This document shows, in pieces, positions 1 to 64,000 of a stretch of 64,000 nucleotides of DNA. Under the pieces are notes generated by a model. It saw only the letters and a program-made list of their open reading frames with translations, was not told the origin of the DNA and ran no database searches. Source of the stretch: a virus. Lineage: Duplodnaviria; Heunggongvirae; Uroviricota; Caudoviricetes. Location: IMG/VR virus record IMGVR_UViG_3300037423_001636, positions 13,169 through 77,168 of that record; one strand, given 5' to 3'. Both the position numbers and the translations under genes were made by a program. Each line of letters opens with the position of its first letter. Positions within the stretch are counted from its first letter, which is position 1.

Positions 1-2
1 TC

Positions 3-158
3 TCTTTCGGGCAGCTAATCGAATCAGTGGAGAGTCTTGCGTGGGATGGCCCATTCCCTAATCGCGACTTCTCCGCTCGCCTCATGAATCTGCCGGATGA
101 ATGGCTGGAACATGCGTTGAATCTAGCGGCAAAAGGGCCGATCAAACTCTCCAAATGA
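3..158 (+). CDS. partial hypothetical protein (3' end)
   Basis: Open frame from the window edge (...NLPDEWLEHALNLAAKGPIKLSK*), TGA overlapping the next ATG. Confidence 0.55.
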   Translation, partial: SFGQLIESVESLAWDGPFPNRDFSARLMNLPDEWLEHALNLAAKGPIKLSK

Positions 159-640
159 CATTATACCACTTCTGCTCTCGGCATCACCTTGACGACATCC
201 AACGAGAAGGTATCACCTTGGGCCGGCTGGTTTGGCGCTGGGAGCGGCCGAACCCCCCGGAATACGTAGGACCATTACAATGGCTGACCCGCAATCCAGA
301 TTTCAAGGCCCAAGGTTGGTGCTCGACTGCCGAACAAGGTTCTCGCCTCCCTTACTGTCGCAACGACTATCGGCTCACAATCGAGCTGCCTGAAGAGTTG
401 CGGGAAAATGCCATCGATTGGCGCGTCTACTGTGATATGCATCACCCCCCGTTGGCTGAAACTCTCAATGCCGCGCCCGGCTGGATGGATTGGGTGATCT
501 ATGATGGAATGATCCCGATAGAGTGTGTGAAAAAGATTGACAGACACCCGGAATTCAACACGCTAGCGCAATCAAATCCGCAGGCTGCGTGGGCTCTCAA
601 ACGAAGTGCCATCGCGCGGCTGAAGACATTAATATCATGA
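155..640 (+). CDS. hypothetical protein, possible ADP-ribosyltransferase-like fold
   Basis: ATGA overlap start; N-terminal LYHFCS..HL..I..EGI pattern resembles ART-like phage proteins. Confidence 0.55.
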   Translation: MTLYHFCSRHHLDDIQREGITLGRLVWRWERPNPPEYVGPLQWLTRNPDFKAQGWCSTAEQGSRLPYCRNDYRLTIELPEELRENAIDWRVYCDMHHPPLAETLNAAPGWMDWVIYDGMIPIECVKKIDRHPEFNTLAQSNPQAAWALKRSAIARLKTLIS

Positions 641-1293
641 ACACAATCACTCCCAATACCTCATTCGTTCCTACCGTCCGCCCCATCGGCGACCGTCCGC
701 TTAGCCTCGCTGGCCACTTGCGCCGAACGGCTCACCTAATCAGTAGCGGTTCCACTACGTATGAATGGGAAAACGCCAACCGCTGCAATTGCGGCCTCTT
801 GGCTCGCTCTATCACCGGACTAACGTCCAACGATTTCGCTGCTCTGCTCATGCCACTTATCGACGATCGGAGAAATCGCGGATGGGCTCACCCGCATATG
901 TGGAAGGGGCTCGCCGCGGATTTTTGCCCACTCAATCCGGGCGTGCCCGCTCCAGAACTGTTCAAGCAGCTCGCCGCGGCCGGCATGGAACCCGAGGACT
1001 TCAATCATCTCGAAGCGTTGAGCAATCCACAGATCAAATGCCAAATCCAGCTGCGACATAAAACCGTGACATGGGACGAGAAAGTGAAAACGGGCTGGTT
1101 CCGCAGTCGCACGGAGCAGCGCAGTCGCACGGAGCCAGTTCCAATTAAGCAGAATGACTCGGCTTATGTCGCAGAATACATGACAATTTGGGCGCGGGAA
1201 ATTGAGACGTATCGCGCCGCGCACGATGCGGCCAATACACCAAGCGACGCGCAAATGGAAGCGGTAGAAAACCGCCCGCTAGTCACCACCTGA
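637..1293 (+). CDS. hypothetical protein
   Basis: ATGA-coupled ORF with RCNCGLLA motif. Confidence 0.7.
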   Translation: MNTITPNTSFVPTVRPIGDRPLSLAGHLRRTAHLISSGSTTYEWENANRCNCGLLARSITGLTSNDFAALLMPLIDDRRNRGWAHPHMWKGLAADFCPLNPGVPAPELFKQLAAAGMEPEDFNHLEALSNPQIKCQIQLRHKTVTWDEKVKTGWFRSRTEQRSRTEPVPIKQNDSAYVAEYMTIWAREIETYRAAHDAANTPSDAQMEAVENRPLVTT

Positions 1294-1294
1294 T

Positions 1295-1624
1295 ATGAGC
1301 ACACATATAACAGCCGGCGATAAGGTCTGTTGTATCGACGACGGCTGGAATCGCCAAGCCAACCCGTTGGTTCATATGCTCCTGCAATCTGTTCAGCCCG
1401 CGCCGCCGACGAAGGATCAGGTTTATTGCGTGCGAGAGGTCTACACCAATCACGTCGGCACTCCATCTCTGCGACTGGTCGGCATCATATCTCCATCGGT
1501 GCCGGTTTTTGGAGAACTTGGCTGGCGCGCAGACAATTTTCGGCGAATTTGGACGAATGATGCGGAGATTCGTGCTACCGTCGTAAAGTCTGTCCCGCAG
1601 ACGATGGATCTGAAGGACGAATGA
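1295..1624 (+). CDS. hypothetical protein
   Basis: Abutting ORF, GDKVCCIDD. Confidence 0.7.
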   Translation: MSTHITAGDKVCCIDDGWNRQANPLVHMLLQSVQPAPPTKDQVYCVREVYTNHVGTPSLRLVGIISPSVPVFGELGWRADNFRRIWTNDAEIRATVVKSVPQTMDLKDE

Positions 1625-1851
1625 CGAAAACCGACCAGTTCGTTCGTACTCTACTGCTCAATGGGTTCCGTCCATATCGGCAAGGTAGAAAACGCGCGTT
1701 CGAGAAAAATGGGGACCGTATTCATACTAGCTTCACACTCCTCGGGGCTGGGTGGGTGCACGTCTACCAGCGGGAATATCCGTGTTCGGAAGGCTGGTCC
1801 ATCTACAACTGCCGCGTTAGCAAAGCGCAAGAGCTGATTAGGTGGTGCTGA
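1621..1851 (+). CDS. hypothetical protein
   Basis: ATGA-coupled ORF. Confidence 0.6.
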   Translation: MTKTDQFVRTLLLNGFRPYRQGRKRAFEKNGDRIHTSFTLLGAGWVHVYQREYPCSEGWSIYNCRVSKAQELIRWC

Positions 1852-2237
1852 TGCTTATGGACACTCCTCCAGACTGGGCTTATCGTGCCGCAGAAGAGAT
1901 TGTCTTCACCGGCACAGCAGACGATGACTATGCCGCTTCGATCATCGCTAGAGAGTGGCAGAAAGACACCCAAACAATCCGATGTGTTTTCTGCGGCATG
2001 GCATATCCACCCGGCACACCCGCTAGCCAACACGAATCCCTCAATGCTCACATTCGCATCTGCGAAAAACATCCTTTGAGAGCGGCCGAAGCTCGAATCA
2101 CGGCGCTGGAGAAAACGCTCAAGACTCTGCGCGACAACCCGTCTATGTGGAAGCGTGGCGGCGCTGGCGGCCAAGATCAGTATGCGGGCATGCCGCCGGG
2201 AATGCGGCTGATAGATGAGACTTTGAGGTCAAGCTAA
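1851..2237 (+). CDS. hypothetical zinc-finger-like protein
   Basis: CVFCG...HIRICEKHP motif. Confidence 0.65.
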   Translation: MLMDTPPDWAYRAAEEIVFTGTADDDYAASIIAREWQKDTQTIRCVFCGMAYPPGTPASQHESLNAHIRICEKHPLRAAEARITALEKTLKTLRDNPSMWKRGGAGGQDQYAGMPPGMRLIDETLRSS

Positions 2238-2241
2238 CTTT

Positions 2242-2457
2242 ATGAACAGTCCTGTCGCAATCTACATCGGCGGCTCTCACTGGCTCCGCAAGGGCGAGAA
2301 GGTCTTCATTCGATTCTTCAACGTAATCGGGCAAATTCCCCGCGGTTCACATCTCCCACCTTACGTCCCAGATACTACGGTCACGGCGGAAGCTCTGGCG
2401 GAAGCTGGGGTGCGCCTGCCGCCACTGGAAAGCCTGAAAGTAGGGGATTGCGTGTGA
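2242..2457 (+). CDS. hypothetical protein
   Basis: ORF in + strand gene string. Confidence 0.55.
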   Translation: MNSPVAIYIGGSHWLRKGEKVFIRFFNVIGQIPRGSHLPPYVPDTTVTAEALAEAGVRLPPLESLKVGDCV

Positions 2458-2540
2458 ATGTTTGGGCTGTGGGCTGGTTTGCCCATAATGAGCAAATCAC
2501 CCTATTGCCTCCAGCCTACTGATTCTGCTACGATTCACCC

Positions 2541-2894
2541 ATGCAACGAGCACCAACACAAGCGCAAACCACCCCGCACGCTACTTCCAACGGCTATCGC
2601 ATCCGTTTTCCAAAGGATAGTCAGTTGGCCACAATTCGCGGCTGGAACGGCAAATCATACGCCATGTCGGTTTCGATCTACGAAATCATTTCCGATGAGA
2701 CGAATTGGGGCTGCAAGATTCCCGGCTACAATGTGGGCGACAAGGTGAGGATGATTTCCGGAGTGGAGGAAAGTGAGCGTCTCGGGCATCATCCGACAAG
2801 AATGTGGCGGACTGTTTGCCGAATTGGAGCGGAGCATGCTGAGCACGTGGGGTTTCCCGTGACGGCACTGCGTCTGGTGAATGGGGGTGCGTGA
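2541..2894 (+). CDS. hypothetical protein
   Basis: ORF in gene string. Confidence 0.6.
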   Translation: MQRAPTQAQTTPHATSNGYRIRFPKDSQLATIRGWNGKSYAMSVSIYEIISDETNWGCKIPGYNVGDKVRMISGVEESERLGHHPTRMWRTVCRIGAEHAEHVGFPVTALRLVNGGA

Positions 2895-3421
2895 TGGCTG
2901 GCGGGGGCAATCAGACCACCTACGACGAGGGCACGCGCCGAGACGCTGAAGAAGTGCGCCGATTTGCGGCCCACATGGGCGTCGAACTCCCCGAACGCTT
3001 TGACGGCGACATGCACCCGGCCGCGCAGTGTATGAATGGGGCTCTGATGGATATCATTCAGCTGACGAATGCCCTTAGGAATATCGCGTTGACGCTGGGC
3101 GTAGATGACTACGAAAAGGCGCGAATGGTGGTTGAATCGGCTTTGGCCAGTCCATCAATCCTTCAACCTGCCGAAGCAGGCAATCTCTCCGTGAATACGC
3201 CCACAAATTCCTCTTCACTCGGCATCACTATCCCGGACAACGATCCCCGACCCCAGAAGCACGGCGGCCTGCGGCCAATCAAAGGATTGAAGCCCCGCTG
3301 CATAGACCCTTCCCATGAGCCACCCACACACATAGTGATCCCGCCCGGCTATGAATACGAGCATGTGTGTCCGAGCTGTGGATTTACGATCGTTCTGTGG
3401 GGGCACGATGTCACCTTGTAA
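2894..3421 (+). CDS. hypothetical protein with C-terminal CPSCG
   Basis: TGATG-coupled ORF. Confidence 0.6.
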   Translation: MAGGGNQTTYDEGTRRDAEEVRRFAAHMGVELPERFDGDMHPAAQCMNGALMDIIQLTNALRNIALTLGVDDYEKARMVVESALASPSILQPAEAGNLSVNTPTNSSSLGITIPDNDPRPQKHGGLRPIKGLKPRCIDPSHEPPTHIVIPPGYEYEHVCPSCGFTIVLWGHDVTL

Positions 3422-3443
3422 GGCTTGATTTCTGTTTTTTTAC

Positions 3444-3580
3444 GCTCTTGTATCACAAAACGGTCTAGGGGAATCTGTTCCGGCCGGATGGTCCTCCCTG
3501 AGCAGTCCACTGCTGCGTATAGTGGGGCGCGTGACCAGCGCAGTGATTTCGCAAGGTTCGAGCCCTCGCCAAGAGCACCA
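3444..3580 (+). tRNA. tRNA-Arg(CCG)-like RNA with about 60-nt expanded variable arm
   Basis: Acceptor GCTCTTG/CAAGAGC+ACCA; anticodon arm ATCTG-TTCCGGC-CGGAT; T-loop GGTTCGAGCCC; weak D-stem. Confidence 0.65.
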
Positions 3581-3689
3581 ATTTCTTTAACATTCTCTCT
3601 TGACTGGCGACACAATCTGTGCTCTATTCGCCTCCAACAGGTAGGCGCATGACCGTTCCGCCACTCAAACTAGATTCAGCTCTTTTACA

Positions 3690-3944
3690 GGAGTAAGTTT
3701 CAACTGTATTGCATAAGCGATACCGTTGGAGCGAAGCTCCAACAACAATTCCAGCCTTTGATCCGTGCGAAAAATCTGTGGTCGTAGCCCAGTACCGCAC
3801 GGGGAGGCTTACGAATGGACGGCGGTAGCGAATTGACCTTTCTATGGGCTAAACGACAGGTCAATAGGGAGCCGCACTGGAGAGTAGCACCATCCCAGTT
3901 TCTGACCACACATACGCCCGTGGCACGTCCAATCACTTTTTTTT
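3690..3944 (+). ncRNA. large structured non-coding RNA (unassigned)
   Basis: Many perfect helices plus loop-loop complementarity 3781-3791/3845-3857; ends in T8; 5' end uncertain. Confidence 0.6.
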
Positions 3945-3965
3945 GCCGCCCTCGGGTGCGAAAGC

Positions 3966-4051
3966 GAGCGGTGGGGGAATACGAGCGTCGGGAGAACCGA
4001 CGACGAGGCGCGACTGTGTGCCTGTTTCGAACACTCTCACCGCTCTTTTTT
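3966..4051 (+). ncRNA. structured RNA closed by a 12-bp helix and U-tract
   Basis: GAGCGGTGGGGG/CTCTCACCGCTC with inner CGTCGG/CCGACG hairpin, then T6. Confidence 0.45.
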
Positions 4052-4087
4052 GACAAATCCATTTCCTCCAGTCATGGTTGACCTACA

Positions 4088-4175
4088 GGCTCTTCAAGGA
4101 CCGTTTGTGACTAAACGGTCTCTGGCAAGCTGGACCGGAGCCGTCCTCACACGAGGACCAGCCATGGCTGGGGGA
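4088..4175 (+). ncRNA. small multi-hairpin RNA downstream of TTGACA (4050)
   Basis: GACCGTTT/AAACGGTC, GTCCTC/GAGGAC and CCAGC/GCTGG hairpins. Confidence 0.4.
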
Positions 4176-4188
4176 TTTCTTTGCGGTA

Positions 4189-4233
4189 TAGGGAAAACTC
4201 CCCATTGACGAGCCTCTGCTAGTCTGGTAGAGT
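4189..4233 (+). promoter_or_regulatory. palindrome + promoter element 1
   Basis: TAGGG-N6-CCCCA TTGACG N17 TAGAGT. Confidence 0.8.
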
Positions 4234-4242
4234 GTGCGTCTT

Positions 4243-4716
4243 ATGAATCCAGCCGCCTACATTCCGCTCACCCAATGCGTCAAGGGCAAAATCTATCGGC
4301 TTAATAGCCGCAATCTGGAGATCGGCGTGTATGACGGCAAAGAGGGATTCATCGGAATCCGGGAGAAGTTCGGCCGTTTCTATCTCTTCACGGAATATCA
4401 CCACGATCAGGGGCCGTCGGTTGGCACGGTCTATCCACTGGAGGTTATTGGCGAATTGCCAGCGACAATTGCCGTCAACGATAGAGAGATCCACGCATGG
4501 GGTGACGGTTGGTTCTGGGATATGGAGCTAGAAATCTGGAAGCCCATAGCTCGCCGCGATCTGAAAGAGGGTGAGGCTCAGCATGGAACGCGACAGGGAT
4601 TTGTGGACGAATTTGCCGGAACCAACACTCGGCTTGGCGACAATCAGTGGCCCTGTTTGCGCCGAAACGAGGCGCTATTCGACTACCTCAAAACGCTGGA
4701 GGCGCTTGGAGAATGA
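4243..4716 (+). CDS. hypothetical protein
   Basis: ATG 9 nt after -10; SRNL..GVYDG..GFIGIREKFG. Confidence 0.7.
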   Translation: MNPAAYIPLTQCVKGKIYRLNSRNLEIGVYDGKEGFIGIREKFGRFYLFTEYHHDQGPSVGTVYPLEVIGELPATIAVNDREIHAWGDGWFWDMELEIWKPIARRDLKEGEAQHGTRQGFVDEFAGTNTRLGDNQWPCLRRNEALFDYLKTLEALGE

Positions 4717-5675
4717 GTGAGCCCGCCACCAAGACCATCTGTATCGAGCGTCCTTCTTTCCTATCTCAAATGAGCCGGGAAACGAACTATCGCTACGAAG
4801 ACTTCGATATCTCCAAAGCCTCGCCACACATCCTCCGGGAGACGGTCCGCCATTGTCAGGAAGAATCTCTCGGCGGCCCCACCGCAATTGGGAACTACTT
4901 GAAGGCATCGCAGTGTCTGGACGGAGCTATTCTAGCCGTGGACCAGCGAGTGTCCCGAGACCTCGAAATCTCAACGGTAGCGGGCGATTTATCTCGACTC
5001 GCATTCCCGGCGGCCCAAATGGAGGTGCGATTCGCCGATCCTGATTTGCCCGCCATCCTGCTATGTCGAATCGACAACACTTCCGTGATTCACAAGGGAA
5101 TGAAGATGGAGGACGGAATGACTTTAGCGAACAAGGGAATCCTGTTCAGCGCCGACACGAAAAGCGGAGCCACTCTTACTCTTGCCCTCCCCGACACTCT
5201 GTGGCCGCAATATGTGAGCGGGCAATGGAGCGAGGACATGCGGCCAAAAATCTCTCAGGATATGGTCATGGAGGATGAAGAAGCGGCATGCATGAAATAT
5301 CTCGCGCTGCTCGCGGTAAAAGTGCTCGCTTACGCCAGCTGCTCTCACCTTGCGCCGACTCTGGTGACGACGAAAGCAGAGAAGAAAGCGGCGGGGATTC
5401 ATCCGAAGCACGTATTGCCACATCAGAAGACGTTTGTGGTGCGTTACTTGCCCCATGTGATTCGAGAAAAGCCGGAAATCGCCGAAGCACATGAGCCATC
5501 AGGTAAAACGCGCCGCTTCATGGGTCGCGCCGGCCGGGTCGTGTTCTATGAGCATGAGAGGTATACCCGAATGAGAGGGGTTTGGCAGTGGCAAGCGCCG
5601 ATTGCTCCCCCCGACGGCGTTCGCATCATTTACCGCGTGCGGAAAGCAGCGGGCACTCCAGTTAACCATCCATGA
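4713..5675 (+). CDS. hypothetical protein (320 aa)
   Basis: Long ATGA-coupled ORF. Confidence 0.75.
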   Translation: MSEPATKTICIERPSFLSQMSRETNYRYEDFDISKASPHILRETVRHCQEESLGGPTAIGNYLKASQCLDGAILAVDQRVSRDLEISTVAGDLSRLAFPAAQMEVRFADPDLPAILLCRIDNTSVIHKGMKMEDGMTLANKGILFSADTKSGATLTLALPDTLWPQYVSGQWSEDMRPKISQDMVMEDEEAACMKYLALLAVKVLAYASCSHLAPTLVTTKAEKKAAGIHPKHVLPHQKTFVVRYLPHVIREKPEIAEAHEPSGKTRRFMGRAGRVVFYEHERYTRMRGVWQWQAPIAPPDGVRIIYRVRKAAGTPVNHP

Positions 5676-5887
5676 TCATAGACGACAATATCCCTCCACT
5701 CCTTGTCACTCAGCTCAGACTCGACGTTCAGGCCGCCGATGACGCTATCATCAGAATGGAGCAGGCTGTCCATCCGAATCATTTCAACCGCGTGGAAGAG
5801 CTGCGAACGGTGCGGATTCTCTTGGCCGGCGTGCTGCACAGACTGGAGAAGGACATCGTGGCGTCTGCTGACCCGAAGGCAGAATAG
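5672..5887 (+). CDS. hypothetical protein
   Basis: ATGA-coupled; stop codon is the first triplet of the next element. Confidence 0.6.
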   Translation: MIIDDNIPPLLVTQLRLDVQAADDAIIRMEQAVHPNHFNRVEELRTVRILLAGVLHRLEKDIVASADPKAE

Positions 5888-5930
5888 GGAGTTGTCCTCA
5901 TTGTGCTTTCGCCCCGCACTCTGCTATAGT
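5885..5930 (+). promoter_or_regulatory. palindrome + promoter element 2
   Basis: TAGGG-N6-CCTCA TTGTGC N18 TATAGT. Confidence 0.8.
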
Positions 5931-5939
5931 TTTACCGCT

Positions 5940-6302
5940 ATGACAACGATATTCAACCCAGAGAAAAAAGATAAGCTCACTTACGGCGAATGTCTCGGCC
6001 CCGCCATGAAGATCACTGACCCGGCTGATGCGACGCAGTATCTCAAAGCATATGCATTCATTCAGGTCGCGTTGGATCGTGGCGAAGGCAATAGGGGCGG
6101 CAAGACCGCGGAACAAATTGCCAAGAGCAATCTGGGCTACTATGCTGGCTATTACGACAACGAGACTCGTGAGCGCGTTGAAAGACTGTTCAATTGCAAT
6201 CATCCGATCTTTGGGGCAATCGCGGAGAAAGCGCCGCCAACTCCAGAAGAGGCGTTTGAAATGGGGCGGAAAATGGGCGCGGCGAGGAAGCGGTCACGCT
6301 GA
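5940..6302 (+). CDS. hypothetical protein
   Basis: ATG 9 nt after -10; SNLGYYAGYY motif. Confidence 0.7.
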   Translation: MTTIFNPEKKDKLTYGECLGPAMKITDPADATQYLKAYAFIQVALDRGEGNRGGKTAEQIAKSNLGYYAGYYDNETRERVERLFNCNHPIFGAIAEKAPPTPEEAFEMGRKMGAARKRSR

Positions 6303-6344
6303 GGTATCTCCCTTATTGTGTTTGTCCCTCAATTCTGCTACATT
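6300..6344 (+). promoter_or_regulatory. palindrome + promoter element 3
   Basis: TGAGG-N6-CCTTA TTGTGT N17 TACATT. Confidence 0.8.
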
Positions 6345-6353
6345 CACACCACC

Positions 6354-7046
6354 ATGCCAAATCACGTATACTCCACCCTCCGTATCCGCGGCCCGCAAGC
6401 CGACATCGCTCGTCTCATCAAGACCGCTACCGTCAAAGCAGAAAAACACGGCAAGATGGAAAAGTTCATCAAATTCGACCGCCTGTTTCCGTGCCCCTGT
6501 GAGCTGTTTGAAGTTACTTCCCCAGTTCGAATCGTGTCTGAAGAAGAGTTCCAAAAGCAAAAGACTGAACTGGCCGAGCGTAAAGCCCGGATCGCGGCGG
6601 GGGAAGAGAAAGAGTCGCTGTTTGGCATGTCACTTTCCATCTCTTCGTCATATCAAAAGGAACTGATCCGCCGTTTCGGTGTGGATAATTGGTATGACTG
6701 GGCGATCAAGAACTGGGGCACCAAATGGGGTACTTATGATGTCGCTCAGAGGGAATCCAAGACGGGCGAAGCCAATTTCTCCTTTCAAACCGCTTGGAGT
6801 CCCGCGGAGGGATTGTGGATCAAGGTTAGTGCCGATTTCCCCACACTGGAATTCTTCACTGAGTTCGCAGATGAAGGTGGCGGCTTTGTCGGCACACAGA
6901 CGTTCAAGGAGGGCGAAAAGAGCGAGGACAGCGATCCTGATTGGAGTTCTCCGGAAGGCATCCAAATCCGCAAGAATGTCGGCCAATGGAGCGACGAGGA
7001 AGAGGATGAAGACGAAGAGTCTGAAACCAAGGACGCCAATGTTTAG
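6354..7046 (+). CDS. DUF1281/YubB (Api92-like) ferredoxin-like fold protein
   Basis: MPNH.., WYDW...NWGTKW, F.TAWSP, DEGGGFVG motifs. Confidence 0.8.
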   Translation: MPNHVYSTLRIRGPQADIARLIKTATVKAEKHGKMEKFIKFDRLFPCPCELFEVTSPVRIVSEEEFQKQKTELAERKARIAAGEEKESLFGMSLSISSSYQKELIRRFGVDNWYDWAIKNWGTKWGTYDVAQRESKTGEANFSFQTAWSPAEGLWIKVSADFPTLEFFTEFADEGGGFVGTQTFKEGEKSEDSDPDWSSPEGIQIRKNVGQWSDEEEDEDEESETKDANV

Positions 7047-7251
7047 TGTCCGTCAAAAACGCGAAATCTCTGAAGCTGTTCAACGCATCCTTAGAGAGAC
7101 GAATCATCCTGAGCTGCCAAAAGGCCGCGAAATCGAATTCACTCTACACGTGAAGGGTATAGAGGGTTGGAGTTGGGCGGACATTAGGAACAATGGGAGC
7201 GTGGAGAATCCCGTCGTCAATCCTTGGAATGAAATACAGGACAAACAGTGA
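7039..7251 (+). CDS. hypothetical protein
   Basis: MFSVRQKREIS..HPELP..WSWADI. Confidence 0.65.
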   Translation: MFSVRQKREISEAVQRILRETNHPELPKGREIEFTLHVKGIEGWSWADIRNNGSVENPVVNPWNEIQDKQ

Positions 7252-7421
7252 GTCTTTTGCTTTTAAAACTGATCATTTTAACCGTCTGTGCTTTCTTCGC
7301 TGGCGAATCGGTTAGTGAATGCAAAACAAACCGGAAACAGCTTTGGTATGTTCTGCTGCTGTTTATCAGTTTGAGCATTGTATTTATCTCAATCTTGGGC
7401 GACAAGGCGGTGAAACCATGA
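7248..7421 (+). CDS. small membrane protein
   Basis: GTGA/ATGA-coupled 57-aa ORF with two hydrophobic segments (absent from ORF track). Confidence 0.5.
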   Translation: MSLLLLKLIILTVCAFFAGESVSECKTNRKQLWYVLLLFISLSIVFISILGDKAVKP

Positions 7422-7981
7422 AGTTGTCATTAAACAGTATAGTCACCGTCACTCTCACTGACTATGGGTGGGAGCTGGTCCGCGCTCACTACGAGAACCT
7501 AGCGTTGCCAGATCAAGTCTGTCCTGAACGCCCCGCCGATAACAAATGGACGACAGAACTGTGGCATGTCATGCGGATTGTGGGGCCACATCTCCACATC
7601 GCAATGCCGGACGACAAGAATCCTATGGTTGGAGTGGAGCTGGATATTGCGCGGAATGAAGTGGAGGTTGAGGAAAACCTGATCCTACCCACTCTCAATC
7701 CGCAGCTCGGTCTGGCCGCGCGCATCGAAGGGACTTGGCGGCGCATCATGCATGACGTATTGGGATTCAGGGACTTCTGTGAATCCACTACTCAATTCAA
7801 TTACATTGATTACAGCTATACGAAGGATTGCCCTGAAGCGTTTCGTGATGCGGGGCAGCTTCTCTGGAGCATCCTACTGGAGAAATTCGGTGGGAGCGAC
7901 AATCACGGAGAGGTCCATTGGCCGAAAGAGCCGGGGAAGATGAATACGGTGACGAGACGGAGGGAGCTGTGGGAGAAATGA
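7418..7981 (+). CDS. hypothetical protein
   Basis: ATGA-coupled; LNS.V.V.LT.YG motif. Confidence 0.65.
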   Translation: MKLSLNSIVTVTLTDYGWELVRAHYENLALPDQVCPERPADNKWTTELWHVMRIVGPHLHIAMPDDKNPMVGVELDIARNEVEVEENLILPTLNPQLGLAARIEGTWRRIMHDVLGFRDFCESTTQFNYIDYSYTKDCPEAFRDAGQLLWSILLEKFGGSDNHGEVHWPKEPGKMNTVTRRRELWEK

Positions 7982-8235
7982 GCGGCACACCATCCTTTAC
8001 CATTTCCGCAGCTCACGCTCGGAGCCTGTTAGACACGCGGGCCGAATGGTCGCGCAATCCATCCGCGAAAACAATGCCTCAGCTTTATCACCGAATCACC
8101 ACAGAAGCGGCGCAAGGTTTTAGCAATCTCATCATCAAGGACTGGCCGCTCTCTGCGGAGGACCGTGCCGAATTGATCGGGCGCGGCTACCGCCTGCATA
8201 TCGTGGAGGAGACTGTTTTAACAATTGAGTGGTAA
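7978..8235 (+). CDS. hypothetical protein
   Basis: ATGA-coupled ORF. Confidence 0.6.
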   Translation: MSGTPSFTISAAHARSLLDTRAEWSRNPSAKTMPQLYHRITTEAAQGFSNLIIKDWPLSAEDRAELIGRGYRLHIVEETVLTIEW

Positions 8236-8242
8236 ACGCCAC

Positions 8243-8671
8243 ATGAAAGCCTCAAAACCATGGCCGCGAATCAGGGTCAACGAGAAGACACTCGGCGCTC
8301 GCGTAGACCGATTCATGAAGCGCAATCCAGCCCCAAAAGACAATTGGCCATTTCTCTATCTCTACGTAGATCACGGAATGCGGTATAGCCAATATCTGGA
8401 TCGCTCCTTTTTCAGTGCCTACACTCCTGAAGGTGTGCAAGACTGTGTAGAACGTCGATTCATGAACGCAATCATGCGGGGGAAGGGTTCGAAACGGAAG
8501 CTTCGTAGAGAGATTGAGTGCAATCCACATTTACACCCACTGCTCAAGGAGAATCTGATTCTGAATCTCCGATGTTTTGGCTCCAATCCAGAATTCTATC
8601 AACATTCCCGATTCATGCCGGTTGGTCTGACTGACAAACAGAAAGCGCAGAGGATCGTGGATGGAGATTGA
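8243..8671 (+). CDS. hypothetical protein
   Basis: ORF ending in the element's TGA. Confidence 0.65.
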   Translation: MKASKPWPRIRVNEKTLGARVDRFMKRNPAPKDNWPFLYLYVDHGMRYSQYLDRSFFSAYTPEGVQDCVERRFMNAIMRGKGSKRKLRREIECNPHLHPLLKENLILNLRCFGSNPEFYQHSRFMPVGLTDKQKAQRIVDGD

Positions 8672-8713
8672 GGAAAATACCCTATATCAATCGATCGTAA
8701 AATCTGCTATACT
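8669..8713 (+). promoter_or_regulatory. palindrome + promoter element 4
   Basis: TGAGG-N6-CCCTA ... TGC TATACT. Confidence 0.8.
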
Positions 8714-8722
8714 ATACGCGTC

Positions 8723-9031
8723 ATGAAATCTACTCCTATCCCTCCACATCTATCCGTCACGCTTAGCGCCGCGCAAGGTCGCAAGCTGTTGGCCGCACTT
8801 CCTGACGCTTCGAAAGGTCTAGTCTACATCTGTATCGGTGCAAACTGCTGGGGACAAGCGTTGAACGCGAAGCTGGCCGCCGAGCGGGCGCGCTCCGAGG
8901 GTTCGGCGGGAGAATATATCATACACGCAGTCGGTAATGGAGCTGAGGTCGATCAGGTCAACGGAACACTCTATTACAACAGCAAGGTGGCCGGCACGCA
9001 GGTTGGCATCGCTCGCTTCAAACAGTCATGA
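8723..9031 (+). CDS. hypothetical protein
   Basis: Near-leaderless ATG after promoter. Confidence 0.65.
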   Translation: MKSTPIPPHLSVTLSAAQGRKLLAALPDASKGLVYICIGANCWGQALNAKLAAERARSEGSAGEYIIHAVGNGAEVDQVNGTLYYNSKVAGTQVGIARFKQS

Positions 9032-9342
9032 AGCCTTACATTTCGAACCCCGGCTACGAGGGAACGGTCAAGGTTCTTTGTGAGGCCGGCTACCACCGTT
9101 TACGACAATTCCGTTGTTCCGATTCCATGGAGCGTGGCGTCATTCCCGCAGAAGAGTTCATGGAGGTGTGGGTGGGCACCAAGGGCGTGCTCATTGTGCA
9201 GAAATGGACCAAGGGAAATGGGGCTCACGTCTATTTGGGATGGGGTGCGGGCCAAACGTTTGAGGAGCTGAAGGTGGCGCTGAATAATCCCAAACCGTCT
9301 CCACGGGAGACCACCAAGTCGCTAGACGCAGCAGAGCAATGA
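9028..9342 (+). CDS. hypothetical protein
   Basis: ATGA-coupled. Confidence 0.65.
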   Translation: MKPYISNPGYEGTVKVLCEAGYHRLRQFRCSDSMERGVIPAEEFMEVWVGTKGVLIVQKWTKGNGAHVYLGWGAGQTFEELKVALNNPKPSPRETTKSLDAAEQ

Positions 9343-9542
9343 AACAGCTCTACGAGCCACTCACCCGTGCCGAGATCAAGGCTATGACTCCTGCCGCCCG
9401 CGCTGATCGTTTAGCTTTGACCGAACATCAGTTATCGAATAAAGAACAAGCTCTTCAATGGATGGACCCCAAGCCCTATATGCTGGCGGAAATCGCCGGG
9501 CTGCGCGCCAATATCACTATACTGAAACGATTGAATACGTGA
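9339..9542 (+). CDS. hypothetical protein
   Basis: ATGA-coupled. Confidence 0.6.
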   Translation: MKQLYEPLTRAEIKAMTPAARADRLALTEHQLSNKEQALQWMDPKPYMLAEIAGLRANITILKRLNT

Positions 9543-10045
9543 ATCCCGTGAACCTAGAATCTCTCATCACCGCATACCGTGCCGGCCAGCAGGCCCAATT
9601 GCAATTGGCCCAGCGGGCACGCAAAGTCTTTCGGACAATCCAACGGTTCAATCTGAACGCGGTAAACGACATCAGGCGAATCCGCTCCTATCGGTCGGAA
9701 TACCTATGCGAGCATGGAATCGACCAACTTCCCCCAGACCCCATCTTCGCCGGCACTCAATGGTCGCGGGCAGACATTGAAGCCAATGGCGTGTCTATCG
9801 TATCTTCCGAATACATGGGCGATGAGGAATACGACTATCACACTTTCACCCTCCCATTTACCGCGCTCTGGCAGACAGACGATGAGATCGAGGCAACTTT
9901 GCGCGCTAATCTTACTCGATATCTGTCGGAGGTGGCCCAGCACGAAGAGCGGAAAGCGCGGGAAGCAGAGGAGGAAGCACGGCAGCGATACGAAGAGCTG
10001 AAAGCGCGGTTTGAGCCGCTAACTCCAGATAAGCTCCAAGAATAA
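9539..10045 (+). CDS. hypothetical protein with C-terminal coiled coil
   Basis: GTGA-coupled; ..RQRYEELKARFE. Confidence 0.65.
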   Translation: MNPVNLESLITAYRAGQQAQLQLAQRARKVFRTIQRFNLNAVNDIRRIRSYRSEYLCEHGIDQLPPDPIFAGTQWSRADIEANGVSIVSSEYMGDEEYDYHTFTLPFTALWQTDDEIEATLRANLTRYLSEVAQHEERKAREAEEEARQRYEELKARFEPLTPDKLQE

Positions 10046-10087
10046 GGACATGTCCCTATCGACATCGGTCTGACAATCTGCTACGCT
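10043..10087 (+). promoter_or_regulatory. palindrome + promoter element 5
   Basis: TAAGG-N6-CCCTA TCGACA N17 TACGCT. Confidence 0.8.
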
Positions 10088-10095
10088 CCACTCCA

Positions 10096-10620
10096 ATGAA
10101 TCACTCTCCCGAAACCATCCAAGAGCGACAAGAACGCCTCCAGCGCGAAATCAACGAACGCTACAAACTGCTCCACGCTATGGAAGCAGACATCGAGCGC
10201 GACACTCTAAAGCGGGCTTTGACCGCATTAGGCCAAGCCGGGGCAATCCTTGCTGTAGATTGCTGCCACGAAGAATGCATTGACGGTAAAGTGCTGACGA
10301 GCGACGGGCGACCCGACGGGTATGAACTCCAGAAGCTTGTCCCCGGTTTTCACAACTATCACGAATCAATGAGCGTCGTGCTGGACGATCTCCGCATCTC
10401 GCTGCGAGCTAATGACGGCATCATGAGTCTTGGAATTTACTACGAGAACAAGACTCTTTTGGAAGCGGGGGCCAAATACGATGAGAATCTGAAAGCCGCA
10501 AAATCTCTCATTCGGAGCTATGGCATCCAGCTTAGTGACGCGCCACTTCAACAAAAACGCTTGCAACTCATGAAAGATGCTGAAGAGCTAACGGACGCGA
10601 TCAAACGATTGAATGTTTGA
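10096..10620 (+). CDS. hypothetical protein
   Basis: Near-leaderless ORF. Confidence 0.7.
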   Translation: MNHSPETIQERQERLQREINERYKLLHAMEADIERDTLKRALTALGQAGAILAVDCCHEECIDGKVLTSDGRPDGYELQKLVPGFHNYHESMSVVLDDLRISLRANDGIMSLGIYYENKTLLEAGAKYDENLKAAKSLIRSYGIQLSDAPLQQKRLQLMKDAEELTDAIKRLNV

Positions 10621-10652
10621 ATCCAATCTAGATCACTGAGCCGAATTATTAC

Positions 10653-11003
10653 ATGAGCACTCTGACCAAACGTCGCTACGCCACCAATAAGCGTGCCGCG
10701 AAGCGTCGTGCGACATTGCCGCCAGAGCATGTCGGCCCTCGCTGGTATCGGTGGGGCATCGACAATCTCGACGATCCGATTGAATGGAACTACATCTACG
10801 GCTCGCCAGCTGACGCGCCAAAACAATCGTTGGAAAGCGGATGCTATATGGTCAGTGAACCCATTGATTATCCCCCGCTCGAATGGCTCGAAGCCGAGAA
10901 TGATCGCATGTCAGAAGAAGAGCGCCGGGTCCGGGACTACCAAGACTTGGTGTGGCGCACATTGGCCACAGCGCGCCACGTGATGGCAAAGGCGGAGCCA
11001 TGA
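10653..11003 (+). CDS. hypothetical protein
   Basis: ORF in gene string. Confidence 0.6.
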   Translation: MSTLTKRRYATNKRAAKRRATLPPEHVGPRWYRWGIDNLDDPIEWNYIYGSPADAPKQSLESGCYMVSEPIDYPPLEWLEAENDRMSEEERRVRDYQDLVWRTLATARHVMAKAEP

Positions 11004-11215
11004 CACCTGTTCAAGAGCAGCTCGTTCTTTCTGTTATGAAAAAGGTTAAAACTCTCCCCGGTCGCGATTTGCGGCATAAATGGAGACAGGCGCTGGCAAC
11101 CTACATTGGTTACGTTGAACTCGCTTCGCACGACAAGAACGTTCGACCAAAGGTGGCAGAATTTGAGGAGCTGTTGAAGGTGTTTATCGGCCAATCCAAG
11201 CCCGAACAATCCTGA
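11000..11215 (+). CDS. hypothetical protein
   Basis: ATGA-coupled. Confidence 0.55.
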   Translation: MTPVQEQLVLSVMKKVKTLPGRDLRHKWRQALATYIGYVELASHDKNVRPKVAEFEELLKVFIGQSKPEQS

Positions 11216-11216
11216 G

Positions 11217-11543
11217 ATGAACGACGGGGATTCTATACCCTATCACCTTCGGCCCGGCGCTCCTCAGCGCCGAGTAGTCTGCGCGGCCAATCGCATTGCT
11301 TCTGGCGAAATGGCGCTGGGTCCGCGACATTTTCACGCGCTCATGCACGTGGCGATCCAAGCCATGATTCACTCTGGTTCTGGTTCGCGGGCTGAGTGGA
11401 CTCAATCTGAACAAGGCTTCATTGATCAGTGGGGCACGTTCATGACGCGTGAAGAGGCTCTGGCCGTCGCGCTAGCGGCGGGTCAGCGACTCTATCGGTG
11501 CGGCGGCGACGAGACTCGACTTTTCAGCGAAAATCTCTACTGA
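11217..11543 (+). CDS. conserved phage hypothetical protein
   Basis: VVCAAN..GPRH..QGFIDQWG.F.TREEA..LFSENLY motif family. Confidence 0.75.
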   Translation: MNDGDSIPYHLRPGAPQRRVVCAANRIASGEMALGPRHFHALMHVAIQAMIHSGSGSRAEWTQSEQGFIDQWGTFMTREEALAVALAAGQRLYRCGGDETRLFSENLY

Positions 11544-11596
11544 TCCTACGCAATTCGACTTGACCATTGGGCTCTGGCATGCCTCAATCGAGACGC

Positions 11597-11935
11597 ATGC
11601 CATCCCGCATCTCTCTAGCCACGTCTCGCAAATCCAAGCAACGCATTCCCAACTGGAACACGAATCCAGACAAGATCACGCTCAATCAGCGAAAGAGCCT
11701 GAAAAGATTGGACCGGCTCATGGATAAATTCGTGAAGTCCATGGACACTCTGTCCTATCTGAATCTAGAGCAGAGCGAGGCGCTGATTGCGGATATGGAA
11801 TACGAAGTGATGCGCTACTTCCCATCTTCTTGGCCTGACGTACAGGCGCGTCTAAATGGTCTGATAACTGACCAGCAGATTGAGGGATCTTCCCTACAGA
11901 CAGACGACCAAGAGTGTGATAGAGTGGTCGCATGA
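11597..11935 (+). CDS. hypothetical protein
   Basis: ORF in gene string. Confidence 0.55.
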   Translation: MPSRISLATSRKSKQRIPNWNTNPDKITLNQRKSLKRLDRLMDKFVKSMDTLSYLNLEQSEALIADMEYEVMRYFPSSWPDVQARLNGLITDQQIEGSSLQTDDQECDRVVA

Positions 11936-12138
11936 AAACCGAAGCGCCTCAGCTATACGATGTCGTCGCCGTAGACATTTCTACCGGCAAGGTGGCCGCG
12001 CTGTTCGGGGAAGGCAAGACTCTCCGTAATGCCGAAGCCATCGTGAACATGGCTGTGATGCGCCGCGGCGTTGAGGAGCAATTCTACGCCGAAGTGCTCG
12101 CCGGTCAATTCAAGGTTGGAGACGCCTATTCGTCATGA
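11932..12138 (+). CDS. hypothetical protein
   Basis: ATGA-coupled. Confidence 0.6.
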   Translation: MKTEAPQLYDVVAVDISTGKVAALFGEGKTLRNAEAIVNMAVMRRGVEEQFYAEVLAGQFKVGDAYSS

Positions 12139-12368
12139 AGCTCCGAGTCACCAAACGCCTACGTCGCACCGGCACTCAGGCCCGCTATCTGGTTCGCTAT
12201 CAGGGTAAAAGCGCGCACGGTGCGGTGTTGCCCGACGTGATGAGATCAATCGGCTTAGCTCTGGTTACGTCCTATTTCCCCATCATTGACGGGCTGCTTA
12301 CCCAGATGCAGTCAATAGAACAGGCTACCGACACCATCGTGGTGCAAATCGAGACGAAAGAGAAATAG
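12135..12368 (+). CDS. hypothetical protein
   Basis: ATGA-coupled. Confidence 0.55.
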   Translation: MKLRVTKRLRRTGTQARYLVRYQGKSAHGAVLPDVMRSIGLALVTSYFPIIDGLLTQMQSIEQATDTIVVQIETKEK

Positions 12369-12449
12369 CGATGAACTGTCCCTACTGCATGGAAGCGGTG
12401 GAGATTCGGGCGCAATCGGGCCAGTGAGAGCGCCGTAAGTGCACGAATA

Positions 12450-12806
12450 ATGACCTTTCACCCCGCAAAACCGAACGACCATCTCTTCCACCGCTGGGTC
12501 TCCACTGGGGGCCGCTGGGAGCTGGGATTCTGGCGAGTCATGTTTGGAGTGAGAGTGCGGCTGGGGCTAGTCGGCAACGGCTGGTGTACTCTCGACCTCT
12601 GCGCCGGGGCCGATCCCGAGTTTCAAGCAGAGCTGTTGCGCACGGTTATGGCGGCGTTGATTCCATTCGACGAGAAAAGCTCGGAAAGACAGATTCAAGA
12701 TATGATTCCAGCGTATAGTGAAATAAAACCGATTAATCTGGACCCAAAAGCGTGGCCGCTGCTCCAGAATCTAGCACGCTCAGCCCTTGGTATCGAAGTG
12801 TCGTAA
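12450..12806 (+). CDS. hypothetical protein
   Basis: ORF in gene string. Confidence 0.65.
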   Translation: MTFHPAKPNDHLFHRWVSTGGRWELGFWRVMFGVRVRLGLVGNGWCTLDLCAGADPEFQAELLRTVMAALIPFDEKSSERQIQDMIPAYSEIKPINLDPKAWPLLQNLARSALGIEVS

Positions 12807-12835
12807 AGTGACATCAGAAAACCGGAGATTTTCAA

Positions 12836-13213
12836 ATGAAATACGACAAAACTACCCCCTGCGACAACTGTCCATTCAGGAGCGATAAACCGTTCCCTCT
12901 GGCTCCGGGACGTGTCCTTGAGATTGAACAGAGTCTTGTGCGCGGCGATTTCCCGTGCCACAAGACGACTGTGGAGACGGAGGACGAGCAGGGCTTCAGC
13001 GAGAGAGAAGCGACAGATAAAAGTCAGCATTGTGCCGGCGCTCTGATTCTGCTTGAGAAGCTGCAAAGCCCGTCGCAGATGATGAGGATATGCGAGCGCA
13101 TCGGATTGTATGATGCCCGCAAACTGGATATGTCAGCCCCGGTCTACGATTCGTGGGAAGAGATGGAGATCGGGTGTGGGCGGCGACGGCGGAATAAGGC
13201 GGCAAATCATTAA
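12836..13213 (+). CDS. conserved Cys/His-rich phage protein
   Basis: PCDNCPF..FPCHKT..QHCAGAL. Confidence 0.75.
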   Translation: MKYDKTTPCDNCPFRSDKPFPLAPGRVLEIEQSLVRGDFPCHKTTVETEDEQGFSEREATDKSQHCAGALILLEKLQSPSQMMRICERIGLYDARKLDMSAPVYDSWEEMEIGCGRRRRNKAANH

Positions 13214-13231
13214 CAACATCTCAATCCAGCG

Positions 13232-13276
13232 TAGGGCGAAGTCCCTATTGCGCCGAAAGCGCGAATCTGCTATATT
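13232..13276 (+). promoter_or_regulatory. palindrome + promoter element 6
   Basis: TAGGG-N6-CCCTA TTGCGC N17 TATATT. Confidence 0.8.
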
Positions 13277-13285
13277 CTGCTCACG

Positions 13286-13507
13286 ATGAATCCCAAAAAC
13301 ACCATTCGAGTCACTCTCGCCTACAATCCAAATGCCGGCGCTCTTGGGCGGTCTGAAAAGACACCTTATCAAATCACCAAGATTGTTGGTGCAGTCCGAA
13401 CGAGCGCCAAAAACTCTCACGTGGGCGACTATCTCACGGAGAATGAGGCTGTCTACCTGTCTATGGCAGCGGACACTGAGGTCACAGTTGTGCCGGCGAA
13501 AGGCTGA
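13286..13507 (+). CDS. hypothetical protein
   Basis: Near-leaderless ORF. Confidence 0.65.
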   Translation: MNPKNTIRVTLAYNPNAGALGRSEKTPYQITKIVGAVRTSAKNSHVGDYLTENEAVYLSMAADTEVTVVPAKG

Positions 13508-13532
13508 CGGCCAATTCACATCCCCTCTTCAC

Positions 13533-14003
13533 ATGAAACAATCTAAAAAATCCTCAATCAGCGCGGTAGTACTCGGCGCTGGCGTGTTGAACTGGCCTCG
13601 CGAAGAGCGAGTGGGAGACAGATATGGCATCGTCTTCCTCGGCCCCTCGTCCGGTGGCTATGCAATTCCAGACGGGACGCCTGTGGAATCCGCCAAGACT
13701 TATCGGCCAGTCAAGAAGCTGTGCGAAGGTCAAAGGGGCCGGCTGGTTGCGACAGTCCTTGAGACTCGGCGGTCGGGCCACATCGGAGACCTATTCCACG
13801 GCATTTCCCCGCGCACGCCGAAAGTGGGGCAAGAAATCGAGCTGGGCGAAGGCACGCTGTTTTTCGACACGCGCGAAGGAATGAGCGGATTTGGCGCTGG
13901 CCTGAAACCAGATGACGGCCGGGAAACCCTGTGGTTGAAGATCCGTTCGCTTTACGACTGCCACGATCAGACGGTGGAACTGAAATTCTATCCCGCGGAA
14001 TGA
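13533..14003 (+). CDS. hypothetical protein
   Basis: ETR.S.HIGDLFHG motif. Confidence 0.7.
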   Translation: MKQSKKSSISAVVLGAGVLNWPREERVGDRYGIVFLGPSSGGYAIPDGTPVESAKTYRPVKKLCEGQRGRLVATVLETRRSGHIGDLFHGISPRTPKVGQEIELGEGTLFFDTREGMSGFGAGLKPDDGRETLWLKIRSLYDCHDQTVELKFYPAE

Positions 14004-14019
14004 CGAGCCGAAACCAAGC

Positions 14020-14214
14020 ATGAAAATTTACTACGCGGAGACCGATCGCGGATGTGCCTTGCGCACGGCCGAAACGCTCGATAAAGCACGCGCCCAATTC
14101 AAGCGCGAGGTCGGTGAGGACAACGTACGTACTGTTCGCGAAGCAACCGAGAAAGACATTGATTGGGTGCGCGGGATGGGTGGCTACGTGCCGCCCTTTG
14201 TGAAGCTGGAGTGA
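14020..14214 (+). CDS. hypothetical protein
   Basis: REAT..DI.WVRGMGG.VP. Confidence 0.65.
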   Translation: MKIYYAETDRGCALRTAETLDKARAQFKREVGEDNVRTVREATEKDIDWVRGMGGYVPPFVKLE

Positions 14215-14237
14215 ATAAGGTTCAGGCTTTGAAAACC

Positions 14238-14594
14238 ATGAAAAAGACGACCAAGAAAAAACGCACTACGAAGACCAAGACGTTCCGGGTCTGGCGTCCT
14301 GCCTATCGTCCGTTCATCCACGGCGGCAACGTCAATGCTCCGATCTGCATTGAAACGCCCGCCGATGAAATCCACACTGCAAAGGGATTCTCTGTCGGAT
14401 TGATTCGCCATAAGGCCAAGACCCTCGTATTCTGCGCTGCAAGCGGTGGCGTCGTCGGTGACGATATCATGCAAGTGATGGACGATATCAAAACGGGCAA
14501 ACCATCAGTGATTCGGAAACAGATTGCGCAGGCGAAGCGCGAAGGGGCCGACGCAATAGCGGTCACTCCTGACGAATTTTTCGGAGTGAAATAA
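14238..14594 (+). CDS. hypothetical protein
   Basis: ORF with basic N-terminus. Confidence 0.6.
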   Translation: MKKTTKKKRTTKTKTFRVWRPAYRPFIHGGNVNAPICIETPADEIHTAKGFSVGLIRHKAKTLVFCAASGGVVGDDIMQVMDDIKTGKPSVIRKQIAQAKREGADAIAVTPDEFFGVK

Positions 14595-14636
14595 ATCCTT
14601 TCGTTAGTCCCTCAAATCCCCTTACAACTTTCCTTT

Positions 14637-15026
14637 ATGAAGACCCTCGAACAGATCAAGGCATACCCCGGCGGGGAGAACTGCAATCTCATCGACAGTC
14701 GAGATAAGAAACGCCTTCTGCAATTCCTGCCGGTCGAAAACTGGAAGGCACTCGGCTTTTCGCTGAAGGATGGCGCTGAAGTCCCGACCCCGACCCCGCT
14801 CACACGCGAAACCGTTCTTGAAAATCTCGCAAACGACTTGGAGTTTGCATTCGAGAAGGCTCACAACAAGCGCGGCATCTCGGCGTCGCTCATGGGCGAC
14901 GTTATCAAAATGTGGATGTGGATTCTCGACGACGAGGAGTTGATGAGGCCGCCTGAGTGGAGCGACTATGGCATAGCCTACTTGGAACGCGTCGCGAAGA
15001 AATATAGCCTCCCTGTCCCGGCCTGA
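14637..15026 (+). CDS. conserved phage hypothetical protein
   Basis: FAFEKA..KRGISASLM motif. Confidence 0.7.
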   Translation: MKTLEQIKAYPGGENCNLIDSRDKKRLLQFLPVENWKALGFSLKDGAEVPTPTPLTRETVLENLANDLEFAFEKAHNKRGISASLMGDVIKMWMWILDDEELMRPPEWSDYGIAYLERVAKKYSLPVPA

Positions 15027-15040
15027 CCGGAACGAAAATC

Positions 15041-15271
15041 ATGGACACTGCAACACTTCGACCCTCCGCAGTTGCGGCATTTAACGCCTTCGCTGAGGCA
15101 CTGTCAGGCGAGCCCGAGATTAAGCGGCTGACCGGCATTATTGACCGGCACGCCCAAATCGCAGCCGAAGCTCGCGTGCTCATTCACAACGGCGGCGCTG
15201 GCCCGAACAATGCCCAACTGCGGCGCGTGGATTACATCCTCAGAGAAATCGCCGGTCTACCGCGCGAGTAA
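15041..15271 (+). CDS. hypothetical protein (linker array)
   Basis: Bounded by GAACGAAA linkers. Confidence 0.6.
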   Translation: MDTATLRPSAVAAFNAFAEALSGEPEIKRLTGIIDRHAQIAAEARVLIHNGGAGPNNAQLRRVDYILREIAGLPRE

Positions 15272-15282
15272 CATCGAACGAA

Positions 15283-15444
15283 ATGGACCCGTTTAAGCCT
15301 ACTCTCCCAAAGATTCGCTGCCGATTTTGCAAAAGACTCGTCGGCGTATTTATCCCGGCCGGCGGCGATGGTTCCGCGTGGCTGTTTCGCAAACACAATA
15401 TCAACCGGGGCGTCGTCTGCAAAGGCACACGGCGCGAAGCTTGA
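15283..15444 (+). CDS. small Cys-containing protein (linker array)
   Basis: 53-aa MDPFKPTLPKIRCRFCKR.. between linkers; absent from ORF track. Confidence 0.55.
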   Translation: MDPFKPTLPKIRCRFCKRLVGVFIPAGGDGSAWLFRKHNINRGVVCKGTRREA

Positions 15445-15454
15445 GAACGAAACC

Positions 15455-15622
15455 ATGCCTACCGACACTGAAATACTGAACTGGCTCGCGCTCCGACTTG
15501 AGAAAGTTGGCTGGACCGAGCTGGAGCTAGACATCGAAGCGGAGCGCGACGACTGCTCCGACAACTTCGGCGATGATTTTCGCCGTGCCGTCGCAAACGC
15601 GATGAAGGTCAACCCCAACTGA
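15455..15622 (+). CDS. hypothetical protein (linker array)
   Basis: MPTDTEILNWL.. Confidence 0.6.
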   Translation: MPTDTEILNWLALRLEKVGWTELELDIEAERDDCSDNFGDDFRRAVANAMKVNPN

Positions 15623-15638
15623 CGGAACGAAACCACCC

Positions 15639-15881
15639 ATGCCTAACGACATTCCTTTAGTTCGACTTAGCCGCGACTACACGCAATGCGGCCTTTCGGC
15701 AAAGGCCCGAAACAATGCCGTGCGTGATGCCCACTGGGTCACAGCCTCTCCGCATGAGTGGGTTTGGACGCCGGAGCAGCAAGCCAACATGGCGCGCTAC
15801 GTTCTATGGGCATCGCAACGACTCGAAGCCATCCGGCAACTTGCGGCGGCCACGCCGCTGCTCCACGAGCCGAAAACCTGA
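15639..15881 (+). CDS. hypothetical protein (linker array)
   Basis: Bounded by linkers. Confidence 0.6.
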   Translation: MPNDIPLVRLSRDYTQCGLSAKARNNAVRDAHWVTASPHEWVWTPEQQANMARYVLWASQRLEAIRQLAAATPLLHEPKT

Positions 15882-15901
15882 ACGAAACTTAAAGGCAGCC
15901 G

Positions 15902-16336
15902 ATGAATCCAACGCGACTAGGCATTAATAAATGCGGAACCGGCCTCTGGGCATCTGAGCCAGTTCGCCGTCAGACATACGCCGAAGTTGAGTGGGTGACT
16001 TGGGACAAGGCGAAACCGTTCACAAGTAAGCTCTCTGCCGAGGATGTAATCCGAGGTTGCAATTTGCAGGACTGTGAAGTTTTACCGCTCGCAGACCCGA
16101 ATCCCCGACCGCGCCTGAGCGAAACGACTATGGACAACGATACAGCCAAGGAAGCCGACCGCCGACTTTTGCGCATGAAGGCGCTTTACCATACTTGCAT
16201 GTCGCAGGCGTGCTTTCGGCGCGAAGAAGCGGCGAAGGAAACCGAGGTTGACGAAGCGACCGCACTGCGGCGCGAGGCAACCGTGTTCGAGGAGTGTGCG
16301 GGCTGGCTCAAGGCCGCAACCGACGACTGCCGCTAA
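15902..16336 (+). CDS. hypothetical protein, probable fusion of two array units
   Basis: Internal linker variant and ATG at 16117-16132. Confidence 0.55.
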   Translation: MNPTRLGINKCGTGLWASEPVRRQTYAEVEWVTWDKAKPFTSKLSAEDVIRGCNLQDCEVLPLADPNPRPRLSETTMDNDTAKEADRRLLRMKALYHTCMSQACFRREEAAKETEVDEATALRREATVFEECAGWLKAATDDCR

Positions 16337-16347
16337 ACGGAAAATCT

Positions 16348-16539
16348 ATGCTCAACCCAACTGCCACTCCCGAGCCTTCCGCGACTGTGCATCGCGTTCA
16401 TTTCGTCATTCCCGACGCCACAGACGATCCTGAATTGGAGACGCTTTCTGTGATGATGCAGGCACTGAACTGGAAGCTTAAGGGCGACCTGCCCGCGAAG
16501 CGCCGTATCGTAGATTACCTGCGCAGCCGTCTGGAGTGA
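16348..16539 (+). CDS. hypothetical protein (linker array)
   Basis: Bounded by linker variants. Confidence 0.55.
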   Translation: MLNPTATPEPSATVHRVHFVIPDATDDPELETLSVMMQALNWKLKGDLPAKRRIVDYLRSRLE

Positions 16540-16559
16540 GAACAAAGAAGCGTTTTGTG

Positions 16560-16913
16560 ATGAAGACGAATCTCATTATGTCTGCGAAATCGGCGGCGGC
16601 GTTGATCGATGAGCTAATAATCGCCGCTCCGGAAATTCGTGGGGCGGGTATCTGCCGCAAGCTGCTCGCGCGCTTGGATAGATTTGACGACCGCAAGCTG
16701 AAGGCAGCTATTGCCACTACAAGCCGATTAGAACGAAGCTCTCGGCAGAAAAGAAACGTGATGCACTACACGACACCAACCACAGACGACAACATAGACC
16801 AGCGGGTGGAAGAGTGGCACGCGATCATCCCGAGCACCGTGCCGCTCCACGAGTGGCTAGGACTGACATGGGAACAATACGCCCGCTGGGGCGAGACGAA
16901 CAAGCTGGGTTGA
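16560..16913 (+). CDS. hypothetical protein, probable fusion; C-terminal WH..LHEWLGLTWEQY..W unit
   Basis: Internal linker at 16731, second ATG at 16761. Confidence 0.55.
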   Translation: MKTNLIMSAKSAAALIDELIIAAPEIRGAGICRKLLARLDRFDDRKLKAAIATTSRLERSSRQKRNVMHYTTPTTDDNIDQRVEEWHAIIPSTVPLHEWLGLTWEQYARWGETNKLG

Positions 16914-16922
16914 ACGAAAACG

Positions 16923-17327
16923 ATGAGCGACCACAACGAGCGCGCCTGCACCTACTGCGGAAGTTTCCTGCACCATGAATCTGCGTGCCCACAGCGCGAA
17001 AAATCTATGAGCAACACACCCCGCACTGATGCAGTTTACGCGAAGGTTCTCGAATCAAACGAGGGCCACGCTGACGACCTAATTACTCTGGTTAACTTCA
17101 CTCGCGGCCTTGAGCGCGAGCTGACGGCGCAAATCGAAGGGCACAAGCTGACGGCAAAAGAGGCGTCGGAAGCCGCCGTGCTGCGCGCCGCTGATCGCAA
17201 ACTACGCGCCGCCTTGGAGGACGCGGCAAAGAGCTGGGAAAAGGAAGCCGCCGACACCAACTGGAACGGCCACATCCGCTCCACCTACGACTCGTGCGCG
17301 AAAGACCTTCGCGAATTGCTACGCTGA
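16923..17327 (+). CDS. hypothetical protein (MSNTPRTDA-type)
   Basis: Internal second start at 17007. Confidence 0.6.
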   Translation: MSDHNERACTYCGSFLHHESACPQREKSMSNTPRTDAVYAKVLESNEGHADDLITLVNFTRGLERELTAQIEGHKLTAKEASEAAVLRAADRKLRAALEDAAKSWEKEAADTNWNGHIRSTYDSCAKDLRELLR

Positions 17328-17336
17328 GAACGAACC

Positions 17337-17663
17337 ATGCCTACCACGAAAAAGCGGAAGCCGATTTCAAACCGGGAGCTGAACGGGCTCATGCACGACG
17401 CGATGCTGCACCAACTCCTCGACCAGCTTGGAGCGCCGAAAGAACAGAGCGGCGGCGTGCTATCGCCATTTGGCCGGCTGCGGCGAATCGCGCCGGCACT
17501 TCTCGCGGACAAGGCGCGCATGGACTGGCTCTGCAAATTCACCGAGTTCCGGTTCCGCGTCTATGACTCGAAGGAGCGGAAATTCCTCACGGAGAACTTG
17601 GCGCAGGGCGTCGTCATCCGCCCCGTCGTTGATGCCGCGATGGCGAAGTATCCCAACCCCTGA
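17337..17663 (+). CDS. hypothetical protein (linker array)
   Basis: DKARMDWL motif; bounded by linkers. Confidence 0.6.
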   Translation: MPTTKKRKPISNRELNGLMHDAMLHQLLDQLGAPKEQSGGVLSPFGRLRRIAPALLADKARMDWLCKFTEFRFRVYDSKERKFLTENLAQGVVIRPVVDAAMAKYPNP

Positions 17664-17671
17664 GAACGAAA

Positions 17672-17827
17672 ATGCTCTGGAAATTCATCCATAATCGCTG
17701 CTGGTTCGGATTCTGGTGGGCGTCGATTTGCTCAGCTCACTACCACAACGATTCGAAGTGCTCGCGTTGTCGGTCTGGTTATTGGACACGCACCAATTCA
17801 CCGCGCCTTTTTGGGCGCAAAAGATAG
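17672..17827 (+). CDS. small Cys/His-rich protein (linker array)
   Basis: 51-aa ..SICSAH....CSRCRSG.W; absent from ORF track. Confidence 0.55.
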   Translation: MLWKFIHNRCWFGFWWASICSAHYHNDSKCSRCRSGYWTRTNSPRLFGRKR

Positions 17828-17841
17828 CGAACGAGTCTCCC

Positions 17842-18042
17842 ATGAAAATCGACCTACTGCCGTTCACCATCCCCAACTTTGTGCGTATGGCATCGAAGCC
17901 GGGTCTGCGCCAAGAGGGATTTAAGGAATCGCCAGCGTTTCCGTTGGCTGACGTTCCAGCGGAAGACCTCGCCGCGCTCTGCGACCAATTCCGCGCCGAC
18001 GTGTTTGCGAAGGCAGGCAAGCCGGACCCCGCGAAGAAATAG
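17842..18042 (+). CDS. hypothetical protein (linker array)
   Basis: PF..PNFV..LCDQFRADVF.KAGK.DP. Confidence 0.65.
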   Translation: MKIDLLPFTIPNFVRMASKPGLRQEGFKESPAFPLADVPAEDLAALCDQFRADVFAKAGKPDPAKK

Positions 18043-18050
18043 GCGAACGA

Positions 18051-18266
18051 ATGCACGACGCCGAACAGTTCACCTCCGCCGCGTGGCAATCACTCAAGCA
18101 GCAATGCTGCGTGAATCCAGAGACCGCCGTGCGCTGCGTCATGGTTTCCGAAGAAGCCTTTCGCGCAGCTATGGAAAAGGTTCTCCGCGAACGCGCGGAC
18201 TCTAATGAGGAAGAGTGCGGAGGTAGAAGGCCGCCTGCCAAAGGAAACGAAGGACAGGTGGATTGA
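18051..18266 (+). CDS. hypothetical protein
   Basis: Last unit after linker. Confidence 0.5.
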   Translation: MHDAEQFTSAAWQSLKQQCCVNPETAVRCVMVSEEAFRAAMEKVLRERADSNEEECGGRRPPAKGNEGQVD

Positions 18267-18322
18267 GTGGTGCCGCAGTGAGCGCGAGACTCCAGATTAG
18301 AATAGATTAGAATAAAATGGAA

Positions 18323-18368
18323 TAGGGACAACTCCCTATAGCATTCTAACGCAACATTCTGATAGACT
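18323..18368 (+). promoter_or_regulatory. palindrome + promoter element 7
   Basis: TAGGG-N6-CCCTA ... TGA TAGACT. Confidence 0.8.
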
Positions 18369-18377
18369 GAACGTCTA

Positions 18378-18740
18378 ATGAACCAAGAACGACGCAATTC
18401 GCTTACGAATGCCGAAAAAGCCCTCGACAAGCTCCTCTCCCCAGAAGTGCTGGCAGCAATCGCGCTCGTACAGAATACGGCTGAAAAGCTGACCGAGTTG
18501 AAAGACAGTGTGTCCGAAATCCGCGACGCAGAGCAGGAGTCATATGATAACATGCCTGAGTCCCTGCAACAGACCGAACGCGGCCAAAATTCGTCGTCCG
18601 CCATTGAGGCGCTAGACGAAGCAGTGGACGAACTCGACAATGCTGAAACCAGCTTGCAAAGTCTTGCCGCAACACTGGACGAAGTGCGAGAAAAGATCGA
18701 TCAAGCAGTCGGGGCATTGTCGAATGCGGGCTCTTACTGA
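18378..18740 (+). CDS. conserved coiled-coil phage protein
   Basis: MN..RR..EQESYDNMPESLQ..ERG. Confidence 0.75.
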   Translation: MNQERRNSLTNAEKALDKLLSPEVLAAIALVQNTAEKLTELKDSVSEIRDAEQESYDNMPESLQQTERGQNSSSAIEALDEAVDELDNAETSLQSLAATLDEVREKIDQAVGALSNAGSY

Positions 18741-18757
18741 TTCAGAGAATTTCTTAC

Positions 18758-19240
18758 ATGAAACCATTCCTAGTCAGAACCACTGAAGACTGGCAAGACC
18801 TCCCAGCCGGCTCTGGCGTGTGGGTGGAGCGCATCAACAAACGCACTTACCGAGGCACATGGTCCTACAACGCCGCCAGTATGCTCGTTACCATCCCTAA
18901 GAACATCTGCGAGCGGCCACGTGATGCGCGCAAGCGTGTTCCGAAACACGTACCCCGCATCGTGGAAGACATTCGGGATCAAAAAACAGGGCAACGCCCG
19001 CTGATCCGCCGCTGTTTATGCAAGCACCTGAACGGTACGTGGAGTTGGAATGCGATCGTATTTCAGAATGCTCCGGTCAGCCGCGCCATGACCAATCGCG
19101 GGTTTATCGAACTGGCATGCTGTCGCATCGAGCCTCGAAACGCAGACTCTACGCATGACACAAAAGCCGAAGCTGAGAAAGAGCTGAATCGTGTGCTTAA
19201 AGTCCTCGGTCTACACAAAGCTGCGGCTCCGGCCCCGTGA
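18758..19240 (+). CDS. hypothetical protein
   Basis: ORF in gene string. Confidence 0.6.
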   Translation: MKPFLVRTTEDWQDLPAGSGVWVERINKRTYRGTWSYNAASMLVTIPKNICERPRDARKRVPKHVPRIVEDIRDQKTGQRPLIRRCLCKHLNGTWSWNAIVFQNAPVSRAMTNRGFIELACCRIEPRNADSTHDTKAEAEKELNRVLKVLGLHKAAAPAP

Positions 19241-19497
19241 AGACTTCGACCACTAACGACCGCGGCGAAATCGTAAACGGTCATCTATTGTTGACTGGTA
19301 GTGATACCGTCATATTCCTTCCCCACCGCGATAGGTTTGGACCGAATCGGATTGCCTTTCAATCTGCTGAAATCAAGATAAGTAACGAAGCGATTACCGT
19401 GCTTGGTTACATCAATACGGGGGATAGAGATTCTGAAGGCAGAGAGCTATTCATTCGAGTGGAAAAAGCGTTCTATCTGCCATCCACAAAAGACTGA
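19237..19497 (+). CDS. hypothetical protein
   Basis: GTGA-coupled. Confidence 0.55.
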   Translation: MKTSTTNDRGEIVNGHLLLTGSDTVIFLPHRDRFGPNRIAFQSAEIKISNEAITVLGYINTGDRDSEGRELFIRVEKAFYLPSTKD

Positions 19498-19529
19498 GGC
19501 CCAACGACAGCGGGCCGGCGGCAAGCATT

Positions 19530-19574
19530 TGGGGTATTTCCCCTATGGACAAGTAGGTCTGGAACTGATAGGAT
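19530..19574 (+). promoter_or_regulatory. palindrome + promoter element 8
   Basis: TGGGG-N6-CCCTA TGGACA N17 TAGGAT. Confidence 0.75.
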
Positions 19575-19581
19575 GTTGCGC

Positions 19582-19932
19582 ATGAAGACTACTTCACTTA
19601 TCCGCCCCGCATCGCTCATCCGAGGTCTGCTGCTCGCCGCAATCCTCTGCGCATCATCTGTTTGCCCCAGCGCCCGCGCCCTGCCAAGCGAGCCATTACC
19701 AGAGATCGTATCTGCAACATCAACGAATATCATCTTCTACGTCTACGGACTGTTCTATGGCCGGGATGTGGGTGACGCGTATACCGCGCAGCATATACGC
19801 ACGAAGCGCGATTTGGCTCGCGGCTATCGTGATATTGCTCGGATGTTCATGGATTCTGGACCAGCGTTCTCCTATTTCTGGGGCGTGGCCGACGGGCTGG
19901 ACGAGGCAGCGAACCTGCGGGGGGAGCCCTGA
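19582..19932 (+). CDS. putative exported protein
   Basis: Signal-peptide-like N-terminus (..LLLAAILC..ARA). Confidence 0.6.
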   Translation: MKTTSLIRPASLIRGLLLAAILCASSVCPSARALPSEPLPEIVSATSTNIIFYVYGLFYGRDVGDAYTAQHIRTKRDLARGYRDIARMFMDSGPAFSYFWGVADGLDEAANLRGEP

Positions 19933-19940
19933 CGCTGGCA

Positions 19941-19986
19941 TAGGGACTGAACCCTATTGCACTTCTCTGATAGACTCTGGTAGAGT
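19941..19986 (+). promoter_or_regulatory. palindrome + promoter element 9
   Basis: TAGGG-N6-CCCTA TTGCAC N18 TAGAGT. Confidence 0.8.
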
Positions 19987-19992
19987 GGTTAC

Positions 19993-20760
19993 ATGAATTC
20001 AGAATCATCACCGTTCTATCGAATCCCCGCCGTAACCGTAGAATTGTGCCACTACGGAGGCAATTCCAAAGAGCTGGTTACGAAACACGATGAACAGCTC
20101 GCGGCCCGCAAGCAGGCGTTGATTGATCTGTTCACTGAACTATTCCCCGCTCCCACAAGCGTTGGGTTCAGCCACGATAAATGGAACATCTATCCTTGGA
20201 TCGCGCTCCCCGGCTATCGAGTCAATATAGACGAAACAAATCACGGCTATCTGCGGCTGACAGTCCGTTGGAGTTTCCACCGCTCCAACTCCACGATAAG
20301 GAAGATTAAACTCGTGCGCGAAGGTCAGGGCGATCTGCTGGACAAGCTGAAGTTGAATAAGGCTGTCAGCGACATCATGGCGCAGTGGGAAGAGAAGGCG
20401 CAGCGGGAGAAGGCGGCGCGCACCACAGAGGAACGCAGAAAGACCGCGGCGGCAGAACAATTCGCGATCACACGCCTCCAACTAAGCCTAGATGGAGTGC
20501 GATTCGACGAGGTTGAGGAGAAGGAGTTGCTGCCGACTCAAGGCGACATTCTACTGACCGATAACGCCCACGGCCCCCGTATCCATGTGGCGGGAAACAC
20601 ATGCTACCTCCTGCTGGCGAAGCACCCTTTTGACGACGCACATCAGATTCCATTAAACACGGTCCACGAATTCATCGAGCTGTTTAAGCGGGCGGAACAA
20701 TGGCTCAAGCAGGAGATCGCCGCCAAAGCAGACGCTGAGGGGCAAAGCTCCGCAAAATGA
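19993..20760 (+). CDS. hypothetical protein (255 aa)
   Basis: Leaderless-type start; ends in the element's TGA. Confidence 0.75.
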   Translation: MNSESSPFYRIPAVTVELCHYGGNSKELVTKHDEQLAARKQALIDLFTELFPAPTSVGFSHDKWNIYPWIALPGYRVNIDETNHGYLRLTVRWSFHRSNSTIRKIKLVREGQGDLLDKLKLNKAVSDIMAQWEEKAQREKAARTTEERRKTAAAEQFAITRLQLSLDGVRFDEVEEKELLPTQGDILLTDNAHGPRIHVAGNTCYLLLAKHPFDDAHQIPLNTVHEFIELFKRAEQWLKQEIAAKADAEGQSSAK

Positions 20761-20803
20761 GGGGTATGCCTCATAGACTTAGCACACATCACTCTGCTAT
20801 ATT
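20758..20803 (+). promoter_or_regulatory. palindrome + promoter element 10
   Basis: TGAGG-N6-CCTCA TAGACT N18 TATATT. Confidence 0.8.
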
Positions 20804-20809
20804 GTCACC

Positions 20810-21208
20810 ATGAATCAGCCTGCTAATCCTCTCACCCTCACATCAGCCAACGTCGAAGCCATCTTCCTCGACTGTCTATTTAAACCCGAAGAAGATACGT
20901 CGAATCATGTTGTTGGTGAAGGCGTGATGCAAAACTTCGGCTTCCACCCCGTCCGGCTCGAATCGCACAAGGACGAGATCAAGACTCTTCTCCATCAGCT
21001 CAACGACGCATTCCTCGTTAGTAAGGGCGGCGGCTGGTCGTTCTTGCAGGCATGTGTGACGAAAGACGGCAAGCACTGGGGAGAACACATGAACGTGGAA
21101 CAGCTCATGGCGTTAGGAATCGCAACAAATCAGGCTAAATTGCTTATGCCGCGAGAATTATGGAACATCATGCCCGGCGGCATGCCCTATTTCTCCGTGA
21201 TGGATTGA
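20810..21208 (+). CDS. conserved phage hypothetical protein
   Basis: FGFHP.RL..GGGWSFL..C..GGMPYF. Confidence 0.75.
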   Translation: MNQPANPLTLTSANVEAIFLDCLFKPEEDTSNHVVGEGVMQNFGFHPVRLESHKDEIKTLLHQLNDAFLVSKGGGWSFLQACVTKDGKHWGEHMNVEQLMALGIATNQAKLLMPRELWNIMPGGMPYFSVMD

Positions 21209-21226
21209 GAAATACCCTTCACCCCT

Positions 21227-21523
21227 ATGCCGATCAACCAACAGAAATCCGCTCTCGCCCGAGCTGACCGCTATACGCGTGAAGCACTGGACGCCATCCG
21301 CACGGGAAAGGGCACGGCGGAAGGTCTTTTGATGAACGCGCTTGGCGCGCTGAATTTCGCCGGGAATAGTCAGCAGAAGCTGATTGATGCGTGTGAAGCC
21401 GTAATCTCTGCCGCGAACCGAGAGACAATCGTGGCCGGCAAACACAAACTGACGGAGGGAAATGTACTCATTCAGACGGTGAAAGATGCCGTCGCCCACG
21501 CCAGCGGCCCCGGTATAGACTGA
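21227..21523 (+). CDS. hypothetical protein
   Basis: ORF in gene string. Confidence 0.6.
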   Translation: MPINQQKSALARADRYTREALDAIRTGKGTAEGLLMNALGALNFAGNSQQKLIDACEAVISAANRETIVAGKHKLTEGNVLIQTVKDAVAHASGPGID

Positions 21524-21528
21524 TCACC

Positions 21529-21843
21529 ATGCGCTTCATCCATTCCAGCCGCCCGAGCAACGCCAACGCCGTCGTATACGAGCTTGAATTCCCCCGCTTC
21601 TCAGGCGGCGTCAGCTCGGCTTGGAACACGGACAGAGTGTGGCGTTACACTGCGGACAAAACGCAGCTCAAACCCCGTGTAACCATACGAGCCGATACTT
21701 CCGAGATATATGGAGACGGCTCCATCAAAACGCTGCTCATCGAAATGACCCCAAAGGAAGCGGAAGAAATGGCGGCTAGCCTGCTCGACATGGCGAAATC
21801 GGCGCGAGAGACGGCGGCAAAGAATGGCGTGCCAGTAGAATGA
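21529..21843 (+). CDS. hypothetical protein
   Basis: Ends in the element's TGA. Confidence 0.6.
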   Translation: MRFIHSSRPSNANAVVYELEFPRFSGGVSSAWNTDRVWRYTADKTQLKPRVTIRADTSEIYGDGSIKTLLIEMTPKEAEEMAASLLDMAKSARETAAKNGVPVE

Positions 21844-21885
21844 GGCAAGCACCCTATAGACTATCCACTCACAATCTGCTATAGT
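21841..21885 (+). promoter_or_regulatory. palindrome + promoter element 11
   Basis: TGAGG-N6-CCCTA TAGACT N17 TATAGT. Confidence 0.85.
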
Positions 21886-21892
21886 CTTTCCC

Positions 21893-22381
21893 ATGATCAA
21901 ATCCTCTTACTACTCCCGCCGATTTCACTGCGCTTACCTCTACCCGGATGGCCACGCGGTCATCGTGTATGAGAAGCACGACAACGACGCTGGTGAGGTT
22001 CAATTCGTCGAGATTCACGAGCGATTCTTCACTCATGCGAAATTCCTGCATTTCAAGGGTCGCATCGTCTGCTCCAAGCTGGGGCTCGTGAACCTCATGC
22101 AAGATGCGGTTGCTATTGAGGCAACTGGCCCGCGAATTGAGGACGGCACGCAGAAGACGATCGCCATGGGGATTCCCGTTTCCACCCTGAATGTCCAGAC
22201 CAAGGGTGGCACCCTTCACTTCTACGATCTACACGGGCTCTGGAGTGGAGACTTCACCTACCAGCCCGGCGACACGTATGCAGAGACGTTTCGCCCCGAC
22301 ATTCTCGCCACCACGTCAGTCTGGGGAACTCACCATATCGCACGTGTTGTGCCGGCCAAGGCCGTCACAGTGTCTGTCTAG
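21893..22381 (+). CDS. hypothetical protein
   Basis: ATG 7 nt after -10. Confidence 0.7.
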   Translation: MIKSSYYSRRFHCAYLYPDGHAVIVYEKHDNDAGEVQFVEIHERFFTHAKFLHFKGRIVCSKLGLVNLMQDAVAIEATGPRIEDGTQKTIAMGIPVSTLNVQTKGGTLHFYDLHGLWSGDFTYQPGDTYAETFRPDILATTSVWGTHHIARVVPAKAVTVSV

Positions 22382-22411
22382 CCAGACACGCCCCGGATTC
22401 GCAGAATTTCA

Positions 22412-22651
22412 ATGAGCACAAATACCCTACAGCCGCCGAGCGCAACTCGTCCTCCCTACACCGGGATGAACGCAGCTGACTTGCGAAAAGCCTTGAAACA
22501 GGAGATTCGCTGGTTTCAGTCCATCCCCCAAAAGGGCTCATTCAGTGGGCTCGAATCGGCAAAACGTCTGGATCAGATTCAACAAGAGCTAACCCGCCGC
22601 CGCCTACGGTTCACACCCTTCGTGGCTGAGGTCAAGGTTGAGGTTGGTTGA
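22412..22651 (+). CDS. hypothetical protein
   Basis: ORF in gene string. Confidence 0.55.
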   Translation: MSTNTLQPPSATRPPYTGMNAADLRKALKQEIRWFQSIPQKGSFSGLESAKRLDQIQQELTRRRLRFTPFVAEVKVEVG

Positions 22652-22665
22652 TTTCACCAATTCCC

Positions 22666-23160
22666 ATGAACAATCGCAAGAATCAAACTCAATGCTCTGT
22701 CTGTGGCGGAAAAGACCTCTCCGCTGAAGAGCTGGCTGCCCGACTCAAGCTGATCGAGGAGTGGCAGGCCAAACAGATGGAAGACTATGGATTCTACATT
22801 CATTTGGTCCCCGATTCCTTTCCAGATCGTCGGCTTATCAACGCGCATACGCACGGACTACAGTCATTCGGGCACTTAGACCTTCAGCTTGTGCTCAATA
22901 TCGGCGAGCAGAATATCAAGGGTATTTTCCATCGATGTGTTGAGCTGATCAAACAAGGTCGGCAATTCGGCCGAATGGACAACGGCCATTGCATCGACGA
23001 GTCTGAGATCGCGCACGGGTATCTAACCCGATTCATTTCGGCAATCGAGGACGATCGTCCCGTCTGGCGATTGGTCGTCCCGGACAAAGCGGGAAATCTG
23101 GATGAGAACAAGCTTGCGGAGCCGTATTCTCTGCAATATCGGTTTAGGATGGGTGAATAG
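22666..23160 (+). CDS. DUF4262-like protein
   Basis: YGFYIH.V...NAHTHGL..FGH.DLQ..PDKAG. Confidence 0.55.
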   Translation: MNNRKNQTQCSVCGGKDLSAEELAARLKLIEEWQAKQMEDYGFYIHLVPDSFPDRRLINAHTHGLQSFGHLDLQLVLNIGEQNIKGIFHRCVELIKQGRQFGRMDNGHCIDESEIAHGYLTRFISAIEDDRPVWRLVVPDKAGNLDENKLAEPYSLQYRFRMGE

Positions 23161-23204
23161 AGAGAGGAGCCGTCTGCACAACAGACCGCGCCGCAGGCGC
23201 TAAA

Positions 23205-23249
23205 TGAGGTATACACCTCATAGACTCTGCGCCGAAAATCTGCTAGAGT
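23205..23249 (+). promoter_or_regulatory. palindrome + promoter element 12
   Basis: TGAGG-N6-CCTCA TAGACT N17 TAGAGT. Confidence 0.85.
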
Positions 23250-23255
23250 GGTGGG

Positions 23256-23417
23256 ATGAAACGGATTGCTCTACGCAGCACTCATTCCCGCCGGCACCCC
23301 CAGACCGGGGCCGTCTTCCTCGCGACGACCCTCATTAGCGTTCCGGTCTATTTCGCAAGTGGAATCATCACAGCGGTCCTGTGGGTACTCCTTTTCTTTC
23401 TCGCTATCTTCGGCTAA
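23256..23417 (+). CDS. small membrane protein
   Basis: 53-aa leaderless-type ORF with long hydrophobic C-terminus; absent from ORF track. Confidence 0.55.
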   Translation: MKRIALRSTHSRRHPQTGAVFLATTLISVPVYFASGIITAVLWVLLFFLAIFG

Positions 23418-23451
23418 ACTCAATACCCAACTCTCTACCCTATTCCATCCC

Positions 23452-23835
23452 ATGCACACGATCCCCCCTATCGTCACGAAAGCAGCCAACGCTACGGCAC
23501 ACGCCGCAGTGAACACGGCCTTGCATCCGATTCAATCCACGGCGGCCGGCATCCATCAGATCAACGAGCTGCGCAAGCGCAACCGCCACTTCATTGTTGG
23601 CGCAGTCTTCATGGTTAGTGGGAGCGCGTTCGGCAGGTTCGGTCCGATCTTTATCTCCAGCGCCACGGGCCATTTGTTTGTGGATGTTGTGGCCTATCTG
23701 GTGCACGGCATCGGCACGGCACCTTTCGCGTATCATATCATCCGTCGTTTTGCGTTAGAACCGCAGGCAGAGAAGAAGGTGCATCGCTCGCACAAGCGGA
23801 AGACGCATGAAGTTCATGCTGGCGAGGGAATCTAA
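23452..23835 (+). CDS. membrane protein
   Basis: Two hydrophobic segments. Confidence 0.6.
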   Translation: MHTIPPIVTKAANATAHAAVNTALHPIQSTAAGIHQINELRKRNRHFIVGAVFMVSGSAFGRFGPIFISSATGHLFVDVVAYLVHGIGTAPFAYHIIRRFALEPQAEKKVHRSHKRKTHEVHAGEGI

Positions 23836-24083
23836 TGCACTCTGAAATCGAAGCTGGTAAGCGCACGGGAACGACCCTAATCATCACGATCGGGATTGCG
23901 GATGCTCGTGCCTACACTGCCGCCAAGATTCGTCGGGCGCGGCGCTGGAAGACGAAGGATGAATTCTGGTTCTGGATCGGCGCGGCTTACGCCTGCCGGA
24001 TGCATCGGATGCATATGCAAGCGGAGAATGCGGCTCGAAATGAGTTGATCTCCTCATTGCATTCGCGCCGGTTAGCGTGCTAG
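23835..24083 (+). CDS. hypothetical protein
   Basis: TAATG-coupled. Confidence 0.55.
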   Translation: MHSEIEAGKRTGTTLIITIGIADARAYTAAKIRRARRWKTKDEFWFWIGAAYACRMHRMHMQAENAARNELISSLHSRRLAC

Positions 24084-24095
24084 ACTGTTCACGCT

Positions 24096-24320
24096 ATGAA
24101 TAATCCCATCCGAATCATCTGCGTCATCGAAGGCGGCATCCCAACGTTCTTTTCGTCCGAATCTACGGGGGTAAACATCACCGTGCTGGACAATGACCAG
24201 CGGGCAATAGGAGAGTTGAACGAACAGGAGTGCGAGCAAATCGAACGACAAATACAGACACTCACGGAAATAGTCTTCGACGAACCGGCCCGTGCCGACG
24301 AGGGCGGGGATGACGAGTAA
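24096..24320 (+). CDS. hypothetical protein
   Basis: I.CVIEGG..V.I.VLD.D. Confidence 0.6.
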   Translation: MNNPIRIICVIEGGIPTFFSSESTGVNITVLDNDQRAIGELNEQECEQIERQIQTLTEIVFDEPARADEGGDDE

Positions 24321-24373
24321 TCCCTTTCACAACCCACACCCAACTTTATTCACAACCCTCAATCACTACACAA

Positions 24374-24847
24374 ATGGGCTTAGACATGTACCTTTCTGCT
24401 TCCCGCTACCTCGCCGGCTGGGAACACGCAAATGCCGCTGAACAGGCTATATTCAACGCTGTCCGCGAAGCCGCGGGGCTCGAAGCGGGTGACATCACTT
24501 CAGAATCACCATCCGGCGACATCTCGTTCAACGTTTGCTACTGGCGCAAGGCGAATCACATCCACGCGTGGTTCGTGAAGAACTGTCAGAACGGCAAGGA
24601 CGAGTGTCAAAGGTCCTCTGTGTCCCGCAAACAGTTGGGGGAGCTGGCCGGACTTTGTGAGACGGTCTGCAAGGATCATTCCAAGGCGGCAGAGCTACTG
24701 CCAACGCAACGTGGATTCTTCTTCGGCGGGACGGAATACGATGAATACTATTTCAAGGATTGCGAGTGGACCGCAAAGGCTCTGCGCGGCATCCTATCCA
24801 ATCCCCGGCTAGAGGGATGGACGTTCATATATCAGGCGAGCTGGTGA
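24374..24847 (+). CDS. conserved phage protein (MGLDMYL / YWRKANHIH family)
   Basis: MGLDMYL, YWRKAN.IH.WF, GFFFG..EYDEYY, YQASW. Confidence 0.8.
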   Translation: MGLDMYLSASRYLAGWEHANAAEQAIFNAVREAAGLEAGDITSESPSGDISFNVCYWRKANHIHAWFVKNCQNGKDECQRSSVSRKQLGELAGLCETVCKDHSKAAELLPTQRGFFFGGTEYDEYYFKDCEWTAKALRGILSNPRLEGWTFIYQASW

Positions 24848-24872
24848 TAATCCTACGGATTCTCAATCAATC

Positions 24873-25082
24873 ATGAAAACTGTCTGGATCGCCTCCCTGT
24901 CCAATATGCCTCTGTTCGTGTTTAATCAGAAACCGACAAAGGCCGATCTTAGGGAACAGTTCAATTTGTTTATGAGGTTCGCTGAGCCAGTGACCCACAA
25001 ACTGGATTGGAGCGTAAAAGAGGTTCCGGTGATTGAATTGCCGCCACGTCGGGCATTGCGCCGGGTCAAGCCCGGCAAATGA
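24873..25082 (+). CDS. hypothetical protein
   Basis: Ends in the element's TGA. Confidence 0.55.
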   Translation: MKTVWIASLSNMPLFVFNQKPTKADLREQFNLFMRFAEPVTHKLDWSVKEVPVIELPPRRALRRVKPGK

Positions 25083-25124
25083 GGAGCATTCCCTATTGCG
25101 CAAACAGCACCTATCTGCTATATT
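25080..25124 (+). promoter_or_regulatory. palindrome + promoter element 13
   Basis: TGAGG-N6-CCCTA TTGCGC N17 TATATT. Confidence 0.8.
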
Positions 25125-25183
25125 CACTCTCGCAATGAAACAGATCAACCACACTCAATCGACTCTCTGAGCCACACACTACA

Positions 25184-25762
25184 ATGGGCACTCGCGGATC
25201 AATTGGTTTTCGCATCGACGGCAAGGACTATCTCGCCTACAATCATTCTGATTCCTATCCCTCCGGGCTCGGCACCGAATTCGTAGCTGAGGTCAAGAAA
25301 CTGATCAAGGACAAAAAGCTCGCGGAGAAAGTCCGCGCCATTCGCCTTGTGAAAAGGGGCGACAAGCCCACCCCCGCCGACGTGGAGAAGCTGAAACCCT
25401 ATACCGATCTGGGCGTCGGCAACCAAAGCACGTCCGACTGGTATTGTCTGCTCCGCAACGCGCAAGGCAGTCTGAAAGCGACGATTGATTCGGGCTACAT
25501 ACTGGACAACGCCACATTCATCCACGATTCCCTGTTCTGCGAGTACGCTTACATCTTGAATCTCGACACCGGCAACGTGGAGTTCTACAAGGGATTCAAC
25601 AAGGACCGGAAAGCCGCGGGGCGCTACGCCGCGATCGAATCGAAAGACCGGGATGGCAAGTTCGAAGAATACTGCGGTTGCGTTCTCGCGGCCGAATTCC
25701 CGGCCAATGCAATCCCAAAAGACTGGGAAAAGAAAGCGTTCCCACCGGAGAAGGACGAATGA
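25184..25762 (+). CDS. conserved phage protein (MGTRG / DSYP family), paralogue A
   Basis: MGTRG..YNHSDSYPSGLG..DSLFCEYAYILNLD..YKGFNK. Confidence 0.8.
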   Translation: MGTRGSIGFRIDGKDYLAYNHSDSYPSGLGTEFVAEVKKLIKDKKLAEKVRAIRLVKRGDKPTPADVEKLKPYTDLGVGNQSTSDWYCLLRNAQGSLKATIDSGYILDNATFIHDSLFCEYAYILNLDTGNVEFYKGFNKDRKAAGRYAAIESKDRDGKFEEYCGCVLAAEFPANAIPKDWEKKAFPPEKDE

Positions 25763-25803
25763 GGGTTTTTCTCACTACGTTACAGCTATTAACCTGATAG
25801 ATT
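25760..25803 (+). promoter_or_regulatory. palindrome + promoter element 14 (degenerate)
   Basis: TGAGG-N5-TCTCA ... TGA TAGATT. Confidence 0.55.
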
Positions 25804-25812
25804 CTTTCATTT

Positions 25813-26499
25813 ATGGGAACACGAGGCAGCACATTCGTTCAACTCGACGGCCAATATAAGGTCGCTCAATACGGGCAGTGGGATCACTATCCGTCCGGTC
25901 AAGGCGCAATCGCTCTTCACTTCCTCCATTCGCTTAAAACTGAATCAGATTTGCAGAAGTTCCGGCAGAAAGTCCGGGCGCTGATTCCAATCACAGAGAA
26001 AGAACTGGAGGATCGGTGGGTGGAGTGTGGTGCGGCGCGCGATGCATCTGGAATTTCCTTCGGAGTGTCGGATCGCATGAAAGCAAAGTATCCTCACCTA
26101 CAGCGGGACTGTGGGGCGAAGGTTCTCGAATTGATTGCGAAAGACAAGATTCCTGATAGCAACGTTCAACTCGACTTGGAATTCCCAAAAGACTCCCTGT
26201 TCTGTGAGTGGGCTTACGTAATCGATCTCGACAAGAACACGTTTGAGGTCTACAAGGGTTTCAACAAGCGGCCCCTGTTGAAGAATGCACGGTTCTATTT
26301 CGACGGTTATCACGATGACAAGCTTCACGACCCAAAGGAATATAACAAGAAGAGCAAGGGGAAGCCATATCACTACTATCCGATCCGCCTCAAGAAATCC
26401 TACAGGCTGGACAAGCTTCCATCGCTTGGCAAACTAATTCTGGATTGCGAGGGCAAGGAAGCCGCGGCGGAGTGGGAGAAACGCAATCTGGCAATCTAA
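25813..26499 (+). CDS. conserved phage protein, paralogue B
   Basis: MGTRG..QYGQWDHYPSGQG..DSLFCEWAYVIDLD..YKGFNK. Confidence 0.8.
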   Translation: MGTRGSTFVQLDGQYKVAQYGQWDHYPSGQGAIALHFLHSLKTESDLQKFRQKVRALIPITEKELEDRWVECGAARDASGISFGVSDRMKAKYPHLQRDCGAKVLELIAKDKIPDSNVQLDLEFPKDSLFCEWAYVIDLDKNTFEVYKGFNKRPLLKNARFYFDGYHDDKLHDPKEYNKKSKGKPYHYYPIRLKKSYRLDKLPSLGKLILDCEGKEAAAEWEKRNLAI

Positions 26500-26504
26500 A
26501 CACC

Positions 26505-26687
26505 ATGTTCCCTCGCTACACTCACACCGATCGCTCTGGCATGAACTGGCGATTCGCCGGCTCGCGCCCCATCTCCGCCCTAGCTGATTCCGTCATGGCA
26601 GAATGCGGATTTGAGCCGAGTAAAGATGGAGCGGGGTGGAAACCGAAAAAGGTCCGGCGTAAGCCGCACAAAACACGGTCCAAATGA
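26505..26687 (+). CDS. hypothetical protein
   Basis: Ends in the element's TGA. Confidence 0.5.
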   Translation: MFPRYTHTDRSGMNWRFAGSRPISALADSVMAECGFEPSKDGAGWKPKKVRRKPHKTRSK

Positions 26688-26730
26688 GGTCTACTCCTCA
26701 TTGCGTTCCCACCTGTGAATCTGATAGAGT
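26685..26730 (+). promoter_or_regulatory. palindrome + promoter element 15
   Basis: TGAGG-N6-CCTCA TTGCGT N18 TAGAGT. Confidence 0.8.
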
Positions 26731-26739
26731 GATGGCGTC

Positions 26740-26961
26740 ATGAAAACCTATCTACTCGTCATCAACTTCTTCAATGGAACCGTGTTCCAAGCAGAGCGCG
26801 AGTGCAAGAGCTGGCGCGGAGCCAAGCAATGGGAGACTAACACGATCAAGCGGGAGACTAAGGCCCGCGGCTCCGACTGGCAAAAGCGCAGTCTCGGAAT
26901 TAGCAGCTGGCCCGGCAACAATGCGTTCAATCGGTGGGTGGAGGGGAAAGCGGTAGACTGA
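26740..26961 (+). CDS. hypothetical protein
   Basis: Near-leaderless ORF. Confidence 0.6.
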   Translation: MKTYLLVINFFNGTVFQAERECKSWRGAKQWETNTIKRETKARGSDWQKRSLGISSWPGNNAFNRWVEGKAVD

Positions 26962-26973
26962 ATCTAATCAATC

Positions 26974-27186
26974 ATGAGAACCACACGCGCCGAGTTAGAT
27001 GAACTAGCCGCCAAATGCGGACTGCAAATCCAGCACGATTGCGGGGGCTATCGAGTCGCGCGGGGTGGCGCTTATCTCTTCCCCGACACCGGCATCTGCC
27101 CCACGGCTACACGCAAGGAATGCGCGATATTTCTCCGGGGCTATCTCGTTGGGGTGAGGAATGTAACGATACGGTCAACAATCTGA
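26974..27186 (+). CDS. hypothetical protein
   Basis: ORF in gene string. Confidence 0.6.
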   Translation: MRTTRAELDELAAKCGLQIQHDCGGYRVARGGAYLFPDTGICPTATRKECAIFLRGYLVGVRNVTIRSTI

Positions 27187-27199
27187 AGCAAGGATGATT

Positions 27200-27244
27200 T
27201 GAGTAGTCTACCCTATAGATATTTCGTCCGCAATCCATTATAGT
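27200..27244 (+). promoter_or_regulatory. palindrome + promoter element 16
   Basis: TGAGT-N6-CCCTA TAGATA N17 TATAGT. Confidence 0.75.
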
Positions 27245-27252
27245 CATGCGTC

Positions 27253-27414
27253 ATGAAAAGCCTTTTTATTCATTTGGTCATAACTGCGCTGGCTGTTGGT
27301 TTGGCGATTGGTGCTTTTAAGCAAGAGATGCCGCCTATAGTGACGTATCCTTTGCTCATGGTTGCCATGGCGTTTGGTTTGGCGTTAGTAGTGCGGCTAT
27401 TCTTGGAGGACTGA
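27253..27414 (+). CDS. small two-helix membrane protein
   Basis: 53-aa MKSLFIHLVITALAVGLAIG..; absent from ORF track. Confidence 0.55.
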   Translation: MKSLFIHLVITALAVGLAIGAFKQEMPPIVTYPLLMVAMAFGLALVVRLFLED

Positions 27415-27416
27415 GT

Positions 27417-28088
27417 ATGGGAGTATATATTGACACCTTTCGCACTGAGCACAAAATGGCACAGCTCGCAGACTCGCTGGTGACCGTCTACGCCTACCGT
27501 TTCCTCTGTCGATTAGGCGACAACGAGGACCGCTGGGGCAAATGGACGCCGCGTGCCCGTATGCTCAAGGCGCACACTGAACGCGCAATCGAACGATTTG
27601 AAACCGTCAAGCCGCGATTCGTGGCGGGTGTATTCGAGAACAATTGGGATGGCGCGAACGTGTATTCCAATCCAAAAGGCGCGGTCTGGTATGACTGCGA
27701 CGCGTTCCCCGGCACGCTGATCGGCTTTCTAGCCAAACGGGGCCACAACTGGGCTATTACGACCAGCTTTGTCAGACAGACGGGTCACATAGTAGCGGGA
27801 CAGACTGTCATACACAACTATCTGTCAATCGTGGAGAATGGGGAATACAAAGAACAGGATGTTTCCTACGTGGTTGACGACCGCACCATGACACCGGCTG
27901 AATTTCTGCTATGGAAAGTGCCCGCGGTAAACGCTTATCTGGATAAATGCCAACGCGAACAGAATGAGCGGGCGAGACAAAATGAGATTGCCGCGGCTCA
28001 ACGTCGCCAAAAACAAGCTGAATTAGACGCACAGATTGCGGCCAAATTGAACGAACTGGAAGAGCTGAGAAAGCAGCGCAACGCCTGA
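27417..28088 (+). CDS. hypothetical protein with C-terminal coiled coil
   Basis: 223-aa ORF. Confidence 0.7.
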   Translation: MGVYIDTFRTEHKMAQLADSLVTVYAYRFLCRLGDNEDRWGKWTPRARMLKAHTERAIERFETVKPRFVAGVFENNWDGANVYSNPKGAVWYDCDAFPGTLIGFLAKRGHNWAITTSFVRQTGHIVAGQTVIHNYLSIVENGEYKEQDVSYVVDDRTMTPAEFLLWKVPAVNAYLDKCQREQNERARQNEIAAAQRRQKQAELDAQIAAKLNELEELRKQRNA

Positions 28089-28231
28089 CATGATCGATTA
28101 TTTTGTCACTACATGGACAGATGCCATCCTACTCTGCATCCTTCTTCTCATGCTGATGGGGGCAGTCATATGCTACAGTTCGCGAGACCATTGAGCGAGC
28201 TGGAAGAGTTGCGGAAACAGCGTACAATGGC

Positions 28232-28555
28232 ATGAATGCCACACTCGAATCGATTGAAACGGTCTTCACTGTCTCTCCGTGGTATCGGGAAGCGTCTTTC
28301 CCACAGGGCAAACCAATTGCTTGGCGAAGATACTGCCACGTTCAGTCCAAACTGAAAGAGATAGTGGGACACGTAGACGGAATGCCGGTCCAAGTGTCTG
28401 TGAGTCAGTGGCGCATCACAGTCTATGATGACAAGCCGCGTAAATTCTGTGTGACTGAGTGTCAACCGGGTCGTGGATTCGTGGCAAAGAGCAAGATTGC
28501 GGCGCTGCGCGGGATAATGGATCGTTGCGATCAAACGGGCCGATATACGGGGTAG
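28232..28555 (+). CDS. hypothetical protein
   Basis: ORF in gene string. Confidence 0.55.
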   Translation: MNATLESIETVFTVSPWYREASFPQGKPIAWRRYCHVQSKLKEIVGHVDGMPVQVSVSQWRITVYDDKPRKFCVTECQPGRGFVAKSKIAALRGIMDRCDQTGRYTG

Positions 28556-28771
28556 ATGAAATTAACAGCGCAGGCACAGCTTGAGACGTTCTATGCGTTC
28601 AAACGCATGCACCGGAATGATCTTATTCATATCGCCGAACAGGCAGGGTTGGAACCGACTCACTACAACACGCACGAGAAACGGGCGGCTGGGGTAACTG
28701 TGTTTTATTATCGCTCGGTGGCGCTGTTCGCGAGCACAAAGAAAGAGATCAACAAACCATTCGGCCAATGA
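28556..28771 (+). CDS. hypothetical protein
   Basis: Abutting ORF. Confidence 0.55.
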   Translation: MKLTAQAQLETFYAFKRMHRNDLIHIAEQAGLEPTHYNTHEKRAAGVTVFYYRSVALFASTKKEINKPFGQ

Positions 28772-29004
28772 CCATCGGCCAAATAGCTGAGGCAGCTAAA
28801 GCGGCGGGCGTGGACTCTGCGAAACTCACGCTCGCGCTACATGAGCCGGTTTATTTCTATCAGTGGCGCTATGGCACTGGTCACGTTACGTTCGGAAACC
28901 ATTGCACAGAAACAGAATGGCTGGCACAAGTGACAAAACAGTTGAAAACCAACCCCGGTTCTCCCATCAACCTGATTGAAAAGAAGGGGCCATTCGTCGA
29001 ATGA
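28768..29004 (+). CDS. hypothetical protein
   Basis: ATGA-coupled. Confidence 0.55.
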   Translation: MTIGQIAEAAKAAGVDSAKLTLALHEPVYFYQWRYGTGHVTFGNHCTETEWLAQVTKQLKTNPGSPINLIEKKGPFVE

Positions 29005-29029
29005 AACACGATCACCACTCTTACGATAA

Positions 29030-29074
29030 TAAGGAGAACCCCCTATAGACAAGGGACGCAAACTCTGATATTCT
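29030..29074 (+). promoter_or_regulatory. palindrome + promoter element 17 (upstream of tRNA-like cluster)
   Basis: TAAGG-N6-CCCTA TAGACA N17 TATTCT. Confidence 0.8.
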
Positions 29075-29104
29075 CTTTCCTGTTCGATTGATAGTTCAAT
29101 TTAC

Positions 29105-29347
29105 GCGCGATTAGCTCAATTGGTTCCTGTCGGCGCTCCGCAAGGAGATACGGCAGGGGTGATAACCGACGAAGACTAGACGAGAGACCCCGATGCTAAG
29201 TCTCCATTGCAAGGGATACGACCCGGAGGGCACTCAGTCTAGCTAGTAAGCGGCGACTACCTAGAGCGTCATCGGTGGAGCGATCCACCATACACGATGA
29301 AGGTTGCCACAGGTCTGAAACGACTGGTTCGAGTCCGGCATCGCGCA
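29105..29347 (+). ncRNA. tRNA-Val(TAC)-like scaffold with three structured insertions (243 nt)
   Basis: GCGCGAT/ATCGCGC acceptor, TAGCTCAATTGGT..AGAGC D-arm, TCATC/GATGA stem with TACAC, GGTTCGAGTCC T-loop. Confidence 0.7.
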
Positions 29348-29361
29348 ATCCTTTTTTTTAT

Positions 29362-29451
29362 GCTCTGCCCCTGCTTGACAGGGGTAAACTGTCAACCTCT
29401 GTTGCAACAGGGGCGCAGCGTAGCGGGGCCGAATGCAACGCTAGAGCGCCA
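29362..29451 (+). ncRNA. CCA-ending cloverleaf with non-canonical arms
   Basis: GCTCTG/TAGAGC+GCCA closing three hairpins. Confidence 0.5.
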
Positions 29452-29457
29452 ATCTTT

Positions 29458-29531
29458 GCGGGGATAGCTCAATTGGTAGAGCACGTCTAAACATGGCGTG
29501 GATAGAGGTTCGAATCCTTTTCCCTGCACCA
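29458..29531 (+). tRNA. tRNA with atypical anticodon arm (identity undetermined)
   Basis: GCGGGGA/TCCCTGC+ACCA; canonical D and T arms; loop TAAACAT lacks U33. Confidence 0.75.
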
Positions 29532-29646
29532 TTCTACACCGGAAATCGTGGAAACGGCATTCCATGAGAGACGGTCGATCAACGCCCTGCGTGCGCGGCT
29601 GGCTCTTCGTCTAAACGCCTTAAGGACGCCGGTCTATCTCTTTCCC

Positions 29647-30081
29647 ATGTCCTTTCGTCCCATCATCTGGAATCAATACCTCGGCAAACCTGAATGCCCT
29701 TACATGCGGCGATGGGTGCTGAATCTAGGTCTTTTCTCCATTCGTTTGCATCAGTGGTTTGCGGGCGACGACGATCGCGCTCTGCATGATCATAGCTGGG
29801 ATTTCTGGGTGTGGGTCCTGCGCGGCTCCTATATGGACATTTCCAAGAGCAAGGGTCAGATGGTCGAGCAACTGATGGTGCCTTCATGGCGTCCGACCTT
29901 CCGCAAAGCTGAGCATGCCCACACAGTCCAAACTAAGGGGTGCTGGACTCTACTACTGACTGGCCCCGAGCGACGAGCGTGGGGCTTCTTCATGAAGCTG
30001 CCGCGGACTGGCCATGTCAAATGGGTGAAAGCGAGTCGATATTTCCGCAAGCGTGGGCATCATCCATGCAGCTCAAGTTGA
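29647..30081 (+). CDS. cupin-like protein
   Basis: LHDHSWDF...AEHAHTV...WTL..TGP.RR.WGF. Confidence 0.7.
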   Translation: MSFRPIIWNQYLGKPECPYMRRWVLNLGLFSIRLHQWFAGDDDRALHDHSWDFWVWVLRGSYMDISKSKGQMVEQLMVPSWRPTFRKAEHAHTVQTKGCWTLLLTGPERRAWGFFMKLPRTGHVKWVKASRYFRKRGHHPCSSS

Positions 30082-30123
30082 GGTGTGGACCCCATAGACT
30101 CAGGAGATAGAATCTGATAGAGT
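30079..30123 (+). promoter_or_regulatory. palindrome + promoter element 18
   Basis: TGAGG-N6-CCCCA TAGACT N17 TAGAGT. Confidence 0.8.
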
Positions 30124-30130
30124 ATCACCC

Positions 30131-30463
30131 ATGAATTCCGATCCTTATGTCCGCGCCATGTTCGGCCAGAATGCCGTGCAAATCCCATTCAACTGCATCG
30201 TACAAGCGGACCCCGACACGAAATCAGTGGCCGCGATTGTTGTAGTCCGTGGTCCTGAAGCGATGCGTCTAACGTTCGGGAGCAAGCGGACTCACCAACT
30301 AATTCTAGGTGACGCTGTTATTCGCCCTCACGCAGTCATTGAATCCAATCACTGTCGCGGCTACGGTCTGACCGGACTGGCAACCAGCGGATTCAGAATG
30401 GACGAGTGGGCTGAAAAGGGCAAAATCATTCTAGATAGCACGGGCCGTCTTGCAAAAGCATAA
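30131..30463 (+). CDS. hypothetical protein
   Basis: ATG 7 nt after -10. Confidence 0.65.
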   Translation: MNSDPYVRAMFGQNAVQIPFNCIVQADPDTKSVAAIVVVRGPEAMRLTFGSKRTHQLILGDAVIRPHAVIESNHCRGYGLTGLATSGFRMDEWAEKGKIILDSTGRLAKA

Positions 30464-30475
30464 TAAAAAACTCTA

Positions 30476-30895
30476 ATGTCCGCCACCACCTATAAAATCA
30501 GTTCGTATGACGCTCTCACGCTATTTCGGATTGGGCGTCCTAATCTCTGCGGTCTGTTGTGCTGGTTAGAACGTAAACTCGGCCCCACTGAAACGATTCT
30601 AATCGAGCACTGGACCGACTCTCTGTTCTACGTGTCTGTGATGGATAGCAGAATCCAAAGGAGTCCCGATAATCTGGGGATCGGATTCACGGTTGACCTC
30701 GCGAACGATCGGATTTTCTGGAATGCCAGCGGCGGGAACTGCTGGGTGCGCTCTGCCAAGTGGAAACGAATGGTAGGCAAGACACGTGTGGACGGGCTTA
30801 CCGAAGCTCAGGATTTCCACGTGTATAAGGTCGTTCCTATTCCGAAGGCACAAATTAAGGGGAAGTCCTCAGTGACTTCAGTTGCTGGAGTGTGA
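30476..30895 (+). CDS. hypothetical protein
   Basis: C-terminus reads through element 19. Confidence 0.6.
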   Translation: MSATTYKISSYDALTLFRIGRPNLCGLLCWLERKLGPTETILIEHWTDSLFYVSVMDSRIQRSPDNLGIGFTVDLANDRIFWNASGGNCWVRSAKWKRMVGKTRVDGLTEAQDFHVYKVVPIPKAQIKGKSSVTSVAGV

Positions 30896-30901
30896 TAGAC
30901 T
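30856..30901 (+). promoter_or_regulatory. palindrome + promoter element 19
   Basis: TAAGG-N6-CCTCA GTGACT N18 TAGACT. Confidence 0.75.
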
Positions 30902-30907
30902 GTTCCC

Positions 30908-31399
30908 ATGAATTCTGAAACGCGCAGCGAACCACACACGATTGAGCCGAAATGGACTGTTACTGAGGCGGTCGCGCCTCCGGGAATGATCGAACTGCAC
31001 ATCGGAACGCCGGCACGCACGTATGCCGTAGTCTATGCGGACAAAGCAAACAAGCTGGAAGTAGCGGTCGCGCGGGATACGGCAAAGTTGATTGCCCAAG
31101 CGCCTGAAACGGCCAAGAGGCTCGAAACTGCGTCAGCGGCTCTGCTGGAAATGCGCGCCGCTCTGGAGAAGGCCCACGCTGCGCTTACTCAGTATGAAGG
31201 AATGAGCACAGAGCTGCAATCGCGATTCGATGACGCAACCAAAGAACTGAGTCCATACGAAACATGGATGGTCAAATCCAATCTGGAACATGCTCAGTCA
31301 AACGGATTGGAGATGAAATCGGTGATCGCTCAGCTTCGCAAGACCGGCTACGATAAGATCGCCGATGCAGTTGCGAAGGTGGTGCTATTGGGGGTATAA
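30908..31399 (+). CDS. hypothetical protein
   Basis: A.LIAQAPE motif, coiled coil. Confidence 0.65.
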   Translation: MNSETRSEPHTIEPKWTVTEAVAPPGMIELHIGTPARTYAVVYADKANKLEVAVARDTAKLIAQAPETAKRLETASAALLEMRAALEKAHAALTQYEGMSTELQSRFDDATKELSPYETWMVKSNLEHAQSNGLEMKSVIAQLRKTGYDKIADAVAKVVLLGV

Positions 31400-31434
31400 C
31401 CCTATTGAACATTCACGCTTCAATCTGCTAGTAT
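31389..31434 (+). promoter_or_regulatory. palindrome + promoter element 20
   Basis: TGGGG-N6-CCCTA TTGAAC N18 TAGTAT. Confidence 0.8.
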
Positions 31435-31440
31435 GACCGC

Positions 31441-31839
31441 ATGACAATGAAGACTCAGCCGAACGCACAGACGCCGGGGCCGCTGGCCGCGACTAACTAC
31501 ACGGACAACGGGGGGAACGAGTGGACCGTGAACCCGCAGCGCAGAGACGGACAGGCCGGGCGCATTCTCGCCGTGCTTAACGGGGCCGACTCTGACCGCA
31601 ATGCGCTAGATGCCCGGCTACTCGCACTCGCTTACACCGCTTTCGACAAATCCGGGCGGGAGCTGGGAGTGGATGCTGCAATACTAGCCGAACGAATTGA
31701 TCTGGCTGCGCTAATTAAAGCCTGTCATCTGCTTGTCATGAGCAACGACCGTAACCCATCTTACTTCGCCCATTTGCAAGATAGCAAGAGCACAATTGCG
31801 GGCATTTTGATGCCCCTAGCAGGAGAACTGCGCCTATGA
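31441..31839 (+). CDS. hypothetical protein
   Basis: TPGP..ARLLA motif. Confidence 0.65.
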   Translation: MTMKTQPNAQTPGPLAATNYTDNGGNEWTVNPQRRDGQAGRILAVLNGADSDRNALDARLLALAYTAFDKSGRELGVDAAILAERIDLAALIKACHLLVMSNDRNPSYFAHLQDSKSTIAGILMPLAGELRL

Positions 31840-32147
31840 GCGGTAAGCCTACCAATCTCCCTCCCTTCGCGATCTGCTGGTGGACGCACCCCAAACAGCC
31901 GCATCGTCGCGCGGCCTACGTGTCCCATCTGCCCGGCGAGGACGGCGCGGATTGGGGCTATACACCCAATCGGGAGGGAGTGCCGAATCTGAATCTCCCA
32001 TTTGACCCCAAAGGAAAAGCCCGGCTGGACGTGGCAAAACCTTTGAATCGATACTGGCAAAGACGGTTTCGAGCTGATTGCCGGGCGACTGGAGTGACGT
32101 TCCACAGTGAACCCATATTGACCTCACTCCAGAATGAAAACCAGTGA
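31836..32147 (+). CDS. hypothetical protein
   Basis: ATGA-coupled. Confidence 0.6.
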   Translation: MSGKPTNLPPFAICWWTHPKQPHRRAAYVSHLPGEDGADWGYTPNREGVPNLNLPFDPKGKARLDVAKPLNRYWQRRFRADCRATGVTFHSEPILTSLQNENQ

Positions 32148-32530
32148 ATAGCAAGCGGTCCATGGGAATTCCCATACACCGGAGCACGGCAAAAACTCTG
32201 TTTTGATCGAATCTAAAAGCGGGGGCAAGTGATCTGATAGCCTGAAAACCCTCCCTGCGGCTCCCAGCGGGGCCGGCTAGCTAGTTAGAAGTGGAAGCCA
32301 ATTAGACTCTGTTCTACGTGGAACAAATAGATAGAATACGTATAGGAATACACCACCAACAGAACAGACTCAAATTACGGAGAATCAAGGAGATACGAGA
32401 ATAGGGTAAAAAGAGAGAGTGGGATTGGGTGTAGGCACCCATTTTTTCCCCTCAATTTCCCAAAACTGTCCTATCTCCACTCATACAGTTTACATCACTC
32501 TGCTATCGTCAGCACTAGGCTCGCTCAGAT

Positions 32531-32576
32531 TGAGGCTTTCTCCCTATATCATTTTGGCCTAACCATCTGCTAGAAT
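32531..32576 (+). promoter_or_regulatory. palindrome + promoter element 21
   Basis: TGAGG-N6-CCCTA ... TGC TAGAAT. Confidence 0.8.
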
Positions 32577-32589
32577 GTTTGATCTACTC

Positions 32590-32841
32590 ATGAAAAAACC
32601 AATCAAGATCGTCACTATTGTGCTGGCCGTTCCGGTTAATTCGGAAACCTACATGGATATTTTGTCGGGCGCGAGAGATGATTCCAGCGGCGAAATCATC
32701 GAATGGGCCGCGGCGAAAGATGCTGATGGTTATAGGGTTGACGATAAAATCGTGGACGGCGAAACGCCGGAAATGTTGGAGCTATTTGAATCGGATTATG
32801 TGTCGCCAGAACTGAGGAAAGCTGAGGAGAAGAGAAAATAG
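32590..32841 (+). CDS. acidic hypothetical protein
   Basis: ORF after promoter. Confidence 0.6.
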   Translation: MKKPIKIVTIVLAVPVNSETYMDILSGARDDSSGEIIEWAAAKDADGYRVDDKIVDGETPEMLELFESDYVSPELRKAEEKRK

Positions 32842-33262
32842 GTGGGTCGGGTATGAAAACTCAGCCAAAAACGTATCCAAAATCCTCCAAATCCGCTAGA
32901 GTTGGGTATGGTTTCTGCTAGGGCCGGACACAACAGCGGGATTTCATAAACAGATTTAATACAGAGTGTTACAAAAATGACCTTGTTTTGGCACTCTCTG
33001 GCCGAAACGTATCCAAAAGAGACTGCCAATCATTTGCATCAGTCCACGCATTAGCCATCTTCATTCCTTGATCTGCGCGCCATAAATAGTCCTACTTTAC
33101 CCACATACCTACGGGAAACCCCTACATGGGGCATCGGAAACGGCTTGACACGAGCGTGCAAATTGCTCTAGTCTAGTCTACATCGGAACAGTCTATCTAG
33201 CTCACACCCCGGCAATCCAGCCGGCTGCACTGATCCCTTGTTCCACCCATCCCGTCTTTCCC

Positions 33263-33601
33263 ATGACGAATCTGAGTGTGCTTGCGCTGGTTTGCTCTCG
33301 CTTTTTAGCCACTATCCCGGCGGCTTCGCTGCCTGTTCCTGCTAGCATCTCCATTTCCATTCCACCCGTTCCGACTCTGACTGGCGATAAAGGTTCCGCG
33401 CAATTGGCGCGGGCGCAGTCGGCGCGCAGGGTGGAGATTGGTCCCACATTATGCTGGATCGATCTCAAGAATGGTCTCGAAATCCATCGCGGGGCGAAGA
33501 CTGGCAAAATCTACAAGCTTTTTTGCAAGGGTAGGAAAGTGGGGACGTTTAAGTCCCTGCGGGCGGCGGTAGAAGCCGCTAAGAATGAATGGGTTATATA
33601 G
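33263..33601 (+). CDS. hypothetical protein
   Basis: Downstream of TTGACA..TAGTCT promoter (about 33145-33175). Confidence 0.5.
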   Translation: MTNLSVLALVCSRFLATIPAASLPVPASISISIPPVPTLTGDKGSAQLARAQSARRVEIGPTLCWIDLKNGLEIHRGAKTGKIYKLFCKGRKVGTFKSLRAAVEAAKNEWVI

Positions 33602-33627
33602 GCAGTTAGGGTAATTACTAGCTCTGG

Positions 33628-33695
33628 TAGGGATTATACCCTATCTGAGATTCGGTCTCTTTCGTATTTGACAGATGTCTGTGATCTGTTATGGT
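33628..33695 (+). promoter_or_regulatory. consensus palindrome plus separate sigma70 promoter of the HTH gene
   Basis: TAGGG-ATTATA-CCCTA (33628-43); TTGACA N16 TATGGT (33668-95). Confidence 0.7.
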
Positions 33696-33828
33696 CCACT
33701 GTGTAAAGAGCGTTTCCGGCTCTTCTAGTTAGGTCTAGCTTTGCATCGTAGGCAAAGAAAAACCTTTCGGCAAGACTGGCCGGAATGCTCATCACACAAC
33801 ACAAAAAACCATACAACAACACGTCAAA

Positions 33829-34362
33829 ATGAATACCGAAACCAATATCGCTGCGGCCCCGGCTGCGGCTGCAAACATCGGGACGATCGCATCTACCCCG
33901 GTCGGCCAGATCAACGAAGTTCGCGAGATTGACAATCGTCTCGGGGAGCTACAGAATACGCTCAACAACCTGCTTGCCCGCCGGGAGGAATTGAGACTCT
34001 CTGAGGAACAAGAGAAACGCGAGAAAGCGATGAAACTGCCGGCGGAATGGGGGTTCGATGGAATGGATTCCTTCATCTCCTTCCTGCGGTCTGTCTCCCC
34101 AAAACAGCAGGCTGCGAAAGGTCTGCGCTCCGGCCGCGCGTTCAGCCCCGAGCTGATTGCGGAGTTGAAGAAGCAGATCCGGGAAGGGAAGACGGCCAAA
34201 CAGGTGAAGAGCGCACTTGGAATCTCGTTCCCGAGCTATTACGCCATGAAATCGCGGCTCGGACTCACGAAGAAATACAGCTACCCCAAGGGTCGGAAAG
34301 CCGCTCGCCGGGGGCATAAATCCCGGCCGCAGATGGCTGGTTCTGAGCTGGCGGCGGCGTAG
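33829..34362 (+). CDS. coiled-coil + C-terminal helix-turn-helix DNA-binding protein
   Basis: LPAEWGFD..SF..F linker; LKKQIREGKTAKQVKSALGISFPSYYAMKSRLGL HTH. Confidence 0.75.
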   Translation: MNTETNIAAAPAAAANIGTIASTPVGQINEVREIDNRLGELQNTLNNLLARREELRLSEEQEKREKAMKLPAEWGFDGMDSFISFLRSVSPKQQAAKGLRSGRAFSPELIAELKKQIREGKTAKQVKSALGISFPSYYAMKSRLGLTKKYSYPKGRKAARRGHKSRPQMAGSELAAA

Positions 34363-34660
34363 TCGCTCATCGCGACGGGATTGCTTTAGTAATCCAGCAC
34401 GATAGTGCGAAATAGCACCAAATAGCCCTGTTCCGAGTTTGGAGAACACTCGGCAGGGCTATCTGCATGTCTAGGGGAAATTGGGTGTATACACCCAAAA
34501 TACAGTGAAATTGGGGAATTTTCCCCACTCCACAGAATCGCAATGGAGAGGCGATCTCAGTAGAATCAATATTGCGGTATAGAGTCAATTTAGAGGTGCT
34601 TAGAATCCAGCTAGAATAGCCTAGGATTTAATCCATATCGTTCTAGTAGGGATTAAAAAA

Positions 34661-34706
34661 TGAGTGCTCTACCCTACTATACAGGCTCTTCCGGGTCTGC
34701 TAGAAT
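34661..34706 (+). promoter_or_regulatory. palindrome + promoter element 22
   Basis: TGAGT-N6-CCCTA ... TGC TAGAAT. Confidence 0.75.
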
Positions 34707-34713
34707 GAGTGAG

Positions 34714-35121
34714 ATGCAAAAAATCCACCTTTCACCGGCTCAACGTGCGGCTATCCTAGCCGTAATTGCACGTTATTCAGAGCGCCCAAGCCCCGCTGAT
34801 TACGACAGGGAGCAAAGATCGCTTGGCCGAATCGAAATAACACCCAAGCCAAAAGCGAAATCGATTCCGAATACGCTTCCCGGCTTTCAATCTGGAGATG
34901 TGAAGCTCGGCGCGGCATTCGATGCCAAACGTGATTTGCCTGAGGGTTGGGCCGCCGTGAGCTGCCATGATAGCGGGGGGAATCACAGCATCGAAAACGC
35001 TGCAACGTGTGTCTGGCGCAACGTCTGGAACGGTTGGATTGACGGCGCGCCTTACGATCTTGCGGCGAAAGCCGCGGCTCCGGGCGGGGCCGGCGAGACA
35101 GTGCGGGCTCTGACAGATTGA
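34714..35121 (+). CDS. hypothetical protein
   Basis: ATG 7 nt after -10; ends in the element's TGA. Confidence 0.6.
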   Translation: MQKIHLSPAQRAAILAVIARYSERPSPADYDREQRSLGRIEITPKPKAKSIPNTLPGFQSGDVKLGAAFDAKRDLPEGWAAVSCHDSGGNHSIENAATCVWRNVWNGWIDGAPYDLAAKAAAPGGAGETVRALTD

Positions 35122-35163
35122 GGTATACACCCTATATACATTTCACAGACAATCTGCTATACT
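35119..35163 (+). promoter_or_regulatory. palindrome + promoter element 23
   Basis: TGAGG-N6-CCCTA TATACA N17 TATACT. Confidence 0.8.
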
Positions 35164-35170
35164 ATTACTT

Positions 35171-35464
35171 GTGAATAGCAGAACGCTCAAAAGACAATCG
35201 CTCAGTCAGCTCGCCGCAAAACATGGGGCGATAGTCGAGGAGGATGAAGGCACGTCAGACATGCGCCTATTCCAAGTCATTGCGCCGGCCGGCAAGATCT
35301 GGAAAGGAGCTGATTTGCATACACTGGTAGTCCAGTGGGCTCGCGGCGGGTCAGATCAAGCAATCCGATTTAATCAGGATAGCTTTAAAGATGTTGCCGA
35401 ACGTATGTCCCATGGGCTTCGGGATATGACGGAAGAGGAGCGAGAGCTGTGCGCGGAAGATTGA
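35171..35464 (+). CDS. hypothetical protein
   Basis: GTG 7 nt after -10. Confidence 0.65.
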   Translation: MNSRTLKRQSLSQLAAKHGAIVEEDEGTSDMRLFQVIAPAGKIWKGADLHTLVVQWARGGSDQAIRFNQDSFKDVAERMSHGLRDMTEEERELCAED

Positions 35465-35507
35465 GGCATTTACCTCACTAGACAGATTCCCCGCACTCTG
35501 CTAGACT
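35462..35507 (+). promoter_or_regulatory. palindrome + promoter element 24
   Basis: TGAGG-N6-CCTCA c TAGACA N17 TAGACT. Confidence 0.8.
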
Positions 35508-35512
35508 CAGGC

Positions 35513-35833
35513 ATGGACACTTTCGCCGATTCTCCTCGTTCTCTACAGGGATTGGAATTCGCTCAGCTACCCAAAACTCCATTTGCGCTACGTTACGATT
35601 GGCAAGCTACTCAGGAGGGGCAGCGTGGAGGTATGTCATTTCAATCTACTGAATGGCAGGGAATTTCGGCCGATACTTGGGAGCAAGCTAAAATAAAAGC
35701 TCGCGCGCTGGTCAGTGCGATCCCAGCAATCCGTTTCGATTCAAACGAGCCGCATCATCTGCGCGGGTGCTGTCTTGTGGAATTGGTGGCCGAATTAAGC
35801 TCATTTCGCACGTTGGTATTAAGTCCGAATTGA
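35513..35833 (+). CDS. hypothetical protein
   Basis: Leaderless-type ORF between elements. Confidence 0.6.
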   Translation: MDTFADSPRSLQGLEFAQLPKTPFALRYDWQATQEGQRGGMSFQSTEWQGISADTWEQAKIKARALVSAIPAIRFDSNEPHHLRGCCLVELVAELSSFRTLVLSPN

Positions 35834-35875
35834 GGTATATTACCCATAGACTGTTCATCTTCAATCTGCTAGAGT
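35831..35875 (+). promoter_or_regulatory. palindrome + promoter element 25
   Basis: TGAGG-N6-ACCCA TAGACT N17 TAGAGT. Confidence 0.8.
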
Positions 35876-35881
35876 GTCCTT

Positions 35882-36625
35882 GTGAAACAAACTCTCCCAC
35901 ACATCCTGTTCAAAGCCGTGTCTGAAAACAGCAAGACCGGCCCGATACCCACAACCTATTCAGAATCAAAGACATGCCCGAAAAGCTGTCCATTTTTGAA
36001 ACAGGGTTGCTATTCCAGATACGGCCCATCATTCTGGCACTGGCGTAGGCTCGATCAGGGGACTGCAACGGGTCGAATCACGTGGGCGAAATTCCTGAAT
36101 AAGATTCGGCACTTGAACAGAGGCCAGATCTGGCGGCATAACGTCGCGGGAGACTTGCCGGGAGATCAGAGTAAGATTGACGGCAAAGCACTGGCAGACC
36201 TCACGAGTGCAAACGCGGGGAAAGCAGGGTTCACATTTACGCACCACGACGTTCTGTCCAAACAGAATGGCGCGCATAATCGGGCGGCGATTCGCAAAGC
36301 GAGTGCCGCGGGATTCACTATAAATCTGAGTGGGAATAACTTGCAGCATGCTGACAAGCTAGTCGCAACTGGCGTTGCTCCCGTCGTCACTATCGTTCCG
36401 ACCGGCTCGCCCAACACCCAATTCACTCCAAACGGGCATAAGGTCATCATTTGTCCCGCACAAACACGGGAAAACGTGACTTGTAATTCGTGCCGACTCT
36501 GCGCTAAGGCAGATCGCTCTATGAAATGCAATGGTGGGAAACAGCTGATTATCGGTTTCCTGCCTCATGGAATGGGAGCGAAGTATGCCGAACGCGTTGC
36601 GTCCCGCGGGACTGTTGCCGCATGA
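35882..36625 (+). CDS. conserved Cys-rich phage protein (possible Fe-S / radical-SAM-like)
   Basis: NSKTGPIP..TCPKSCPF..GCY, WRHNVAGDL, FTFTHH, CPAQ..TC.SC.LC. Confidence 0.7.
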   Translation: MKQTLPHILFKAVSENSKTGPIPTTYSESKTCPKSCPFLKQGCYSRYGPSFWHWRRLDQGTATGRITWAKFLNKIRHLNRGQIWRHNVAGDLPGDQSKIDGKALADLTSANAGKAGFTFTHHDVLSKQNGAHNRAAIRKASAAGFTINLSGNNLQHADKLVATGVAPVVTIVPTGSPNTQFTPNGHKVIICPAQTRENVTCNSCRLCAKADRSMKCNGGKQLIIGFLPHGMGAKYAERVASRGTVAA

Positions 36626-36627
36626 AA

Positions 36628-36673
36628 TGAGGACATTTCTCTATTCTATTTTATCACCGAAATCCTCTAGACT
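36628..36673 (+). promoter_or_regulatory. palindrome + promoter element 26
   Basis: TGAGG-N6-CTCTA ... TAGACT. Confidence 0.65.
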
Positions 36674-36681
36674 TTACACCT

Positions 36682-36753
36682 ATGGAAATCCTCCTAATCA
36701 TCGCGCTCATCGTGATCGGCTGCATTGCTGACGCGATTGCTAAGCGTGATTGA
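36682..36753 (+). CDS. 23-aa single-helix membrane peptide
   Basis: MEILLIIALIVIGCIADAIAKRD directly after promoter. Confidence 0.5.
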   Translation: MEILLIIALIVIGCIADAIAKRD

Positions 36754-36862
36754 ACTAACTCGTCCCGCGATGCCCGCGTGCGCTATCTATTTCTGGCACT
36801 GTGGCCAGATGCATTTTACAGCTTAATCGACTAACCCTCAACCCGACTACGGTCTAAATCAA

Positions 36863-37375
36863 ATGGGCTACACCCACTACTGGCGGCAAAGCCGCTCCTT
36901 CAACACCAAAGAATGGGTGAAAATCACAGCGGAAGCGAAACGCATAGTTGCAAAGGCCATGCGGGGCTACTATGCCGGCCCGGAAACGGCAGAGTCGGCG
37001 GCCAACGCCGGACGCGATGAACAGGGTTTTCGCACTGGATTCGCCGAGAAATCAGCTTGGCGTACGTTCCCCCACGAGGAAATCGGTACGGCGGAACAGG
37101 GCAAGCCGATCGCGCTCTGCGGCTCCGACGGCACGGGCGAACCTAAATTCACCGCGGATTGCATTGCTCTAAACGGTTCGCGAGCAAAGAACGAGGATTA
37201 CGAATCATTCGTTCTGGAGCGCGCTCCAAATGAGACGTTCAATTTCACTAAAACCGAGTATCGACCTTACGATCCTGTCGTAGTGTCCATTCTCGCCGCG
37301 GCTCGCACGATTGCGCCGGACGCGATTAAAGTCAGTTCGGACGGTGGGGAAGGTGCAATCCGGCTACTGTTCTGA
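36863..37375 (+). CDS. conserved phage protein (MGYTHYW family)
   Basis: MGYTHYW..FNFTKT..RPYD..V..VSSDG. Confidence 0.8.
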   Translation: MGYTHYWRQSRSFNTKEWVKITAEAKRIVAKAMRGYYAGPETAESAANAGRDEQGFRTGFAEKSAWRTFPHEEIGTAEQGKPIALCGSDGTGEPKFTADCIALNGSRAKNEDYESFVLERAPNETFNFTKTEYRPYDPVVVSILAAARTIAPDAIKVSSDGGEGAIRLLF

Positions 37376-37396
37376 CACGAGTGGAAGGCGAAAGAT

Positions 37397-37442
37397 TGAG
37401 GTGATCTCCCTACTAGACAGATTGTGGGAAGTGTGCTAGACT
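37397..37442 (+). promoter_or_regulatory. palindrome + promoter element 27
   Basis: TGAGG-N6-CCCTA c TAGACA N17 TAGACT. Confidence 0.8.
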
Positions 37443-37501
37443 GCGTGCCGTTGATTAGGAAACACCCAAAACAACCAAACAGAGTCTAATCCATCCCCAC
37501 C

Positions 37502-37861
37502 ATGTCGAAATCTGATCGCCTCTCCCTCATTCGCCTGCGCCACGCCATTCTGTTCGGCGTCGCGCTTGGCGCAAACGGTTTCCTTCCCGTTAGCCGGGCC
37601 GAAGTGAGCAAAGAAGCTCGCGCCGTGAAAGCGAAAGTCTCCGCTCAAATGGACGATTCGCTCTCCGAGGGTGATCGCATCGAAGCGCCGGCCGGGGCAA
37701 GCTCCCTCATCAGCTCTTTCGATTCGATTGAAGAGGTGAGGGAAACTGATTCCAATTCACTCCTGTCTGCCGCTGAGCGTCGCCAGCTCGCACGCGAAGT
37801 CGGGCCGGTCAAGGCGTTCAAAGCTGCCGTTCGCTCCCTTCCGCTACGTCTGATGGCGTAG
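37502..37861 (+). CDS. hypothetical protein
   Basis: ORF after A/C-rich leader. Confidence 0.6.
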   Translation: MSKSDRLSLIRLRHAILFGVALGANGFLPVSRAEVSKEARAVKAKVSAQMDDSLSEGDRIEAPAGASSLISSFDSIEEVRETDSNSLLSAAERRQLAREVGPVKAFKAAVRSLPLRLMA

Positions 37862-37897
37862 CACGATCCACAAACAAACAAAACAGAGTCAAAACAC

Positions 37898-37936
37898 CCC
37901 GGCGGGTTCACACCCCGCCGGGAACTCTATTTCTTC
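37898..37936 (+). terminator. GC hairpin, possible terminator
   Basis: CCCGGCGGG/CCCGCCGGG followed by a pyrimidine-rich tract. Confidence 0.45.
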
Positions 37937-37940
37937 CCAG

Positions 37941-38180
37941 ATGAAAACTTTCCTCAGCGAATCCGAAATCATTCACCCAACGCCGCATCAGCTTGCCGCG
38001 GAGAAGCGCGCCGCGGCTGTAAACGCCAAAGCGTTTCGCCATCGGGTGGGGGAAGCGCGGGCGCTCGCGCACTGGCGAGTCAAATGGGAAACGGCACAAG
38101 GGTTGAAACAAGCTGAGCCATTCGTCTTTTATTACTGGTTGGCCTACGGTAGGGCGCTCGGCAAGAATCTCGCGGAGTAA
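37941..38180 (+). CDS. hypothetical protein
   Basis: ORF in gene string. Confidence 0.55.
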   Translation: MKTFLSESEIIHPTPHQLAAEKRAAAVNAKAFRHRVGEARALAHWRVKWETAQGLKQAEPFVFYYWLAYGRALGKNLAE

Positions 38181-38185
38181 AAAAT

Positions 38186-38230
38186 TGAGGTGTTTGCCCT
38201 ATGGCGCTAGCCGCGGCAATCTGCTAGAGT
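38186..38230 (+). promoter_or_regulatory. palindrome + promoter element 28
   Basis: TGAGG-N6-CCCTA TGGCGC N17 TAGAGT. Confidence 0.8.
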
Positions 38231-38237
38231 GTCCACC

Positions 38238-38624
38238 GTGAAAACTACTCGCCTCCGCTACTCCGCTTCAATCACTGTCGAGCGCAATGGTCATGAGATC
38301 ACGCTCAACGTGTCGGCTACAGTCACAGACGAACACAAACAGTTCTATCTCAGCGATTTCAAAACGTCGCCAATTCTACCGTGCGACATAACCGCACAAG
38401 AGTATGATCTCGCTGAATCTGCGGTGATCGACGTGGCGCGATGCTATCCGGAAACAGGTCAATCTGTGGATAGTGTCAATCCCATCGATCACGACGATCT
38501 GTGCGGCTGGTTTCGCGCAGGACGGGCCGCGGCAATGGCTAACCGCAAATTCGAGTTGCCGAGTGGGGAGAGTGATGCGAGGCGCAACGCGTGGAGTGAC
38601 GGATTTCGGAGCGTGCGAGGATAA
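38238..38624 (+). CDS. hypothetical protein
   Basis: GTG 7 nt after -10. Confidence 0.6.
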   Translation: MKTTRLRYSASITVERNGHEITLNVSATVTDEHKQFYLSDFKTSPILPCDITAQEYDLAESAVIDVARCYPETGQSVDSVNPIDHDDLCGWFRAGRAAAMANRKFELPSGESDARRNAWSDGFRSVRG

Positions 38625-38636
38625 AAAAGAAATAAC

Positions 38637-38915
38637 ATGGCCGCAATCTTTTCCATCCCGCTGATTACAGCTAACCGCGTTCCGATTCAAAATGCAATCG
38701 TCGGGCCGATTCAATTCCTCGGGATTCCCCGCTTTCCCACCATGGATAGACTGTGGACCGTGCTTGCCGACACGCGGCGCATTCGGCGTAGTTTGGAGAT
38801 TGAGCCGGAAAACGTGCATCTGGGAATCACGGACGTTCCGGAAATGATTCAGAAGCTACGCGATTACGAGCGCAAGGTGATGGGAATTCTCAGGACGCAG
38901 GGCGCAACTGTGTAA
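38637..38915 (+). CDS. hypothetical protein
   Basis: ORF in gene string. Confidence 0.55.
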   Translation: MAAIFSIPLITANRVPIQNAIVGPIQFLGIPRFPTMDRLWTVLADTRRIRRSLEIEPENVHLGITDVPEMIQKLRDYERKVMGILRTQGATV

Positions 38916-38917
38916 AA

Positions 38918-38962
38918 TAGGGAATCAACCCTAGAGACAAAATCAAATCAATCTGCTAGAGC
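38918..38962 (+). promoter_or_regulatory. palindrome + promoter element 29
   Basis: TAGGG-N6-CCCTA GAGACA N17 TAGAGC. Confidence 0.75.
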
Positions 38963-38970
38963 CTATCCCA

Positions 38971-39309
38971 GTGAGCGGAATTACTGTAAAAGAACTGAGA
39001 GAACGGGACGGCGGCCGATGGGGCGGCAAACCTCGTGTCAAACGTGCCGAGCTGTTCACGAAAAACGGGTTTCCCGTCCAAGGGCTGCGCAACGCGCTAG
39101 ACGTTTACGAGTGCAAAACGCTAGAAGAATTGCAGGCGAAAATCGCCAACCCAGACGAATTCATCGGGCCGAACAGTTTCATGCGTGTGCGCGGTTGCGG
39201 CCAACCGGGAAACCCGGGCAAAGTGACTCTGTTTCTATTTCCTCACTTGCTCAGCCGAGCCGAACAGATTGAGGAAAAGACCCTATTGAATTTGGGTGAC
39301 GGAATCTAG
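38971..39309 (+). CDS. hypothetical protein
   Basis: GTG after promoter; C-terminus reads through element 30. Confidence 0.6.
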   Translation: MSGITVKELRERDGGRWGGKPRVKRAELFTKNGFPVQGLRNALDVYECKTLEELQAKIANPDEFIGPNSFMRVRGCGQPGNPGKVTLFLFPHLLSRAEQIEEKTLLNLGDGI

Positions 39310-39315
39310 TAGAGT
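39270..39315 (+). promoter_or_regulatory. palindrome + promoter element 30
   Basis: TGAGG-N6-CCCTA TTGAAT N18 TAGAGT. Confidence 0.75.
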
Positions 39316-39322
39316 GTTTGCC

Positions 39323-39649
39323 GTGAAAACTATTCCCGCCCCGCTGATTCGCACTATCCTAGTCCACTATCGTGCATTCAATTCCGATAGTGTTTTCGTC
39401 TATTCTGGCCCGATTCCCATGACGGCCCCGACGCACGACAAGCAAACCCGGATCAAGGTGCTCGAAACGATTTTTCGCGAGTGCAATCACGTCGATGGAA
39501 CGGAATGGATTGAAGGGCGGGGATTGCGCTCTATGTCTGCTGAGCTGAGCGGCAAGGGTGATCAAGTTATCTTTCTATTCACGGACGGCACGATCGAACG
39601 CTGGGAGTGCAAGCCATTGGGGTGGGTTCAAATCGAGGACACTCCGTGA
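39323..39649 (+). CDS. hypothetical protein (YodL-like RSMS..GD motif)
   Basis: LE.IF..CN..LRSMS....GD.V...W.C...GW. Confidence 0.6.
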   Translation: MKTIPAPLIRTILVHYRAFNSDSVFVYSGPIPMTAPTHDKQTRIKVLETIFRECNHVDGTEWIEGRGLRSMSAELSGKGDQVIFLFTDGTIERWECKPLGWVQIEDTP

Positions 39650-39834
39650 ATCTGATTCTTTTCATCGTGTTCACGGATAAACCCGTCCATCGACGCGGCA
39701 TCTACACGGCATTCCAAACCAAACGGCACGAAATCAAAGCAACTGATTTGCAATCTGCTAGAGAGCTTGCGGTCGCGGCCCATCCCGGCTCAACTGTTTC
39801 GATGTCATGGAGTGCGTTTCCCCAGCCCAAATAA
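39646..39834 (+). CDS. hypothetical protein
   Basis: GTGA-coupled. Confidence 0.5.
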   Translation: MNLILFIVFTDKPVHRRGIYTAFQTKRHEIKATDLQSARELAVAAHPGSTVSMSWSAFPQPK

Positions 39835-39841
39835 AATCAAA

Positions 39842-40099
39842 ATGAATTTCATCAAACAGCTGCAATCTGACAATCACGCTCTAGCTGCCGCGCTCGCGCG
39901 AGTGGAGACTGAAATCAGCTCATTTCAATCTTTCCTCCAAAATTCGCCCAAATTTCAGGGATTCGAGCAAAATGGAGAGCGCAAGGATTGGATTTCCACG
40001 TCCGACGTGATCGCGCGGCTGATGGAGATACGTCGGGCCGCGGTCTGCGATACGTTCCAAGGGCACACAAACGTCACGATCAAACACGTGGACAAGTAA
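39842..40099 (+). CDS. hypothetical protein
   Basis: SPKFQG...RKDWISTSDV. Confidence 0.6.
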   Translation: MNFIKQLQSDNHALAAALARVETEISSFQSFLQNSPKFQGFEQNGERKDWISTSDVIARLMEIRRAAVCDTFQGHTNVTIKHVDK

Positions 40100-40196
40100 G
40101 ATGACGAATTTTTCGCGCGCGAGGGAAAATGAGCGCGCGAGTCAAAATAGAATCAATCCAAAATCCTCAAAATCAAAATCGTTCAAATCAATCAAA

Positions 40197-40427
40197 ATGA
40201 ATCCAATCAACTCCATCTCCGCTTCACAGTCACAGCTGCGTTCAGCGACATCCTTTAAGCGCCTTCCCATCGGCGCGAAATTCATCAGCCAAGCCAACGG
40301 CACGATCGGCCAGACATTCAGGAAATGCGGGAATAGCGCAGCGTTCAAGATCAAGGAGAATGGCATCGGCGAGACGCACGCGAAGATTGCGTTTAGTCGC
40401 TCTCATGCTGTGCTCGCGCAGCATTAG
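40197..40427 (+). CDS. hypothetical protein
   Basis: FK.LPIGAKF motif after AAATC-rich leader. Confidence 0.55.
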   Translation: MNPINSISASQSQLRSATSFKRLPIGAKFISQANGTIGQTFRKCGNSAAFKIKENGIGETHAKIAFSRSHAVLAQH

Positions 40428-40564
40428 ACATTCTACTTGCTCCGCTTCCCTCCGAATCAGCTCAAAAGAAAGCTTGATCCGTTCTGATTAGTCTGAAACG
40501 CTGCATGCAGTCCGGGGCATTCCGCCCCGGCAAAACAAAACACAGTTAATCGGAGTTAATCATC

Positions 40565-41644
40565 ATGAGTCACGAAATCACCGCGATCGACAAGCAACAA
40601 GGCATCTCGCAAGCTTGGCACGGTCTGACCGAGGTAATGACAGAGATCGTTCTGTCCGTCTGTTTCCTCAGCAAATGGAACGTGAAGAAACGTCCGTTGT
40701 ACCGCCCCGTTACGGTCAAAGACGAATCCGGCGCAACCATCAAAACGGACTACGTCGAAACCTCGGCGTGCGACGTGGTTTGCACGGATGATGAAAACAT
40801 CATCATCGGCAAACCAGTGGACCGCGAGACGTACAGTCTGTTAGACAACTCGTCTTTCCTCGCGATCGTTCAAGACGCGATGAATCGAATCAGTGGCGCA
40901 ATCGTCGCGAGCGTTGGGAGCGTGTGTGCCCGTGCGCGCATCTTTGTGACGCTGCAAATCCCGCAGTTGCCGTCATTCGTCGCCGCGGATCGGGAATTCA
41001 AACCCTACCTGAATTTCCTGTCGTCGCACGACAAGTCAGCGCCGTTCACCGTCAACCTGTCCACCGTGTGCACCGTGTGCAATAACACGTTTACCCTTAA
41101 CCTGATGGACAATAAAAACGATTCGTTTCGGGTTGAGATTCGCCACACTAAAAACATGGCTGATTCGCTTGCTGACGTGCCCGCTATGATCGAAGCGTTT
41201 TATGCGACTGCGCATCGATTCGCAACGGTCCTAAACGATTTCGCCAAGATCGAGATTTCGGCCGCGGACGCGCGCTCATTCTTCACGGGCTTTCTGACGG
41301 AGAAAGACGGAGAAGCGTCGCAAGTTGAACTGTCCGGCCGGCGAGTGAATCAGATCGATCGGCTCACTCTCCTTTTCGCCATCGGCAAAGGCAATTCCGG
41401 ACGCAATCTCTCCGACGTGTTTTCCGCTGTGACGGATTACTACTCGCACGAATCGGTCAACCAGTCCGGCGAGAACACGCAACGGCAGATCGAATCTTCG
41501 GAGTTTGGCTCAGGTGCAGCAATGAAGAGTCTTGCGTTCGTCGTGCTGCAAGACGCTGAACGGCGCGCCAAGCTGATCACCCGCGGTCAGACGGTACTCG
41601 CCGCGCACGAGACACGAGAGAAAGAAAAAGCGTTGGCGCAGTAA
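40565..41644 (+). CDS. DUF932 family (phage/plasmid-like, TIGR03299-type) protein
   Basis: MSHEI..AWHGL, SSHDKS, TVCNNT, IRHTKN, FSAVTDYYSH. Confidence 0.85.
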   Translation: MSHEITAIDKQQGISQAWHGLTEVMTEIVLSVCFLSKWNVKKRPLYRPVTVKDESGATIKTDYVETSACDVVCTDDENIIIGKPVDRETYSLLDNSSFLAIVQDAMNRISGAIVASVGSVCARARIFVTLQIPQLPSFVAADREFKPYLNFLSSHDKSAPFTVNLSTVCTVCNNTFTLNLMDNKNDSFRVEIRHTKNMADSLADVPAMIEAFYATAHRFATVLNDFAKIEISAADARSFFTGFLTEKDGEASQVELSGRRVNQIDRLTLLFAIGKGNSGRNLSDVFSAVTDYYSHESVNQSGENTQRQIESSEFGSGAAMKSLAFVVLQDAERRAKLITRGQTVLAAHETREKEKALAQ

Positions 41645-41668
41645 CCCGGCGCAACACTCGCACTCTCC

Positions 41669-41696
41669 AAGCCCATCGGAAACGATGGGCTTTTTC
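41669..41696 (+). terminator. Rho-independent terminator
   Basis: AAGCCCATCG-GAAA-CGATGGGCTT-TTT. Confidence 0.85.
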
Positions 41697-41791
41697 GTCT
41701 GAACGCGAAGCGCGAACTACGTAGTTCCCGCACCGTTAGCGCCCACTCTCCCCTTGCGCCTTAAGGCCCAAGGGCGCAACCTGTCCGCGCT

Positions 41792-42028
41792 ATGGCCAAT
41801 CCAATCCAAGTCTATTCACGCAACGTTTACGGGATTGATCGCACTTACGCGATCGATCCTCTTGTTTCCGATTCACTCCAAACCCTGACGGGACAACGGA
41901 CACTTTCCGCGGCTCAGCTAGACGCATTGCGAGAGCTAGGCCACCGGATCGAGCTAGTCCACGATCCTAGGGCAAAGTATGGCAAGACCGTGATCACTAC
42001 GAAAGACCTACCTGCAACGCTTTCGTAA
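41792..42028 (+). CDS. hypothetical protein
   Basis: RNVYG...Y...LTG.RTL...L..LG. Confidence 0.7.
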   Translation: MANPIQVYSRNVYGIDRTYAIDPLVSDSLQTLTGQRTLSAAQLDALRELGHRIELVHDPRAKYGKTVITTKDLPATLS

Positions 42029-42046
42029 ACCTCCTACCCTCCTACA

Positions 42047-42556
42047 ATGGACACTACTTCCGCTCCTACCCTGCCCGCGCTAGTCCAGCTTTACCCGCTA
42101 CTCCGCCGGATCACTGAGCGCAAAGGACAATTCGTCTCGTGCCTTTGGATTCACTCTCTCAAGTCTCGTAAAGGTGTTTCCGCCCTAGTCACAAAAGAGG
42201 TTCGCACCACCGTGCGGAGTGGCATCATTTACGACAACCGCGAATCAGTCCAATTGGCTCGCACCGTTGGCAGTCGCCAAGGCGAAAGCTTGCCACCCGT
42301 CAACGCTGGACTTCCGTGGGGCGAATGGTTGGCTTTCCCTTATGTCATCGGGCACAAGGGAGCGCACTACGTTCGCCTTTATCCCGTGCTTCGCTCTGAT
42401 GGCGCGCCGCGCAAGTGCAAGGTGATCTATCGGGAGAACGGTGCGCGCATTACTCGCGAGCGTGCGCAGTCCCTTTGCCTCGCATCTGAGTTTGGCGAGA
42501 CAACAGACGTTACATGCTACACGCTGCGCCTGTCCGCGCTGCGTCGCGTGCGATAG
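42047..42556 (+). CDS. hypothetical protein
   Basis: LPWGEW..FPYVIGHKG..YVRLYP. Confidence 0.7.
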   Translation: MDTTSAPTLPALVQLYPLLRRITERKGQFVSCLWIHSLKSRKGVSALVTKEVRTTVRSGIIYDNRESVQLARTVGSRQGESLPPVNAGLPWGEWLAFPYVIGHKGAHYVRLYPVLRSDGAPRKCKVIYRENGARITRERAQSLCLASEFGETTDVTCYTLRLSALRRVR

Positions 42557-42580
42557 GGCGCAAACAGTCTAGCACACTTC

Positions 42581-42610
42581 GCCCCACTGGCAACGGTGGG
42601 GCTTTTCTTT
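42581..42610 (+). terminator. Rho-independent terminator
   Basis: GCCCCACTG-GCAA-CGGTGGGGC-TTTTCTTT. Confidence 0.8.
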
Positions 42611-42748
42611 GCCTTTAAACGAACGATCTTTTCCCAACCCTCTAGAGGGAAGCGTGCCGATCGTGTAGGGTAGTGGCGGCCGGCGGTCAGATTGCGTCTA
42701 ACGCAGCGCAAAGCGTGTTTCCGTGGATTTGCAACTATCTAGCAGACT

Positions 42749-42992
42749 TGGGGTTAACACCCTAGACGCACTAGGATGATCACCCTAGAGAGTGCGGCCG
42801 GCGAATGGCGCAAGTCTATTGCATAACATATGGACAAGATCACCCTAGATCGCGCAAGGTAAACACCCTATCCGTTGCAAGTTGTTGCGCTTGCGCTACT
42901 TGCTTATACGTAGTGTCCGCATAGGGTGTTCACCTTCAGATCAATTTCGTTTTTGCAGTAAAACACCCTAGGAGAGTAGGGGAAAGACTCTA
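42749..42992. repeat. cluster of CACCCTA / palindrome sites in non-coding junction
   Basis: CACCCTA at 42758, 42781, 42841, 42864, 42964; inverted TAGGGTG at 42922. Confidence 0.7.
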
Positions 42993-43396
42993 GCAGAGAA
43001 GAGAATGGATTGCGCCAGAGGGTGGCATACCGGATTTCGTAAAAGCAAGAAAGTTGCGATAGGCGAGGGCGAGCCCCCGGGCATTGAATCCCACCTCTAT
43101 GCCTATCAAACTCTAAAGGTCTCTTCGTTTGGGAAAAGTGGATGGCTATTTTCCTCTGGAGGTCCGCAGATACCCCCATACACCTTTCTAAAATATGGCT
43201 GACCCTATATGGCGAAACCTGAAAGTCGATTCCAAAAATCGGGGGACTATTTGGCTCTAAACCTTTATAAATATCCCGCCAAAATAGCGGAATAAATGGC
43301 GGAATTTGAGAGAATTTAGCGGATTTAGACACAACTTTGCTAGATTTAGCGTAATTTAAGGCGAAGTCCACATTTGGTGGCTAGACAGTCTAACAC

Positions 43397-44125
43397 TTGA
43401 AAACACGTAAATGTTACAATCCCTGTAATCGTGCGCTGGCGCGACCTGAACTGACCCGAGAATTTCTTGAGAAAAAATATATACAAGAACGGGCTACGGT
43501 TATAGCGATTTCCAAAGAAACTGGGTGGAGTTCTACTTTTATCCACAAGAGAATCACTCGGCTTGGAATCAACCGGCCAGAAAAATACAAAGATCTGACT
43601 GGTCATAAATACGGGCGATTGACCGTATTAAATTTTGAGTCTCTTGGAAAATATGGCGCAGTGTGGAATTGTGTGTGTGAATGTGGCTCACAAAAGAAAG
43701 CAAGAGCGCACAACCTAAAAAACGGTAACACAAAAAGTTGTGGATGTTTGGCCAGAGCTTATGTGGGAAAAATATCGGGAAGACATTTTTCAAATATAAG
43801 ACTCGGAGCTAAGCACAGAAATATACATTTCGATATAACAATTGAAGAAATTTGGGATCTATACGTTGAGCAAAATGGTAAATGTGCCATCAGTGGAGAA
43901 GATATTGTTCTGAGTTTAGATAGGGACACCGAAGTGACCGCTTCACTAGATAGAATAGATTCCAATGCTGGATATACCATAGAAAACGTCCAATGGGTTC
44001 ATAAAGAAATCAACTGTATGAAAATGGACCACCCAGAAAAACACTTTTTAGAATGGATCGAGAAAATCTATCTGTTCCAGAAAACGAAGTCCCCAGTAGT
44101 GGGGCTAGTCATCCAACAACAATAA
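43397..44125 (+). CDS. HNH-type homing endonuclease
   Basis: DLTG.KYGRLTVL, WNCVCECG, KSCGC, CAISG, ASLDRIDSN.GY...NVQWVH..IN.MK; AT-rich. Confidence 0.85.
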   Translation: MKTRKCYNPCNRALARPELTREFLEKKYIQERATVIAISKETGWSSTFIHKRITRLGINRPEKYKDLTGHKYGRLTVLNFESLGKYGAVWNCVCECGSQKKARAHNLKNGNTKSCGCLARAYVGKISGRHFSNIRLGAKHRNIHFDITIEEIWDLYVEQNGKCAISGEDIVLSLDRDTEVTASLDRIDSNAGYTIENVQWVHKEINCMKMDHPEKHFLEWIEKIYLFQKTKSPVVGLVIQQQ

Positions 44126-44140
44126 AATAGGATTGAAAAT

Positions 44141-45277
44141 ATGCATAAAAACAATTACAGTTTAGAAGTCTTGGTCAAGGGAAAACCCGTCCAAGAGTTC
44201 ATCCATGAAAGTAAGAGTTTTATTGAGGCGCGCGAGAATACAGAATATACTCTCCGCTTTCGAAACAACAGCTGGAAAAAAGTAATGGCCATCTTCTCCG
44301 TGGACGGAGTTGAGGTCTTGAAAGGCAAGGTTGCCGCTAATGCCGAGAATGGCTACATCGTGCAGCCCTTTTCGTCCATAGAGGTCAAGGGTTATCGCAT
44401 TGACGATAAAACCGTGGCCGCGTTCAAGTTTTCGCGAGGCCCGCAAAGCTATGCAGTAGTCGTCGGTGGGGAAACGAACGAGCCCGAAGGCGACCCGGCA
44501 CTAGGCGTTTTCAAACATGACAAGACGGACCGCAACAACGGTGTCATTGGCGTACGAGTGTTTGAGGAGGATGTGGCGGAAAAGGATTATGCCGCAGCCT
44601 ACAAACAGCTACCAGTCGCGACTTATACGACTTCCTCATCCGGCGGGGGGCTCACTTGGTCTGGCACTGGGTCCAATGGTATTTTTACCAGCGGTTGTAG
44701 TCCAAGCAGCTTCACTGTAAACGTGACTGGCTCCGCAGGCATGTTTAGCGTTAGTAACGGCGGCACTTATGCCTCCAGCGGGCCGCGGGCGCGGACCATA
44801 TATCAGTGTAATAGCACATTTACGGGACCAGCATTTGCAAATGGCGGTGAGGTTACCACGTCCCGCACGGACATCAATCAGTTCGGCAAACTAGATAGGG
44901 TTGAAGATCTGATCTGCGAAGGTCCTATATACGGAGCCACTATCAGCAGCTCGGTCAGCATCTACAATCTATCCTGCACGGGCGTACATACGACATATGG
45001 CGTGTCCAATCCTGCCGCAGCAGCGCCGGCTTTCGACATGGGTAGTAGCTGGGGCGGTAAAGTAGAAGACAAGATTCGCGAGGTTCAGTTCAAGAGAGTC
45101 GATTCGTTCACGGAGATTGTCCTATTCTACGCTTCGAAACCTTCGTTGATAAGCTGGGGGATCGATTTCAGCAACACCAAGGAGGTTTTTGCGTGGCCTT
45201 CCGCCTTTGAGGACCGCAAGCAGTATTGCAAGGCTCCTCCGGGGTGGACGGGACAGGGTAAGGGAGGTGGAAAATGA
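44141..45277 (+). CDS. conserved hypothetical protein
   Basis: Y.LR.RNN...V...SVDG..V..GYIV...I.G.R, NGVIGVRVFEE. Confidence 0.75.
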   Translation: MHKNNYSLEVLVKGKPVQEFIHESKSFIEARENTEYTLRFRNNSWKKVMAIFSVDGVEVLKGKVAANAENGYIVQPFSSIEVKGYRIDDKTVAAFKFSRGPQSYAVVVGGETNEPEGDPALGVFKHDKTDRNNGVIGVRVFEEDVAEKDYAAAYKQLPVATYTTSSSGGGLTWSGTGSNGIFTSGCSPSSFTVNVTGSAGMFSVSNGGTYASSGPRARTIYQCNSTFTGPAFANGGEVTTSRTDINQFGKLDRVEDLICEGPIYGATISSSVSIYNLSCTGVHTTYGVSNPAAAAPAFDMGSSWGGKVEDKIREVQFKRVDSFTEIVLFYASKPSLISWGIDFSNTKEVFAWPSAFEDRKQYCKAPPGWTGQGKGGGK

Positions 45278-45807
45278 GACCCAAACTGTACACGCTTATT
45301 CTGGACCGCTCTGGTTCGATGCAGTCAATCTGGAGCGAAATCACTGCTACAGTCAATGATCATATGGAGACCAAGGCAGCTGGCGCGCTGACTTCGCTCC
45401 TTCTGTTCGATACGGATGGACTGGATTTTCTATTCAAGTATACGAATCCGACCCTGCTGGACAAAACCACGTTCCAGCCGCGAGGTGGAACTCCGTTAAG
45501 AGATGCCGTCATGTATGCCGTGGAGACCATGAGCAGGGATTGGAACGATACTCTGAGAGACATGGAGGTGGAAATCACCGTGTTTACCGATGGCGAAGAG
45601 AATTCTAGCAAATTCTGGTCCTCTCAGGACGTGGCCCGTACCATCACCCACTTCCAAGACGCCTACGGTTGGAAGGTCTCGTTTATCGGGGCTGGTGAGA
45701 AGACTGACGTGGCGAGCTACGCGAGTCAGTTTGGAATCAAGTCCGAAAACGTCATAAGCTACTCCGCTCCGGAACAGCTGGCCGCCGCCTTCGCCCAAAC
45801 CTGCTAA
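45274..45807 (+). CDS. von Willebrand factor A domain protein
   Basis: MIDAS DRSGSM, GGTPLRDA, FTDGEENSS. Confidence 0.9.
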   Translation: MRPKLYTLILDRSGSMQSIWSEITATVNDHMETKAAGALTSLLLFDTDGLDFLFKYTNPTLLDKTTFQPRGGTPLRDAVMYAVETMSRDWNDTLRDMEVEITVFTDGEENSSKFWSSQDVARTITHFQDAYGWKVSFIGAGEKTDVASYASQFGIKSENVISYSAPEQLAAAFAQTC

Positions 45808-45843
45808 TCTCCGTACAACTATCCAGTCGCACGGTGTAATTAA

Positions 45844-46149
45844 GTGTGTCAAACCCACACCGCCGTGCTTCTTGGCATCGCAGCAGAGTTATCCGCCCCA
45901 CCCTCCAGCCCGACCAGCTTTCGGGAATTAACAATGATTGCCAAAGCCGTGCGCGGCTACGATGTGATCGCAATTAGTCCCGAAGAAATGGTGAGTCTAT
46001 ACGCTAAGTGGTTTAGAGTATACGGGCTATTTGATTACGTAGACGATATCCTGAAACCCGGAGAAGAGGAGCTGACGGTCGAAGTTGATGGCGGACCCGG
46101 AGCGCGGCTCACCGTTCACAACGTGCAGATTGTGATTGGTCTTATTTAG
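45844..46149 (+). CDS. hypothetical protein
   Basis: After GTGTAA motif; GLFDYVDDIL. Confidence 0.6.
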   Translation: MCQTHTAVLLGIAAELSAPPSSPTSFRELTMIAKAVRGYDVIAISPEEMVSLYAKWFRVYGLFDYVDDILKPGEEELTVEVDGGPGARLTVHNVQIVIGLI

Positions 46150-46708
46150 ATTCGTAGGCTTCCCACAGCCGTCGAACGTCTCGGTGGAACCTCAGATGAG
46201 CCCGCTGATATGTGGACCCAAGTCTCGCCGCGATCTGGTAGAAGCTCATGCCATCTCGCACGCGCCAGTCGAAAACCCGCCGGTCAGCTCGGTTGAGCGT
46301 GTTTCTAAAGTCTTCTATATCAGAAGGTGGCCAAGATTGGTCGTCCACAATATCTGGCTCCACTACCGTAATCTCCTCACCCCAACGGCTAGTCTGCACG
46401 ACCTTCGTCCTTATCGGTCGCGCTAGCAACAGATTGGTGCGCCAGCGGTGGCTCTTGACCCCGCGGGCCGGAAGACTACGACGCAGCGAGTTGAAGACGG
46501 AGTTGCGGACTATTGTAAATACCCAACTAAACAGCTTGCCGCGATCTTTATCGAACTGGCCGCGCTTCTCAAACACGCGAATAATGGCTTCAGAGCGGAT
46601 ATCTTCCCATTCTTGGGACGGCAGTTTTACATCGAGTAGCCGGCGTTGCATGGCACCGAAACAACGGGCAGCCATGGAAAACAGCTCTTGATCGTTTGTG
46701 CTGCTCAT
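46142..46708 (-). CDS. sigma70/ECF-like RNA polymerase sigma factor
   Basis: Region 2 EDI.SEA.IRV....QFD..RG.L.SW.FTI.RN; region 4 LN..DR.VF....GMS..QIA.RLG. Confidence 0.8.
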   Translation of the reverse strand: MSSTNDQELFSMAARCFGAMQRRLLDVKLPSQEWEDIRSEAIIRVFEKRGQFDKDRGKLFSWVFTIVRNSVFNSLRRSLPARGVKSHRWRTNLLLARPIRTKVVQTSRWGEEITVVEPDIVDDQSWPPSDIEDFRNTLNRADRRVFDWRVRDGMSFYQIAARLGSTYQRAHLRFHRDVRRLWEAYESK

Positions 46709-47040
46709 GCGCCACTCTTCTTCACCAGCTTGGCAAACCATGTGATGTTCTCGCAGCACCAGTTCCAGTAGCCCGCGTCATGCTTCTTGACCCAATCCCA
46801 CTCTTTATTTTTGTGCTTCCCAAATGACATGACCCGCTTTCCTCCAGCCGTGATCGGCGTAGCGCTCCCCGTTCCTTTCAACGCTTCCTCTGCCGTGATA
46901 CGCTCCACTCCATTCTTACCTTCTTTTAAATCTTCAGCAGTAATCCTCGGCCCCTTTTTCCACTCGTCTGACTTCGGGCGCGCTTTGTCGGCCATGAATA
47001 GCCGAGCGGATTCACGGGCGGCTGGGTGGAGGTCAGGCAT
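46705..47040 (-). CDS. DUF3820-like (FGKHK) domain protein
   Basis: MSFGKHKNK.W.WV...D.GY..W. Confidence 0.65.
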   Translation of the reverse strand: MPDLHPAARESARLFMADKARPKSDEWKKGPRITAEDLKEGKNGVERITAEEALKGTGSATPITAGGKRVMSFGKHKNKEWDWVKKHDAGYWNWCCENITWFAKLVKKSGA

Positions 47041-47764
47041 GAAATATCGCTGAAACGGGGAATGGCCGAGCCCAAATTGCCGAATAGCCGCCCCATCGAT
47101 TCGTGAATTCATTCAGCTCTACCCAAGTCTCCAGCGGGCGGGAACGGCTAGAATCGCCGATTAGGACGTGTCCTTCATAGTGCCCCAGCCCTGCTTTCTT
47201 TCGCTCCTCGGACTCACCCTCCAAACTGTGGATATAGCGCCAACCGCAGATCATGACCCAATGATCGGTCGTGCCCCAAGTGCGAATGGGAGCGTCTTCG
47301 GGGTAGCCGCCATGCTTGACCTGAGCGATACCATAGTATCCAGCATTCAACATTGCGCGACAGTACTCACGCCAAGCGAACTGTGCTCGTAGACCAAACG
47401 GGACATCACGCCCATAGTCTGAATCCAGCCAGACCGGCACATCACTAATCACATGATCGAGCAGAACTGGAATATCGTTACACCCGCCACGACAACCTGT
47501 GTCCGACGCCAAAAGGTCCAGTGTGCGCACCATAGACTGACGGCAAAACGAGGACCGCTTCTCGACCGGCTTGCCGCCATAATACTCGCCCGCTTGGTGG
47601 AGTTCATCGTAGACACGCTCGACTGTCCAGCCGGCATCGTGGCCACCGAGCAGGCCACCTACGACTAATGCCCCGCAATCCCCGCCGGGAAAAATGCATG
47701 GGGTTTGCTGCTTGATGGGACGACGTGGCAGAATTACCTGTTTTTGGACCGTTACGTCACTCAT
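47033..47764 (-). CDS. peptidase C39-like protein
   Basis: Q....DCGA...HWVMICG...LIGDS catalytic pattern. Confidence 0.6.
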   Translation of the reverse strand: MSDVTVQKQVILPRRPIKQQTPCIFPGGDCGALVVGGLLGGHDAGWTVERVYDELHQAGEYYGGKPVEKRSSFCRQSMVRTLDLLASDTGCRGGCNDIPVLLDHVISDVPVWLDSDYGRDVPFGLRAQFAWREYCRAMLNAGYYGIAQVKHGGYPEDAPIRTWGTTDHWVMICGWRYIHSLEGESEERKKAGLGHYEGHVLIGDSSRSRPLETWVELNEFTNRWGGYSAIWARPFPVSAIFHA

Positions 47765-48000
47765 TTCGCAGTTGGCTCCGGTTTATACACGCCGCCCCTC
47801 TGATACCACGCATCTATATGCCCCTGACACGCATGAATCCATTCACATTCCGTGAAATCCTCATTACACTCCTCATCAATCACTTCGACATCGCCCCAAC
47901 ATGGCTCAGCCGGATTGGCCCGCCAATAGGCGAAGCAGTCGCTGCCACAGCAAGCCTTAGGATTATACGAAGCGGAACAGACGGGCTTGAACTCGCTCAT
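47761..48000 (-). CDS. Cys-rich hypothetical protein
   Basis: EPCWG.V..IHACQGH; ATGA-coupled. Confidence 0.6.
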   Translation of the reverse strand: MSEFKPVCSASYNPKACCGSDCFAYWRANPAEPCWGDVEVIDEECNEDFTECEWIHACQGHIDAWYQRGGVYKPEPTAK

Positions 48001-48209
48001 GTTGAAAACGCCGGCTTCTCATCCAGCAGTTCCGTCTCATAGTGCTGACATTCCTCATGATCAGACCATGTGACGTAATACACAATGTGATATTGTCCGT
48101 CGGACCCGGGCCGGAGAAGAATTCCTGTTATTATTCCAGCCCATTCGTGATTAGCGCGAGCATAAACGAGCTGGCCGAGGTAGAATGTGGTGGAAACAGT
48201 CAGCTCCAT
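47997..48209 (-). CDS. small SH3-like hypothetical protein
   Basis: F.LGQ.VY...GIITG..Y.V.W...YETEL. Confidence 0.6.
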   Translation of the reverse strand: MELTVSTTFYLGQLVYARANHEWAGIITGILLRPGSDGQYHIVYYVTWSDHEECQHYETELLDEKPAFST

Positions 48210-48369
48210 AGATAGAATGTCATTTAACTGAGTAAGCCGCGTGGAATACTGGACATAACTAGAGCGTCATGACACTGGGAATTGCGTCAAGAGAAAAACG
48301 CCAATCCGTGACATTCTACACAACCACCCGCCGGCCGCGTGTAAATTGTAGCAGTCAGTTCAATATTCT

Positions 48370-49155
48370 ATGGCCAAAAAGCACTCGAAGAAAGTGGCGA
48401 CCGAAGTTTCGGTCGAGAATGGCGTCGCAACTGGAGATTCGTCTCCGCATATCCATCAGCGGGATAAGATAGGATTCCAGCTAAGCATCAGAGAGCGTGA
48501 CGACCTAACCGAAAAGCAGAAGCGACTGATAGATCTTATTTTAGACAAGAACACTAGGGTTGTTTTCGTTAATGGGCCGGCAGGTACGTCTAAGACATGG
48601 GTGGCGATCTATTGCGCCCTGCATCTCCTTAAAAAACGGGCTGTGTCCGATCTTTTGTATGTCCGCTCTCTGGCCGAATCCGCTTCCAAGTCCTTCGGTA
48701 CACTACCCGGAGACTTGGGGCCGAAACTCCAGCCATTTCTCATGCCTCTTCAAGACAAGCTGGATGAACTGCTTCCTAGAGGTGAGGTAGACAAACTGCT
48801 TAAAGACGAGCGAGCGACAGGGATGCCCATCAACTTCCTAAGAGGCTCATCGTTTAACGCCAAGGTGATTATAGCAGATGAAGCGCAGAATTTTGATTTC
48901 AAGGAACTCACGACACTCATCACTCGCCTTGGTCAGTTTTCCAAGATGCTCATAATCGGTGATTCACGTCAATCCGACCTGCACGGGCGGAGCGGGTTCA
49001 CGCAGTTTTATCAAACCTTCGACGACGATGACTCTCGCCAACGAGGCATTCACTGCTTCTCTTTCACTAAAGAAGACATCGTAAGATCGGGCATTTTGGG
49101 CTACATAGTAGATCGAATCGAGTCAGCAAATCAATCGCCATCCAAACCTGTCTAA
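48370..49155 (+). CDS. phoH: PhoH-like ATPase
   Basis: GPAGTSKT, LPGD, FLRG.SF, DEAQN, TRLG, GD..QSDL, DIVRS. Confidence 0.95.
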   Translation: MAKKHSKKVATEVSVENGVATGDSSPHIHQRDKIGFQLSIRERDDLTEKQKRLIDLILDKNTRVVFVNGPAGTSKTWVAIYCALHLLKKRAVSDLLYVRSLAESASKSFGTLPGDLGPKLQPFLMPLQDKLDELLPRGEVDKLLKDERATGMPINFLRGSSFNAKVIIADEAQNFDFKELTTLITRLGQFSKMLIIGDSRQSDLHGRSGFTQFYQTFDDDDSRQRGIHCFSFTKEDIVRSGILGYIVDRIESANQSPSKPV

Positions 49156-49197
49156 ATTGTCAGGTTTCTTGTGTAAATTCATGGGTATACTCTGCCC

Positions 49198-49524
49198 ATG
49201 CAAAACGGATCACTCTCCTTAGTCCGCGGCGACGACGTGGATGTTGGATTACAGATTAATAATCCCGACCAAACCGCTTACAATTTAAGTGGTTGCGCAC
49301 TCACTTTTACGGCTCGTCAGAACGCGTTTTTCTCCACGGTGCTCTTGACCAAAACGGTCACGCAACACCTCAGCAATACTGGGGGCACCTCTCAATTCAG
49401 TTTCGTCCCCGCCGACACTCTTTCCATGGACGATACGACTCACTATTTCGACATCAAGCTCACCTCGGCCTCCGGCAAGATCAGCACGCTCATGTATGGG
49501 GATCTTACGATCCGACCAACGTAA
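49198..49524 (+). CDS. Ig-like virion protein (BppU N-terminal-like)
   Basis: RGD....NLSG..L.F...P.DT....YFDI.L....G. Confidence 0.65.
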   Translation: MQNGSLSLVRGDDVDVGLQINNPDQTAYNLSGCALTFTARQNAFFSTVLLTKTVTQHLSNTGGTSQFSFVPADTLSMDDTTHYFDIKLTSASGKISTLMYGDLTIRPT

Positions 49525-49536
49525 TTTCATGCCTTC

Positions 49537-49983
49537 ATGTCGGACTGTCCCTCACTCACTCTTACCGTAGCGCAAGCGCCAGTCGCCACGCTTAACGTCG
49601 CGGCGTCGCCAAGCCTCTCGTTTTATGCCGCGAATCAGGTGCCGGGGCTATCGCTTGCGTTGACTGCGGCTGAGACACTTTCTGATTCCAGTTTCGTTAG
49701 TATAACGTCCGTGGGTGTAAAAATGGCATCATCGTTCCCGGCGCTTCCGGCCCACGCCTTCATTCGAAACGCGGCAGCTTCGGGCAGCTCCGTATATGTC
49801 CAAGTTAATGGACTACTCAACGGTCTCGCCGGATTGTCGGTTGGTACGCCCTATTTTCTCAGTGATGTTGCGGGGGGAGTTTCTGTAACCTCACCAGCAT
49901 CTGGAACCTGCCAACGAGTTGGTACTGCCGTAGCGACTGACACTATTCTTGTGCAGATCGAGCCTCCGACCTATCTCGCATGA
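49537..49983 (+). CDS. virion decoration/cement-like protein
   Basis: GL..G.PYFLS...G..S.T.P....QRVG.A. Confidence 0.6.
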   Translation: MSDCPSLTLTVAQAPVATLNVAASPSLSFYAANQVPGLSLALTAAETLSDSSFVSITSVGVKMASSFPALPAHAFIRNAAASGSSVYVQVNGLLNGLAGLSVGTPYFLSDVAGGVSVTSPASGTCQRVGTAVATDTILVQIEPPTYLA

Positions 49984-52712
49984 GCCAGCGCAACGCACTC
50001 GTCCTCATCTCTGGCAGGTTCTACGAACTCCCAGTTGGAGATACGCTTATCGGCACCGTTGGAACCGGACAATCCGGGCAATTCGCCAGCGTTACCGCGC
50101 TCAATGCCAGCGGCGCGAACCTACTCTCTCAGATTGCCGCGTCGGCAGCCGGCGTCTCGACTTTGAACTCGCTCAGTGGGGCCTTGACTTTGGCTGGCGG
50201 AGGAAATGTGACGGTCTCATATCAAGGTCAAACGATTTTTGTTTCTGGAGACACTGGAGACTACGCCGCCTTCGCCCTAAGAATCGATTTGTCTTCAACC
50301 GGGGCCGCTATCAACGACCAGATTGGTTCTTTGTCAGGTTGGGCGGAAAGTGCAGACAGCCTACAGACCAGCAATAGTGTCAATCTGTCTGGCAATCTCA
50401 CTCAAACCGGCGTATCTCTATATCAACGAGACATCGACATCAGTGGTTCGCTTGCAGCTCAAATCGCTGGCGGCAATGGAACCGCGGTTAAAGTCACCGG
50501 CTCTGCAACATTGACCGCGGCGAGTCTCACTGGAATAGGCGGCACAATCGTTTATCTGGACGGTGGGATAGTGTACGTTAGCGGGGGCGGTGGGGGCAAT
50601 GGCGACGTAACGAGTGTCCAGCTCGCTAGCACGGGCCAGCAGGCATGGACTTCTGCCAACAATAATGGCGTCAATCTGTCCGGTAATCTCGCTTCCACCG
50701 GAGCTGTGTTGGGCGCAAGAACGGACTCGCTTTCGGGTTGGACGGCTAGCGCTGCAAATCTCACGACTACCGGATCTATGCTTGACGCCCGCATTAACAC
50801 GGTATCAACGAACCTGCAAGGCACAGGGCTCAGTCTATATTCTCTTGTCACCAATCTTAGCGGTCAATCCGACACCAACTACGCGACCAAAACAGTACTC
50901 GCCGCCACGGGCTCCAATCTATACGCGCTCACCACGTCGCTTTCTGGTCAAGCGGATACGAATTACGCCACAAAAACGAGTCTGGCATCAAGCGGTCAAC
51001 AGGCATGGTTGGCGGCGCAGAACAACGCGTTGAATATTTCCGGGAATTTGGCTCAGACCGGCGTGATACTGGGGACTCGCATCGATACCGTCATCGCCAA
51101 CGTCCAGTCCACCGGCTCCTCTCTCTATTCTACACTCACGAGCCTTTCGGGACAGGCTGATACCAACTACGCCACAAGAATCAACGTTACAACAACTGGC
51201 GTTAATCTCGGGACTCGCATTGATACGATCACAACCAATCTAACGTCGTCTGGAGCGTCACTTGGGGCAAAAGTGGATAGCTTGTCGGGTTGGTCGGCTT
51301 CCACGGTAAATCTGGGGACCACGGGAGCAACCCTCTTTCAACGAGATATAGACATTAGCGGAGCACTGGCTTCACAGATTGCCGGTGGGAATGGGACGGT
51401 TGTAAAAGTCACTGGTTCCAGCACGCTTGCCACGGCCAACTTCACCGGCATCGGCGGGACAATCGTATACATTGACGCCGGCATTGTGTATGTCAGTGGT
51501 GGAGGCGGTGGCGGAGCGGGGGATGTAACCTCAGCACAACTTGCAAACACGGGTCAACAGGCTTGGGTCGCCGCAGACAACAACGGCATCAATCTGTCTG
51601 GTAATATGGCTGTCACTGGAGCCACTTTAGGAGCACGGGTTAACACGACTAATACGAATTTACAATCGACCGGCTCTTCTCTCTACTCGTTTATCACGGC
51701 GGCAAGCGGACAAGCCGATACGAATTATGCTACGAAGACTGCGCTGGCTAACACGGGACAGCAAGCGTGGACTACAGCTAACAGCAGCGCGACGACCATC
51801 TCTGGAAACCTAGCACAAACAGGGGCTGACCTTTTTGCGCGCGATGCAAGCATCAGCGGGGCATTAAACACCAAGCTCGGCACTCAAGCAGCGGGGCAGA
51901 TTATCTACAATGCCGGAAACCTTGCTGGAGACACAGCGCTGACGTGGGACTCTGTAAATGAGGTCTTCAACATCGGTCAGGCCACCGCATTTACCACAAA
52001 CCCTCTGACGGTGGCGGCGAGCGGCGACATCTCTGCACAGATTACTCTCCAGAATTTATCCAGCGGCAGCGGAGCCTCCTCGGATTTCGTGGCGACGGCG
52101 GACAACGGCACCGACACGATTAATTACGTCAATATCGGCATCAACAGCTCCAACTACAATCAGACTGGCTACTCCATCGGTGGCGCGCTGGCGGGCTATC
52201 TCTACTGCAACGGTGGAGATCTCACGATCGGCACCCAGACGCCCGGCAAAGTCATCAAATTCCACACCTCTGGCACAACCGCGGGTCAATTACGCGCCAC
52301 GATTGACAATAGCGGCATCAACTTGCCGGCGGGACATTCCCTGCGCATCAACGGTCAGGTGCCTCAGTTTACCAAGGGTGGAGTGTTCTACAACTCAGAC
52401 GGTTTAGCCAGCGGTATTCAACGCACCATCGTGTGGACTGCGCCGTTCTCCTGCACAGCCACCAACGTTCGTGGGTTCGTAGTCAATGTCAGCGGCAATG
52501 CGTCTCCGACCAGCGCCACCATCAATGCGGTAAAAAATGCTGCGAATCTGCTTTCGTCGGACTTCATCGTTACGGGCAGCGGTATCTGGATGAACAGCGG
52601 CACCTTGCAGAACAGCTCTTTTGTGGTCGGCGATTCTCTCTGGCTTAACATATCGAACGCGGTAAACGGGCCGGCATCCGTGGCTATACAGGTGGATTTC
52701 ACTAAGCCGTAA
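49980..52712 (+). CDS. repetitive fibre-like structural protein (910 aa)
   Basis: G/S/T-rich, repeated LSGQADTNYATK and LxxTG units, internal duplication. Confidence 0.8.
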   Translation: MSQRNALVLISGRFYELPVGDTLIGTVGTGQSGQFASVTALNASGANLLSQIAASAAGVSTLNSLSGALTLAGGGNVTVSYQGQTIFVSGDTGDYAAFALRIDLSSTGAAINDQIGSLSGWAESADSLQTSNSVNLSGNLTQTGVSLYQRDIDISGSLAAQIAGGNGTAVKVTGSATLTAASLTGIGGTIVYLDGGIVYVSGGGGGNGDVTSVQLASTGQQAWTSANNNGVNLSGNLASTGAVLGARTDSLSGWTASAANLTTTGSMLDARINTVSTNLQGTGLSLYSLVTNLSGQSDTNYATKTVLAATGSNLYALTTSLSGQADTNYATKTSLASSGQQAWLAAQNNALNISGNLAQTGVILGTRIDTVIANVQSTGSSLYSTLTSLSGQADTNYATRINVTTTGVNLGTRIDTITTNLTSSGASLGAKVDSLSGWSASTVNLGTTGATLFQRDIDISGALASQIAGGNGTVVKVTGSSTLATANFTGIGGTIVYIDAGIVYVSGGGGGGAGDVTSAQLANTGQQAWVAADNNGINLSGNMAVTGATLGARVNTTNTNLQSTGSSLYSFITAASGQADTNYATKTALANTGQQAWTTANSSATTISGNLAQTGADLFARDASISGALNTKLGTQAAGQIIYNAGNLAGDTALTWDSVNEVFNIGQATAFTTNPLTVAASGDISAQITLQNLSSGSGASSDFVATADNGTDTINYVNIGINSSNYNQTGYSIGGALAGYLYCNGGDLTIGTQTPGKVIKFHTSGTTAGQLRATIDNSGINLPAGHSLRINGQVPQFTKGGVFYNSDGLASGIQRTIVWTAPFSCTATNVRGFVVNVSGNASPTSATINAVKNAANLLSSDFIVTGSGIWMNSGTLQNSSFVVGDSLWLNISNAVNGPASVAIQVDFTKP

Positions 52713-52716
52713 TCAC

Positions 52717-53406
52717 ATGGCGACTCGTCTCTACTTCTCGAATTTTCGCGCTTCGGTCGCCCCAGCTTTCTCTGGAGCGTGGAGTGGCACGGCGCTAGCC
52801 TCTAGATATATCCTCAATCCATTCAAGGACGCCATGGCGGTGACGGTCGGCTCCACAATTGATCTCAATGCTTTGGCGAACCGCTTTGAGCTGGATCGTC
52901 AATATATTAGCCCGGGACTGAACGGTAATCAGACAATCAGCGGGCTCTGTTCTGGCCAGATCATGGTCCGCGAGTTTGCCACGACGGACGATGTGAATCA
53001 AGTGAGAGTGTGTGCCAAGGTAGTCTCAAACAACGGGGCCACCGTGCGGGGCACCCTTCTCAATTTCGCGAACTATGGTCCCACGCTGGAATTCATTAAT
53101 AACGCTTCGCTTAGGAACAAGACTATCGTCAGCGGTAATGGCAACGTCTCGGTTGGTACAATCAACGCGCTTGACGGCGATCGGATTGTGGTGGAGCTGG
53201 GTTATAATGCGACCGCGGGAGGCACCACCCCGCAAGCGGCGGCAGGCTACGGCGGGGGCGGCAGATTTGCGGCAGACTTACCCATCGACGAGACAACTAC
53301 CACGTCCATGGCGGGCTGGTTCGATCTCGGCTCGGTGAATCTGAAATTCCGACGGACTCAGTTTACGGAGATGAGTGATGAAGAGGGCTTGAGCTTCACA
53401 TCGTAG
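52717..53406 (+). CDS. putative virion protein
   Basis: MATRLYF..GDRIVVELG; within structural module. Confidence 0.7.
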   Translation: MATRLYFSNFRASVAPAFSGAWSGTALASRYILNPFKDAMAVTVGSTIDLNALANRFELDRQYISPGLNGNQTISGLCSGQIMVREFATTDDVNQVRVCAKVVSNNGATVRGTLLNFANYGPTLEFINNASLRNKTIVSGNGNVSVGTINALDGDRIVVELGYNATAGGTTPQAAAGYGGGGRFAADLPIDETTTTSMAGWFDLGSVNLKFRRTQFTEMSDEEGLSFTS

Positions 53407-53482
53407 GGCGGCGCAAGTTAGGTCGAATCATGTGTAAACACGGGTGACCGACGCACTCACGCGACGACCCAACTTCGTTTCC

Positions 53483-53716
53483 ATGGCAACCCTTATCAAT
53501 CCTCTCACGGCAAATTTCACCATCCTCACCTCTGGCCAGTTCCAGATCCCGGCTGGCTCGGCTCTATTAAACATCACTGCTGTATCGGGCGGGTTCTACG
53601 TCAACGGGACCGGCCCATTCTGCCCTCCCACCGCGTTTTTCAGTAACGTAACCACTCTACTACCTCTGAACGTGGGCTGCACAGGCGGCAATACGGCCAT
53701 ATTCTACCAGAAATAA
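53483..53716 (+). CDS. hypothetical structural protein
   Basis: After GTGTAA motif. Confidence 0.55.
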   Translation: MATLINPLTANFTILTSGQFQIPAGSALLNITAVSGGFYVNGTGPFCPPTAFFSNVTTLLPLNVGCTGGNTAIFYQK

Positions 53717-53847
53717 CGTAAACCGGAGCGGTTTACGGTGTAAAAAGAGGAGTATGGAGAGGCATGGAAAGCATAAAGGACAGGGTATAACAATCTCGCG
53801 GTCCCGCCGACCAATCCCGGGGCGGCGACGTAACTTTTTGACAAACA

Positions 53848-56800
53848 ATGCCCAGCATTAGTTTTGGAATAGCCACGAATCTCCAGATCAGTGGTACACT
53901 CACGCTCTCTGCGATCTCCAGCAGTATGCTGCGAGTGGATTCGTCGGGGGCGGTTTCCACGACTACTCTTCAGTCCAACTTGTCTCTCTCTGCGGGCACG
54001 CTGTCGTTGAGTACGACGCTAACCTCGATCAATTCGGTGACCAGTGTAGCAGGACAGAACCTTGTCCTAGCCGTGGGCACCGGCGGGACGGCGTTGACGA
54101 TCACGTCGAGCACGCTGGCGGCGACGTTCGGCGGGACTGTAGCCGCAGGCGGCTCCTTTAAGTCTCCGATCGGCTATTTGGACATAGCTGGAACGACTGG
54201 TTTTCTTTTTAGCGGGACATCGAGCCAGTTCTATTCGGGTGGATCAAATGTCGCGTCGATCTACTCGGACGGAATCAGTGTTCTAACGACTACCGTATCC
54301 ACCTCCACCACTACCGGCTCTCTTATCAATGCGGGAGGATTTGGGAATGCGGGGGCGGCGTATATTGGGGGGCAGCTGAACCTCTCCGGCTCAGGAAGTG
54401 CCGTTCTCAACGCTACCACAAGCCCATCCTCCGGCTCATACACTCTTTTTCAGGTCAGCTCGTCTAGCAAGGGCATTATTGGGACTGGCGATGCTATAGG
54501 TGGAGGAACCCCTGCATCGGACATCGGGCTTTATTCATACACAGGGGCAGTTCGTATATTCTCCGCTGGCGCGTTGGCACTAAATTTAACCAGCACTCCC
54601 GGTGCTCTAGTTCTTGGTCCCGCCTCTTCCATCACCGCCGCAGCTTCTACGGATTTGACTTTGGCAGGAGGAAGCTCGGGGGCGAGTTTGGTGTTGGGAC
54701 AAGGGGCGAGCGGTCGCATTAACGGGCTCGTAGCAGTAAGCGCGGGGATTGGCTACGCGCACTTCGTGAATAATGTCACCGCCGATACGGCCAACCGGAT
54801 GCGCGTCACGTTCGGCCCATCAAGTGGCTTTGCTTCGGCACCACAGCTAGCCCCATACATCGAGGGCGTCACGATAGACGCAGCAACCCAACGCGCCGCA
54901 GTGGCTGTTGGAGTTTACGATCCGACTGGAGCCACAACGAGAGAGGTTGCACGATTTACGAGCGTATCTGGAGGAACCGGCAACCTCCTCATCGGCGGCA
55001 CCACGGACAGAAGCAATCGACTTCATATCAGTGACGGTTTGTCATTTATGGGTATCGGCAAACTCTCTGACGCTTCTACCTATAGCGGTTGGTGTGCATC
55101 GGATGCCACATTGAGCGCATCCAACTATAATTTCGCATCTGAAGTAACTAATACTGCCACCCTGATTGGAACGGGCGCATCAGGGACTATCTATCTTCGC
55201 GTCAATAACGCGAATATGCTCTCCGTTAATTCTACGGCAACAACGGTTGCCGGCAACCTCACTGTTAGCGGCACGGGGCCGCACAACTTTGCAGGCTATC
55301 TAAATGTCAATCGCGCGAACAACACGAGCGCGGGTGGCGTTTGGATGCAGACCAACGGGACGAATGATTGGTTCGCTGGTGAGAGAACCACGGGAGACAG
55401 CGATTATCATATCTTCAATTTCGGAACCGCAGCTAACGCTGTGACAATCTTGCGAGCGGACAGCAGTGTCGCTTTGGCCGGCACTCTTACTGTAAATGGA
55501 ACTGTAACTGGAGATTCGCAAGGTGGCGTAGGTGCGATAATCGGCAGTAGCACAAAGTATGTTCAAATTGGATATGACGCCACGAACGATTATGGTTTTA
55601 TAGAGTCGGTTCAAACAGGAGTATCTTGGAAAACTCTTCGTCTACAAGGAATTAGCGGTCGGGTAATTGTCGGTTCAGGGGTAGACGATACAACATCACT
55701 GCTTCAAGTAACCGGGACAGTTTCGGTCACAAGCCTAACTGTCAGCGGAGGAAATATCTTTTCCGCTGGGACAAGCAGTTCCATTATCTTAAATGGGGGA
55801 GACGGCGGCGCAGGAACTAATGTAGTAGAATTCAAACGATTCGACGGAACCTCGCTTGCTACTTATGTTCGTGGAGATGGCGCGCTGTATCTAGGTAACA
55901 CCGTAGCTTCTACTTCAACGACGACAGGTGCTTTAGTGGTATCTGGTGGTGTGGGGGTGGCTGGGGCAGCTTATATCGGTGGGAGTCTAGCTTTATTCGG
56001 GTCGGCTTTCACACATGACTTCGGCGGCACCGGGCCGAATCGTGGCCTTGTTAAAACGGGCGCAAACGCGAGTTTTGCCAACATTGCAGCTATTTCTCTA
56101 AACGGAGACCTAACCGATGCCGGGAATGCTGGGTTATTTGGTGGAGGACAAGCAAACACCTATATACAGGCCACGTCTTCCGGTTCGGTGATTATCCGCA
56201 CGAATGGCAACACGATAGCCGCTACGTTCGATAATTTTCAGAATACCACACTTGCCAGCAACCTCACTGTCAGCGGCACAGGAACGAGTTTTATTGGTGG
56301 AGTTGGAACAGGCACCACGGACGCTAGACTCACGATAAACACAGGCGATACAGCAATCTATGCTCTAAAGTTATCGAACTGGACAGGCTCAGCCACAAGC
56401 AATGCTCCGCGTATAGCCTTTGATAATTCTGCGGTTCGAGCTTGGTCAATCGGGGCGGTAAGTGCTTCTACTTCCTTTTCTATTAGTGATGAATCGGGAG
56501 GAACTGTGCCGTTTGTTATTGCGTCTACTGGCAACATAACGTTAACAGGAACTCTAACCGTCGGCGGTGCTTCGATAGGTTCTGGGATTTTGAATACAGC
56601 GTTGACCTCGGGTGCAAGTGTCACTGGGTCAATCACCCCTGCATCCGGCAGCTCGCTTGAGCTGCTTTACGGCGCGGTGGCTGATACGGGATCGATTATT
56701 TCCTATAACCGCACGGGCGGGGCTTACCGCGCGCTTAAAATCGACGGGCTCACGCTCGCGCTCAACGTTGATAGTGCCGGACTGACCACAGTAGGCGGCA

Positions 56801-57408
56801 ACCTCACCGTCAGCGGATACAATTCAATATCTGGAAGCGTTTCGACAACATCATCCGGCTCATTAGGATTAAGGCTCGGTATAGTTGCAGGTATTCCTAC
56901 AAACGGCACTGACGCTTATATCGGGGTAAATGATACTGGTGGTCCGGGAACAGGTGCTGGTAGTCTGGTTTATGTTCCAAGAACCACATCTACCGGGAAT
57001 GCTGGTCATTATTTCCTAACAGAATCCAGTGGAACCCCTACGCTTCGTGTTACTATCGACTCTACTGGATTAACGGTTGATGCTGCGACCATCCATAAGA
57101 AAGGTCAGGCATGGGGAGCAACGAGCACTGCCACCGCTGCCGGAACTACTACCTTAACTTCTGTTTCCCGCACAATCCAAGTATTTACAGGAACGAGCAC
57201 TCAGACAGTTCAGTTACCAGCTGCGACCGCATTAGGTTTGAGCGTCGGAATAGTCTATGTTATAAAAAACCGTTCGACTGGTAATGTCACGGTTCTTCCC
57301 GCTGGATCGGATACGATCGACGGTAGTAGTTCTTTCGTCCTTACGGGAGGCAGCAATCAAGGTATCATCCTTATGAGTGATGGTATCAATGGGTGGCAAG
57401 TAGTTTAA
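53848..57408 (+). CDS. long tail-fibre-like protein (1186 aa)
   Basis: STSTTTG.L..GG.G.AGAAYIGG and GNLTVSG repeats; C-terminal QLPAA..IKN..TIDG module. Confidence 0.85.
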   Translation: MPSISFGIATNLQISGTLTLSAISSSMLRVDSSGAVSTTTLQSNLSLSAGTLSLSTTLTSINSVTSVAGQNLVLAVGTGGTALTITSSTLAATFGGTVAAGGSFKSPIGYLDIAGTTGFLFSGTSSQFYSGGSNVASIYSDGISVLTTTVSTSTTTGSLINAGGFGNAGAAYIGGQLNLSGSGSAVLNATTSPSSGSYTLFQVSSSSKGIIGTGDAIGGGTPASDIGLYSYTGAVRIFSAGALALNLTSTPGALVLGPASSITAAASTDLTLAGGSSGASLVLGQGASGRINGLVAVSAGIGYAHFVNNVTADTANRMRVTFGPSSGFASAPQLAPYIEGVTIDAATQRAAVAVGVYDPTGATTREVARFTSVSGGTGNLLIGGTTDRSNRLHISDGLSFMGIGKLSDASTYSGWCASDATLSASNYNFASEVTNTATLIGTGASGTIYLRVNNANMLSVNSTATTVAGNLTVSGTGPHNFAGYLNVNRANNTSAGGVWMQTNGTNDWFAGERTTGDSDYHIFNFGTAANAVTILRADSSVALAGTLTVNGTVTGDSQGGVGAIIGSSTKYVQIGYDATNDYGFIESVQTGVSWKTLRLQGISGRVIVGSGVDDTTSLLQVTGTVSVTSLTVSGGNIFSAGTSSSIILNGGDGGAGTNVVEFKRFDGTSLATYVRGDGALYLGNTVASTSTTTGALVVSGGVGVAGAAYIGGSLALFGSAFTHDFGGTGPNRGLVKTGANASFANIAAISLNGDLTDAGNAGLFGGGQANTYIQATSSGSVIIRTNGNTIAATFDNFQNTTLASNLTVSGTGTSFIGGVGTGTTDARLTINTGDTAIYALKLSNWTGSATSNAPRIAFDNSAVRAWSIGAVSASTSFSISDESGGTVPFVIASTGNITLTGTLTVGGASIGSGILNTALTSGASVTGSITPASGSSLELLYGAVADTGSIISYNRTGGAYRALKIDGLTLALNVDSAGLTTVGGNLTVSGYNSISGSVSTTSSGSLGLRLGIVAGIPTNGTDAYIGVNDTGGPGTGAGSLVYVPRTTSTGNAGHYFLTESSGTPTLRVTIDSTGLTVDAATIHKKGQAWGATSTATAAGTTTLTSVSRTIQVFTGTSTQTVQLPAATALGLSVGIVYVIKNRSTGNVTVLPAGSDTIDGSSSFVLTGGSNQGIILMSDGINGWQVV

Positions 57409-57414
57409 TATTTT

Positions 57415-59085
57415 ATGTCTTATCTTCCTAAAACATTCACTCCAGAACAGTTCGGCGCGAAAGGCGATGGGTCGAATGATGATACTTCGGCGATCACGGC
57501 GGCGTTAGCCGCGGCGGGCACGGGTGGCACCGTCCTGTTTGCATCGGGGAAAAGCTACAAAACCACGTCGCTTATATCCATCCCGGCGGACAACATGACG
57601 CTGCTTGGCTACGGAGCCGTGATTACCAGTGCCAACGATACGCAGTATCAAAAGTTCCAGTTCCTTAATCTCAACCGAGGTGCGGTCCTCGGACTGCGTT
57701 TTGAATGTCTCTATTCTTCAGCCGGAGTATCACTCGGTTCTTGCGCCATACAGATCTACGCCTCGAACGACATAACGGTGCGCGACTGCACGTTCAATGA
57801 AATCGCCAGCGGAGGCGTGGTCATCTCCGGTGTCTGCGCGCGCTGCACGATTGAGGCAAACCGGTTCTACAAGAATTTTTGCGCCATCTGGGTGGACGAC
57901 GACCTGACGAACAATGTCACCCATCTGCGGATCGTGAACAACCACTTCCGCACGAGCATCTCCAACGCCACCTATAGCGGAGCAATCAAGATTAGCGGGC
58001 AGCCCGGCGCGGTCTACCATGTCATCGAGGGCAACATTATTGACGACGCGGGAGAGATGGGCATCGAGGTGCAGGGGCCAAGCAACTTTACCGTGGGCAG
58101 CAACGTGGTCAGCAACACCACGTATGGCATCAGCATCAGTGAATCGAGTCATGTTTCAGTGGCTGGCAACAGTGTGAACAATACGCGGTTCGTTGGGATC
58201 GAAATCGCCTCCAACAGCCGACATGTCGCGGTGGACGGCAATAATGTGCATCAGACTGGCGAAATTCACTCTATCGCAGTCTTCAGTAATTCCAAGCATA
58301 TCTCCATCGTCGGAAACACGCTTATCAACGAGACGGCGGGGGCGGCTGTATTGATGCAGAGCGGCCCCGTCACATTGAATGGAAATACGGTGTCGGGTGT
58401 GGGTTCGTTCTATTGCCAAGATACAAACAACATTACAATGGTGGGCAACAATTTCATTGGCGATGGTAACAATGCGTTCGCCGCGTGTTGGCTAGACGGA
58501 ACGACCAATGGCGTTACTGGAATAATTTTCTCCAATAATCAGATCATGGGTGGTTACAACAACTGCGTGATGAAGCTATGGAGCCCTAATAGTAGTATCA
58601 TAAACCGCGTAATCGTCAGCAATAATGTCTTAAAGGGCTTTTACGCAGCGGGAGCGTTCAGCACCAATTTTGGCTCCAACTCATATGCTACTCTCAAGAA
58701 TTTCCATGTTTTTGACAATATAGCAGAATTTAACGACTACCAGTATTCCTTTCAGGTGATCAACAGCACACTCAGCTCACCGCTTTATTGGCCCACAGGA
58801 TCGGCCGCTCGCGGCTACGACTGGATTTACTGGCAGAATTCAATGACCAAGTGCGACGCCACTTCCTACAATCCGCTCACGATACAGTTGCCGGACGTTG
58901 CCTCGGTCGGGCCGTCATGGAGCACCACCTTCATGAAATCGGACAGTTCCTCCAATCCCGTGGTATTTTCCACCTATGGGGGGCAGACCATCAACGGCAA
59001 TTCGACGGCGTGCGTGAACGCGCAATACCGTCGCATCACTTTCACCGCGGATGCCGATAACTGGTATGTCACGCAGAGCGGCTAA
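57415..59085 (+). CDS. tailspike/depolymerase with right-handed beta-helix (pectate lyase-like)
   Basis: FGAKGDG..DDT.AI..A; many I.GN/V.NN beta-helix repeats. Confidence 0.85.
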   Translation: MSYLPKTFTPEQFGAKGDGSNDDTSAITAALAAAGTGGTVLFASGKSYKTTSLISIPADNMTLLGYGAVITSANDTQYQKFQFLNLNRGAVLGLRFECLYSSAGVSLGSCAIQIYASNDITVRDCTFNEIASGGVVISGVCARCTIEANRFYKNFCAIWVDDDLTNNVTHLRIVNNHFRTSISNATYSGAIKISGQPGAVYHVIEGNIIDDAGEMGIEVQGPSNFTVGSNVVSNTTYGISISESSHVSVAGNSVNNTRFVGIEIASNSRHVAVDGNNVHQTGEIHSIAVFSNSKHISIVGNTLINETAGAAVLMQSGPVTLNGNTVSGVGSFYCQDTNNITMVGNNFIGDGNNAFAACWLDGTTNGVTGIIFSNNQIMGGYNNCVMKLWSPNSSIINRVIVSNNVLKGFYAAGAFSTNFGSNSYATLKNFHVFDNIAEFNDYQYSFQVINSTLSSPLYWPTGSAARGYDWIYWQNSMTKCDATSYNPLTIQLPDVASVGPSWSTTFMKSDSSSNPVVFSTYGGQTINGNSTACVNAQYRRITFTADADNWYVTQSG

Positions 59086-59120
59086 TCTCCATCCATTAAC
59101 CCCAAACATCATACCCTTAT

Positions 59121-59453
59121 ATGAGCATATCCCTCGGTTCTGAATCTGTTACTCTGTCCAAAGAGCGCCGCACATGGCGTGTGAATCTTGAATGTGCCCT
59201 CGGCACAGACTACACCATAACGGCGTTTCGTGAATTGGTCCAAAGGGTCGGCGACACAGTCATTGCGAAAAATCAGAATGTTGGCACTATTAGCCGCGCG
59301 CTGTCTGCGGTGATTGCGGAAGAGGTGACCCTGCAATCAGGCAAGACTCTCACGCCCGCTGAGATTGCGGAAGGATTGGCGGCGTTTCTAGAAGCTTGGG
59401 AGGTTGAAGACAACGCGCCGGCCGAAGAACCGGATGAGGGATCGGGCGAATAG
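59121..59453 (+). CDS. hypothetical tail-associated protein
   Basis: ORF after tailspike. Confidence 0.65.
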   Translation: MSISLGSESVTLSKERRTWRVNLECALGTDYTITAFRELVQRVGDTVIAKNQNVGTISRALSAVIAEEVTLQSGKTLTPAEIAEGLAAFLEAWEVEDNAPAEEPDEGSGE

Positions 59454-59603
59454 GCGAATATTACAGGCGCTGCACGTCGAGCTGTGCGCAGCGACTGAGA
59501 CCCATTCGCTCTTGACATATTGATCAATATCGTTCAATCTAGCAGATTGACGGGGCGTCTATAGGGTCTCTATACCCCCACAGCACATCTAAACCCATCT
59601 ACT

Positions 59604-60071
59604 ATGGCAGAAACCACCAACATCAACATTCAAACATTTACCGTCAGCGAAATCAACACTCTGGTCGCCGCCCTTACGGCCCTCGATGGTCGTCAAGAGA
59701 CGGTGAAAGACGAGAAAAGCGGCGAATCCAAAACGAAGCTTGTGCCCTATAACTTTGGCGTTGGTGGGGTTGGTGGCGGCAAGCTGAGATATAGCATCGC
59801 CAAGAATCTTCGCATTCTCAATGATCATAAGGATGATTTTACAAAAGCACGAGATAACGCCATCCTAGCCATCTCTGGCGGCACCGGCACTATCGATGAC
59901 AAAGACTCAGAGAAGATTGGCCTGTTGAATCGAGAGCTACAGGATATTCTCCAGAAAGAGGTTCCTGTACAAGGTTTGCTCAAACTGCCGCTAGCGGACC
60001 TGAATCTAGATCAGAACCCCGAGCTGCCAGCGAGCATAGTGTCTCTCCTGCTTCCTCTGATTGCAGAGTAA
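59604..60071 (+). CDS. hypothetical protein (possible fibre assembly chaperone)
   Basis: Y.IAKNL..L...F...R pattern; TTGACA promoter at about 59512. Confidence 0.6.
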   Translation: MAETTNINIQTFTVSEINTLVAALTALDGRQETVKDEKSGESKTKLVPYNFGVGGVGGGKLRYSIAKNLRILNDHKDDFTKARDNAILAISGGTGTIDDKDSEKIGLLNRELQDILQKEVPVQGLLKLPLADLNLDQNPELPASIVSLLLPLIAE

Positions 60072-60075
60072 TCTG

Positions 60076-61137
60076 ATGCGCTGGCCGGGCACCATCCTCT
60101 TCATGGCATTATTAACTTGTCTAATGACCAGCTGCTCGTCCATCAAGACTGCTCTCTACAAGGTTACGGGGGCGCAAGCGGCCAAAGAGAGAGAGGTAGC
60201 GGCACTCCGAGCTGAATATGACGACAAGATCACGGCAAAGACTAATGAGATTGCGACGGCCAAGGATGGGGTGATCGCAGGACAACAAAATCAGATGAGA
60301 GGGGCTGCGGCGGCGCTGTTTGGACAGTCGCTTGTGTTCCAGAGTCTTCCACAGCCGACTCGCACAGATCTTATCACCCACAACCTATCCACCGAAGCGT
60401 CGGCCGCGCTAGGCAATATCCCACCCACTGCGGAAGCCATGCAGGTAATGATAGAACGAATCTCCAAAGAGCTAGATTCTACACGCACTTCACTTGCCGA
60501 TTTGCAACGTAATCATACCGCCGCCCTACTTGAAAACCAGAGGCTCGTTGATCAGACTAAACACTGGGAGGACAAGTTGACGGCGGCCGAGCGAGAGAAG
60601 AGCGCGCTAGAATCATCATACAGAACCCAACTGGACCAGAAGCAGACCGATCTGGTAAAACTGGCAAACGAGAAAGCGGCGCTGGAAAAGGAACGGGCAG
60701 ACGATGCGGCGGCACGACAGGCGCAGCTGGCCAAGCTTTCTTGGGGCGCGGGTATACTGGCAGCCCTCTGTTTAGCCGGGGCAATCTGGAGTCCTGTGTT
60801 CAAAAAGGAGCTTGGAATTGGAGTCATCGTTCTTGGCAGTGCGGCGGTGGCCATACCTTTCATTCAAGGATGGATGATTATGGCTGTCGTTGGGGTTGTA
60901 GCGGTTCTCGTTGTCGGTTGGGCGGCCCGGGTTCATCATATCGAGAGCAAAGCCGCTACCGACGTGTATAGGGCTGTGCAGAGCATAAAAGAGAAGTCCA
61001 AAGACAAATACGATGAGTTGATAGCCCCTCAACTCAAACAGTGGATCACCAAGTATGATCGCTCTGGAAAGCTCATTCCCGACAAGACGGCGGAGGACCA
61101 CATCGACCAGAGACTGAGAGAAGTTGGAGACATTTAA
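60076..61137 (+). CDS. lipoprotein with coiled coil and C-terminal transmembrane helices (candidate spanin)
   Basis: LMTSC lipobox-like signal, about 200-aa helical region, three hydrophobic helices. Confidence 0.65.
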   Translation: MRWPGTILFMALLTCLMTSCSSIKTALYKVTGAQAAKEREVAALRAEYDDKITAKTNEIATAKDGVIAGQQNQMRGAAAALFGQSLVFQSLPQPTRTDLITHNLSTEASAALGNIPPTAEAMQVMIERISKELDSTRTSLADLQRNHTAALLENQRLVDQTKHWEDKLTAAEREKSALESSYRTQLDQKQTDLVKLANEKAALEKERADDAAARQAQLAKLSWGAGILAALCLAGAIWSPVFKKELGIGVIVLGSAAVAIPFIQGWMIMAVVGVVAVLVVGWAARVHHIESKAATDVYRAVQSIKEKSKDKYDELIAPQLKQWITKYDRSGKLIPDKTAEDHIDQRLREVGDI

Positions 61138-61150
61138 CCCACACCTATTC

Positions 61151-61525
61151 ATGTACCTCTATTGCACGTGCGGAACGAAAAACGAGTACAAAGGCATCAA
61201 GCCCAAGAAATGTCATAGCTGCGACGCTCCATTCGACCGCGCATTCGAACCACCGCCCCGCCCCGCCAAAGCCGCCAAACCACGCCCCCGCTATGGTCGG
61301 ACAGAACCAGAGGCAGAAGATGAATATGAGTCGTATGACATGCCATCTTTTGAGGGTATCGCGTTCGAGTCTACCCCCAAAACAACCGTCGGAGAATATC
61401 GCAAGAATGGCAGCGAAGTTCAACGTCATTACGATCCAGAACTAGCCGGTACCAGAGAGGAAACACTGGCCAAGCTATTATCCAAAAACGGTCGTCCAGA
61501 ACCGCGAAGCGCCCCCAACCCCTGA
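61151..61525 (+). CDS. zinc-ribbon protein
   Basis: YCTCGTK...KKCHSC. Confidence 0.7.
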   Translation: MYLYCTCGTKNEYKGIKPKKCHSCDAPFDRAFEPPPRPAKAAKPRPRYGRTEPEAEDEYESYDMPSFEGIAFESTPKTTVGEYRKNGSEVQRHYDPELAGTREETLAKLLSKNGRPEPRSAPNP

Positions 61526-62202
61526 TGCAGGTAAAGCGACCTTTCGAGCAGATTGTAGGAATTGTAGAAGCACAGATAGAAACTCGACGTGGTTCGTGGC
61601 GGCTAGCTTCACTGAGTTGGACGGATGTGCGCCAGATGATCCTGACTAGGGTATGTCTCAAATACCATTTGTTCGATCCGCAAAAGGGAGAGCTGTCCCA
61701 CTGGCTCAGTCGGCTAATCACTAGGGCGTTAATGACCATTCTTCGTGATCACTATGGCTCCTATGCAAGACCATGTGTTCAAGGCTGCCCTTTCAATACC
61801 GGCGGCGATGGCTGTAGTCAAACGAAGTCGGGCCGCCAATGCGGTGAGTGTGCAATCTATCGCGACTGGGAAAAACGCAAGCTGAATCATCACAATGTAG
61901 AACAGACGCTTCCTTTGGATAATCATGCCCAAGAGGTTCACAGTATTCAATGCGATTTCATGGATATAGGGGCAGCCAAGGCAGTTATAGATCGAGAGAT
62001 GAAAAAGCGTCTCAACAAGCAGGAGTGGAGGGTATATAGGATGCTATACATTCAAGGAAAGGACGAAAGAGAGGTCGCAAAAATAATGGGATTCAAAAAA
62101 CAGAGCAGCCACCTATACGCTGGATACGGGAATATCCGAAAGCATAAGAAGCACTTTATCGAGGTGGCAAAGAAGATAATAGAAGAAGAAAATCTTTCCT
62201 AA
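61525..62202 (+). CDS. phage sigma70-like factor with Cys-rich insert
   Basis: DVRQ.I...KYHLFD....L..WL.R.I; LN..EW.VY.MLYI.G..E.EVAK.MGF. Confidence 0.75.
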   Translation: MQVKRPFEQIVGIVEAQIETRRGSWRLASLSWTDVRQMILTRVCLKYHLFDPQKGELSHWLSRLITRALMTILRDHYGSYARPCVQGCPFNTGGDGCSQTKSGRQCGECAIYRDWEKRKLNHHNVEQTLPLDNHAQEVHSIQCDFMDIGAAKAVIDREMKKRLNKQEWRVYRMLYIQGKDEREVAKIMGFKKQSSHLYAGYGNIRKHKKHFIEVAKKIIEEENLS

Positions 62203-62203
62203 A

Positions 62204-63322
62204 ATGCCCAAAGACGCAATCCCCGTACCAGTTCTAACCACCGATCAGAAAGCCTATATCAATGAATGGTGGCACAAGCACGACCTAAGAACTCTTGTCC
62301 AAAAGGTGTTTAACGATCCGACCCTAGATCTTCGATCGATCCAAGCTAAGGCTGTGCGCCAAGAGCTAGCTCTTACTAATCGTCCGGTGATAGAACCGCA
62401 AGAGCGAAAAACTCCGATCTACAAGCCGCGCGAAGTATTGCAGATGACAGAAGAGCAAAAGCTATATGTAAGCACCAACTATCTATCTGCAACTGGTCCA
62501 ATGGAGATTGCGCGTACGATATTCAACAATCCAAAACTCAGCCCCACCTCTCCAGAAGTTCGCGCTGTCTCTGTCTATATCCGAGAAATCGATCCTAGCT
62601 ATAGGAAAGAAGAGGAGTTGTGCGATGGGGATTGGGAACCGCCGGTTTCCATTAGCCACGTATTGGGAAAGGTGAACCGCTATGCGACGAACCCGCGTGC
62701 TGACGGAAAGTCGATTTACAGTTCAAGCAAGCTTTCGGCGGCAGAACACAAGTGCCTGACAAAGCTACAAGATAGTTTGAACAGTCCGCTATTCAAAGCT
62801 GTCATGAACGGTTATAGGACCAAGGTTGATCGCGAGCTTGTCGAATCCACGTTCATCAATCATACGTGGAACAAGCCAGACCTTCTACCCGAGGAAGTGC
62901 AGCAATATATCGCTTTGGCAGATGAAACAACAAAGCAGAGACAGATAAATCGACTTTTACAACATCTAGATGAGCGGCTGAGTGAAATGCTTAACGATGA
63001 AGACGGACAGCTCAAAATGACCGAAGTGGAGCTGCTCAATTCGGTCCGAGAAAAGGCAAACGCCAGCGCCAAGCAGATTACATCGCTTATTGAGGCGCTA
63101 ATTGGCAAACGGTCTCAACGGGAAAAAGACAGGATGAGTTCCAACTCATCCCTACACAATCTCGTGCAGGCGTGGAAAGATGAGGAGCAGAGAATGAAGA
63201 TTATTATGATGAATGAGAAGAGGCAGAAGGTAGCCCTGAAGGATGAGATCGCGCGATTGAGTGATATGGATTCGTTAAAAGCTGAGATTTTCGGCGTTTC
63301 AAAAGAGGATCTTCTCAAGTGA
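62204..63322 (+). CDS. conserved phage hypothetical protein (372 aa, coiled coil)
   Basis: Long ORF between sigma factor and ERCC4 gene. Confidence 0.75.
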   Translation: MPKDAIPVPVLTTDQKAYINEWWHKHDLRTLVQKVFNDPTLDLRSIQAKAVRQELALTNRPVIEPQERKTPIYKPREVLQMTEEQKLYVSTNYLSATGPMEIARTIFNNPKLSPTSPEVRAVSVYIREIDPSYRKEEELCDGDWEPPVSISHVLGKVNRYATNPRADGKSIYSSSKLSAAEHKCLTKLQDSLNSPLFKAVMNGYRTKVDRELVESTFINHTWNKPDLLPEEVQQYIALADETTKQRQINRLLQHLDERLSEMLNDEDGQLKMTEVELLNSVREKANASAKQITSLIEALIGKRSQREKDRMSSNSSLHNLVQAWKDEEQRMKIIMMNEKRQKVALKDEIARLSDMDSLKAEIFGVSKEDLLK

Positions 63323-64000
63323 TCTGCGCCGCGGACCAATCCGAGCATGCCGATTTGCCGGCCCTTTTGAAACATCTTAAGACTTTAAAGATCACTCAAG
63401 AGAGGTATTTCACTGATTATGCTCCGCAGCGAGACCTCTGCACTGGAGAGATCATTCCATTCAGAGCGCCGGCCGAGAGATATCTGAAGACCGAGTTTAT
63501 TCACAAGAATTCGCTGAAAAAGTGGATTAAGGAGAACACGCCAGCCGCACGCTCGTGGGCTATAGACTGGCTGCATAAACGCCGGATCGAAAAGAGGCTT
63601 GAATATCCGCCGACCCAAGTAGAACTGCGTTCGCTCATGGCCCCCACAATCCACTACTATGAAGCAGTCGGTGGCTACAATAAAATCTGTGAACAGCTTG
63701 GCTACACGATTCGTTTTGATGGAAATCTGGAAGATCGTCTCTTACCGGCAGAGGCCCGTGTCATCGTGGACACTCGTGAGCAAGCCCCTCTAGACTTGGC
63801 TGCTAAAACTATCAAGGAAGCTCTTTCATATGGAGATTACACTCTAGCCGTGCCCCACAATCAAGGGGTATACATCGAGCGTAAATCACTCAACGACTTC
63901 GTGGGCACCCTGTCTGACCGTGTGATCGGTAGAAAGAGCGGAGAAGACTCGAATCTAGCGCGGTTTAGTCGAGAGCTAGATCGAGCGGAGGAGGCCGGCG
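63319..64000 (+). CDS. ERCC4/XPF-domain nuclease (partial)
   Basis: GTGA-coupled frame open to the window edge; IVDTREQ, GDY, IERKS..DF; absent from ORF track. Confidence 0.85.
   Translation, partial: MICAADQSEHADLPALLKHLKTLKITQERYFTDYAPQRDLCTGEIIPFRAPAERYLKTEFIHKNSLKKWIKENTPAARSWAIDWLHKRRIEKRLEYPPTQVELRSLMAPTIHYYEAVGGYNKICEQLGYTIRFDGNLEDRLLPAEARVIVDTREQAPLDLAAKTIKEALSYGDYTLAVPHNQGVYIERKSLNDFVGTLSDRVIGRKSGEDSNLARFSRELDRAEEAG

What the first reader, a model, noticed from the sequence alone, without database searches (positions are those of the whole stretch)
3444..3580. tRNA-Arg(CCG) scaffold with a 60-nt, possibly pseudoknotted variable arm
Seen: 7-bp acceptor with encoded CCA, a 5-bp anticodon stem with loop TTCCGGC (U33, G37) and a T arm. 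About 60 nt occupy the variable position, folding as GGTC/GACC and CCACT/AGTGG, and loop CTGCG is complementary to downstream CGCAG. The D-stem is eroded. Known: long variable arms occur in Leu/Ser/Tyr/Sec tRNAs and are much shorter; bacterial tRNA introns lie in the anticodon loop. Inference: a tRNA used as a processing/stability chassis, or a decoy for anticodon nucleases, rather than a decoding tRNA.
Basis: partly seen in the sequence, partly recalled or inferred. Interest (0 to 1): 0.75.

Follow-up and report, generated by a model that had tools for sequence, protein, structure and literature searches.

The report
Expanded tRNA-shaped gene in phage
A 205-kb soil phage carries a 137-base gene with the ends, T loop and flanking signals of its own tRNA genes but about 61 extra unstructured bases in the middle, so it is probably cut out like a tRNA without working as a normal one.

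Summary
The tRNA-like outer shell at 3444-3580 (+) is real. It has a perfect 7-bp acceptor stem, ACCA, a consensus T loop (TTCGAGC), and the same flanks (TTTAC before, ATTT after CCA) as the phage's roughly 30 tRNA genes. Such a shell occurs about 0.017 times per simulated genome, and the two flank motifs together have a chance of about 3e-6.

The interior is much weaker evidence.
- ARAGORN calls tRNA-Arg(CCG) only after about 59 nt (3493-3551) are deleted.
- With the shell kept and the interior shuffled, 20% of shuffles also get a call under some deletion, and 1.7% under a variable-position deletion.
- The insert folds no better than shuffles (z = +1.1).
- The cloverleaf is 25 kcal/mol above the minimum free energy fold.
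- The T stem has six layers with an A.C mismatch.
- Rfam and my own tRNA model do not recognise the element.
- The phage already has tRNA-Arg(UCG), so CGG is covered.

No homologue turned up in viral, metagenome or genome collections, so covariation cannot be tested.

Best reading: a tRNA-cassette derivative that is processed like a tRNA but does not decode, either a relic or a tRNA-like RNA. The phage also encodes a Ro60 (TROVE) protein, but this element lacks the Y-RNA motif. The scan had noted this stretch, and two other expanded tRNA-like elements, in this same genome before; none was on other DNA.

The parts
2891..3421 (+). Last gene (176 aa, orphan) of the upstream block of small + strand genes. 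Its stop codon lies 22 nt before the element.
   Evidence: ORF list and translation. The only hit among 5.8 billion proteins is itself. A gene is called here on a second assembly.
3429..3443 (+). T-rich leader ending in TTTAC, the same leader as the phage's tRNA cassettes.
   Evidence: TTTAC lies directly before the 5' end in 7 of 29 phage tRNA shells, and TTTA[CT] in 12 of 29. Genome frequency of TTTAC is 0.0008.
3444..3450 (+). Acceptor stem, 5' strand (GCTCTTG).
   Evidence: Seven Watson-Crick pairs with 3570-3576. Pair probability is 0.97-1.0 in the ensemble.
3451..3472 (+). U8-A9, then a D-arm-like segment: TCAC / GGGG with an A:G mismatch, loop AAAACGGTCTA with G18-G19, then A26.
   Evidence: ARAGORN drawing after deletion. 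Pair probability is about 0 in the ensemble. In the alternative fold ATCAC (3452-3456) pairs with GTGAT (3543-3547).
3473..3489 (+). Anticodon-arm-like hairpin ATCTG / CGGAT with loop TTCCGGC (CCG, U33, G37).
   Evidence: Ensemble probability is about 0.01, against 0.49 or more in 17 of 19 phage tRNAs. The 18-mer has 62 exact matches in 185,579 prokaryote genomes, none inside a tRNA.
3490..3550 (+). Extra segment of about 61 nt between the anticodon-like stem and the T arm. It is unique in the genome and has no excess structure.
   Evidence: Deleting 3493-3551 or similar spans makes ARAGORN call tRNA-Arg(CCG). MFE z = +1.1. No repeat elsewhere in the genome. No Rfam match.
3551..3569 (+). T arm: six-layer stem GC-A-AGG / CCU-C-GC (A3553.C3567 mismatch) around the consensus loop TTCGAGC.
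   Evidence: Alignment to my own tRNA covariance model and ARAGORN drawing. In the ensemble this stretch pairs instead with 3522-3539.
3570..3580 (+). Acceptor stem 3' strand (CAAGAGC), discriminator A, and encoded CCA.
   Evidence: All 29 other phage tRNA shells also encode NCCA.
3581..3585 (+). Trailer ATTTC, the same trailer as the phage's tRNA cassettes.
   Evidence: ATTT directly follows CCA in 10 of 29 shells, and ATTT or TTTT in 21 of 29.

Best explanation
This is a derivative of one of the phage's own tRNA gene cassettes.

It keeps everything the tRNA end-processing machinery reads: a perfect 7-bp acceptor stem, a T arm with a consensus T loop, discriminator A plus encoded CCA, and the TTTAC leader and ATTT trailer of the phage's tRNA genes. 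Its body carries about 61 extra, unstructured bases and several stem defects.

Inferred mechanism: it is transcribed with the upstream block of small early genes, since only 22 nt separate the stop codon from its 5' end. RNase P and the 3' trimming enzymes then release a roughly 137-nt CCA-ended RNA. That cut also defines the 3' end of the upstream message.

It most likely does not decode CGG. It is either a recently disrupted tRNA gene that persists as a processing site, or a non-decoding tRNA-like RNA.

Shown: the anatomy, its non-randomness, and its membership of the phage's tRNA cassette set. Inferred: transcription, processing, and loss of decoding.
For: - Shell statistics: a strict shell occurs 0.017 times per simulated genome. 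The real genome has only this one and a tRNA-Ser-like gene. None of 120 random segments gives a call under the deletion scan.
- Flanks: they are identical in type to the 29 phage tRNA shells, with a joint chance of about 3e-6.
- ARAGORN: after removing 3493-3551 it calls tRNA-Arg(CCG) at the default threshold. Of the phage's 19 called tRNAs, 7 reach no higher threshold and one does not reach the default.
- Evidence that it does not decode:
  - no ARAGORN or Rfam call on the intact sequence;
  - my own tRNA model gives 5.5 bits over the T arm and 3' end only;
  - anticodon stem probability is about 0.01, against 0.49 or more in 17 of 19 phage tRNAs;
  - the cloverleaf is -23.1 kcal/mol against an MFE of -48.1;
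  - the six-layer T stem makes a 13-layer acceptor/T helix;
  - tRNA-Arg(UCG) at genome 167429-167504 already covers CGA and CGG.
- Context: relatives L025, L027 and L095 carry tRNA arrays upstream of the homologue of the gene at 4234-4716. A tRNA cassette at this spot therefore fits the lineage's layout.
Against: - There is no expression data.
- No homologue was found, so neither conservation nor decay can be measured.
- In the thermodynamic ensemble the T arm itself is mostly paired with 3522-3539. A fold with the T arm costs 5 kcal/mol, so RNase P recognition is not guaranteed.
- Phage genomes shed useless DNA. An intact shell with intact flanks argues for some retained function and against a plain relic.
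- All checked invariant tRNA nucleotides are intact (U8, A14, G18, G19, A21, U33, G37, T54-A58, C61). That would also fit a working tRNA.
Confidence: 0.55

Rival explanations
1. It is a functional, non-decoding tRNA-like RNA whose 61-nt segment is an effector domain. It could be a client or partner of the phage's own Ro60 (TROVE) protein, or a decoy for tRNA-targeting host defences. It would work alongside the two other expanded tRNA-like elements of this phage.
For: - The phage encodes a TROVE-domain ORF at genome 163510-165018, inside its tRNA cluster, and has no Rfam YrlA match.
- Two other CCA- or tRNA-shaped elements, at window 29105-29347 and 29362-29451, carry the Rsr-binding-like motif GNCGAAN0-1G (motif from PMC4201824).
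- The shell and flanks are intact in a compact genome.
- Y RNAs arose from tRNAs more than once, with different topologies (PMC4201824).
Against: - This element has no GNCGAAN0-1G motif.
- It lies about 147 kb from the TROVE gene, whereas YrlA genes lie within 4 kb on the same strand.
- Its ends are in the acceptor stem, not in a Ro-binding stem.
- The insert shows no excess structure and no significant complementarity to the phage's tRNAs or to its own T arm.
Confidence: 0.2
2. It is a working tRNA-Arg(CCG) that tolerates a giant variable region.
For: - Its anticodon loop has U33, CCG and G37.
- All checked invariant nucleotides are intact.
- After deletion ARAGORN scores it like the weaker of the phage's tRNAs.
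- CGG makes up 18% of Arg codons in the phage.
- Only 10 of 600 shuffled interiors give a call with a variable-position deletion.
Against: - tRNA-Arg(UCG) is already present.
- The 61 nt do not form an arm anchored at its base, and 8-15 nt would dangle before the T stem.
- Anticodon stem probability is about 0.01 even in the deleted version.
- The acceptor/T helix has 13 layers instead of 12.
- Position 20 is U, not the A20 that E. coli ArgRS uses (from memory).
- With any deletion allowed, 20% of shuffled interiors also give a tRNA call.
Confidence: 0.1
3. The extra segment is an intervening sequence that is removed, giving a mature tRNA of about 77 nt.
For: Removing 59 nt restores a callable tRNA.
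Against: - Bacterial and phage tRNA introns are self-splicing group I introns in the anticodon loop, and they are several times longer (established knowledge).
- No intron or ribozyme family matches here at E up to 10.
- No bulge-helix-bulge motif is visible at the boundaries by inspection.
- The phage has no RtcB ligase.
Confidence: 0.04
4. It is a chance resemblance in an intergenic spacer and is not tRNA-derived.
For: - The whole-element fold has z = -0.53.
- There is no Rfam hit.
- No homologue was found.
Against: - The shell frequency is 0.017 per simulated genome.
- The cassette flanks have a joint chance of about 3e-6.
- It lies on the gene strand, in a gap between genes.
Confidence: 0.02

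Closest known systems
The phage's own tRNA gene cassettes (about 30, genome 156.8-169 kb and 42.6 kb)
   Same: Seven-bp acceptor stem, encoded NCCA, T arm, TTTAC leader and ATTT trailer, + strand.
   Different: - 137 nt instead of 74-95 nt.
- About 61 extra bases.
- Stem mismatches and a six-layer T stem.
- A canonical TTCGA T loop with G18-G19, whereas most cassettes have TGCGAGT-type loops and no GG in the D loop.
- It lies alone, about 50 kb from the main cluster across the genome ends.
Class II tRNAs (Leu, Ser, Tyr, Sec) with long variable arms, and allo-tRNAs (PMC5389517)
   Same: Extra nucleotides between the anticodon stem and the T stem. The acceptor/T helix length departs from 7/5.
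   Different: - The variable arms of those tRNAs are far shorter than 61 nt and form one anchored stem-loop (from memory).
- Here 61 nt show no preferred stem.
- The 7/6 arrangement seen here is not among the described 8/4, 9/3, 8/5 or 9/4 forms.
- The longest uncalled tRNA shell in three related phage contigs is 102 nt.
YrlA / bacterial and phage Y RNAs (Rfam RF02553; Chen et al. 2014, PMC4201824)
   Same: A tRNA-derived non-decoding RNA in a genome that encodes a Ro60 (TROVE) orthologue. [quoted passage not shown]
   Different: No RF02553 match, no GNCGAAN0-1G motif, not next to the TROVE gene, and a different topology with free ends in the acceptor stem.
The expanded tRNA-like elements of the same phage at window 29105-29347 and 29362-29451
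   Same: Same genome, same strand, same early region, a tRNA-type acceptor stem, and a T-rich leader.
   Different: No sequence similarity. Those two carry the Rsr-like motif and this one does not. The 243-nt element has no encoded CCA.
tRNA-like 3'-end processing modules such as mascRNA of MALAT1 (from memory)
   Same: A tRNA-shaped module at the end of a longer transcript, which would be cut by RNase P and so define the upstream RNA's 3' end.
   Different: That is a eukaryotic system. Nothing here shows that the upstream message depends on the cut. The Rfam mascRNA-menRNA family does not match.

Membership tests
Canonical tRNA (Rfam RF00005) | Seven-bp acceptor stem, discriminator base and 3' CCA | tested here: met
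   GCTCTTG / CAAGAGC, then A and CCA. Pair probability is 0.97-1.0.
Canonical tRNA (Rfam RF00005) | Five-bp T stem directly abutting the acceptor stem, with a 7-nt loop T54-Psi55-C56-R57-A58 | tested here: inconclusive
   The loop TTCGAGC is met. The stem has either an extra C3569 or six layers with an A.C mismatch.
Canonical tRNA (Rfam RF00005) | D arm and anticodon arm that form the cloverleaf | tested here: inconclusive
   The sequence can be drawn that way, but pair probability is 0.01 or less. 20% of shuffled interiors give a tRNA call under some deletion, and 1.7% under variable-position deletions.
Canonical tRNA (Rfam RF00005) | Variable region of about 4-24 nt and a score above the family threshold | tested here: not met
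   61 nt lie between the anticodon stem and the T stem. There is no RF00005 hit and no ARAGORN call, even with introns allowed. My own tRNA model gives 5.5 bits.
Class II tRNA (long variable arm) | The variable region forms a single stem-loop anchored next to positions 44 and 48 | tested here: not met
   No base-anchored helix forms. The GGTC/GACC helix has probability 0.000. The insert MFE is no better than shuffles.
Intron-containing tRNA (group I or bulge-helix-bulge) | Intron in or next to the anticodon loop, with a group I core or a bulge-helix-bulge motif | tested here: not met
   The insert lies 3' of the anticodon stem and is 61 nt long. No intron or ribozyme family matches at E up to 10. 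No RtcB is present. The bulge-helix-bulge motif was checked only by eye.
YrlA / Y RNA (RF02553) | A Ro60 (TROVE) gene in the genome | tested here: met
   PF05731 match of 45 bits in a 521-aa open frame at genome 163.8-164.5 kb.
YrlA / Y RNA (RF02553) | Within about 4 kb of Ro60 on the same strand, GNCGAAN0-1G near the 5' end, and a model match | tested here: not met
   The element lies about 147 kb away, has no motif, and has no RF02553 hit.
This phage's tRNA cassette set | TTTAC-type leader directly before the 5' end and (A)TTT directly after an encoded CCA, on the + strand | tested here: met
tRNA pseudogene | Loss of expression or function, and decay relative to intact orthologues | not testable with these tools
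   No orthologue was found and no RNA data could be had.

The most novel reading that the evidence does not exclude
The 137-nt RNA is a stable, functional tRNA-shaped RNA of a new topology. It would have free CCA-ended acceptor ends, with a 61-nt effector segment carried between the anticodon-like stem and the T arm. It would be one of a set of expanded tRNA look-alikes that this soil phage makes together with its own Ro60 protein, to manage or protect its unusual tRNA pool or to blunt tRNA-targeting host defences.
Probability: 0.15. Interest if true: 0.75.

Novelty: new variant of a known kind. Interest (0 to 1): 0.4.

Why it matters
If the RNA is made and stable, it would add a third design to the short list of tRNA-derived non-decoding RNAs in bacteria and phages. 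It would do so in a phage that also carries a Ro60 orthologue, two other expanded tRNA look-alikes and about 30 tRNAs with a non-standard T loop. That combination makes the phage a good system for asking what phage Ro60 and tRNA mimics do. If it is only a disrupted tRNA gene, it is a small example of how tRNA cassettes decay and may be reused as processing sites. It also shows that tRNA finders miss such genes.

Tried and rejected
**Detection on the intact sequence**
- ARAGORN with default settings, with introns allowed, and with relaxed thresholds made no meaningful call on the intact sequence.
- Rfam cmscan at gathering threshold and at E up to 10, over 3300-3750 and 3400-4300, found nothing.
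- RF00005 over the whole genome at E up to 10 did not list the element.
- My own covariance model, built from 12 tRNAs of a related phage contig, gave only 5.5 bits.

**Homologue searches**
- DNA patterns in viral contigs found nothing.
- A metagenome scan gave one chance hit inside a high-GC coding sequence.
- Genome contigs gave no shell match. The 18-mer of the anticodon-like arm had 62 matches, none inside a tRNA.
- blastn against the phage collection found nothing.
- The neighbouring proteins at 2891-3421, 3815-4081 and 4647-5675 are orphans.
- TerL, DUF932 and the 177-aa protein gave no close relatives in viral contigs.

**Origin and pairing of the insert**
- The insert is not a repeated or mobile element: there is no second copy in the genome.
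- It has a 14/15 antisense match to tRNA-Leu(CAG), but this is not significant (p about 0.1).
- A second degenerate copy downstream (22/29 identity at 4110-4138) is not significant (p = 0.12).
- The element is not a recent duplicate of any phage tRNA.
- Complementarity of the insert to the T arm or to the 5' body is not significant (p = 0.075 and 0.27).

**Other leads**
- No pseudogene remnants of relatives' genes lie in 3400-4300.
- ROOL does not match. One search was wasted on a wrong accession meant for GOLLD.
- The type I-F CRISPR-repeat resemblance that I recalled from memory has no Rfam CRISPR-DR support, so I dropped it.
- Complex prediction, structure prediction and the protein atlas were not used because they do not bear on an RNA element.

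Full report
**Setting**

The window is bases 13169-77168 of a 205,168-bp virus record with direct terminal repeats. The element lies at 3444-3580 on the + strand. It starts 22 nt after the stop codon of the last gene (2891-3421) of a run of small + strand genes. A gene caller working on a second assembly of apparently the same phage called no gene between 3422 and 3814.

- a perfect 7-bp acceptor stem (3444-3450 / 3570-3576), then A and CCA;
- a 5-bp hairpin ATCTG/CGGAT around TTCCGGC;
- a T loop TTCGAGC;
- a mismatched D-like arm with GG in its loop.

No standard tool recognises the intact element:
- ARAGORN fails, with or without introns.
- Rfam fails at gathering score and at E up to 10.
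- RF00005 over the whole genome does not list it.

When I deleted every possible stretch in the middle, ARAGORN called tRNA-Arg(CCG) for 12 deletions, all ending at 3551-3555. The cleanest is 3493-3551, 59 nt. The same scan on 120 random segments of the genome gave no call.

**Which part is more than chance?**

The outer shell is. A strict shell means 7 Watson-Crick acceptor pairs, a TTCRA T loop with at least 4 of 5 stem pairs, NCCA, and at most 160 nt. It occurred once in 60 simulated genomes. In the real genome it occurs only here and at a tRNA-Ser-like gene.

The flanks are stronger evidence. The phage has about 30 CCA-encoding tRNA shells.
- TTTAC directly precedes 7 of 29 of them.
- ATTT directly follows CCA in 10 of 29.

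This element has both motifs, and together they have a chance of about 3e-6 at fixed places. It is therefore a member, or a derivative, of the phage's own tRNA cassette set.

The interior is much weaker.
- With the shell kept and 3451-3552 shuffled, 41 of 200 shuffles still gave some tRNA call under some deletion.
- Only 10 of 600 did when the deletion had to sit at the variable position, but that restriction was chosen after seeing the data.
- After deletion the candidate passes ARAGORN at 100% of the default threshold and no higher. Seven of the 19 called phage tRNAs reach no higher either, and one does not reach the default.

**The proposed variable arm and pseudoknot**

- The 63-nt segment folds to -17.6 kcal/mol, against -20.8 +/- 2.8 for dinucleotide shuffles (z = +1.1).
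- GGTC/GACC, CCACT/AGTGG and CTGCG/CGCAG each have pair probability of 0.001 or less in the ensemble of the full element.
- About two 5-bp helices are expected by chance in 63 nt.
- The whole element has z = -0.53, and local windows over it have z of about +1.2.
- The cloverleaf with all four arms enforced is -23.1 kcal/mol, against -48.1 for the MFE.
- The anticodon stem has probability of about 0.01 in both the full and the deleted versions. It is 0.49 or more in 17 of 19 phage tRNAs.
- A fold that keeps only the acceptor and T arm reaches -43.0. It closes the interior with ATCAC (3452-3456) / GTGAT (3543-3547), giving a three-way junction without an anticodon arm.
- In the unconstrained ensemble the T arm pairs with 3522-3539, but that complementarity is not significant (p = 0.075).

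The interior architecture is therefore open. A pseudoknotted arm has no support.

**Departures from a working tRNA**

My own covariance model was built from 12 tRNAs of a related phage contig. It aligned only the T arm and the 3' end (5.5 bits, E = 0.21). It read the T stem as six layers, GC-A-AGG / CCU-C-GC, with an A.C mismatch. The acceptor/T helix would then have 13 layers instead of 12.

CGG makes up 18% of Arg codons. One shell that ARAGORN misses, at genome 167429-167504, has the loop CTTCGAA and is a tRNA-Arg(UCG). With Arg(GCG), Arg(UCU) and Arg(CCU), all Arg codons are covered without this element.

**Relatives**

No homologue of the element was found.
- Viral contigs gave nothing.
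- Metagenome contigs gave one chance hit inside a coding sequence.
- 185,579 prokaryote genomes gave no shell match. The anticodon-arm 18-mer matched 62 times, never inside a tRNA.
- The phage collection gave nothing.

The insert is unique in the genome. It is not significantly related to the phage's tRNAs in either orientation.

The gene downstream (4234-4716) does have relatives at 50-58% identity. In three contigs (L025, L027, L095) that gene lies a few kb downstream of a tRNA array. L025 also shares a 427-aa protein at 70% identity; in this phage that gene sits next to the main tRNA cluster. A tRNA cassette at this position therefore fits the lineage's layout, and this one may be what is left of it. 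None of those arrays contains a look-alike, and the longest uncalled shell there is 102 nt.

**The Ro60 lead**

The phage encodes a TROVE-domain (Ro60) ORF inside its tRNA cluster. It has no RtcB, no CCA-adding enzyme and no Rfam YrlA match.

Chen et al. 2014 (PMC4201824) describe tRNA-like Y RNAs next to Ro60 in bacteria and phages, with a GNCGAAN0-1G motif near the 5' end. That motif is present in the two other tRNA-like elements of this window, at 29168 and 29428, and absent from this one. This element also lies about 147 kb from the TROVE gene and has the opposite topology. I therefore do not file it as a Y RNA, although a Ro60 link cannot be excluded.

**Verdict**

This is a real tRNA-cassette derivative with about 61 extra bases.
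- Most likely it is processed like a tRNA but does not decode, as either a relic or a tRNA-like RNA (0.55).
- It could be a functional tRNA-like RNA with an effector segment (0.2).
- It could be a working tRNA-Arg(CCG) (0.1).
- It could be spliced (0.04).
- It could be a chance resemblance (0.02).

Without expression data or homologues, the choice between relic and functional RNA stays open.

Noticed in passing
genome 156823-168948 (outside the window); listed: Most of the phage's roughly 30 CCA-encoding tRNA genes have a non-standard T loop of the type TGCGAGT or TGCAAGT (G where Psi55 normally sits). The D loops that were printed lack the GG pair. ARAGORN misses about a third of them. Two uncalled shells in the related contig L027 have the same loop type. 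It may be a lineage-wide redesign of the tRNA elbow.
   Followed up: partly
genome 163510-165018 (outside the window): A TROVE-domain (Ro60-like) ORF of about 500 aa lies inside the tRNA cluster. No Rfam YrlA match exists anywhere in the genome. One GNCGAAN0-1G motif lies in the gap after the gene, at 165815.
   Followed up: partly
window 29105-29347 and 29362-29451: Both other tRNA-like elements carry the Rsr-binding-like motif of bacterial Y RNAs: GACGAAG at 29168 and GCCGAATG at 29428. The background rate is 0.0009 per nt. This supports reading them as Y-RNA-like partners of the phage Ro60.
   Followed up: partly
window 3625-4185 (+): The stretch downstream of the element folds far better than shuffles on the + strand (-224.9 against -182.3 +/- 6.7 kcal/mol, z = -6.3) and much less so on the - strand (z = -2.2). 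The local minima are at 3660-3839, 3960-4079 and 4140-4259. It has no Rfam match and no ROOL match. It overlaps an 88-aa orphan ORF (3815-4081) with a good ribosome-binding site but an odd, Arg-rich product. It may be a structured RNA.
   Followed up: partly
genome 167429-167504, 161367-161441, 168756-168846, 161273-161360, 159940-160014: These tRNA shells are missed by ARAGORN even at relaxed thresholds. By their anticodon loops they look like Arg(UCG), Thr(GGU), Ser(CGA), a long-armed CAU tRNA and Pro(GGG).
   Followed up: partly
L025 (GCA_040384425.1 contig JAWVGW010000951.1) 1-5500, and L095 1900-7550: Related phage contigs carry arrays of 20 or more canonical, CCA-encoding tRNA genes interspersed with HNH or DUF559 endonuclease genes. 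Downstream lie NAD-salvage genes (NAMPT, NAD synthase, NADAR) in L025.
   Followed up: no
window 4158-4233: A terminator-like hairpin, CCAGCCATGGCTGG followed by a T-rich tail, is followed by a near-consensus promoter (TTGACG, 17 nt, TAGAGT, with a TG extension) directly before the gene at 4234-4716.
   Followed up: no

Follow-up and report, generated by a model that had tools for sequence, protein, structure and literature searches.

Bacteriophage T4 makes two stable RNAs, C and D (species 1 and 2), which are small (~120-140 nt), folded, encoded in the tRNA cluster and matured together with the tRNAs, and to our knowledge no loop-loop lock has been described in either of them. Pairing between terminal loops is familiar from other RNAs of modest size: the loops of phi29 pRNA pair between molecules, and the arms of the purine and lysine riboswitches kiss within one molecule. 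Large, ornate RNAs of phages and prophages are ROOL (~580 nt) and GOLLD (>800 nt), which are often found beside tRNA genes (PMC12286853), and in which some of the loop pairings that were first read as tertiary contacts proved to be intermolecular (Kretsch et al. 2025, PMC12286853). The manA motif (RF01745; Weinberg et al. 2010, PMC2864571), a multi-stem phage RNA of less than 200 nt with a pseudoknot, is likewise described as cage-forming (bioRxiv 10.64898/2026.07.01.735769). Finally, bacteria and phages encode Y RNAs (YrlA and YrlB), modular folded RNAs, some with tRNA-like parts, that lie within ~4 kb of the gene for the Ro60-like protein, rsr, and on the same strand; further Y RNAs that have escaped detection are expected to exist (Chen et al. 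2014, PMC4201824).

Here we analyse an element, E2, that invites comparison with all of these. It occupies positions 3690-3944 of the window, by which we mean the whole 64,000-nt stretch of DNA that was analysed (bases 13169-77168 of the record of a soil jumbo phage that is 205,168 bp long, carries direct terminal repeats and has a G+C content of 52.5%); in genome coordinates E2 is 16858-17112. The genes near E2 are all on the + strand and tightly packed, and among them E2 sits in a gene-free island of 800 nt, bounded by an orphan gene of 175 aa, which ends at 3421, and by a 157-aa gene whose ATG is at 4243. The island is made up of four folded modules, E1 to E4, and is flanked by early-type genes; E2, the second module in order, begins 100 nt past the tRNA-like gene E1, and the next gene lies 300 nt from it, behind two modules and a promoter of its own. 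A search of 5.8 billion proteins brought up no homologue of the upstream gene; the best homologue of the downstream gene is 58% identical and the neighbourhoods of its homologues are not syntenic. No informative family was found for either neighbour or for any gene within 4 kb and, as far as such sequence searches can tell, no neighbouring gene ties E2 to a function. The nearest DNA polymerase is 42% identical to that of the phage, and a pattern scan of IMG/VR found no relative of its terminase; in these comparisons the phage appears isolated, without close relatives. Its host is probably a member of the Acidobacteriaceae, since the nearest cellular relatives of a Ro60-like protein that it encodes (46-50% identity) are those of Terracidiphilus and Acidicapsa.

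How does this locus compare with the systems described so far? Like ROOL and GOLLD, E2 is phage-encoded, has a predicted multi-stem fold with candidate kissing loops and no known associated protein, and lies near a tRNA-type gene, here directly beside one that is tRNA-like; it also resembles the ornate phage RNAs in having no coding capacity, a point to which we return below. Unlike ROOL and GOLLD it is short (~250-310 nt as an RNA), matches nothing in Rfam and has no relatives, and the conservation with covariation across genomes that marks the ornate phage RNAs was not found for E2 in the collections searched. With manA it shares a multi-stem fold in a phage and a candidate loop pairing, but it is without the conserved manA blocks and gives no manA match. 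We note that a manA-like match does exist elsewhere in this phage, within its tRNA cluster at genome 161007-161271 (+), where it scores 24.7 bits (local E 1.5e-4; gathering score 55.2) and keeps several of the conserved blocks; on the strength of this sub-threshold match we take the phage to carry ornate RNAs among its tRNAs. The likeness to the T4 RNAs C and D is by description alone, E2 being a folded RNA candidate alongside a phage tRNA-type gene. Two helical arms with complementary terminal loops are common to E2, phi29 pRNA and the purine and lysine riboswitches, but E2, unlike these, matches nothing in Rfam, does not lie in a packaging-gene context and has no regulated ORF behind it.

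Our analysis of the secondary structure indicates that the architecture first read by eye from the letters is sound. RNAfold independently yields two small 5' hairpins, a hairpin H2 and a four-way junction with arms P4/P4b, P5 and P6 (Table 1); every helix that the sequence-only reading had listed is present where it had been placed, as is the run of eight T residues after the fold. Its description of the RNA as large does not hold, however, since E2 at 255 nt is mid-sized, unlike GOLLD or ROOL. The helices have pair probabilities of 0.84-1.0 whether E2 is folded in a context of 325, 461 or 801 nt, with the exception of the second 5' hairpin, 3725-43, which competes at a probability of 0.6 with an alternative pairing, 3697-3704/3725-32, at 0.4. 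The connectors of the cloverleaf junction measure 0, 0, 3-6 and 0 nt, giving a tRNA-like topology in which P3 is continuous with P6, and P4 with P5. We rejected the idea that E2 is itself a tRNA or tmRNA: ARAGORN is silent in the island, as are the Rfam tRNA and tmRNA models, and the cloverleaf loops of 18, 14 and 10 nt are without UUCGA or CCA. The tetranucleotide CGAA occurs five times in the 255 nt, where ~1 occurrence is expected (GCGAAG at 3731, GCGAAA at 3767, ACGAAU at 3811 and GCGAAU at 3828, with GCGAAAG just downstream at 3957).

Table 1. Features of E2 and of the island around it, in window coordinates (pairing strands are separated by a slash).
Feature	Position	Strand	Sequence or elements	Remarks
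E1, tRNA-like gene	3444-3591	+	acceptor stem of 7 bp, GCUCUUG/CAAGAGC; T-loop-like GGUUCGAGCC; encoded ACCA	~148 nt
Overlapping alternative promoter	3587-3616	+	TTAACA-18-CACAAT	flagged by scan
Candidate sigma-70-type promoter	3600-3628	+	TTGACT (3600-05), 17-nt spacer ending TGc, TCTATT (3623-28)	read from sequence
5' hairpin one	3706-12/3717-23	+	GUAUUGC/GCGAUAC	pair probability 1.0
5' hairpin two	3725-32/3736-43	+	GTTGGAGC/GCTCCAAC, i.e. GUUGGAGC-GAA-GCUCCAAC	
CA-rich linker	3741-3752	+	AACAACAAUUCC	single-stranded in every fold
Hairpin H2	3753-3809	+	stems of 6 bp (3753-58/3804-09) and 8 bp (3762-69/3796-3803)	pair probability 0.96-0.98
H2 inner stem	3763-69/3796-3802	+	CCGTGCG/CGCACGG	
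H2 bulge and loop A	3770-95 (loop A)	+	UGA bulge; 26-nt loop A	5' side of the loop A-rich
Loop A segment	3781-3791	+	GUCGUAGCCCA	kissing partner one
Cloverleaf domain	3813-3934	+		pair probabilities 0.84-1.0
P3, closing stem	3813-14 and 3816-21 with 3926-31 and 3933-34	+	TGGACG/CGTCCA at 3816-21/3926-31	closes four-way junction
P4/P4b arm	3822-75	+	symmetric AGCGA/AGGGA internal loop; 18-nt loop B	
P4	3822-26/3871-75	+	GCGGT/GCCGC	
P4b	3832-39/3858-65	+	ATTGACCT/AGGTCAAT	
Loop B segment	3845-51 and 3854-57	+	UGGGCUA(AA)CGAC	kissing partner two; CGAC abuts 3' strand of P4b
P5 arm	3876-99	+	ACTGG/CCAGT at 3876-80/3895-99	
P6 arm	3903-25	+	CCAC/GTGG at 3906-09/3920-23	
U8 tract	3937-3944	+	U8	2 nt past closing stem
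E3	3945-4050	+	12-bp stem around two hairpins, then U6 (4044-49)	z -3.4
E4	4060-4182	+	17-bp stem around two hairpins, then UUUCUUU (4176-82)	z -4.7; 4001-4200, z -6.1
Promoter of the next gene	4205-4233	+	TTGACG-17-TAGAGT with the recurrent CTGCTAG motif of the phage	gene ATG at 4243

The stability of this fold is well beyond what its composition would give. The + strand of 3690-3944 has a minimum free energy of -95.9 kcal/mol, compared with -70.5+-4.8 kcal/mol for 200 dinucleotide shuffles, which corresponds to z -5.3 with none of the 200 as good, while the minus strand reaches only z -2.2. In a sliding scan over positions 1-6400 of the window, coding DNA forms a background of z 0+-1.4 from which only 3601-4200 departs (-4.6, -6.1), and the whole island, 3440-4240, gives z -6.6. 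Moreover, the G-U pairs at the helix ends 3758-3804, 3762-3803 and 3826-3871 are possible on the + strand only; these helix ends, the U8 tract and the orientation of the genes all indicate the + strand. We also considered that the signal might belong to the DNA, as in an origin or a pac site, and rejected this, since the island holds no iterons or tandem repeats (its repeats are short and at chance level) and the fold signal favours the + strand.

It had also been noted that the terminal loop of H2 is complementary to that of the P4 arm, and this complementarity is real: it comprises 7 + 4 bp, 11 bp in all with the AA of loop B bulged, and has a duplex energy of -15.8 kcal/mol. When the loops were shuffled, 2 of 2000 trials equalled this energy, and among the 15 loop pairs of E2 it is the sole outlier. 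Whole sequences that were shuffled and refolded, with the best hairpin-loop pair taken from each, reached the same score once in 400, and real 255-nt windows of the phage did so in 2 of 510 cases, both with much larger loops. Complementarity of this quality is suggestive, being uncommon (~0.3-0.4% of the nulls) and not decisive, and a scan of 64 kb would be expected to turn up roughly one such case by chance; what gives the kissing pair weight is its place within the region's strongest fold outlier. The modelled geometry would favour an intramolecular contact: the P4 arm, with 13 bp and a 5x5 internal loop, is matched in length to H2, which has 14 bp, and is its neighbour in the chain, so that the two loops can form an 11-bp helix. 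The ambiguity that arose for ROOL and GOLLD, where tertiary contacts turned out to join molecules, applies equally to this pair. A second possible pseudoknot, 3774-83/3904-13 (10 nt, 90%), was discarded as no better than several chance pairs in the island, and a comparison of the loops of E2 with those of E1, E3 and E4 gave no significant complementarity.

Is E2 a divergent member of something already described? It had been said to match no known family, and the Rfam check bears this out. With Rfam 15 at the gathering score nothing in the window is matched except a tRNA at 29458, and at E<=10 there are zero matches over 3300-4300. Within the reach of these models, the null result excludes detectable membership in GOLLD, ROOL, OLE, raiA, manA, tmRNA, RNase P and 6S, and likewise in the kissing-arm riboswitch classes and the self-cleaving ribozymes; nor was there any indication of self-cleavage in E2. 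For relatives outside Rfam we used a covariance model, R1, of the core 3750-3936 (187 positions, 46 pairs). In the phage genome R1 finds only itself, and blastn and nhmmer agree that there is no second copy. In 19 loci from other genomes it gave nothing credible (best E 3.2), in 8 related whole phage records, including those with the nearest polymerases, and in 155 Acidobacteriaceae genomes (4 + 151) it was negative, and at the loci around homologues of the downstream gene (<=58% identical) there was neither a match nor synteny. A blastn search of the island against 50,697 INPHARED phage records came back empty, and three exact or gapped DNA patterns retrieved nothing from viral (IMG/VR), genome and metagenome contigs. 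The only other assembly with the locus is a Logan contig that is 100% identical and adds no independent variation. No helix and no kissing pair shows covariation, because no relative was found. E2 is novel, in that nothing known matches it, and it is a singleton, not a class yet. Thus of the earlier suggestion of a new class there stands a structured + strand RNA outside every Rfam family, while the class itself is not established, no relatives having been found. We regard E2 as an orphan candidate of the kind "ornate phage RNA near tRNAs", a member of no known family and possibly of a new one.

The sequences on either side of E2 bear on how such an RNA might be made. The candidate promoter at 3600-28 has weak hexamers (4/6 at the -10) and was left unflagged by the scan rule; its predicted start is near 3636. 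Its layout of TGc followed by the hexamer resembles the recurrent ...CTGCTAGAGT promoters of this phage, which genome-wide follow a promoter-like motif of a palindrome, TAGAC/TTGAC, ~17 nt and (AAT)CTGCTAGAGT, as at window positions 23240, 35866, 38221, 38953 and 4215; CTGCTAGAG occurs exactly 11 times without mismatch, almost always upstream of a gene and on the + strand. At the other end, the U8 tract is, from its sequence and position, likely to be a terminator or 3'-end signal. Runs of seven or more T residues are rare, numbering 16 in the phage on both strands. The tail ...CAATC(A)C-T8 is common to E2 (T8 at 3937) and a 243-nt tRNA-like RNA (T8 at 29352), following the closing stem in both, and this common tail suggests that the two RNAs may acquire their 3' ends in the same way. 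Homology between E2 and the 243-nt RNA (29105-29347) was rejected, since there is no model match, the folds are different and the tail alone is in common. Among the neighbouring modules, E1 was missed by ARAGORN and Rfam, and its 3' end, ...GCACCAATT, is common to the tRNA genes of the phage; E3 and E4 have no Rfam match.

The presence of a Ro60-like protein raises the question of its RNA partners. This protein (502 aa; TROVE 64.8 bits, weak vWA_Ro60) is encoded at genome 163510-165018 (+), within a cluster of ~20 tRNA genes. In seven Acidobacteriaceae rsr loci we find one to three tandem YrlA-like units of ~150 nt in the 1 kb upstream of the gene, five of the loci having two or three. Besides T and D arms, these units have conserved ends, CCGGUGGCG...ACUUCG and ...UUGUUCCCCGG, of which CCGGUGG.G.AG...CUUCG and UUCCCCGG are invariant. 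In the five rsr loci scanned with Rfam no unit reaches the gathering score, and the annotation of this clade of Y RNAs looks incomplete. The phage has a comparable YrlA-like unit directly upstream of its own rsr, in genome 163050-163510; the unit combines the T arm GAGAGUUCGAACCUCUC with a D-arm-like block, and its ends are UUGGAGUGGCG...CGCCUGUUCCCUCCAA, followed by U5. It is accompanied by one or more short units of Y-like type (UUGCCGUAGCGAAG...UCGGCAA); the Rfam YrlA model at E<=1 reports none of these. When the 5' block of the host-type Y RNAs was used as a profile, three of the top five phage matches lay at 163058-163472, directly upstream of rsr. Judging from these sequence matches, the Y RNAs of the phage likely adjoin rsr, directly upstream of it.

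Could E2 be something other than a free-standing RNA, or an RNA of a known kind in disguise? For concreteness, consider the possibility that E2 is itself a Y RNA and a partner of the phage's TROVE and vWA protein. It would then be one of the undetected Y RNAs that are anticipated (PMC4201824), and its GGUAGCGAA (3824-32) does resemble CGUAGCGAAG of a small RNA-like element just upstream of rsr. The encoding of a Ro60-like protein is indeed a trait that this phage shares with the genomes in which YrlA and YrlB are found, but compared with those RNAs E2 is misplaced, 147 kb from rsr, and it is without the binding motif and without T and D arms: E2 contains no exact GNCGAAN0-1G or CCGGUGGCG... 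block (the nearest is UACGAAUG at 3809-16), and 3690-3944 holds no GGUUCGA T-loop and no D-arm sequence. Moreover, the 5'-block profile that matches the sites upstream of rsr has no match in the E1-E4 island, and the shared 8-mer, GUAGCGAA, is expected ~6 times per genome by chance. By location, motif and arms as described for Y RNAs (PMC4201824) we therefore reject E2 as a Y RNA, an assignment that would be very surprising. Equally hard to credit is a coding role, with a small basic protein as the product. The island shares its sequence with five ORFs of 52-120 aa, among them a 120-aa ORF on the minus strand that has no homologue and an 88-aa ORF at 3815-4081 (+). The sequence-only reading had seen no credible ORF here, which is right as to coding signal and homology, but overlooks that the 88-aa ORF is called as a gene in public data, on the 121-kb Logan SRR35148478 contig, which matches the DNA of the window with 100% identity. 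That call, and a good Shine-Dalgarno-like site (GGAGG at 3803-07, 7 nt before the ATG), speak for the protein. Against it, the codon-usage log-odds, trained on the 52 longest ORFs of the phage, give -0.042 for this ORF, which resembles out-of-frame ORFs (mean -0.056) and not most neighbouring genes (+0.09 to +0.18). An exhaustive HMMER search of 1.8 billion representatives returned only the ORF itself and one weak, repetitive match in several stretches of a 1168-aa protein. Furthermore, the ORF crosses two U-tracts and terminator-like stems, and both its Shine-Dalgarno sequence and its AUG lie hidden within helices H2 and P3. The gene call looks like an over-call on a structured RNA.

Two other explanations deserve more weight, though we hold each to be rather unlikely. 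One is that the island consists of elaborate intrinsic terminators placed one after another, or is an insulator: transcription arriving from the early genes upstream and from the tRNA-like gene would be stopped before it reaches the promoter at 4205, and the folds would count as hairpins for termination, not as an RNA with a function of its own. Three successive modules do end in a closing stem and a U-run (3937-44, 4044-49, 4176-82), and a phage-type promoter, 4205-33, comes next. However, a terminator needs just a short GC hairpin, and ~600 nt of multi-branched folds with an 11-bp loop complementarity would go unexplained; the terminator rule of the scan, moreover, left 3937-44 unflagged. 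The other explanation, to which we give about the same credence, is that both the fold and the loop complementarity arose by chance in a non-functional spacer or a decayed gene. E2 is a singleton sequence without conservation, its loop-loop score is reached by ~0.4% of windows, and its features were picked from 64 kb that had been searched, all of which speaks for a relic. Against it stand the z of -5.3, which none of 200 shuffles equalled and which compares with 0+-1.4 in the local background, the fact that three adjacent modules are all outliers, and the tight packing of the rest of the genome.

We therefore return to the reading that we favour, which our fold models make somewhat probable, namely that E2 is an independently folded, functional non-coding RNA of the + strand, ~250-310 nt long. 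Such an RNA would be transcribed from its own weak promoter, with a start near 3636, or would be released at a processing site after the tRNA-like gene, and it would end at the U8 tract, 3937-44. By analogy with the purine and lysine riboswitches, the kissing helix may lock H2 and the longest arm of the cloverleaf side by side. Alternatively, the same complementarity may join molecules, as it does in ROOL, GOLLD and phi29 pRNA. In either case we infer that E2 would work not as a cis regulator but as a stable, folded partner for a protein or for its own copies, and it could conceivably act as a protein decoy, a scaffold or a self-assembling particle.

The last of these roles suggests a more far-reaching possibility, for which we hold out little hope though somewhat more than for a Y RNA or a small protein: that E2 might be the founding member of a compact class of phage RNAs in which the loops 3781-91 and 3845-57 would join head-to-tail into an RNA-only oligomer, in the manner of ROOL, GOLLD and manA. 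For the present, the value of E2 is that of a well-defined candidate for probing, with a seed covariance model, rather than that of an established class; at ~250 nt it is also a small and tractable object for structural work. GOLLD, ROOL and manA are now known to build RNA-only cages, and a compact example would widen the group. If E2 did prove to be such an oligomer, it would be the product of an Acidobacteria-infecting jumbo phage that also carries Ro60 with Y RNAs, together with a manA-like RNA and tRNA look-alikes of expanded size, and this phage would then possess an unusually rich toolkit of structured RNAs.

Follow-up and report, generated by a model that had tools for sequence, protein, structure and literature searches.

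Phage T4 early genes are served by many strong promoters for the host RNA polymerase, with a consensus that reaches beyond the two hexamers, on the upstream side of the -35 and into an extended -10. The upstream element in T4 is A-rich and UP-like, and the early mRNAs carry both leaders and Shine-Dalgarno sites. At the Mor/C-dependent promoters of phage Mu, and for lambda cI at OR2 on PRM, a dimer occupies a dyad site at about -42 to -43.5 touching the -35, a position that allows contact with sigma region 4 or the alpha-CTD. These systems comprise one to four promoters per phage with a known phage-encoded binder, and the Mor/C promoters have no usable -35. One site repeated 12-30 times and acting in genome-scale co-regulation is known from the phiC31 conserved inverted repeats, the stoperators of mycobacteriophage L5 and the OB sites of RK2 KorB. 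Such multi-copy operators are always placed in the same way relative to promoters or to transcription direction, with KorB class I sites just upstream of the -35; the cognate repressor gene lies in the element, the phages among them are temperate, and stoperators are asymmetric and act on elongation. The closest concept to the locus described here is the T4-type PeSL cassette. Promoter-early stem-loop (PeSL) cassettes occur in the hyperplastic regions of T4-type phages, and their dyad forms a stable stem-loop whose terminator activity has been tested and which an AT-rich tract separates from the -35 (Arbiol et al. 2010, PMC2839356; Comeau et al. 2014, PMC4122927).

In the window (the whole stretch of DNA analyzed, 64,000 nucleotides), 32 copies of a compact control unit, or module, were found at 4189-39315, all on the + strand, in a ~35-kb early block of an uncultivated, circularly assembled genome of 205,168 bp (G000) from a tailed, virulent-looking phage. 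The module consists, in order, of T-R-R-G-G-N6-C-C-Y-Y-A, a -35-like hexamer, a 17-18 nt spacer, an extended -10 (TCTGc-TAgAnT), 5-9 nt and ATG or GTG (Table 1). Its first element, the dyad, is a 16-bp pseudo-palindrome with the ideal form TAGGG-N6-CCCTA that abuts the -35. The original prediction listed 30 copies; the unit was present at all 30 coordinates, and two further copies (11881 and 24041) were recovered. The dyad pattern held in most listed copies, but the right half-site is degenerate in those at 25760 and 36628. The window contains 29 bare dyads (TRRGGN6CCYYA), compared with 0.56 +/- 0.76 (largest 4) in 100 dinucleotide-preserving shuffles of it. A position-weight scan of both strands of the 205-kb genome placed dyad and promoter together only at window 4189-39270 on the + strand, which bears out the view that copies are confined to that strand with none past 39.3 kb. 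In 17 copies the -10 begins at an offset of 39 from the start of the dyad, and in 13 copies at an offset of 40, a spacing fixed to +/-1 bp. The dyad arms, T17/G19 of the -35, and AATCTGcTAgAnT carry the information content, and N6 and spacer hold ~0 bits, indicating that selection maintains the copies and that they did not arise by recent duplication. A -35 of the kind described was present, although only moderately conserved (mean 3.7/6 matches to TTGACA vs 2.4 at random positions), and a generic sigma-70 scan flagged 10 modules independently. The left arm of the dyad is the stop codon of the upstream gene in ~45% of modules, and this promoter-distal half tolerates TAG, TGA or TAA. Genes of the early block are small and fast-changing and number about 75-90 ORFs, rather than the ~100 first proposed, while the suggested RNA cluster reduces to one Rfam-recognised RNA, a tRNA at 29458-29528.

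Table 1. Modules and other dyad-related features, in window coordinates.
Feature	Position	Strand	Start codon	Remarks
Module 1	4189-4233	+	ATG 4243	dyad TAGGGAAAACTCCCCA, -35 TTGACG, -10 TAGAGT
Module 2	5885-5930	+	ATG 5940	dyad TAG is upstream ORF stop
Module 3	6300-6344	+	ATG 6354	dyad TGA is upstream ORF stop
Module 4	8669-8713	+	ATG 8723	TGA stop within dyad
Module 5	10043-10087	+	ATG 10096	TAA stop within dyad
Module 6	11881-11925	+	ATG 11932	not in original list; start 6 nt past -10
Module 7	13232-13276	+	ATG 13286	
Module 8	18323-18368	+	ATG 18378	
Module 9	19530-19574	+	ATG 19582	
Module 10	19941-19986	+	ATG 19993	
Module 11	20758-20803	+	ATG 20810	TGA stop within dyad
Module 12	21841-21885	+	ATG 21893	TGA stop within dyad
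Module 13	23205-23249	+	ATG 23256	perfect palindrome TGAGG..CCTCA
Module 14	24041-24086	+	ATG 24096	not in original list
Module 15	25080-25124	+		no long ORF directly 3'; next gene start 25184
Module 16	25760-25803	+	ATG 25813	right half-site degenerate, 16-nt spacer
Module 17	26685-26730	+	ATG 26740	
Module 18	27200-27244	+	ATG 27253	no TG of extended -10
Module 19	29030-29074	+		ahead of non-coding stretch with tRNA-Val 29458-29531
Module 20	30079-30123	+	ATG 30131	
Module 21	30856-30901	+	ATG 30908	
Module 22	31389-31434	+	ATG 31441	
Module 23	32531-32576	+	ATG 32590	13-nt gap
Orphan dyad	33628-33643			TAGGGATTATACCCTA; 24 bp upstream of -35 of separate promoter
Separate promoter	33668-33695			TTGACA-N16-TATGGT; serves 33829 gene
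177-aa protein gene	33829-34362	+		C-terminal HTH-like region; candidate binder of original prediction
Two orphan palindromes	34482-34527			TGGGTGTATACACCCA and TGGGGAATTTTCCCCA, 30 bp apart, downstream of 33829 gene
Module 24	34661-34706	+	ATG 34714	cassette missing in L273
Module 25	35119-35163	+	GTG 35171	cassette missing in L273
Module 26	35462-35507	+	ATG 35513	cassette missing in L273
Module 27	35831-35875	+	GTG 35882	DUF7227-type gene, conserved in L273
Module 28	36628-36673	+		right half-site degenerate; only 23-codon ORF 3'
Module 29	37397-37442	+		no adjacent start codon; next gene start 37502
Module 30	38186-38230	+	GTG 38238	
Module 31	38918-38962	+	GTG 38971	
Module 32 (last)	39270-39315	+	GTG 39323	
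Dyad cluster	42740-42980			two dyads 23 bp apart and further (A)CACCCTA half-sites

The modules are read as sigma-70-type extended -10 promoters with predicted transcript starts on the start codon or up to 3 nt ahead of it. An ATG or GTG 5-9 nt past the -10 opens an ORF of at least 53 codons in 27/32 modules; the remainder comprise one 13-nt gap, one non-coding tRNA stretch and three modules without a convincing adjacent ORF. No Shine-Dalgarno site was found in the modules between -10 and start codon, or ahead of the downstream genes of each unit, and genome-wide only 52/267 ORFs are preceded by Shine-Dalgarno-like 4-mers, which is near chance. Both the start-codon placement originally described and the near-leaderless reading of the mRNAs agree with this predicted geometry. 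The TTGACA-like -35, the 17-18 nt spacer and TGn-TAnAnT suggest that the host primary-sigma RNA polymerase most likely reads the modules, with each first gene probably translated from leaderless or near-leaderless mRNA. Since the downstream genes have no Shine-Dalgarno and terminator-like sites are at chance level (21 vs 19.9), nested read-through transcripts are expected. We infer promoter activity, transcription start sites and leaderless translation from geometry alone. The locus resembles T4 in having many promoters in one early region and a consensus beyond the two hexamers, but it has a GC-armed palindrome instead of an A-rich tract, and its predicted mRNAs have almost no leader and no Shine-Dalgarno.

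The module is conserved across a phage clade. Genome G001 (190,671 bp, TerL ~50% identical) contains ~28 modules of the same type, clustered and all on one strand. The type also occurs in two closer relatives (L273 and L274) and in at least 19 metagenome contigs (GC 43-63%), each of which carries 2 or more modules. All 141 strict full-module matches lie on the dominant strand, and no module enrichment was observed in 301 Planctomycetota genomes. Genes between modules almost all differ, and only a handful of ~80 early ORFs are common to G000 and G001, including the gene after module 12. In six G001 modules the dyad lies 10-11 bp further upstream, approximately one helical turn, and an A/T tract fills the gap; this displaced helical-phase class represents 2-3 independent sub-families within one genome. 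Several modules retain the dyad despite a very poor -35 (TTCCCT).

Like PeSL cassettes, the modules are dozens of short composite units in which a G-run/C-run dyad immediately precedes a sigma-70-like early promoter, they are concentrated among small orphan genes, and they border gene gain, loss and movement. On an alternative reading the dyad has no dedicated binder. It might be a stem-loop that weakly terminates or attenuates transcription, or that serves to process or stabilize the RNA from upstream, or it might be merely part of a homology patch kept because it mediates cassette recombination. PeSL cassettes lie in ORFan-rich regions, where they mediate shuffling, and join a sigma-70-like early promoter to a GGGG...CCCC stem-loop (PMC2839356, PMC4122927); here the indels and one gene move between G000 and L273 are bordered by modules, and dyad windows fold more stably than shuffles (mean -4.1 kcal/mol, range -0.6 to -8.7, vs -1.4). 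However, half of the dyad hairpins are weaker than -3.5 kcal/mol, none has a U-tract, and terminator-like sites do not exceed chance. Watson-Crick pairing in G000 was 13 at arm positions 2-15 (13.1 expected under independence) and 14 at positions 3-14 (12.0 expected), where the commonest combination is A.C. Among 130 unique modules the right arm is CCCTA in ~83%, and the left arm varies between TAG, TGA, TAA and TGG without compensation in the right. A homology patch alone would not fix the dyad-to--10 distance while N6 and spacer drift to zero information. We regard the no-binder reading as a whole as improbable. Given the lack of co-variation between half-sites and the mostly weak hairpins, the dyad has the look of a site that a protein binds as duplex DNA. 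Further differences from PeSL cassettes are that the dyad abuts the -35 at a fixed distance, that its left arm doubles as a stop codon, that the start codon follows the -10 without a leader, and that the phages are unrelated, siphovirus-like jumbo phages.

Our preferred explanation, which we consider fairly probable, is that the modules are early-gene promoters whose dyad is read by one dimeric factor that co-regulates the block. At its predicted position of -51 to -36, the dyad is most likely the duplex site of a dimeric DNA-binding protein, which when bound would touch or compete with RNA polymerase. The predicted center at -43.5 is not the -41.5 of the class II activator geometry first proposed. 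Likenesses to class II CRP/FNR sites are the 16-bp 5-N6-5 dyad, T at 1, G at 2 and 4, the A-rich 5' flank and the -35 contact; the arms, in contrast, are TRRGG and not TGTGA or TTGAT. We agree that the sequence is neither a CRP nor an FNR box, and no CRP-type HTH was found in either phage genome (G000 or G001). The position of a dyad-symmetric dimer site relative to the -35 is shared with Mu Mor/C and lambda cI, but here there are 32 promoters with usable -35 hexamers and no binder was found.

We infer the existence and identity of the factor as well as the direction of regulation. That it switches the block on, as the original prediction held, claims more than the promoters suggest: with TGn, TAnAnT and their -35 matches they look competent unaided, so an activator is not required and repression or tuning is equally possible. 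The dyad may therefore be the operator of a host- or phage-made repressor that shuts off the whole early block, either to time the change from early to middle expression or to act as a brake in a carrier state, with promoters firing unaided on entry and later silenced together. The models would be the phiC31 conserved inverted repeats or the RK2 KorB OB sites; at class I promoters, KorB and comparable repressors likewise have a dyad that abuts the -35. As in those systems, one site recurs in many copies in a fixed relation to promoters, and a dimer bound here would reach the space of sigma region 4 and the alpha-CTD. Orphan dyads also look repressor-like: tandem pairs 23-30 bp apart (42749/42772, 34482/34512, and in L228 and L223) resemble cooperative operator arrays, and one dyad of the cluster in the gap between the early block and the leftward genes overlies the -35/spacer of a leftward promoter-like site (42741). 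Unlike those systems, however, no integrase or recognised repressor-type gene was found in the two complete genomes, which also have no HTH_3 or HTH_17. Furthermore, in the displaced G001 class the dyad lies near -55 without a change of helical face, a position from which simple -35 occlusion would not work, and retention of the dyad beside almost no -35 fits help better than hindrance. A repressor is a tentative and rather unlikely alternative. The displacement by one turn and the retention at poor -35 hexamers are points for coupling to RNA polymerase, and within the preferred explanation of a co-regulating dimer we lean towards a factor that helps the polymerase by recruitment or boosting.

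The original prediction named the 33829 protein as the binder, and in that case it might regulate itself via the flanking orphan dyads at 33628 and 34482/34512. The protein has a weak match to phrog_323 'transcriptional regulator, D5-like' (E 0.0034), and its residues ~100-150 align to HTH_7, HTH_23 and HTH_28 in Atlas structure rows (TM 0.24-0.29, leads only). Its gene has its own dyad-less consensus promoter and a long leader, both conserved in L273; there is, however, no dyad upstream of the homologous promoter in L273. A profile from 80 members detected the family in G000, L273, L274 and the dyad-less G005 (37% GC), but neither the profile nor tblastn detected it in the dyad-bearing G001. 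Presence of the protein is not correlated with the dyad, and this candidate was rejected as very improbable. A phage sigma as module reader was likewise rejected: the ECF-like sigma at 46142-46759 (-) is without a homologue in G001, whose promoters are the same. No Pfam transcription-factor family was found among 120 early ORFs or 77 conserved ORFs. The gene for the factor would thus lie in the host, or in the phage as one that has escaped recognition.

Mosaicism is found at the modules. L273 is syntenic with window 33.1-40.5 kb, except that it is missing the three cassettes of one gene each that separate module 34661 from module 35831; the 38637 gene occupies another slot in L273, adjoining a module. 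Modules appear to be the places where single-gene cassettes enter, leave or change position; as a by-product, the conserved 45-bp modules may act as portable homology patches for such events. The gene family after module 22 also follows modules in 5 metagenome contigs. Module 26 is the best DNA match to the L273 module at 1559-1605, though L273 is without the module 26 cassette.

The described unit, in which a TRRGG-N6-CCYYA dyad abuts a -35 element followed by a spacer and an extended -10, was present at all 30 sites originally listed, and two further units with identical anatomy were detected. Units are named here by the start position of the dyad. The bare dyad (TRRGGN6CCYYA) was observed 29 times in the window versus 0.56 +/- 0.76 times in shuffles. 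The observation that all copies occupy the + strand and that none lies past approximately 39.3 kb was borne out by a weight-matrix scan of both strands of the whole genome, which placed dyad and promoter together solely at 4189-39270. When copies were aligned on the dyad, conservation was found at arm positions T1, R2, R3, G4 and G5 and C12, C13, Y14, Y15 and A16, at T17 and G19 of the -35 (T(T/A)GAC), and around the -10 (AATCTGc-TAgAnT), with dyad start and -10 start separated by 39 nt in 17 copies and 40 nt in 13. Information was near zero in the six central dyad bases and in the promoter spacer, indicating that selection at particular positions maintains the units and that they did not arise by recent duplication.

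Orphan palindromes, which lack the unit promoter, were also considered as units and rejected. The copy at 32426 reads as an intrinsic terminator, while those at 31953, 34482 and 34512 have TGGG arms and no promoter. The terminator lies within the first of two unusually long ORF-free stretches inside the otherwise tightly packed block, and neither stretch gave an Rfam match. The sole strong hairpin within the early block, the approximately 35 kb that carries the units, comprises 9 GC-rich base pairs (CCCGGCGGG...CCCGCCGGG) between genes 37502 and 37941 and has no T-run.

Features located in and around the early block and in related sequences (window positions unless stated otherwise)
Feature	Position	Strand	Remarks
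Additional units	11881; 24041	+	
Unit 29030	29030	+	Heads non-coding stretch holding a tRNA
tRNA-Val	29458-29531		Anticodon AAC by ARAGORN, unusual for bacteria
Leader motif sites	29075-29110; 37443-37470		
Leader motif sites, L273	3750-3775; 4475-4500		L273 positions; several further sites in L274
ORF-free stretches	32148-32530; 32842-33262		
Intrinsic terminator-like site	32426-32447		Hairpin and T6 run
Hairpin	37898-37922		
Promoter and leader of gene 33829	33660-33828		Matching sequence in L273 at ~600-750
Non-coding half-site hub	42740-42980		Two dyads 23 bp apart and four more (A)CACCCTA half-sites; iteron- or operator-array-like look
Similar dyad cluster, G001	~22062		Near PhoH gene; reoriented coordinates
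Similar dyad cluster, L223	5026-5145		Reverse-complement coordinates
ECF-like sigma gene	46142-46759	-	Sigma70_r2 E 3.6e-9; weak r4_2; phrog_1740
Promoter-like site	~48873	-	Same extended -10, no dyad
Sugar-modification block	115-135 kb		Genome positions; loci L003 and L004

The -10 hexamer TAnnnT retained T1 and A2 in 32/32 copies and T6 in 31/32, and the extended -10 carried T at -15 in 30/32 and G at -14 in 29/32. The -35 matched TTGACA at a mean of 3.7 of 6 positions, as compared to 2.4 at random positions, and the spacer was 17 or 18 nt in 31/32 copies. This core (TAnAnT, TGn, and a -35 at 17-18 nt) is a predicted standard primary-sigma promoter, and ten units were picked up independently by a generic sigma-70 scan. 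Start codons were found close behind the -10, as had been claimed: in 27/32 units an ATG or GTG at 5-9 nt begins an ORF of 53 codons or more, and AAx is the usual second codon. Across 130 unique modules from the phage genome under study (G000) and its relatives, this gap was 5-10 nt. With initiation approximately 7 nt past the -10, the mRNA 5' end would coincide with the start codon or precede it by 1-3 nt, and by this predicted geometry the transcripts would be leaderless or near-leaderless. Shine-Dalgarno-like words occurred at about chance frequency upstream of all 267 predicted G000 genes, suggesting that the host is probably not dependent on them. In the early block, terminator-like sites were likewise at chance level (21 versus 19.9 by chance), and nested transcripts formed by read-through are therefore expected. 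RTGAA is a common start context in the block (29/71 genes).

Four units have no convincing adjoining ORF or show a longer gap. A leader motif of the GTTCAATTAAC or GTTCGATTGATAGTTCAATT type is common to units without a following start codon, and these may form a second class giving rise to leadered or non-coding RNAs.

The arms of the dyad do not behave as the two sides of a stem. Watson-Crick pairs at dyad positions 2-15 and 3-14 occurred at the frequency expected under independence, the commonest 3-14 combination being A.C. The promoter-proximal arm was CCCTA in 108/130 unique modules; the distal arm varied among TAGGG, TGAGG, TAAGG and TGGGG without compensation. Folding energies of 22-nt dyad windows averaged -4.1 kcal/mol (range -0.6 to -8.7), and no U-tract was present. 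The lack of arm co-variation argues that the dyad is not a hairpin, and its most economical reading is a putative duplex site for a dimeric protein, with TAGGG-N6-CCCTA as the ideal form. The first triplet of the distal arm is a stop codon in >90% of modules, and in 43-47% of modules this stop terminates an upstream frame that is 40 codons or longer, compared to 23% for stop triplets of the block generally. The distal half-site, being relaxed, would be free to double as a stop codon.

The unit was recovered well beyond G000. This genome is a single contig of 205,168 bp (GC 52.5%, the window being its bases 13,169-77,168) with a 127-bp overlap between its ends, indicating a circular assembly. 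It encodes tailed-phage proteins (T4-type large terminase, tape-measure protein, gpJ-like tip protein, and minor tail proteins) and replication and metabolism proteins (DnaE-type polymerase, DnaB, ribonucleotide reductase, and PhoH). A search of 50,697 deposited phages by DNA and by large terminase (TerL) yielded no close cultured relative, the best TerL being 27% identical, while >100 TerL relatives (41-62% identity) were found in metagenomes, a large number of them on contigs 140-210 kb long. Scanning viral contigs for the pattern identified the relative G001 (190,671 bp, GC 53%, TerL ~50% identical), and the reversed-pattern control gave zero matches. In G001, approximately 28 units built in the same way form one cluster on one strand. 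The two genomes show synteny across their structural and replication modules, and only a handful of approximately 80 early ORFs are common to both. With a stricter pattern, 73 metagenome contigs were hit, and 19 of these bore at least two units on one strand (GC 43-63%), dense examples being 16 dyads within 13.5 kb and 9 dyads within 3.6 kb. Two closer relatives, L273 and L274, reached via the family of the 33829 protein (a 177-aa HTH-like product), contain 7 and 13 units, respectively. Over these sequences, a strict full-module expression matched 141 times on the dominant strand and 0 times on the other, the search itself accounting for the selection of one unit per metagenome contig but not of the rest; offsets were 38-42, nearly all 38-40, plus a displaced class of 50. 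The dyad was not found in the more distant TerL relatives G002-G006 (GC 37-40% where read), in which de novo k-mer and dyad counts revealed no analogous element, nor in loci L193-L195, reached via a conserved 80-aa protein.

Variation among units bears on how the dyad might act. In six G001 units the dyad lies 10-11 bp farther upstream, approximately one helical turn, and the gap is filled by an A/T tract; several units with almost no -35 (TTCCCT) still keep the dyad. Displacement by a helical turn together with retention at TTCCCT suggests a protein that faces RNA polymerase from one side and substitutes for a weak -35, and such units would favor help over simple occlusion. A serious rival is that the reader of the dyad represses the units. 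The average unit looks able to fire unaided, tandem orphan dyads 23-30 bp apart resemble operator arrays, and one dyad overlies the -35 and spacer of a leftward promoter-like site in an arrangement with the same operator-array look; repression is retained for these reasons. Activation or boosting of the units is the leading reading.

The 33829 protein, originally proposed as the binder, proved a poor fit. An exhaustive HMMER search gave 84 relatives, 80 of which were used to build a profile, and tblastn was also applied to G001. The family was found in G000, L273, L274 and the dyad-less G005, and was not detected in the dyad-bearing G001; presence of the protein thus does not track the dyad. 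The HTH-like region of this protein, which is encoded at 33829-34362, lies at its C-terminus. Its gene has its own promoter (TTGACA-N16-TATGGT) and a leader of ~130 nt, both conserved in sequence between G000 and L273, which suggests that the leader may be a regulatory 5' UTR. The phage ECF-like sigma was rejected as reader since G001 has the same promoters and no homologue. It sits in a leftward gene group whose promoter-like site is listed in the table. Among the families listed, Pfam scans of 120 early and 77 conserved ORFs together with PHROGs searches of 20 small conserved ORFs pointed to no transcription factor other than this sigma and a weak 33829 match. HTH_3, HTH_17 and CRP-type HTH (HTH_Crp_2) domains were not recognised in the complete genomes G000 and G001. 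No ORF flanking the half-site hub was common to G000, G001 and L223, and word-index homology searches with two early proteins recovered only the queries themselves. The remaining candidates are a factor of the host or a phage protein that escapes recognition.

An unlikely candidate for the reader is a host protein of a Shine-Dalgarno-poor bacterial lineage, be it a global regulator or a factor associated with RNA polymerase. If true, every early cassette in a whole clade of large environmental phages (GC 43-63%) would have been placed under a single host factor; these phages would reveal an undescribed promoter-proximal host element and its reader, and the unit would be a sequence tag by which hosts could be matched to them. 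TerL relatives among species genomes fell in mixed MAG bins (Eubacteriales at 60%, Nitrospinales at 39%, and distant Planctomycetota), and the unit was not found in the genomes carrying them. In 301 Planctomycetota genomes unit matches were at chance and fewer than for the reversed-pattern control. Atlas neighbours of the 33829 protein were mostly Verrucomicrobiota, with scores <0.9 that provide a lead only.

Comparison with known systems places the units best within repeated phage early-promoter cassettes. L273 is collinear with window 33.1-40.5 kb and lacks the three single-gene cassettes between units 34661 and 35831. At the junction of the missing cassettes, the L273 unit resembles G000 unit 35462 most. 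The homologue of gene 38637 occupies a different slot in L273, again directly before a unit, and gene families such as that of the 31441 protein recur behind units on five unrelated contigs with different neighbours. Repeated units and cassette shuffling have been described for the PeSL cassettes of T4-type phages (PMC2839356, PMC4122927). As with PeSLs, the region is ORFan-rich and plastic, its early ORFs differing almost completely from those of G001, and its indels and rearrangements relative to L273 are bordered by units. In contrast, PeSL dyads form genuine terminator hairpins, whereas that of G000 is not a stable stem-loop. Assuming a start 7 nt past the -10, and thus by geometry only, the dyad would occupy -51 to -36; its predicted center at -43.5, not -41.5, departs from the class II activator geometry that had been proposed. 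The accompanying statement that the site is neither a CRP nor an FNR box agrees with its arms, TRRGG and CCYYA. By geometry only, the center matches the dyads near -43.5 of Mu Mor/C-type promoters, and the Mor/C family was absent among the top 25 families listed in scans of the 120 early and 77 conserved ORFs. Sites of the phiC31 CIR or L5 stoperator type go with a cognate phage repressor and a temperate lifestyle, neither of which was seen here among recognised families; no integrase was found in G000 or G001.

What distinguishes the units is a fixed, non-hairpin, putative protein-site dyad directly next to the -35, the sharing of stop codons, predicted near-leaderless starts, and conservation across a broad uncultivated clade. 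Operator, stop codon, promoter and start codon fall within ~55 bp, an extreme regulatory compaction, and the unit has been retained over long evolution in a widespread group of uncultivated jumbo phages, even as the genes under its control are almost entirely replaced. Beside the PeSLs of T4-type phages, this provides a second independent case of repeated promoter units as apparent joints for cassette shuffling. The unit furthermore offers a signature by which metagenomes can be searched for early regions and for relatives of such phages, and the 16-bp dyad, e.g. as a TAGGGTAAACACCCTA duplex, is a defined bait for its regulator, whether host or phage.

Further observations concern the wider phage clade. 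Many TerL homologues (P0010, P0015, P0016, P0037, P0039, and others) are 900-1080 aa long with a LAGLIDADG domain (PF14528) and appear to be intein-containing variants. A conserved sugar-modification block common to G000 and G001 encodes GDP-mannose 4,6-dehydratase, epimerases, two GT9 heptosyltransferase-like proteins, GT1, GT34, FkbM methyltransferases, and a sulfotransferase, a set that may point to a diderm host or to glycosylation of the virions or the DNA.
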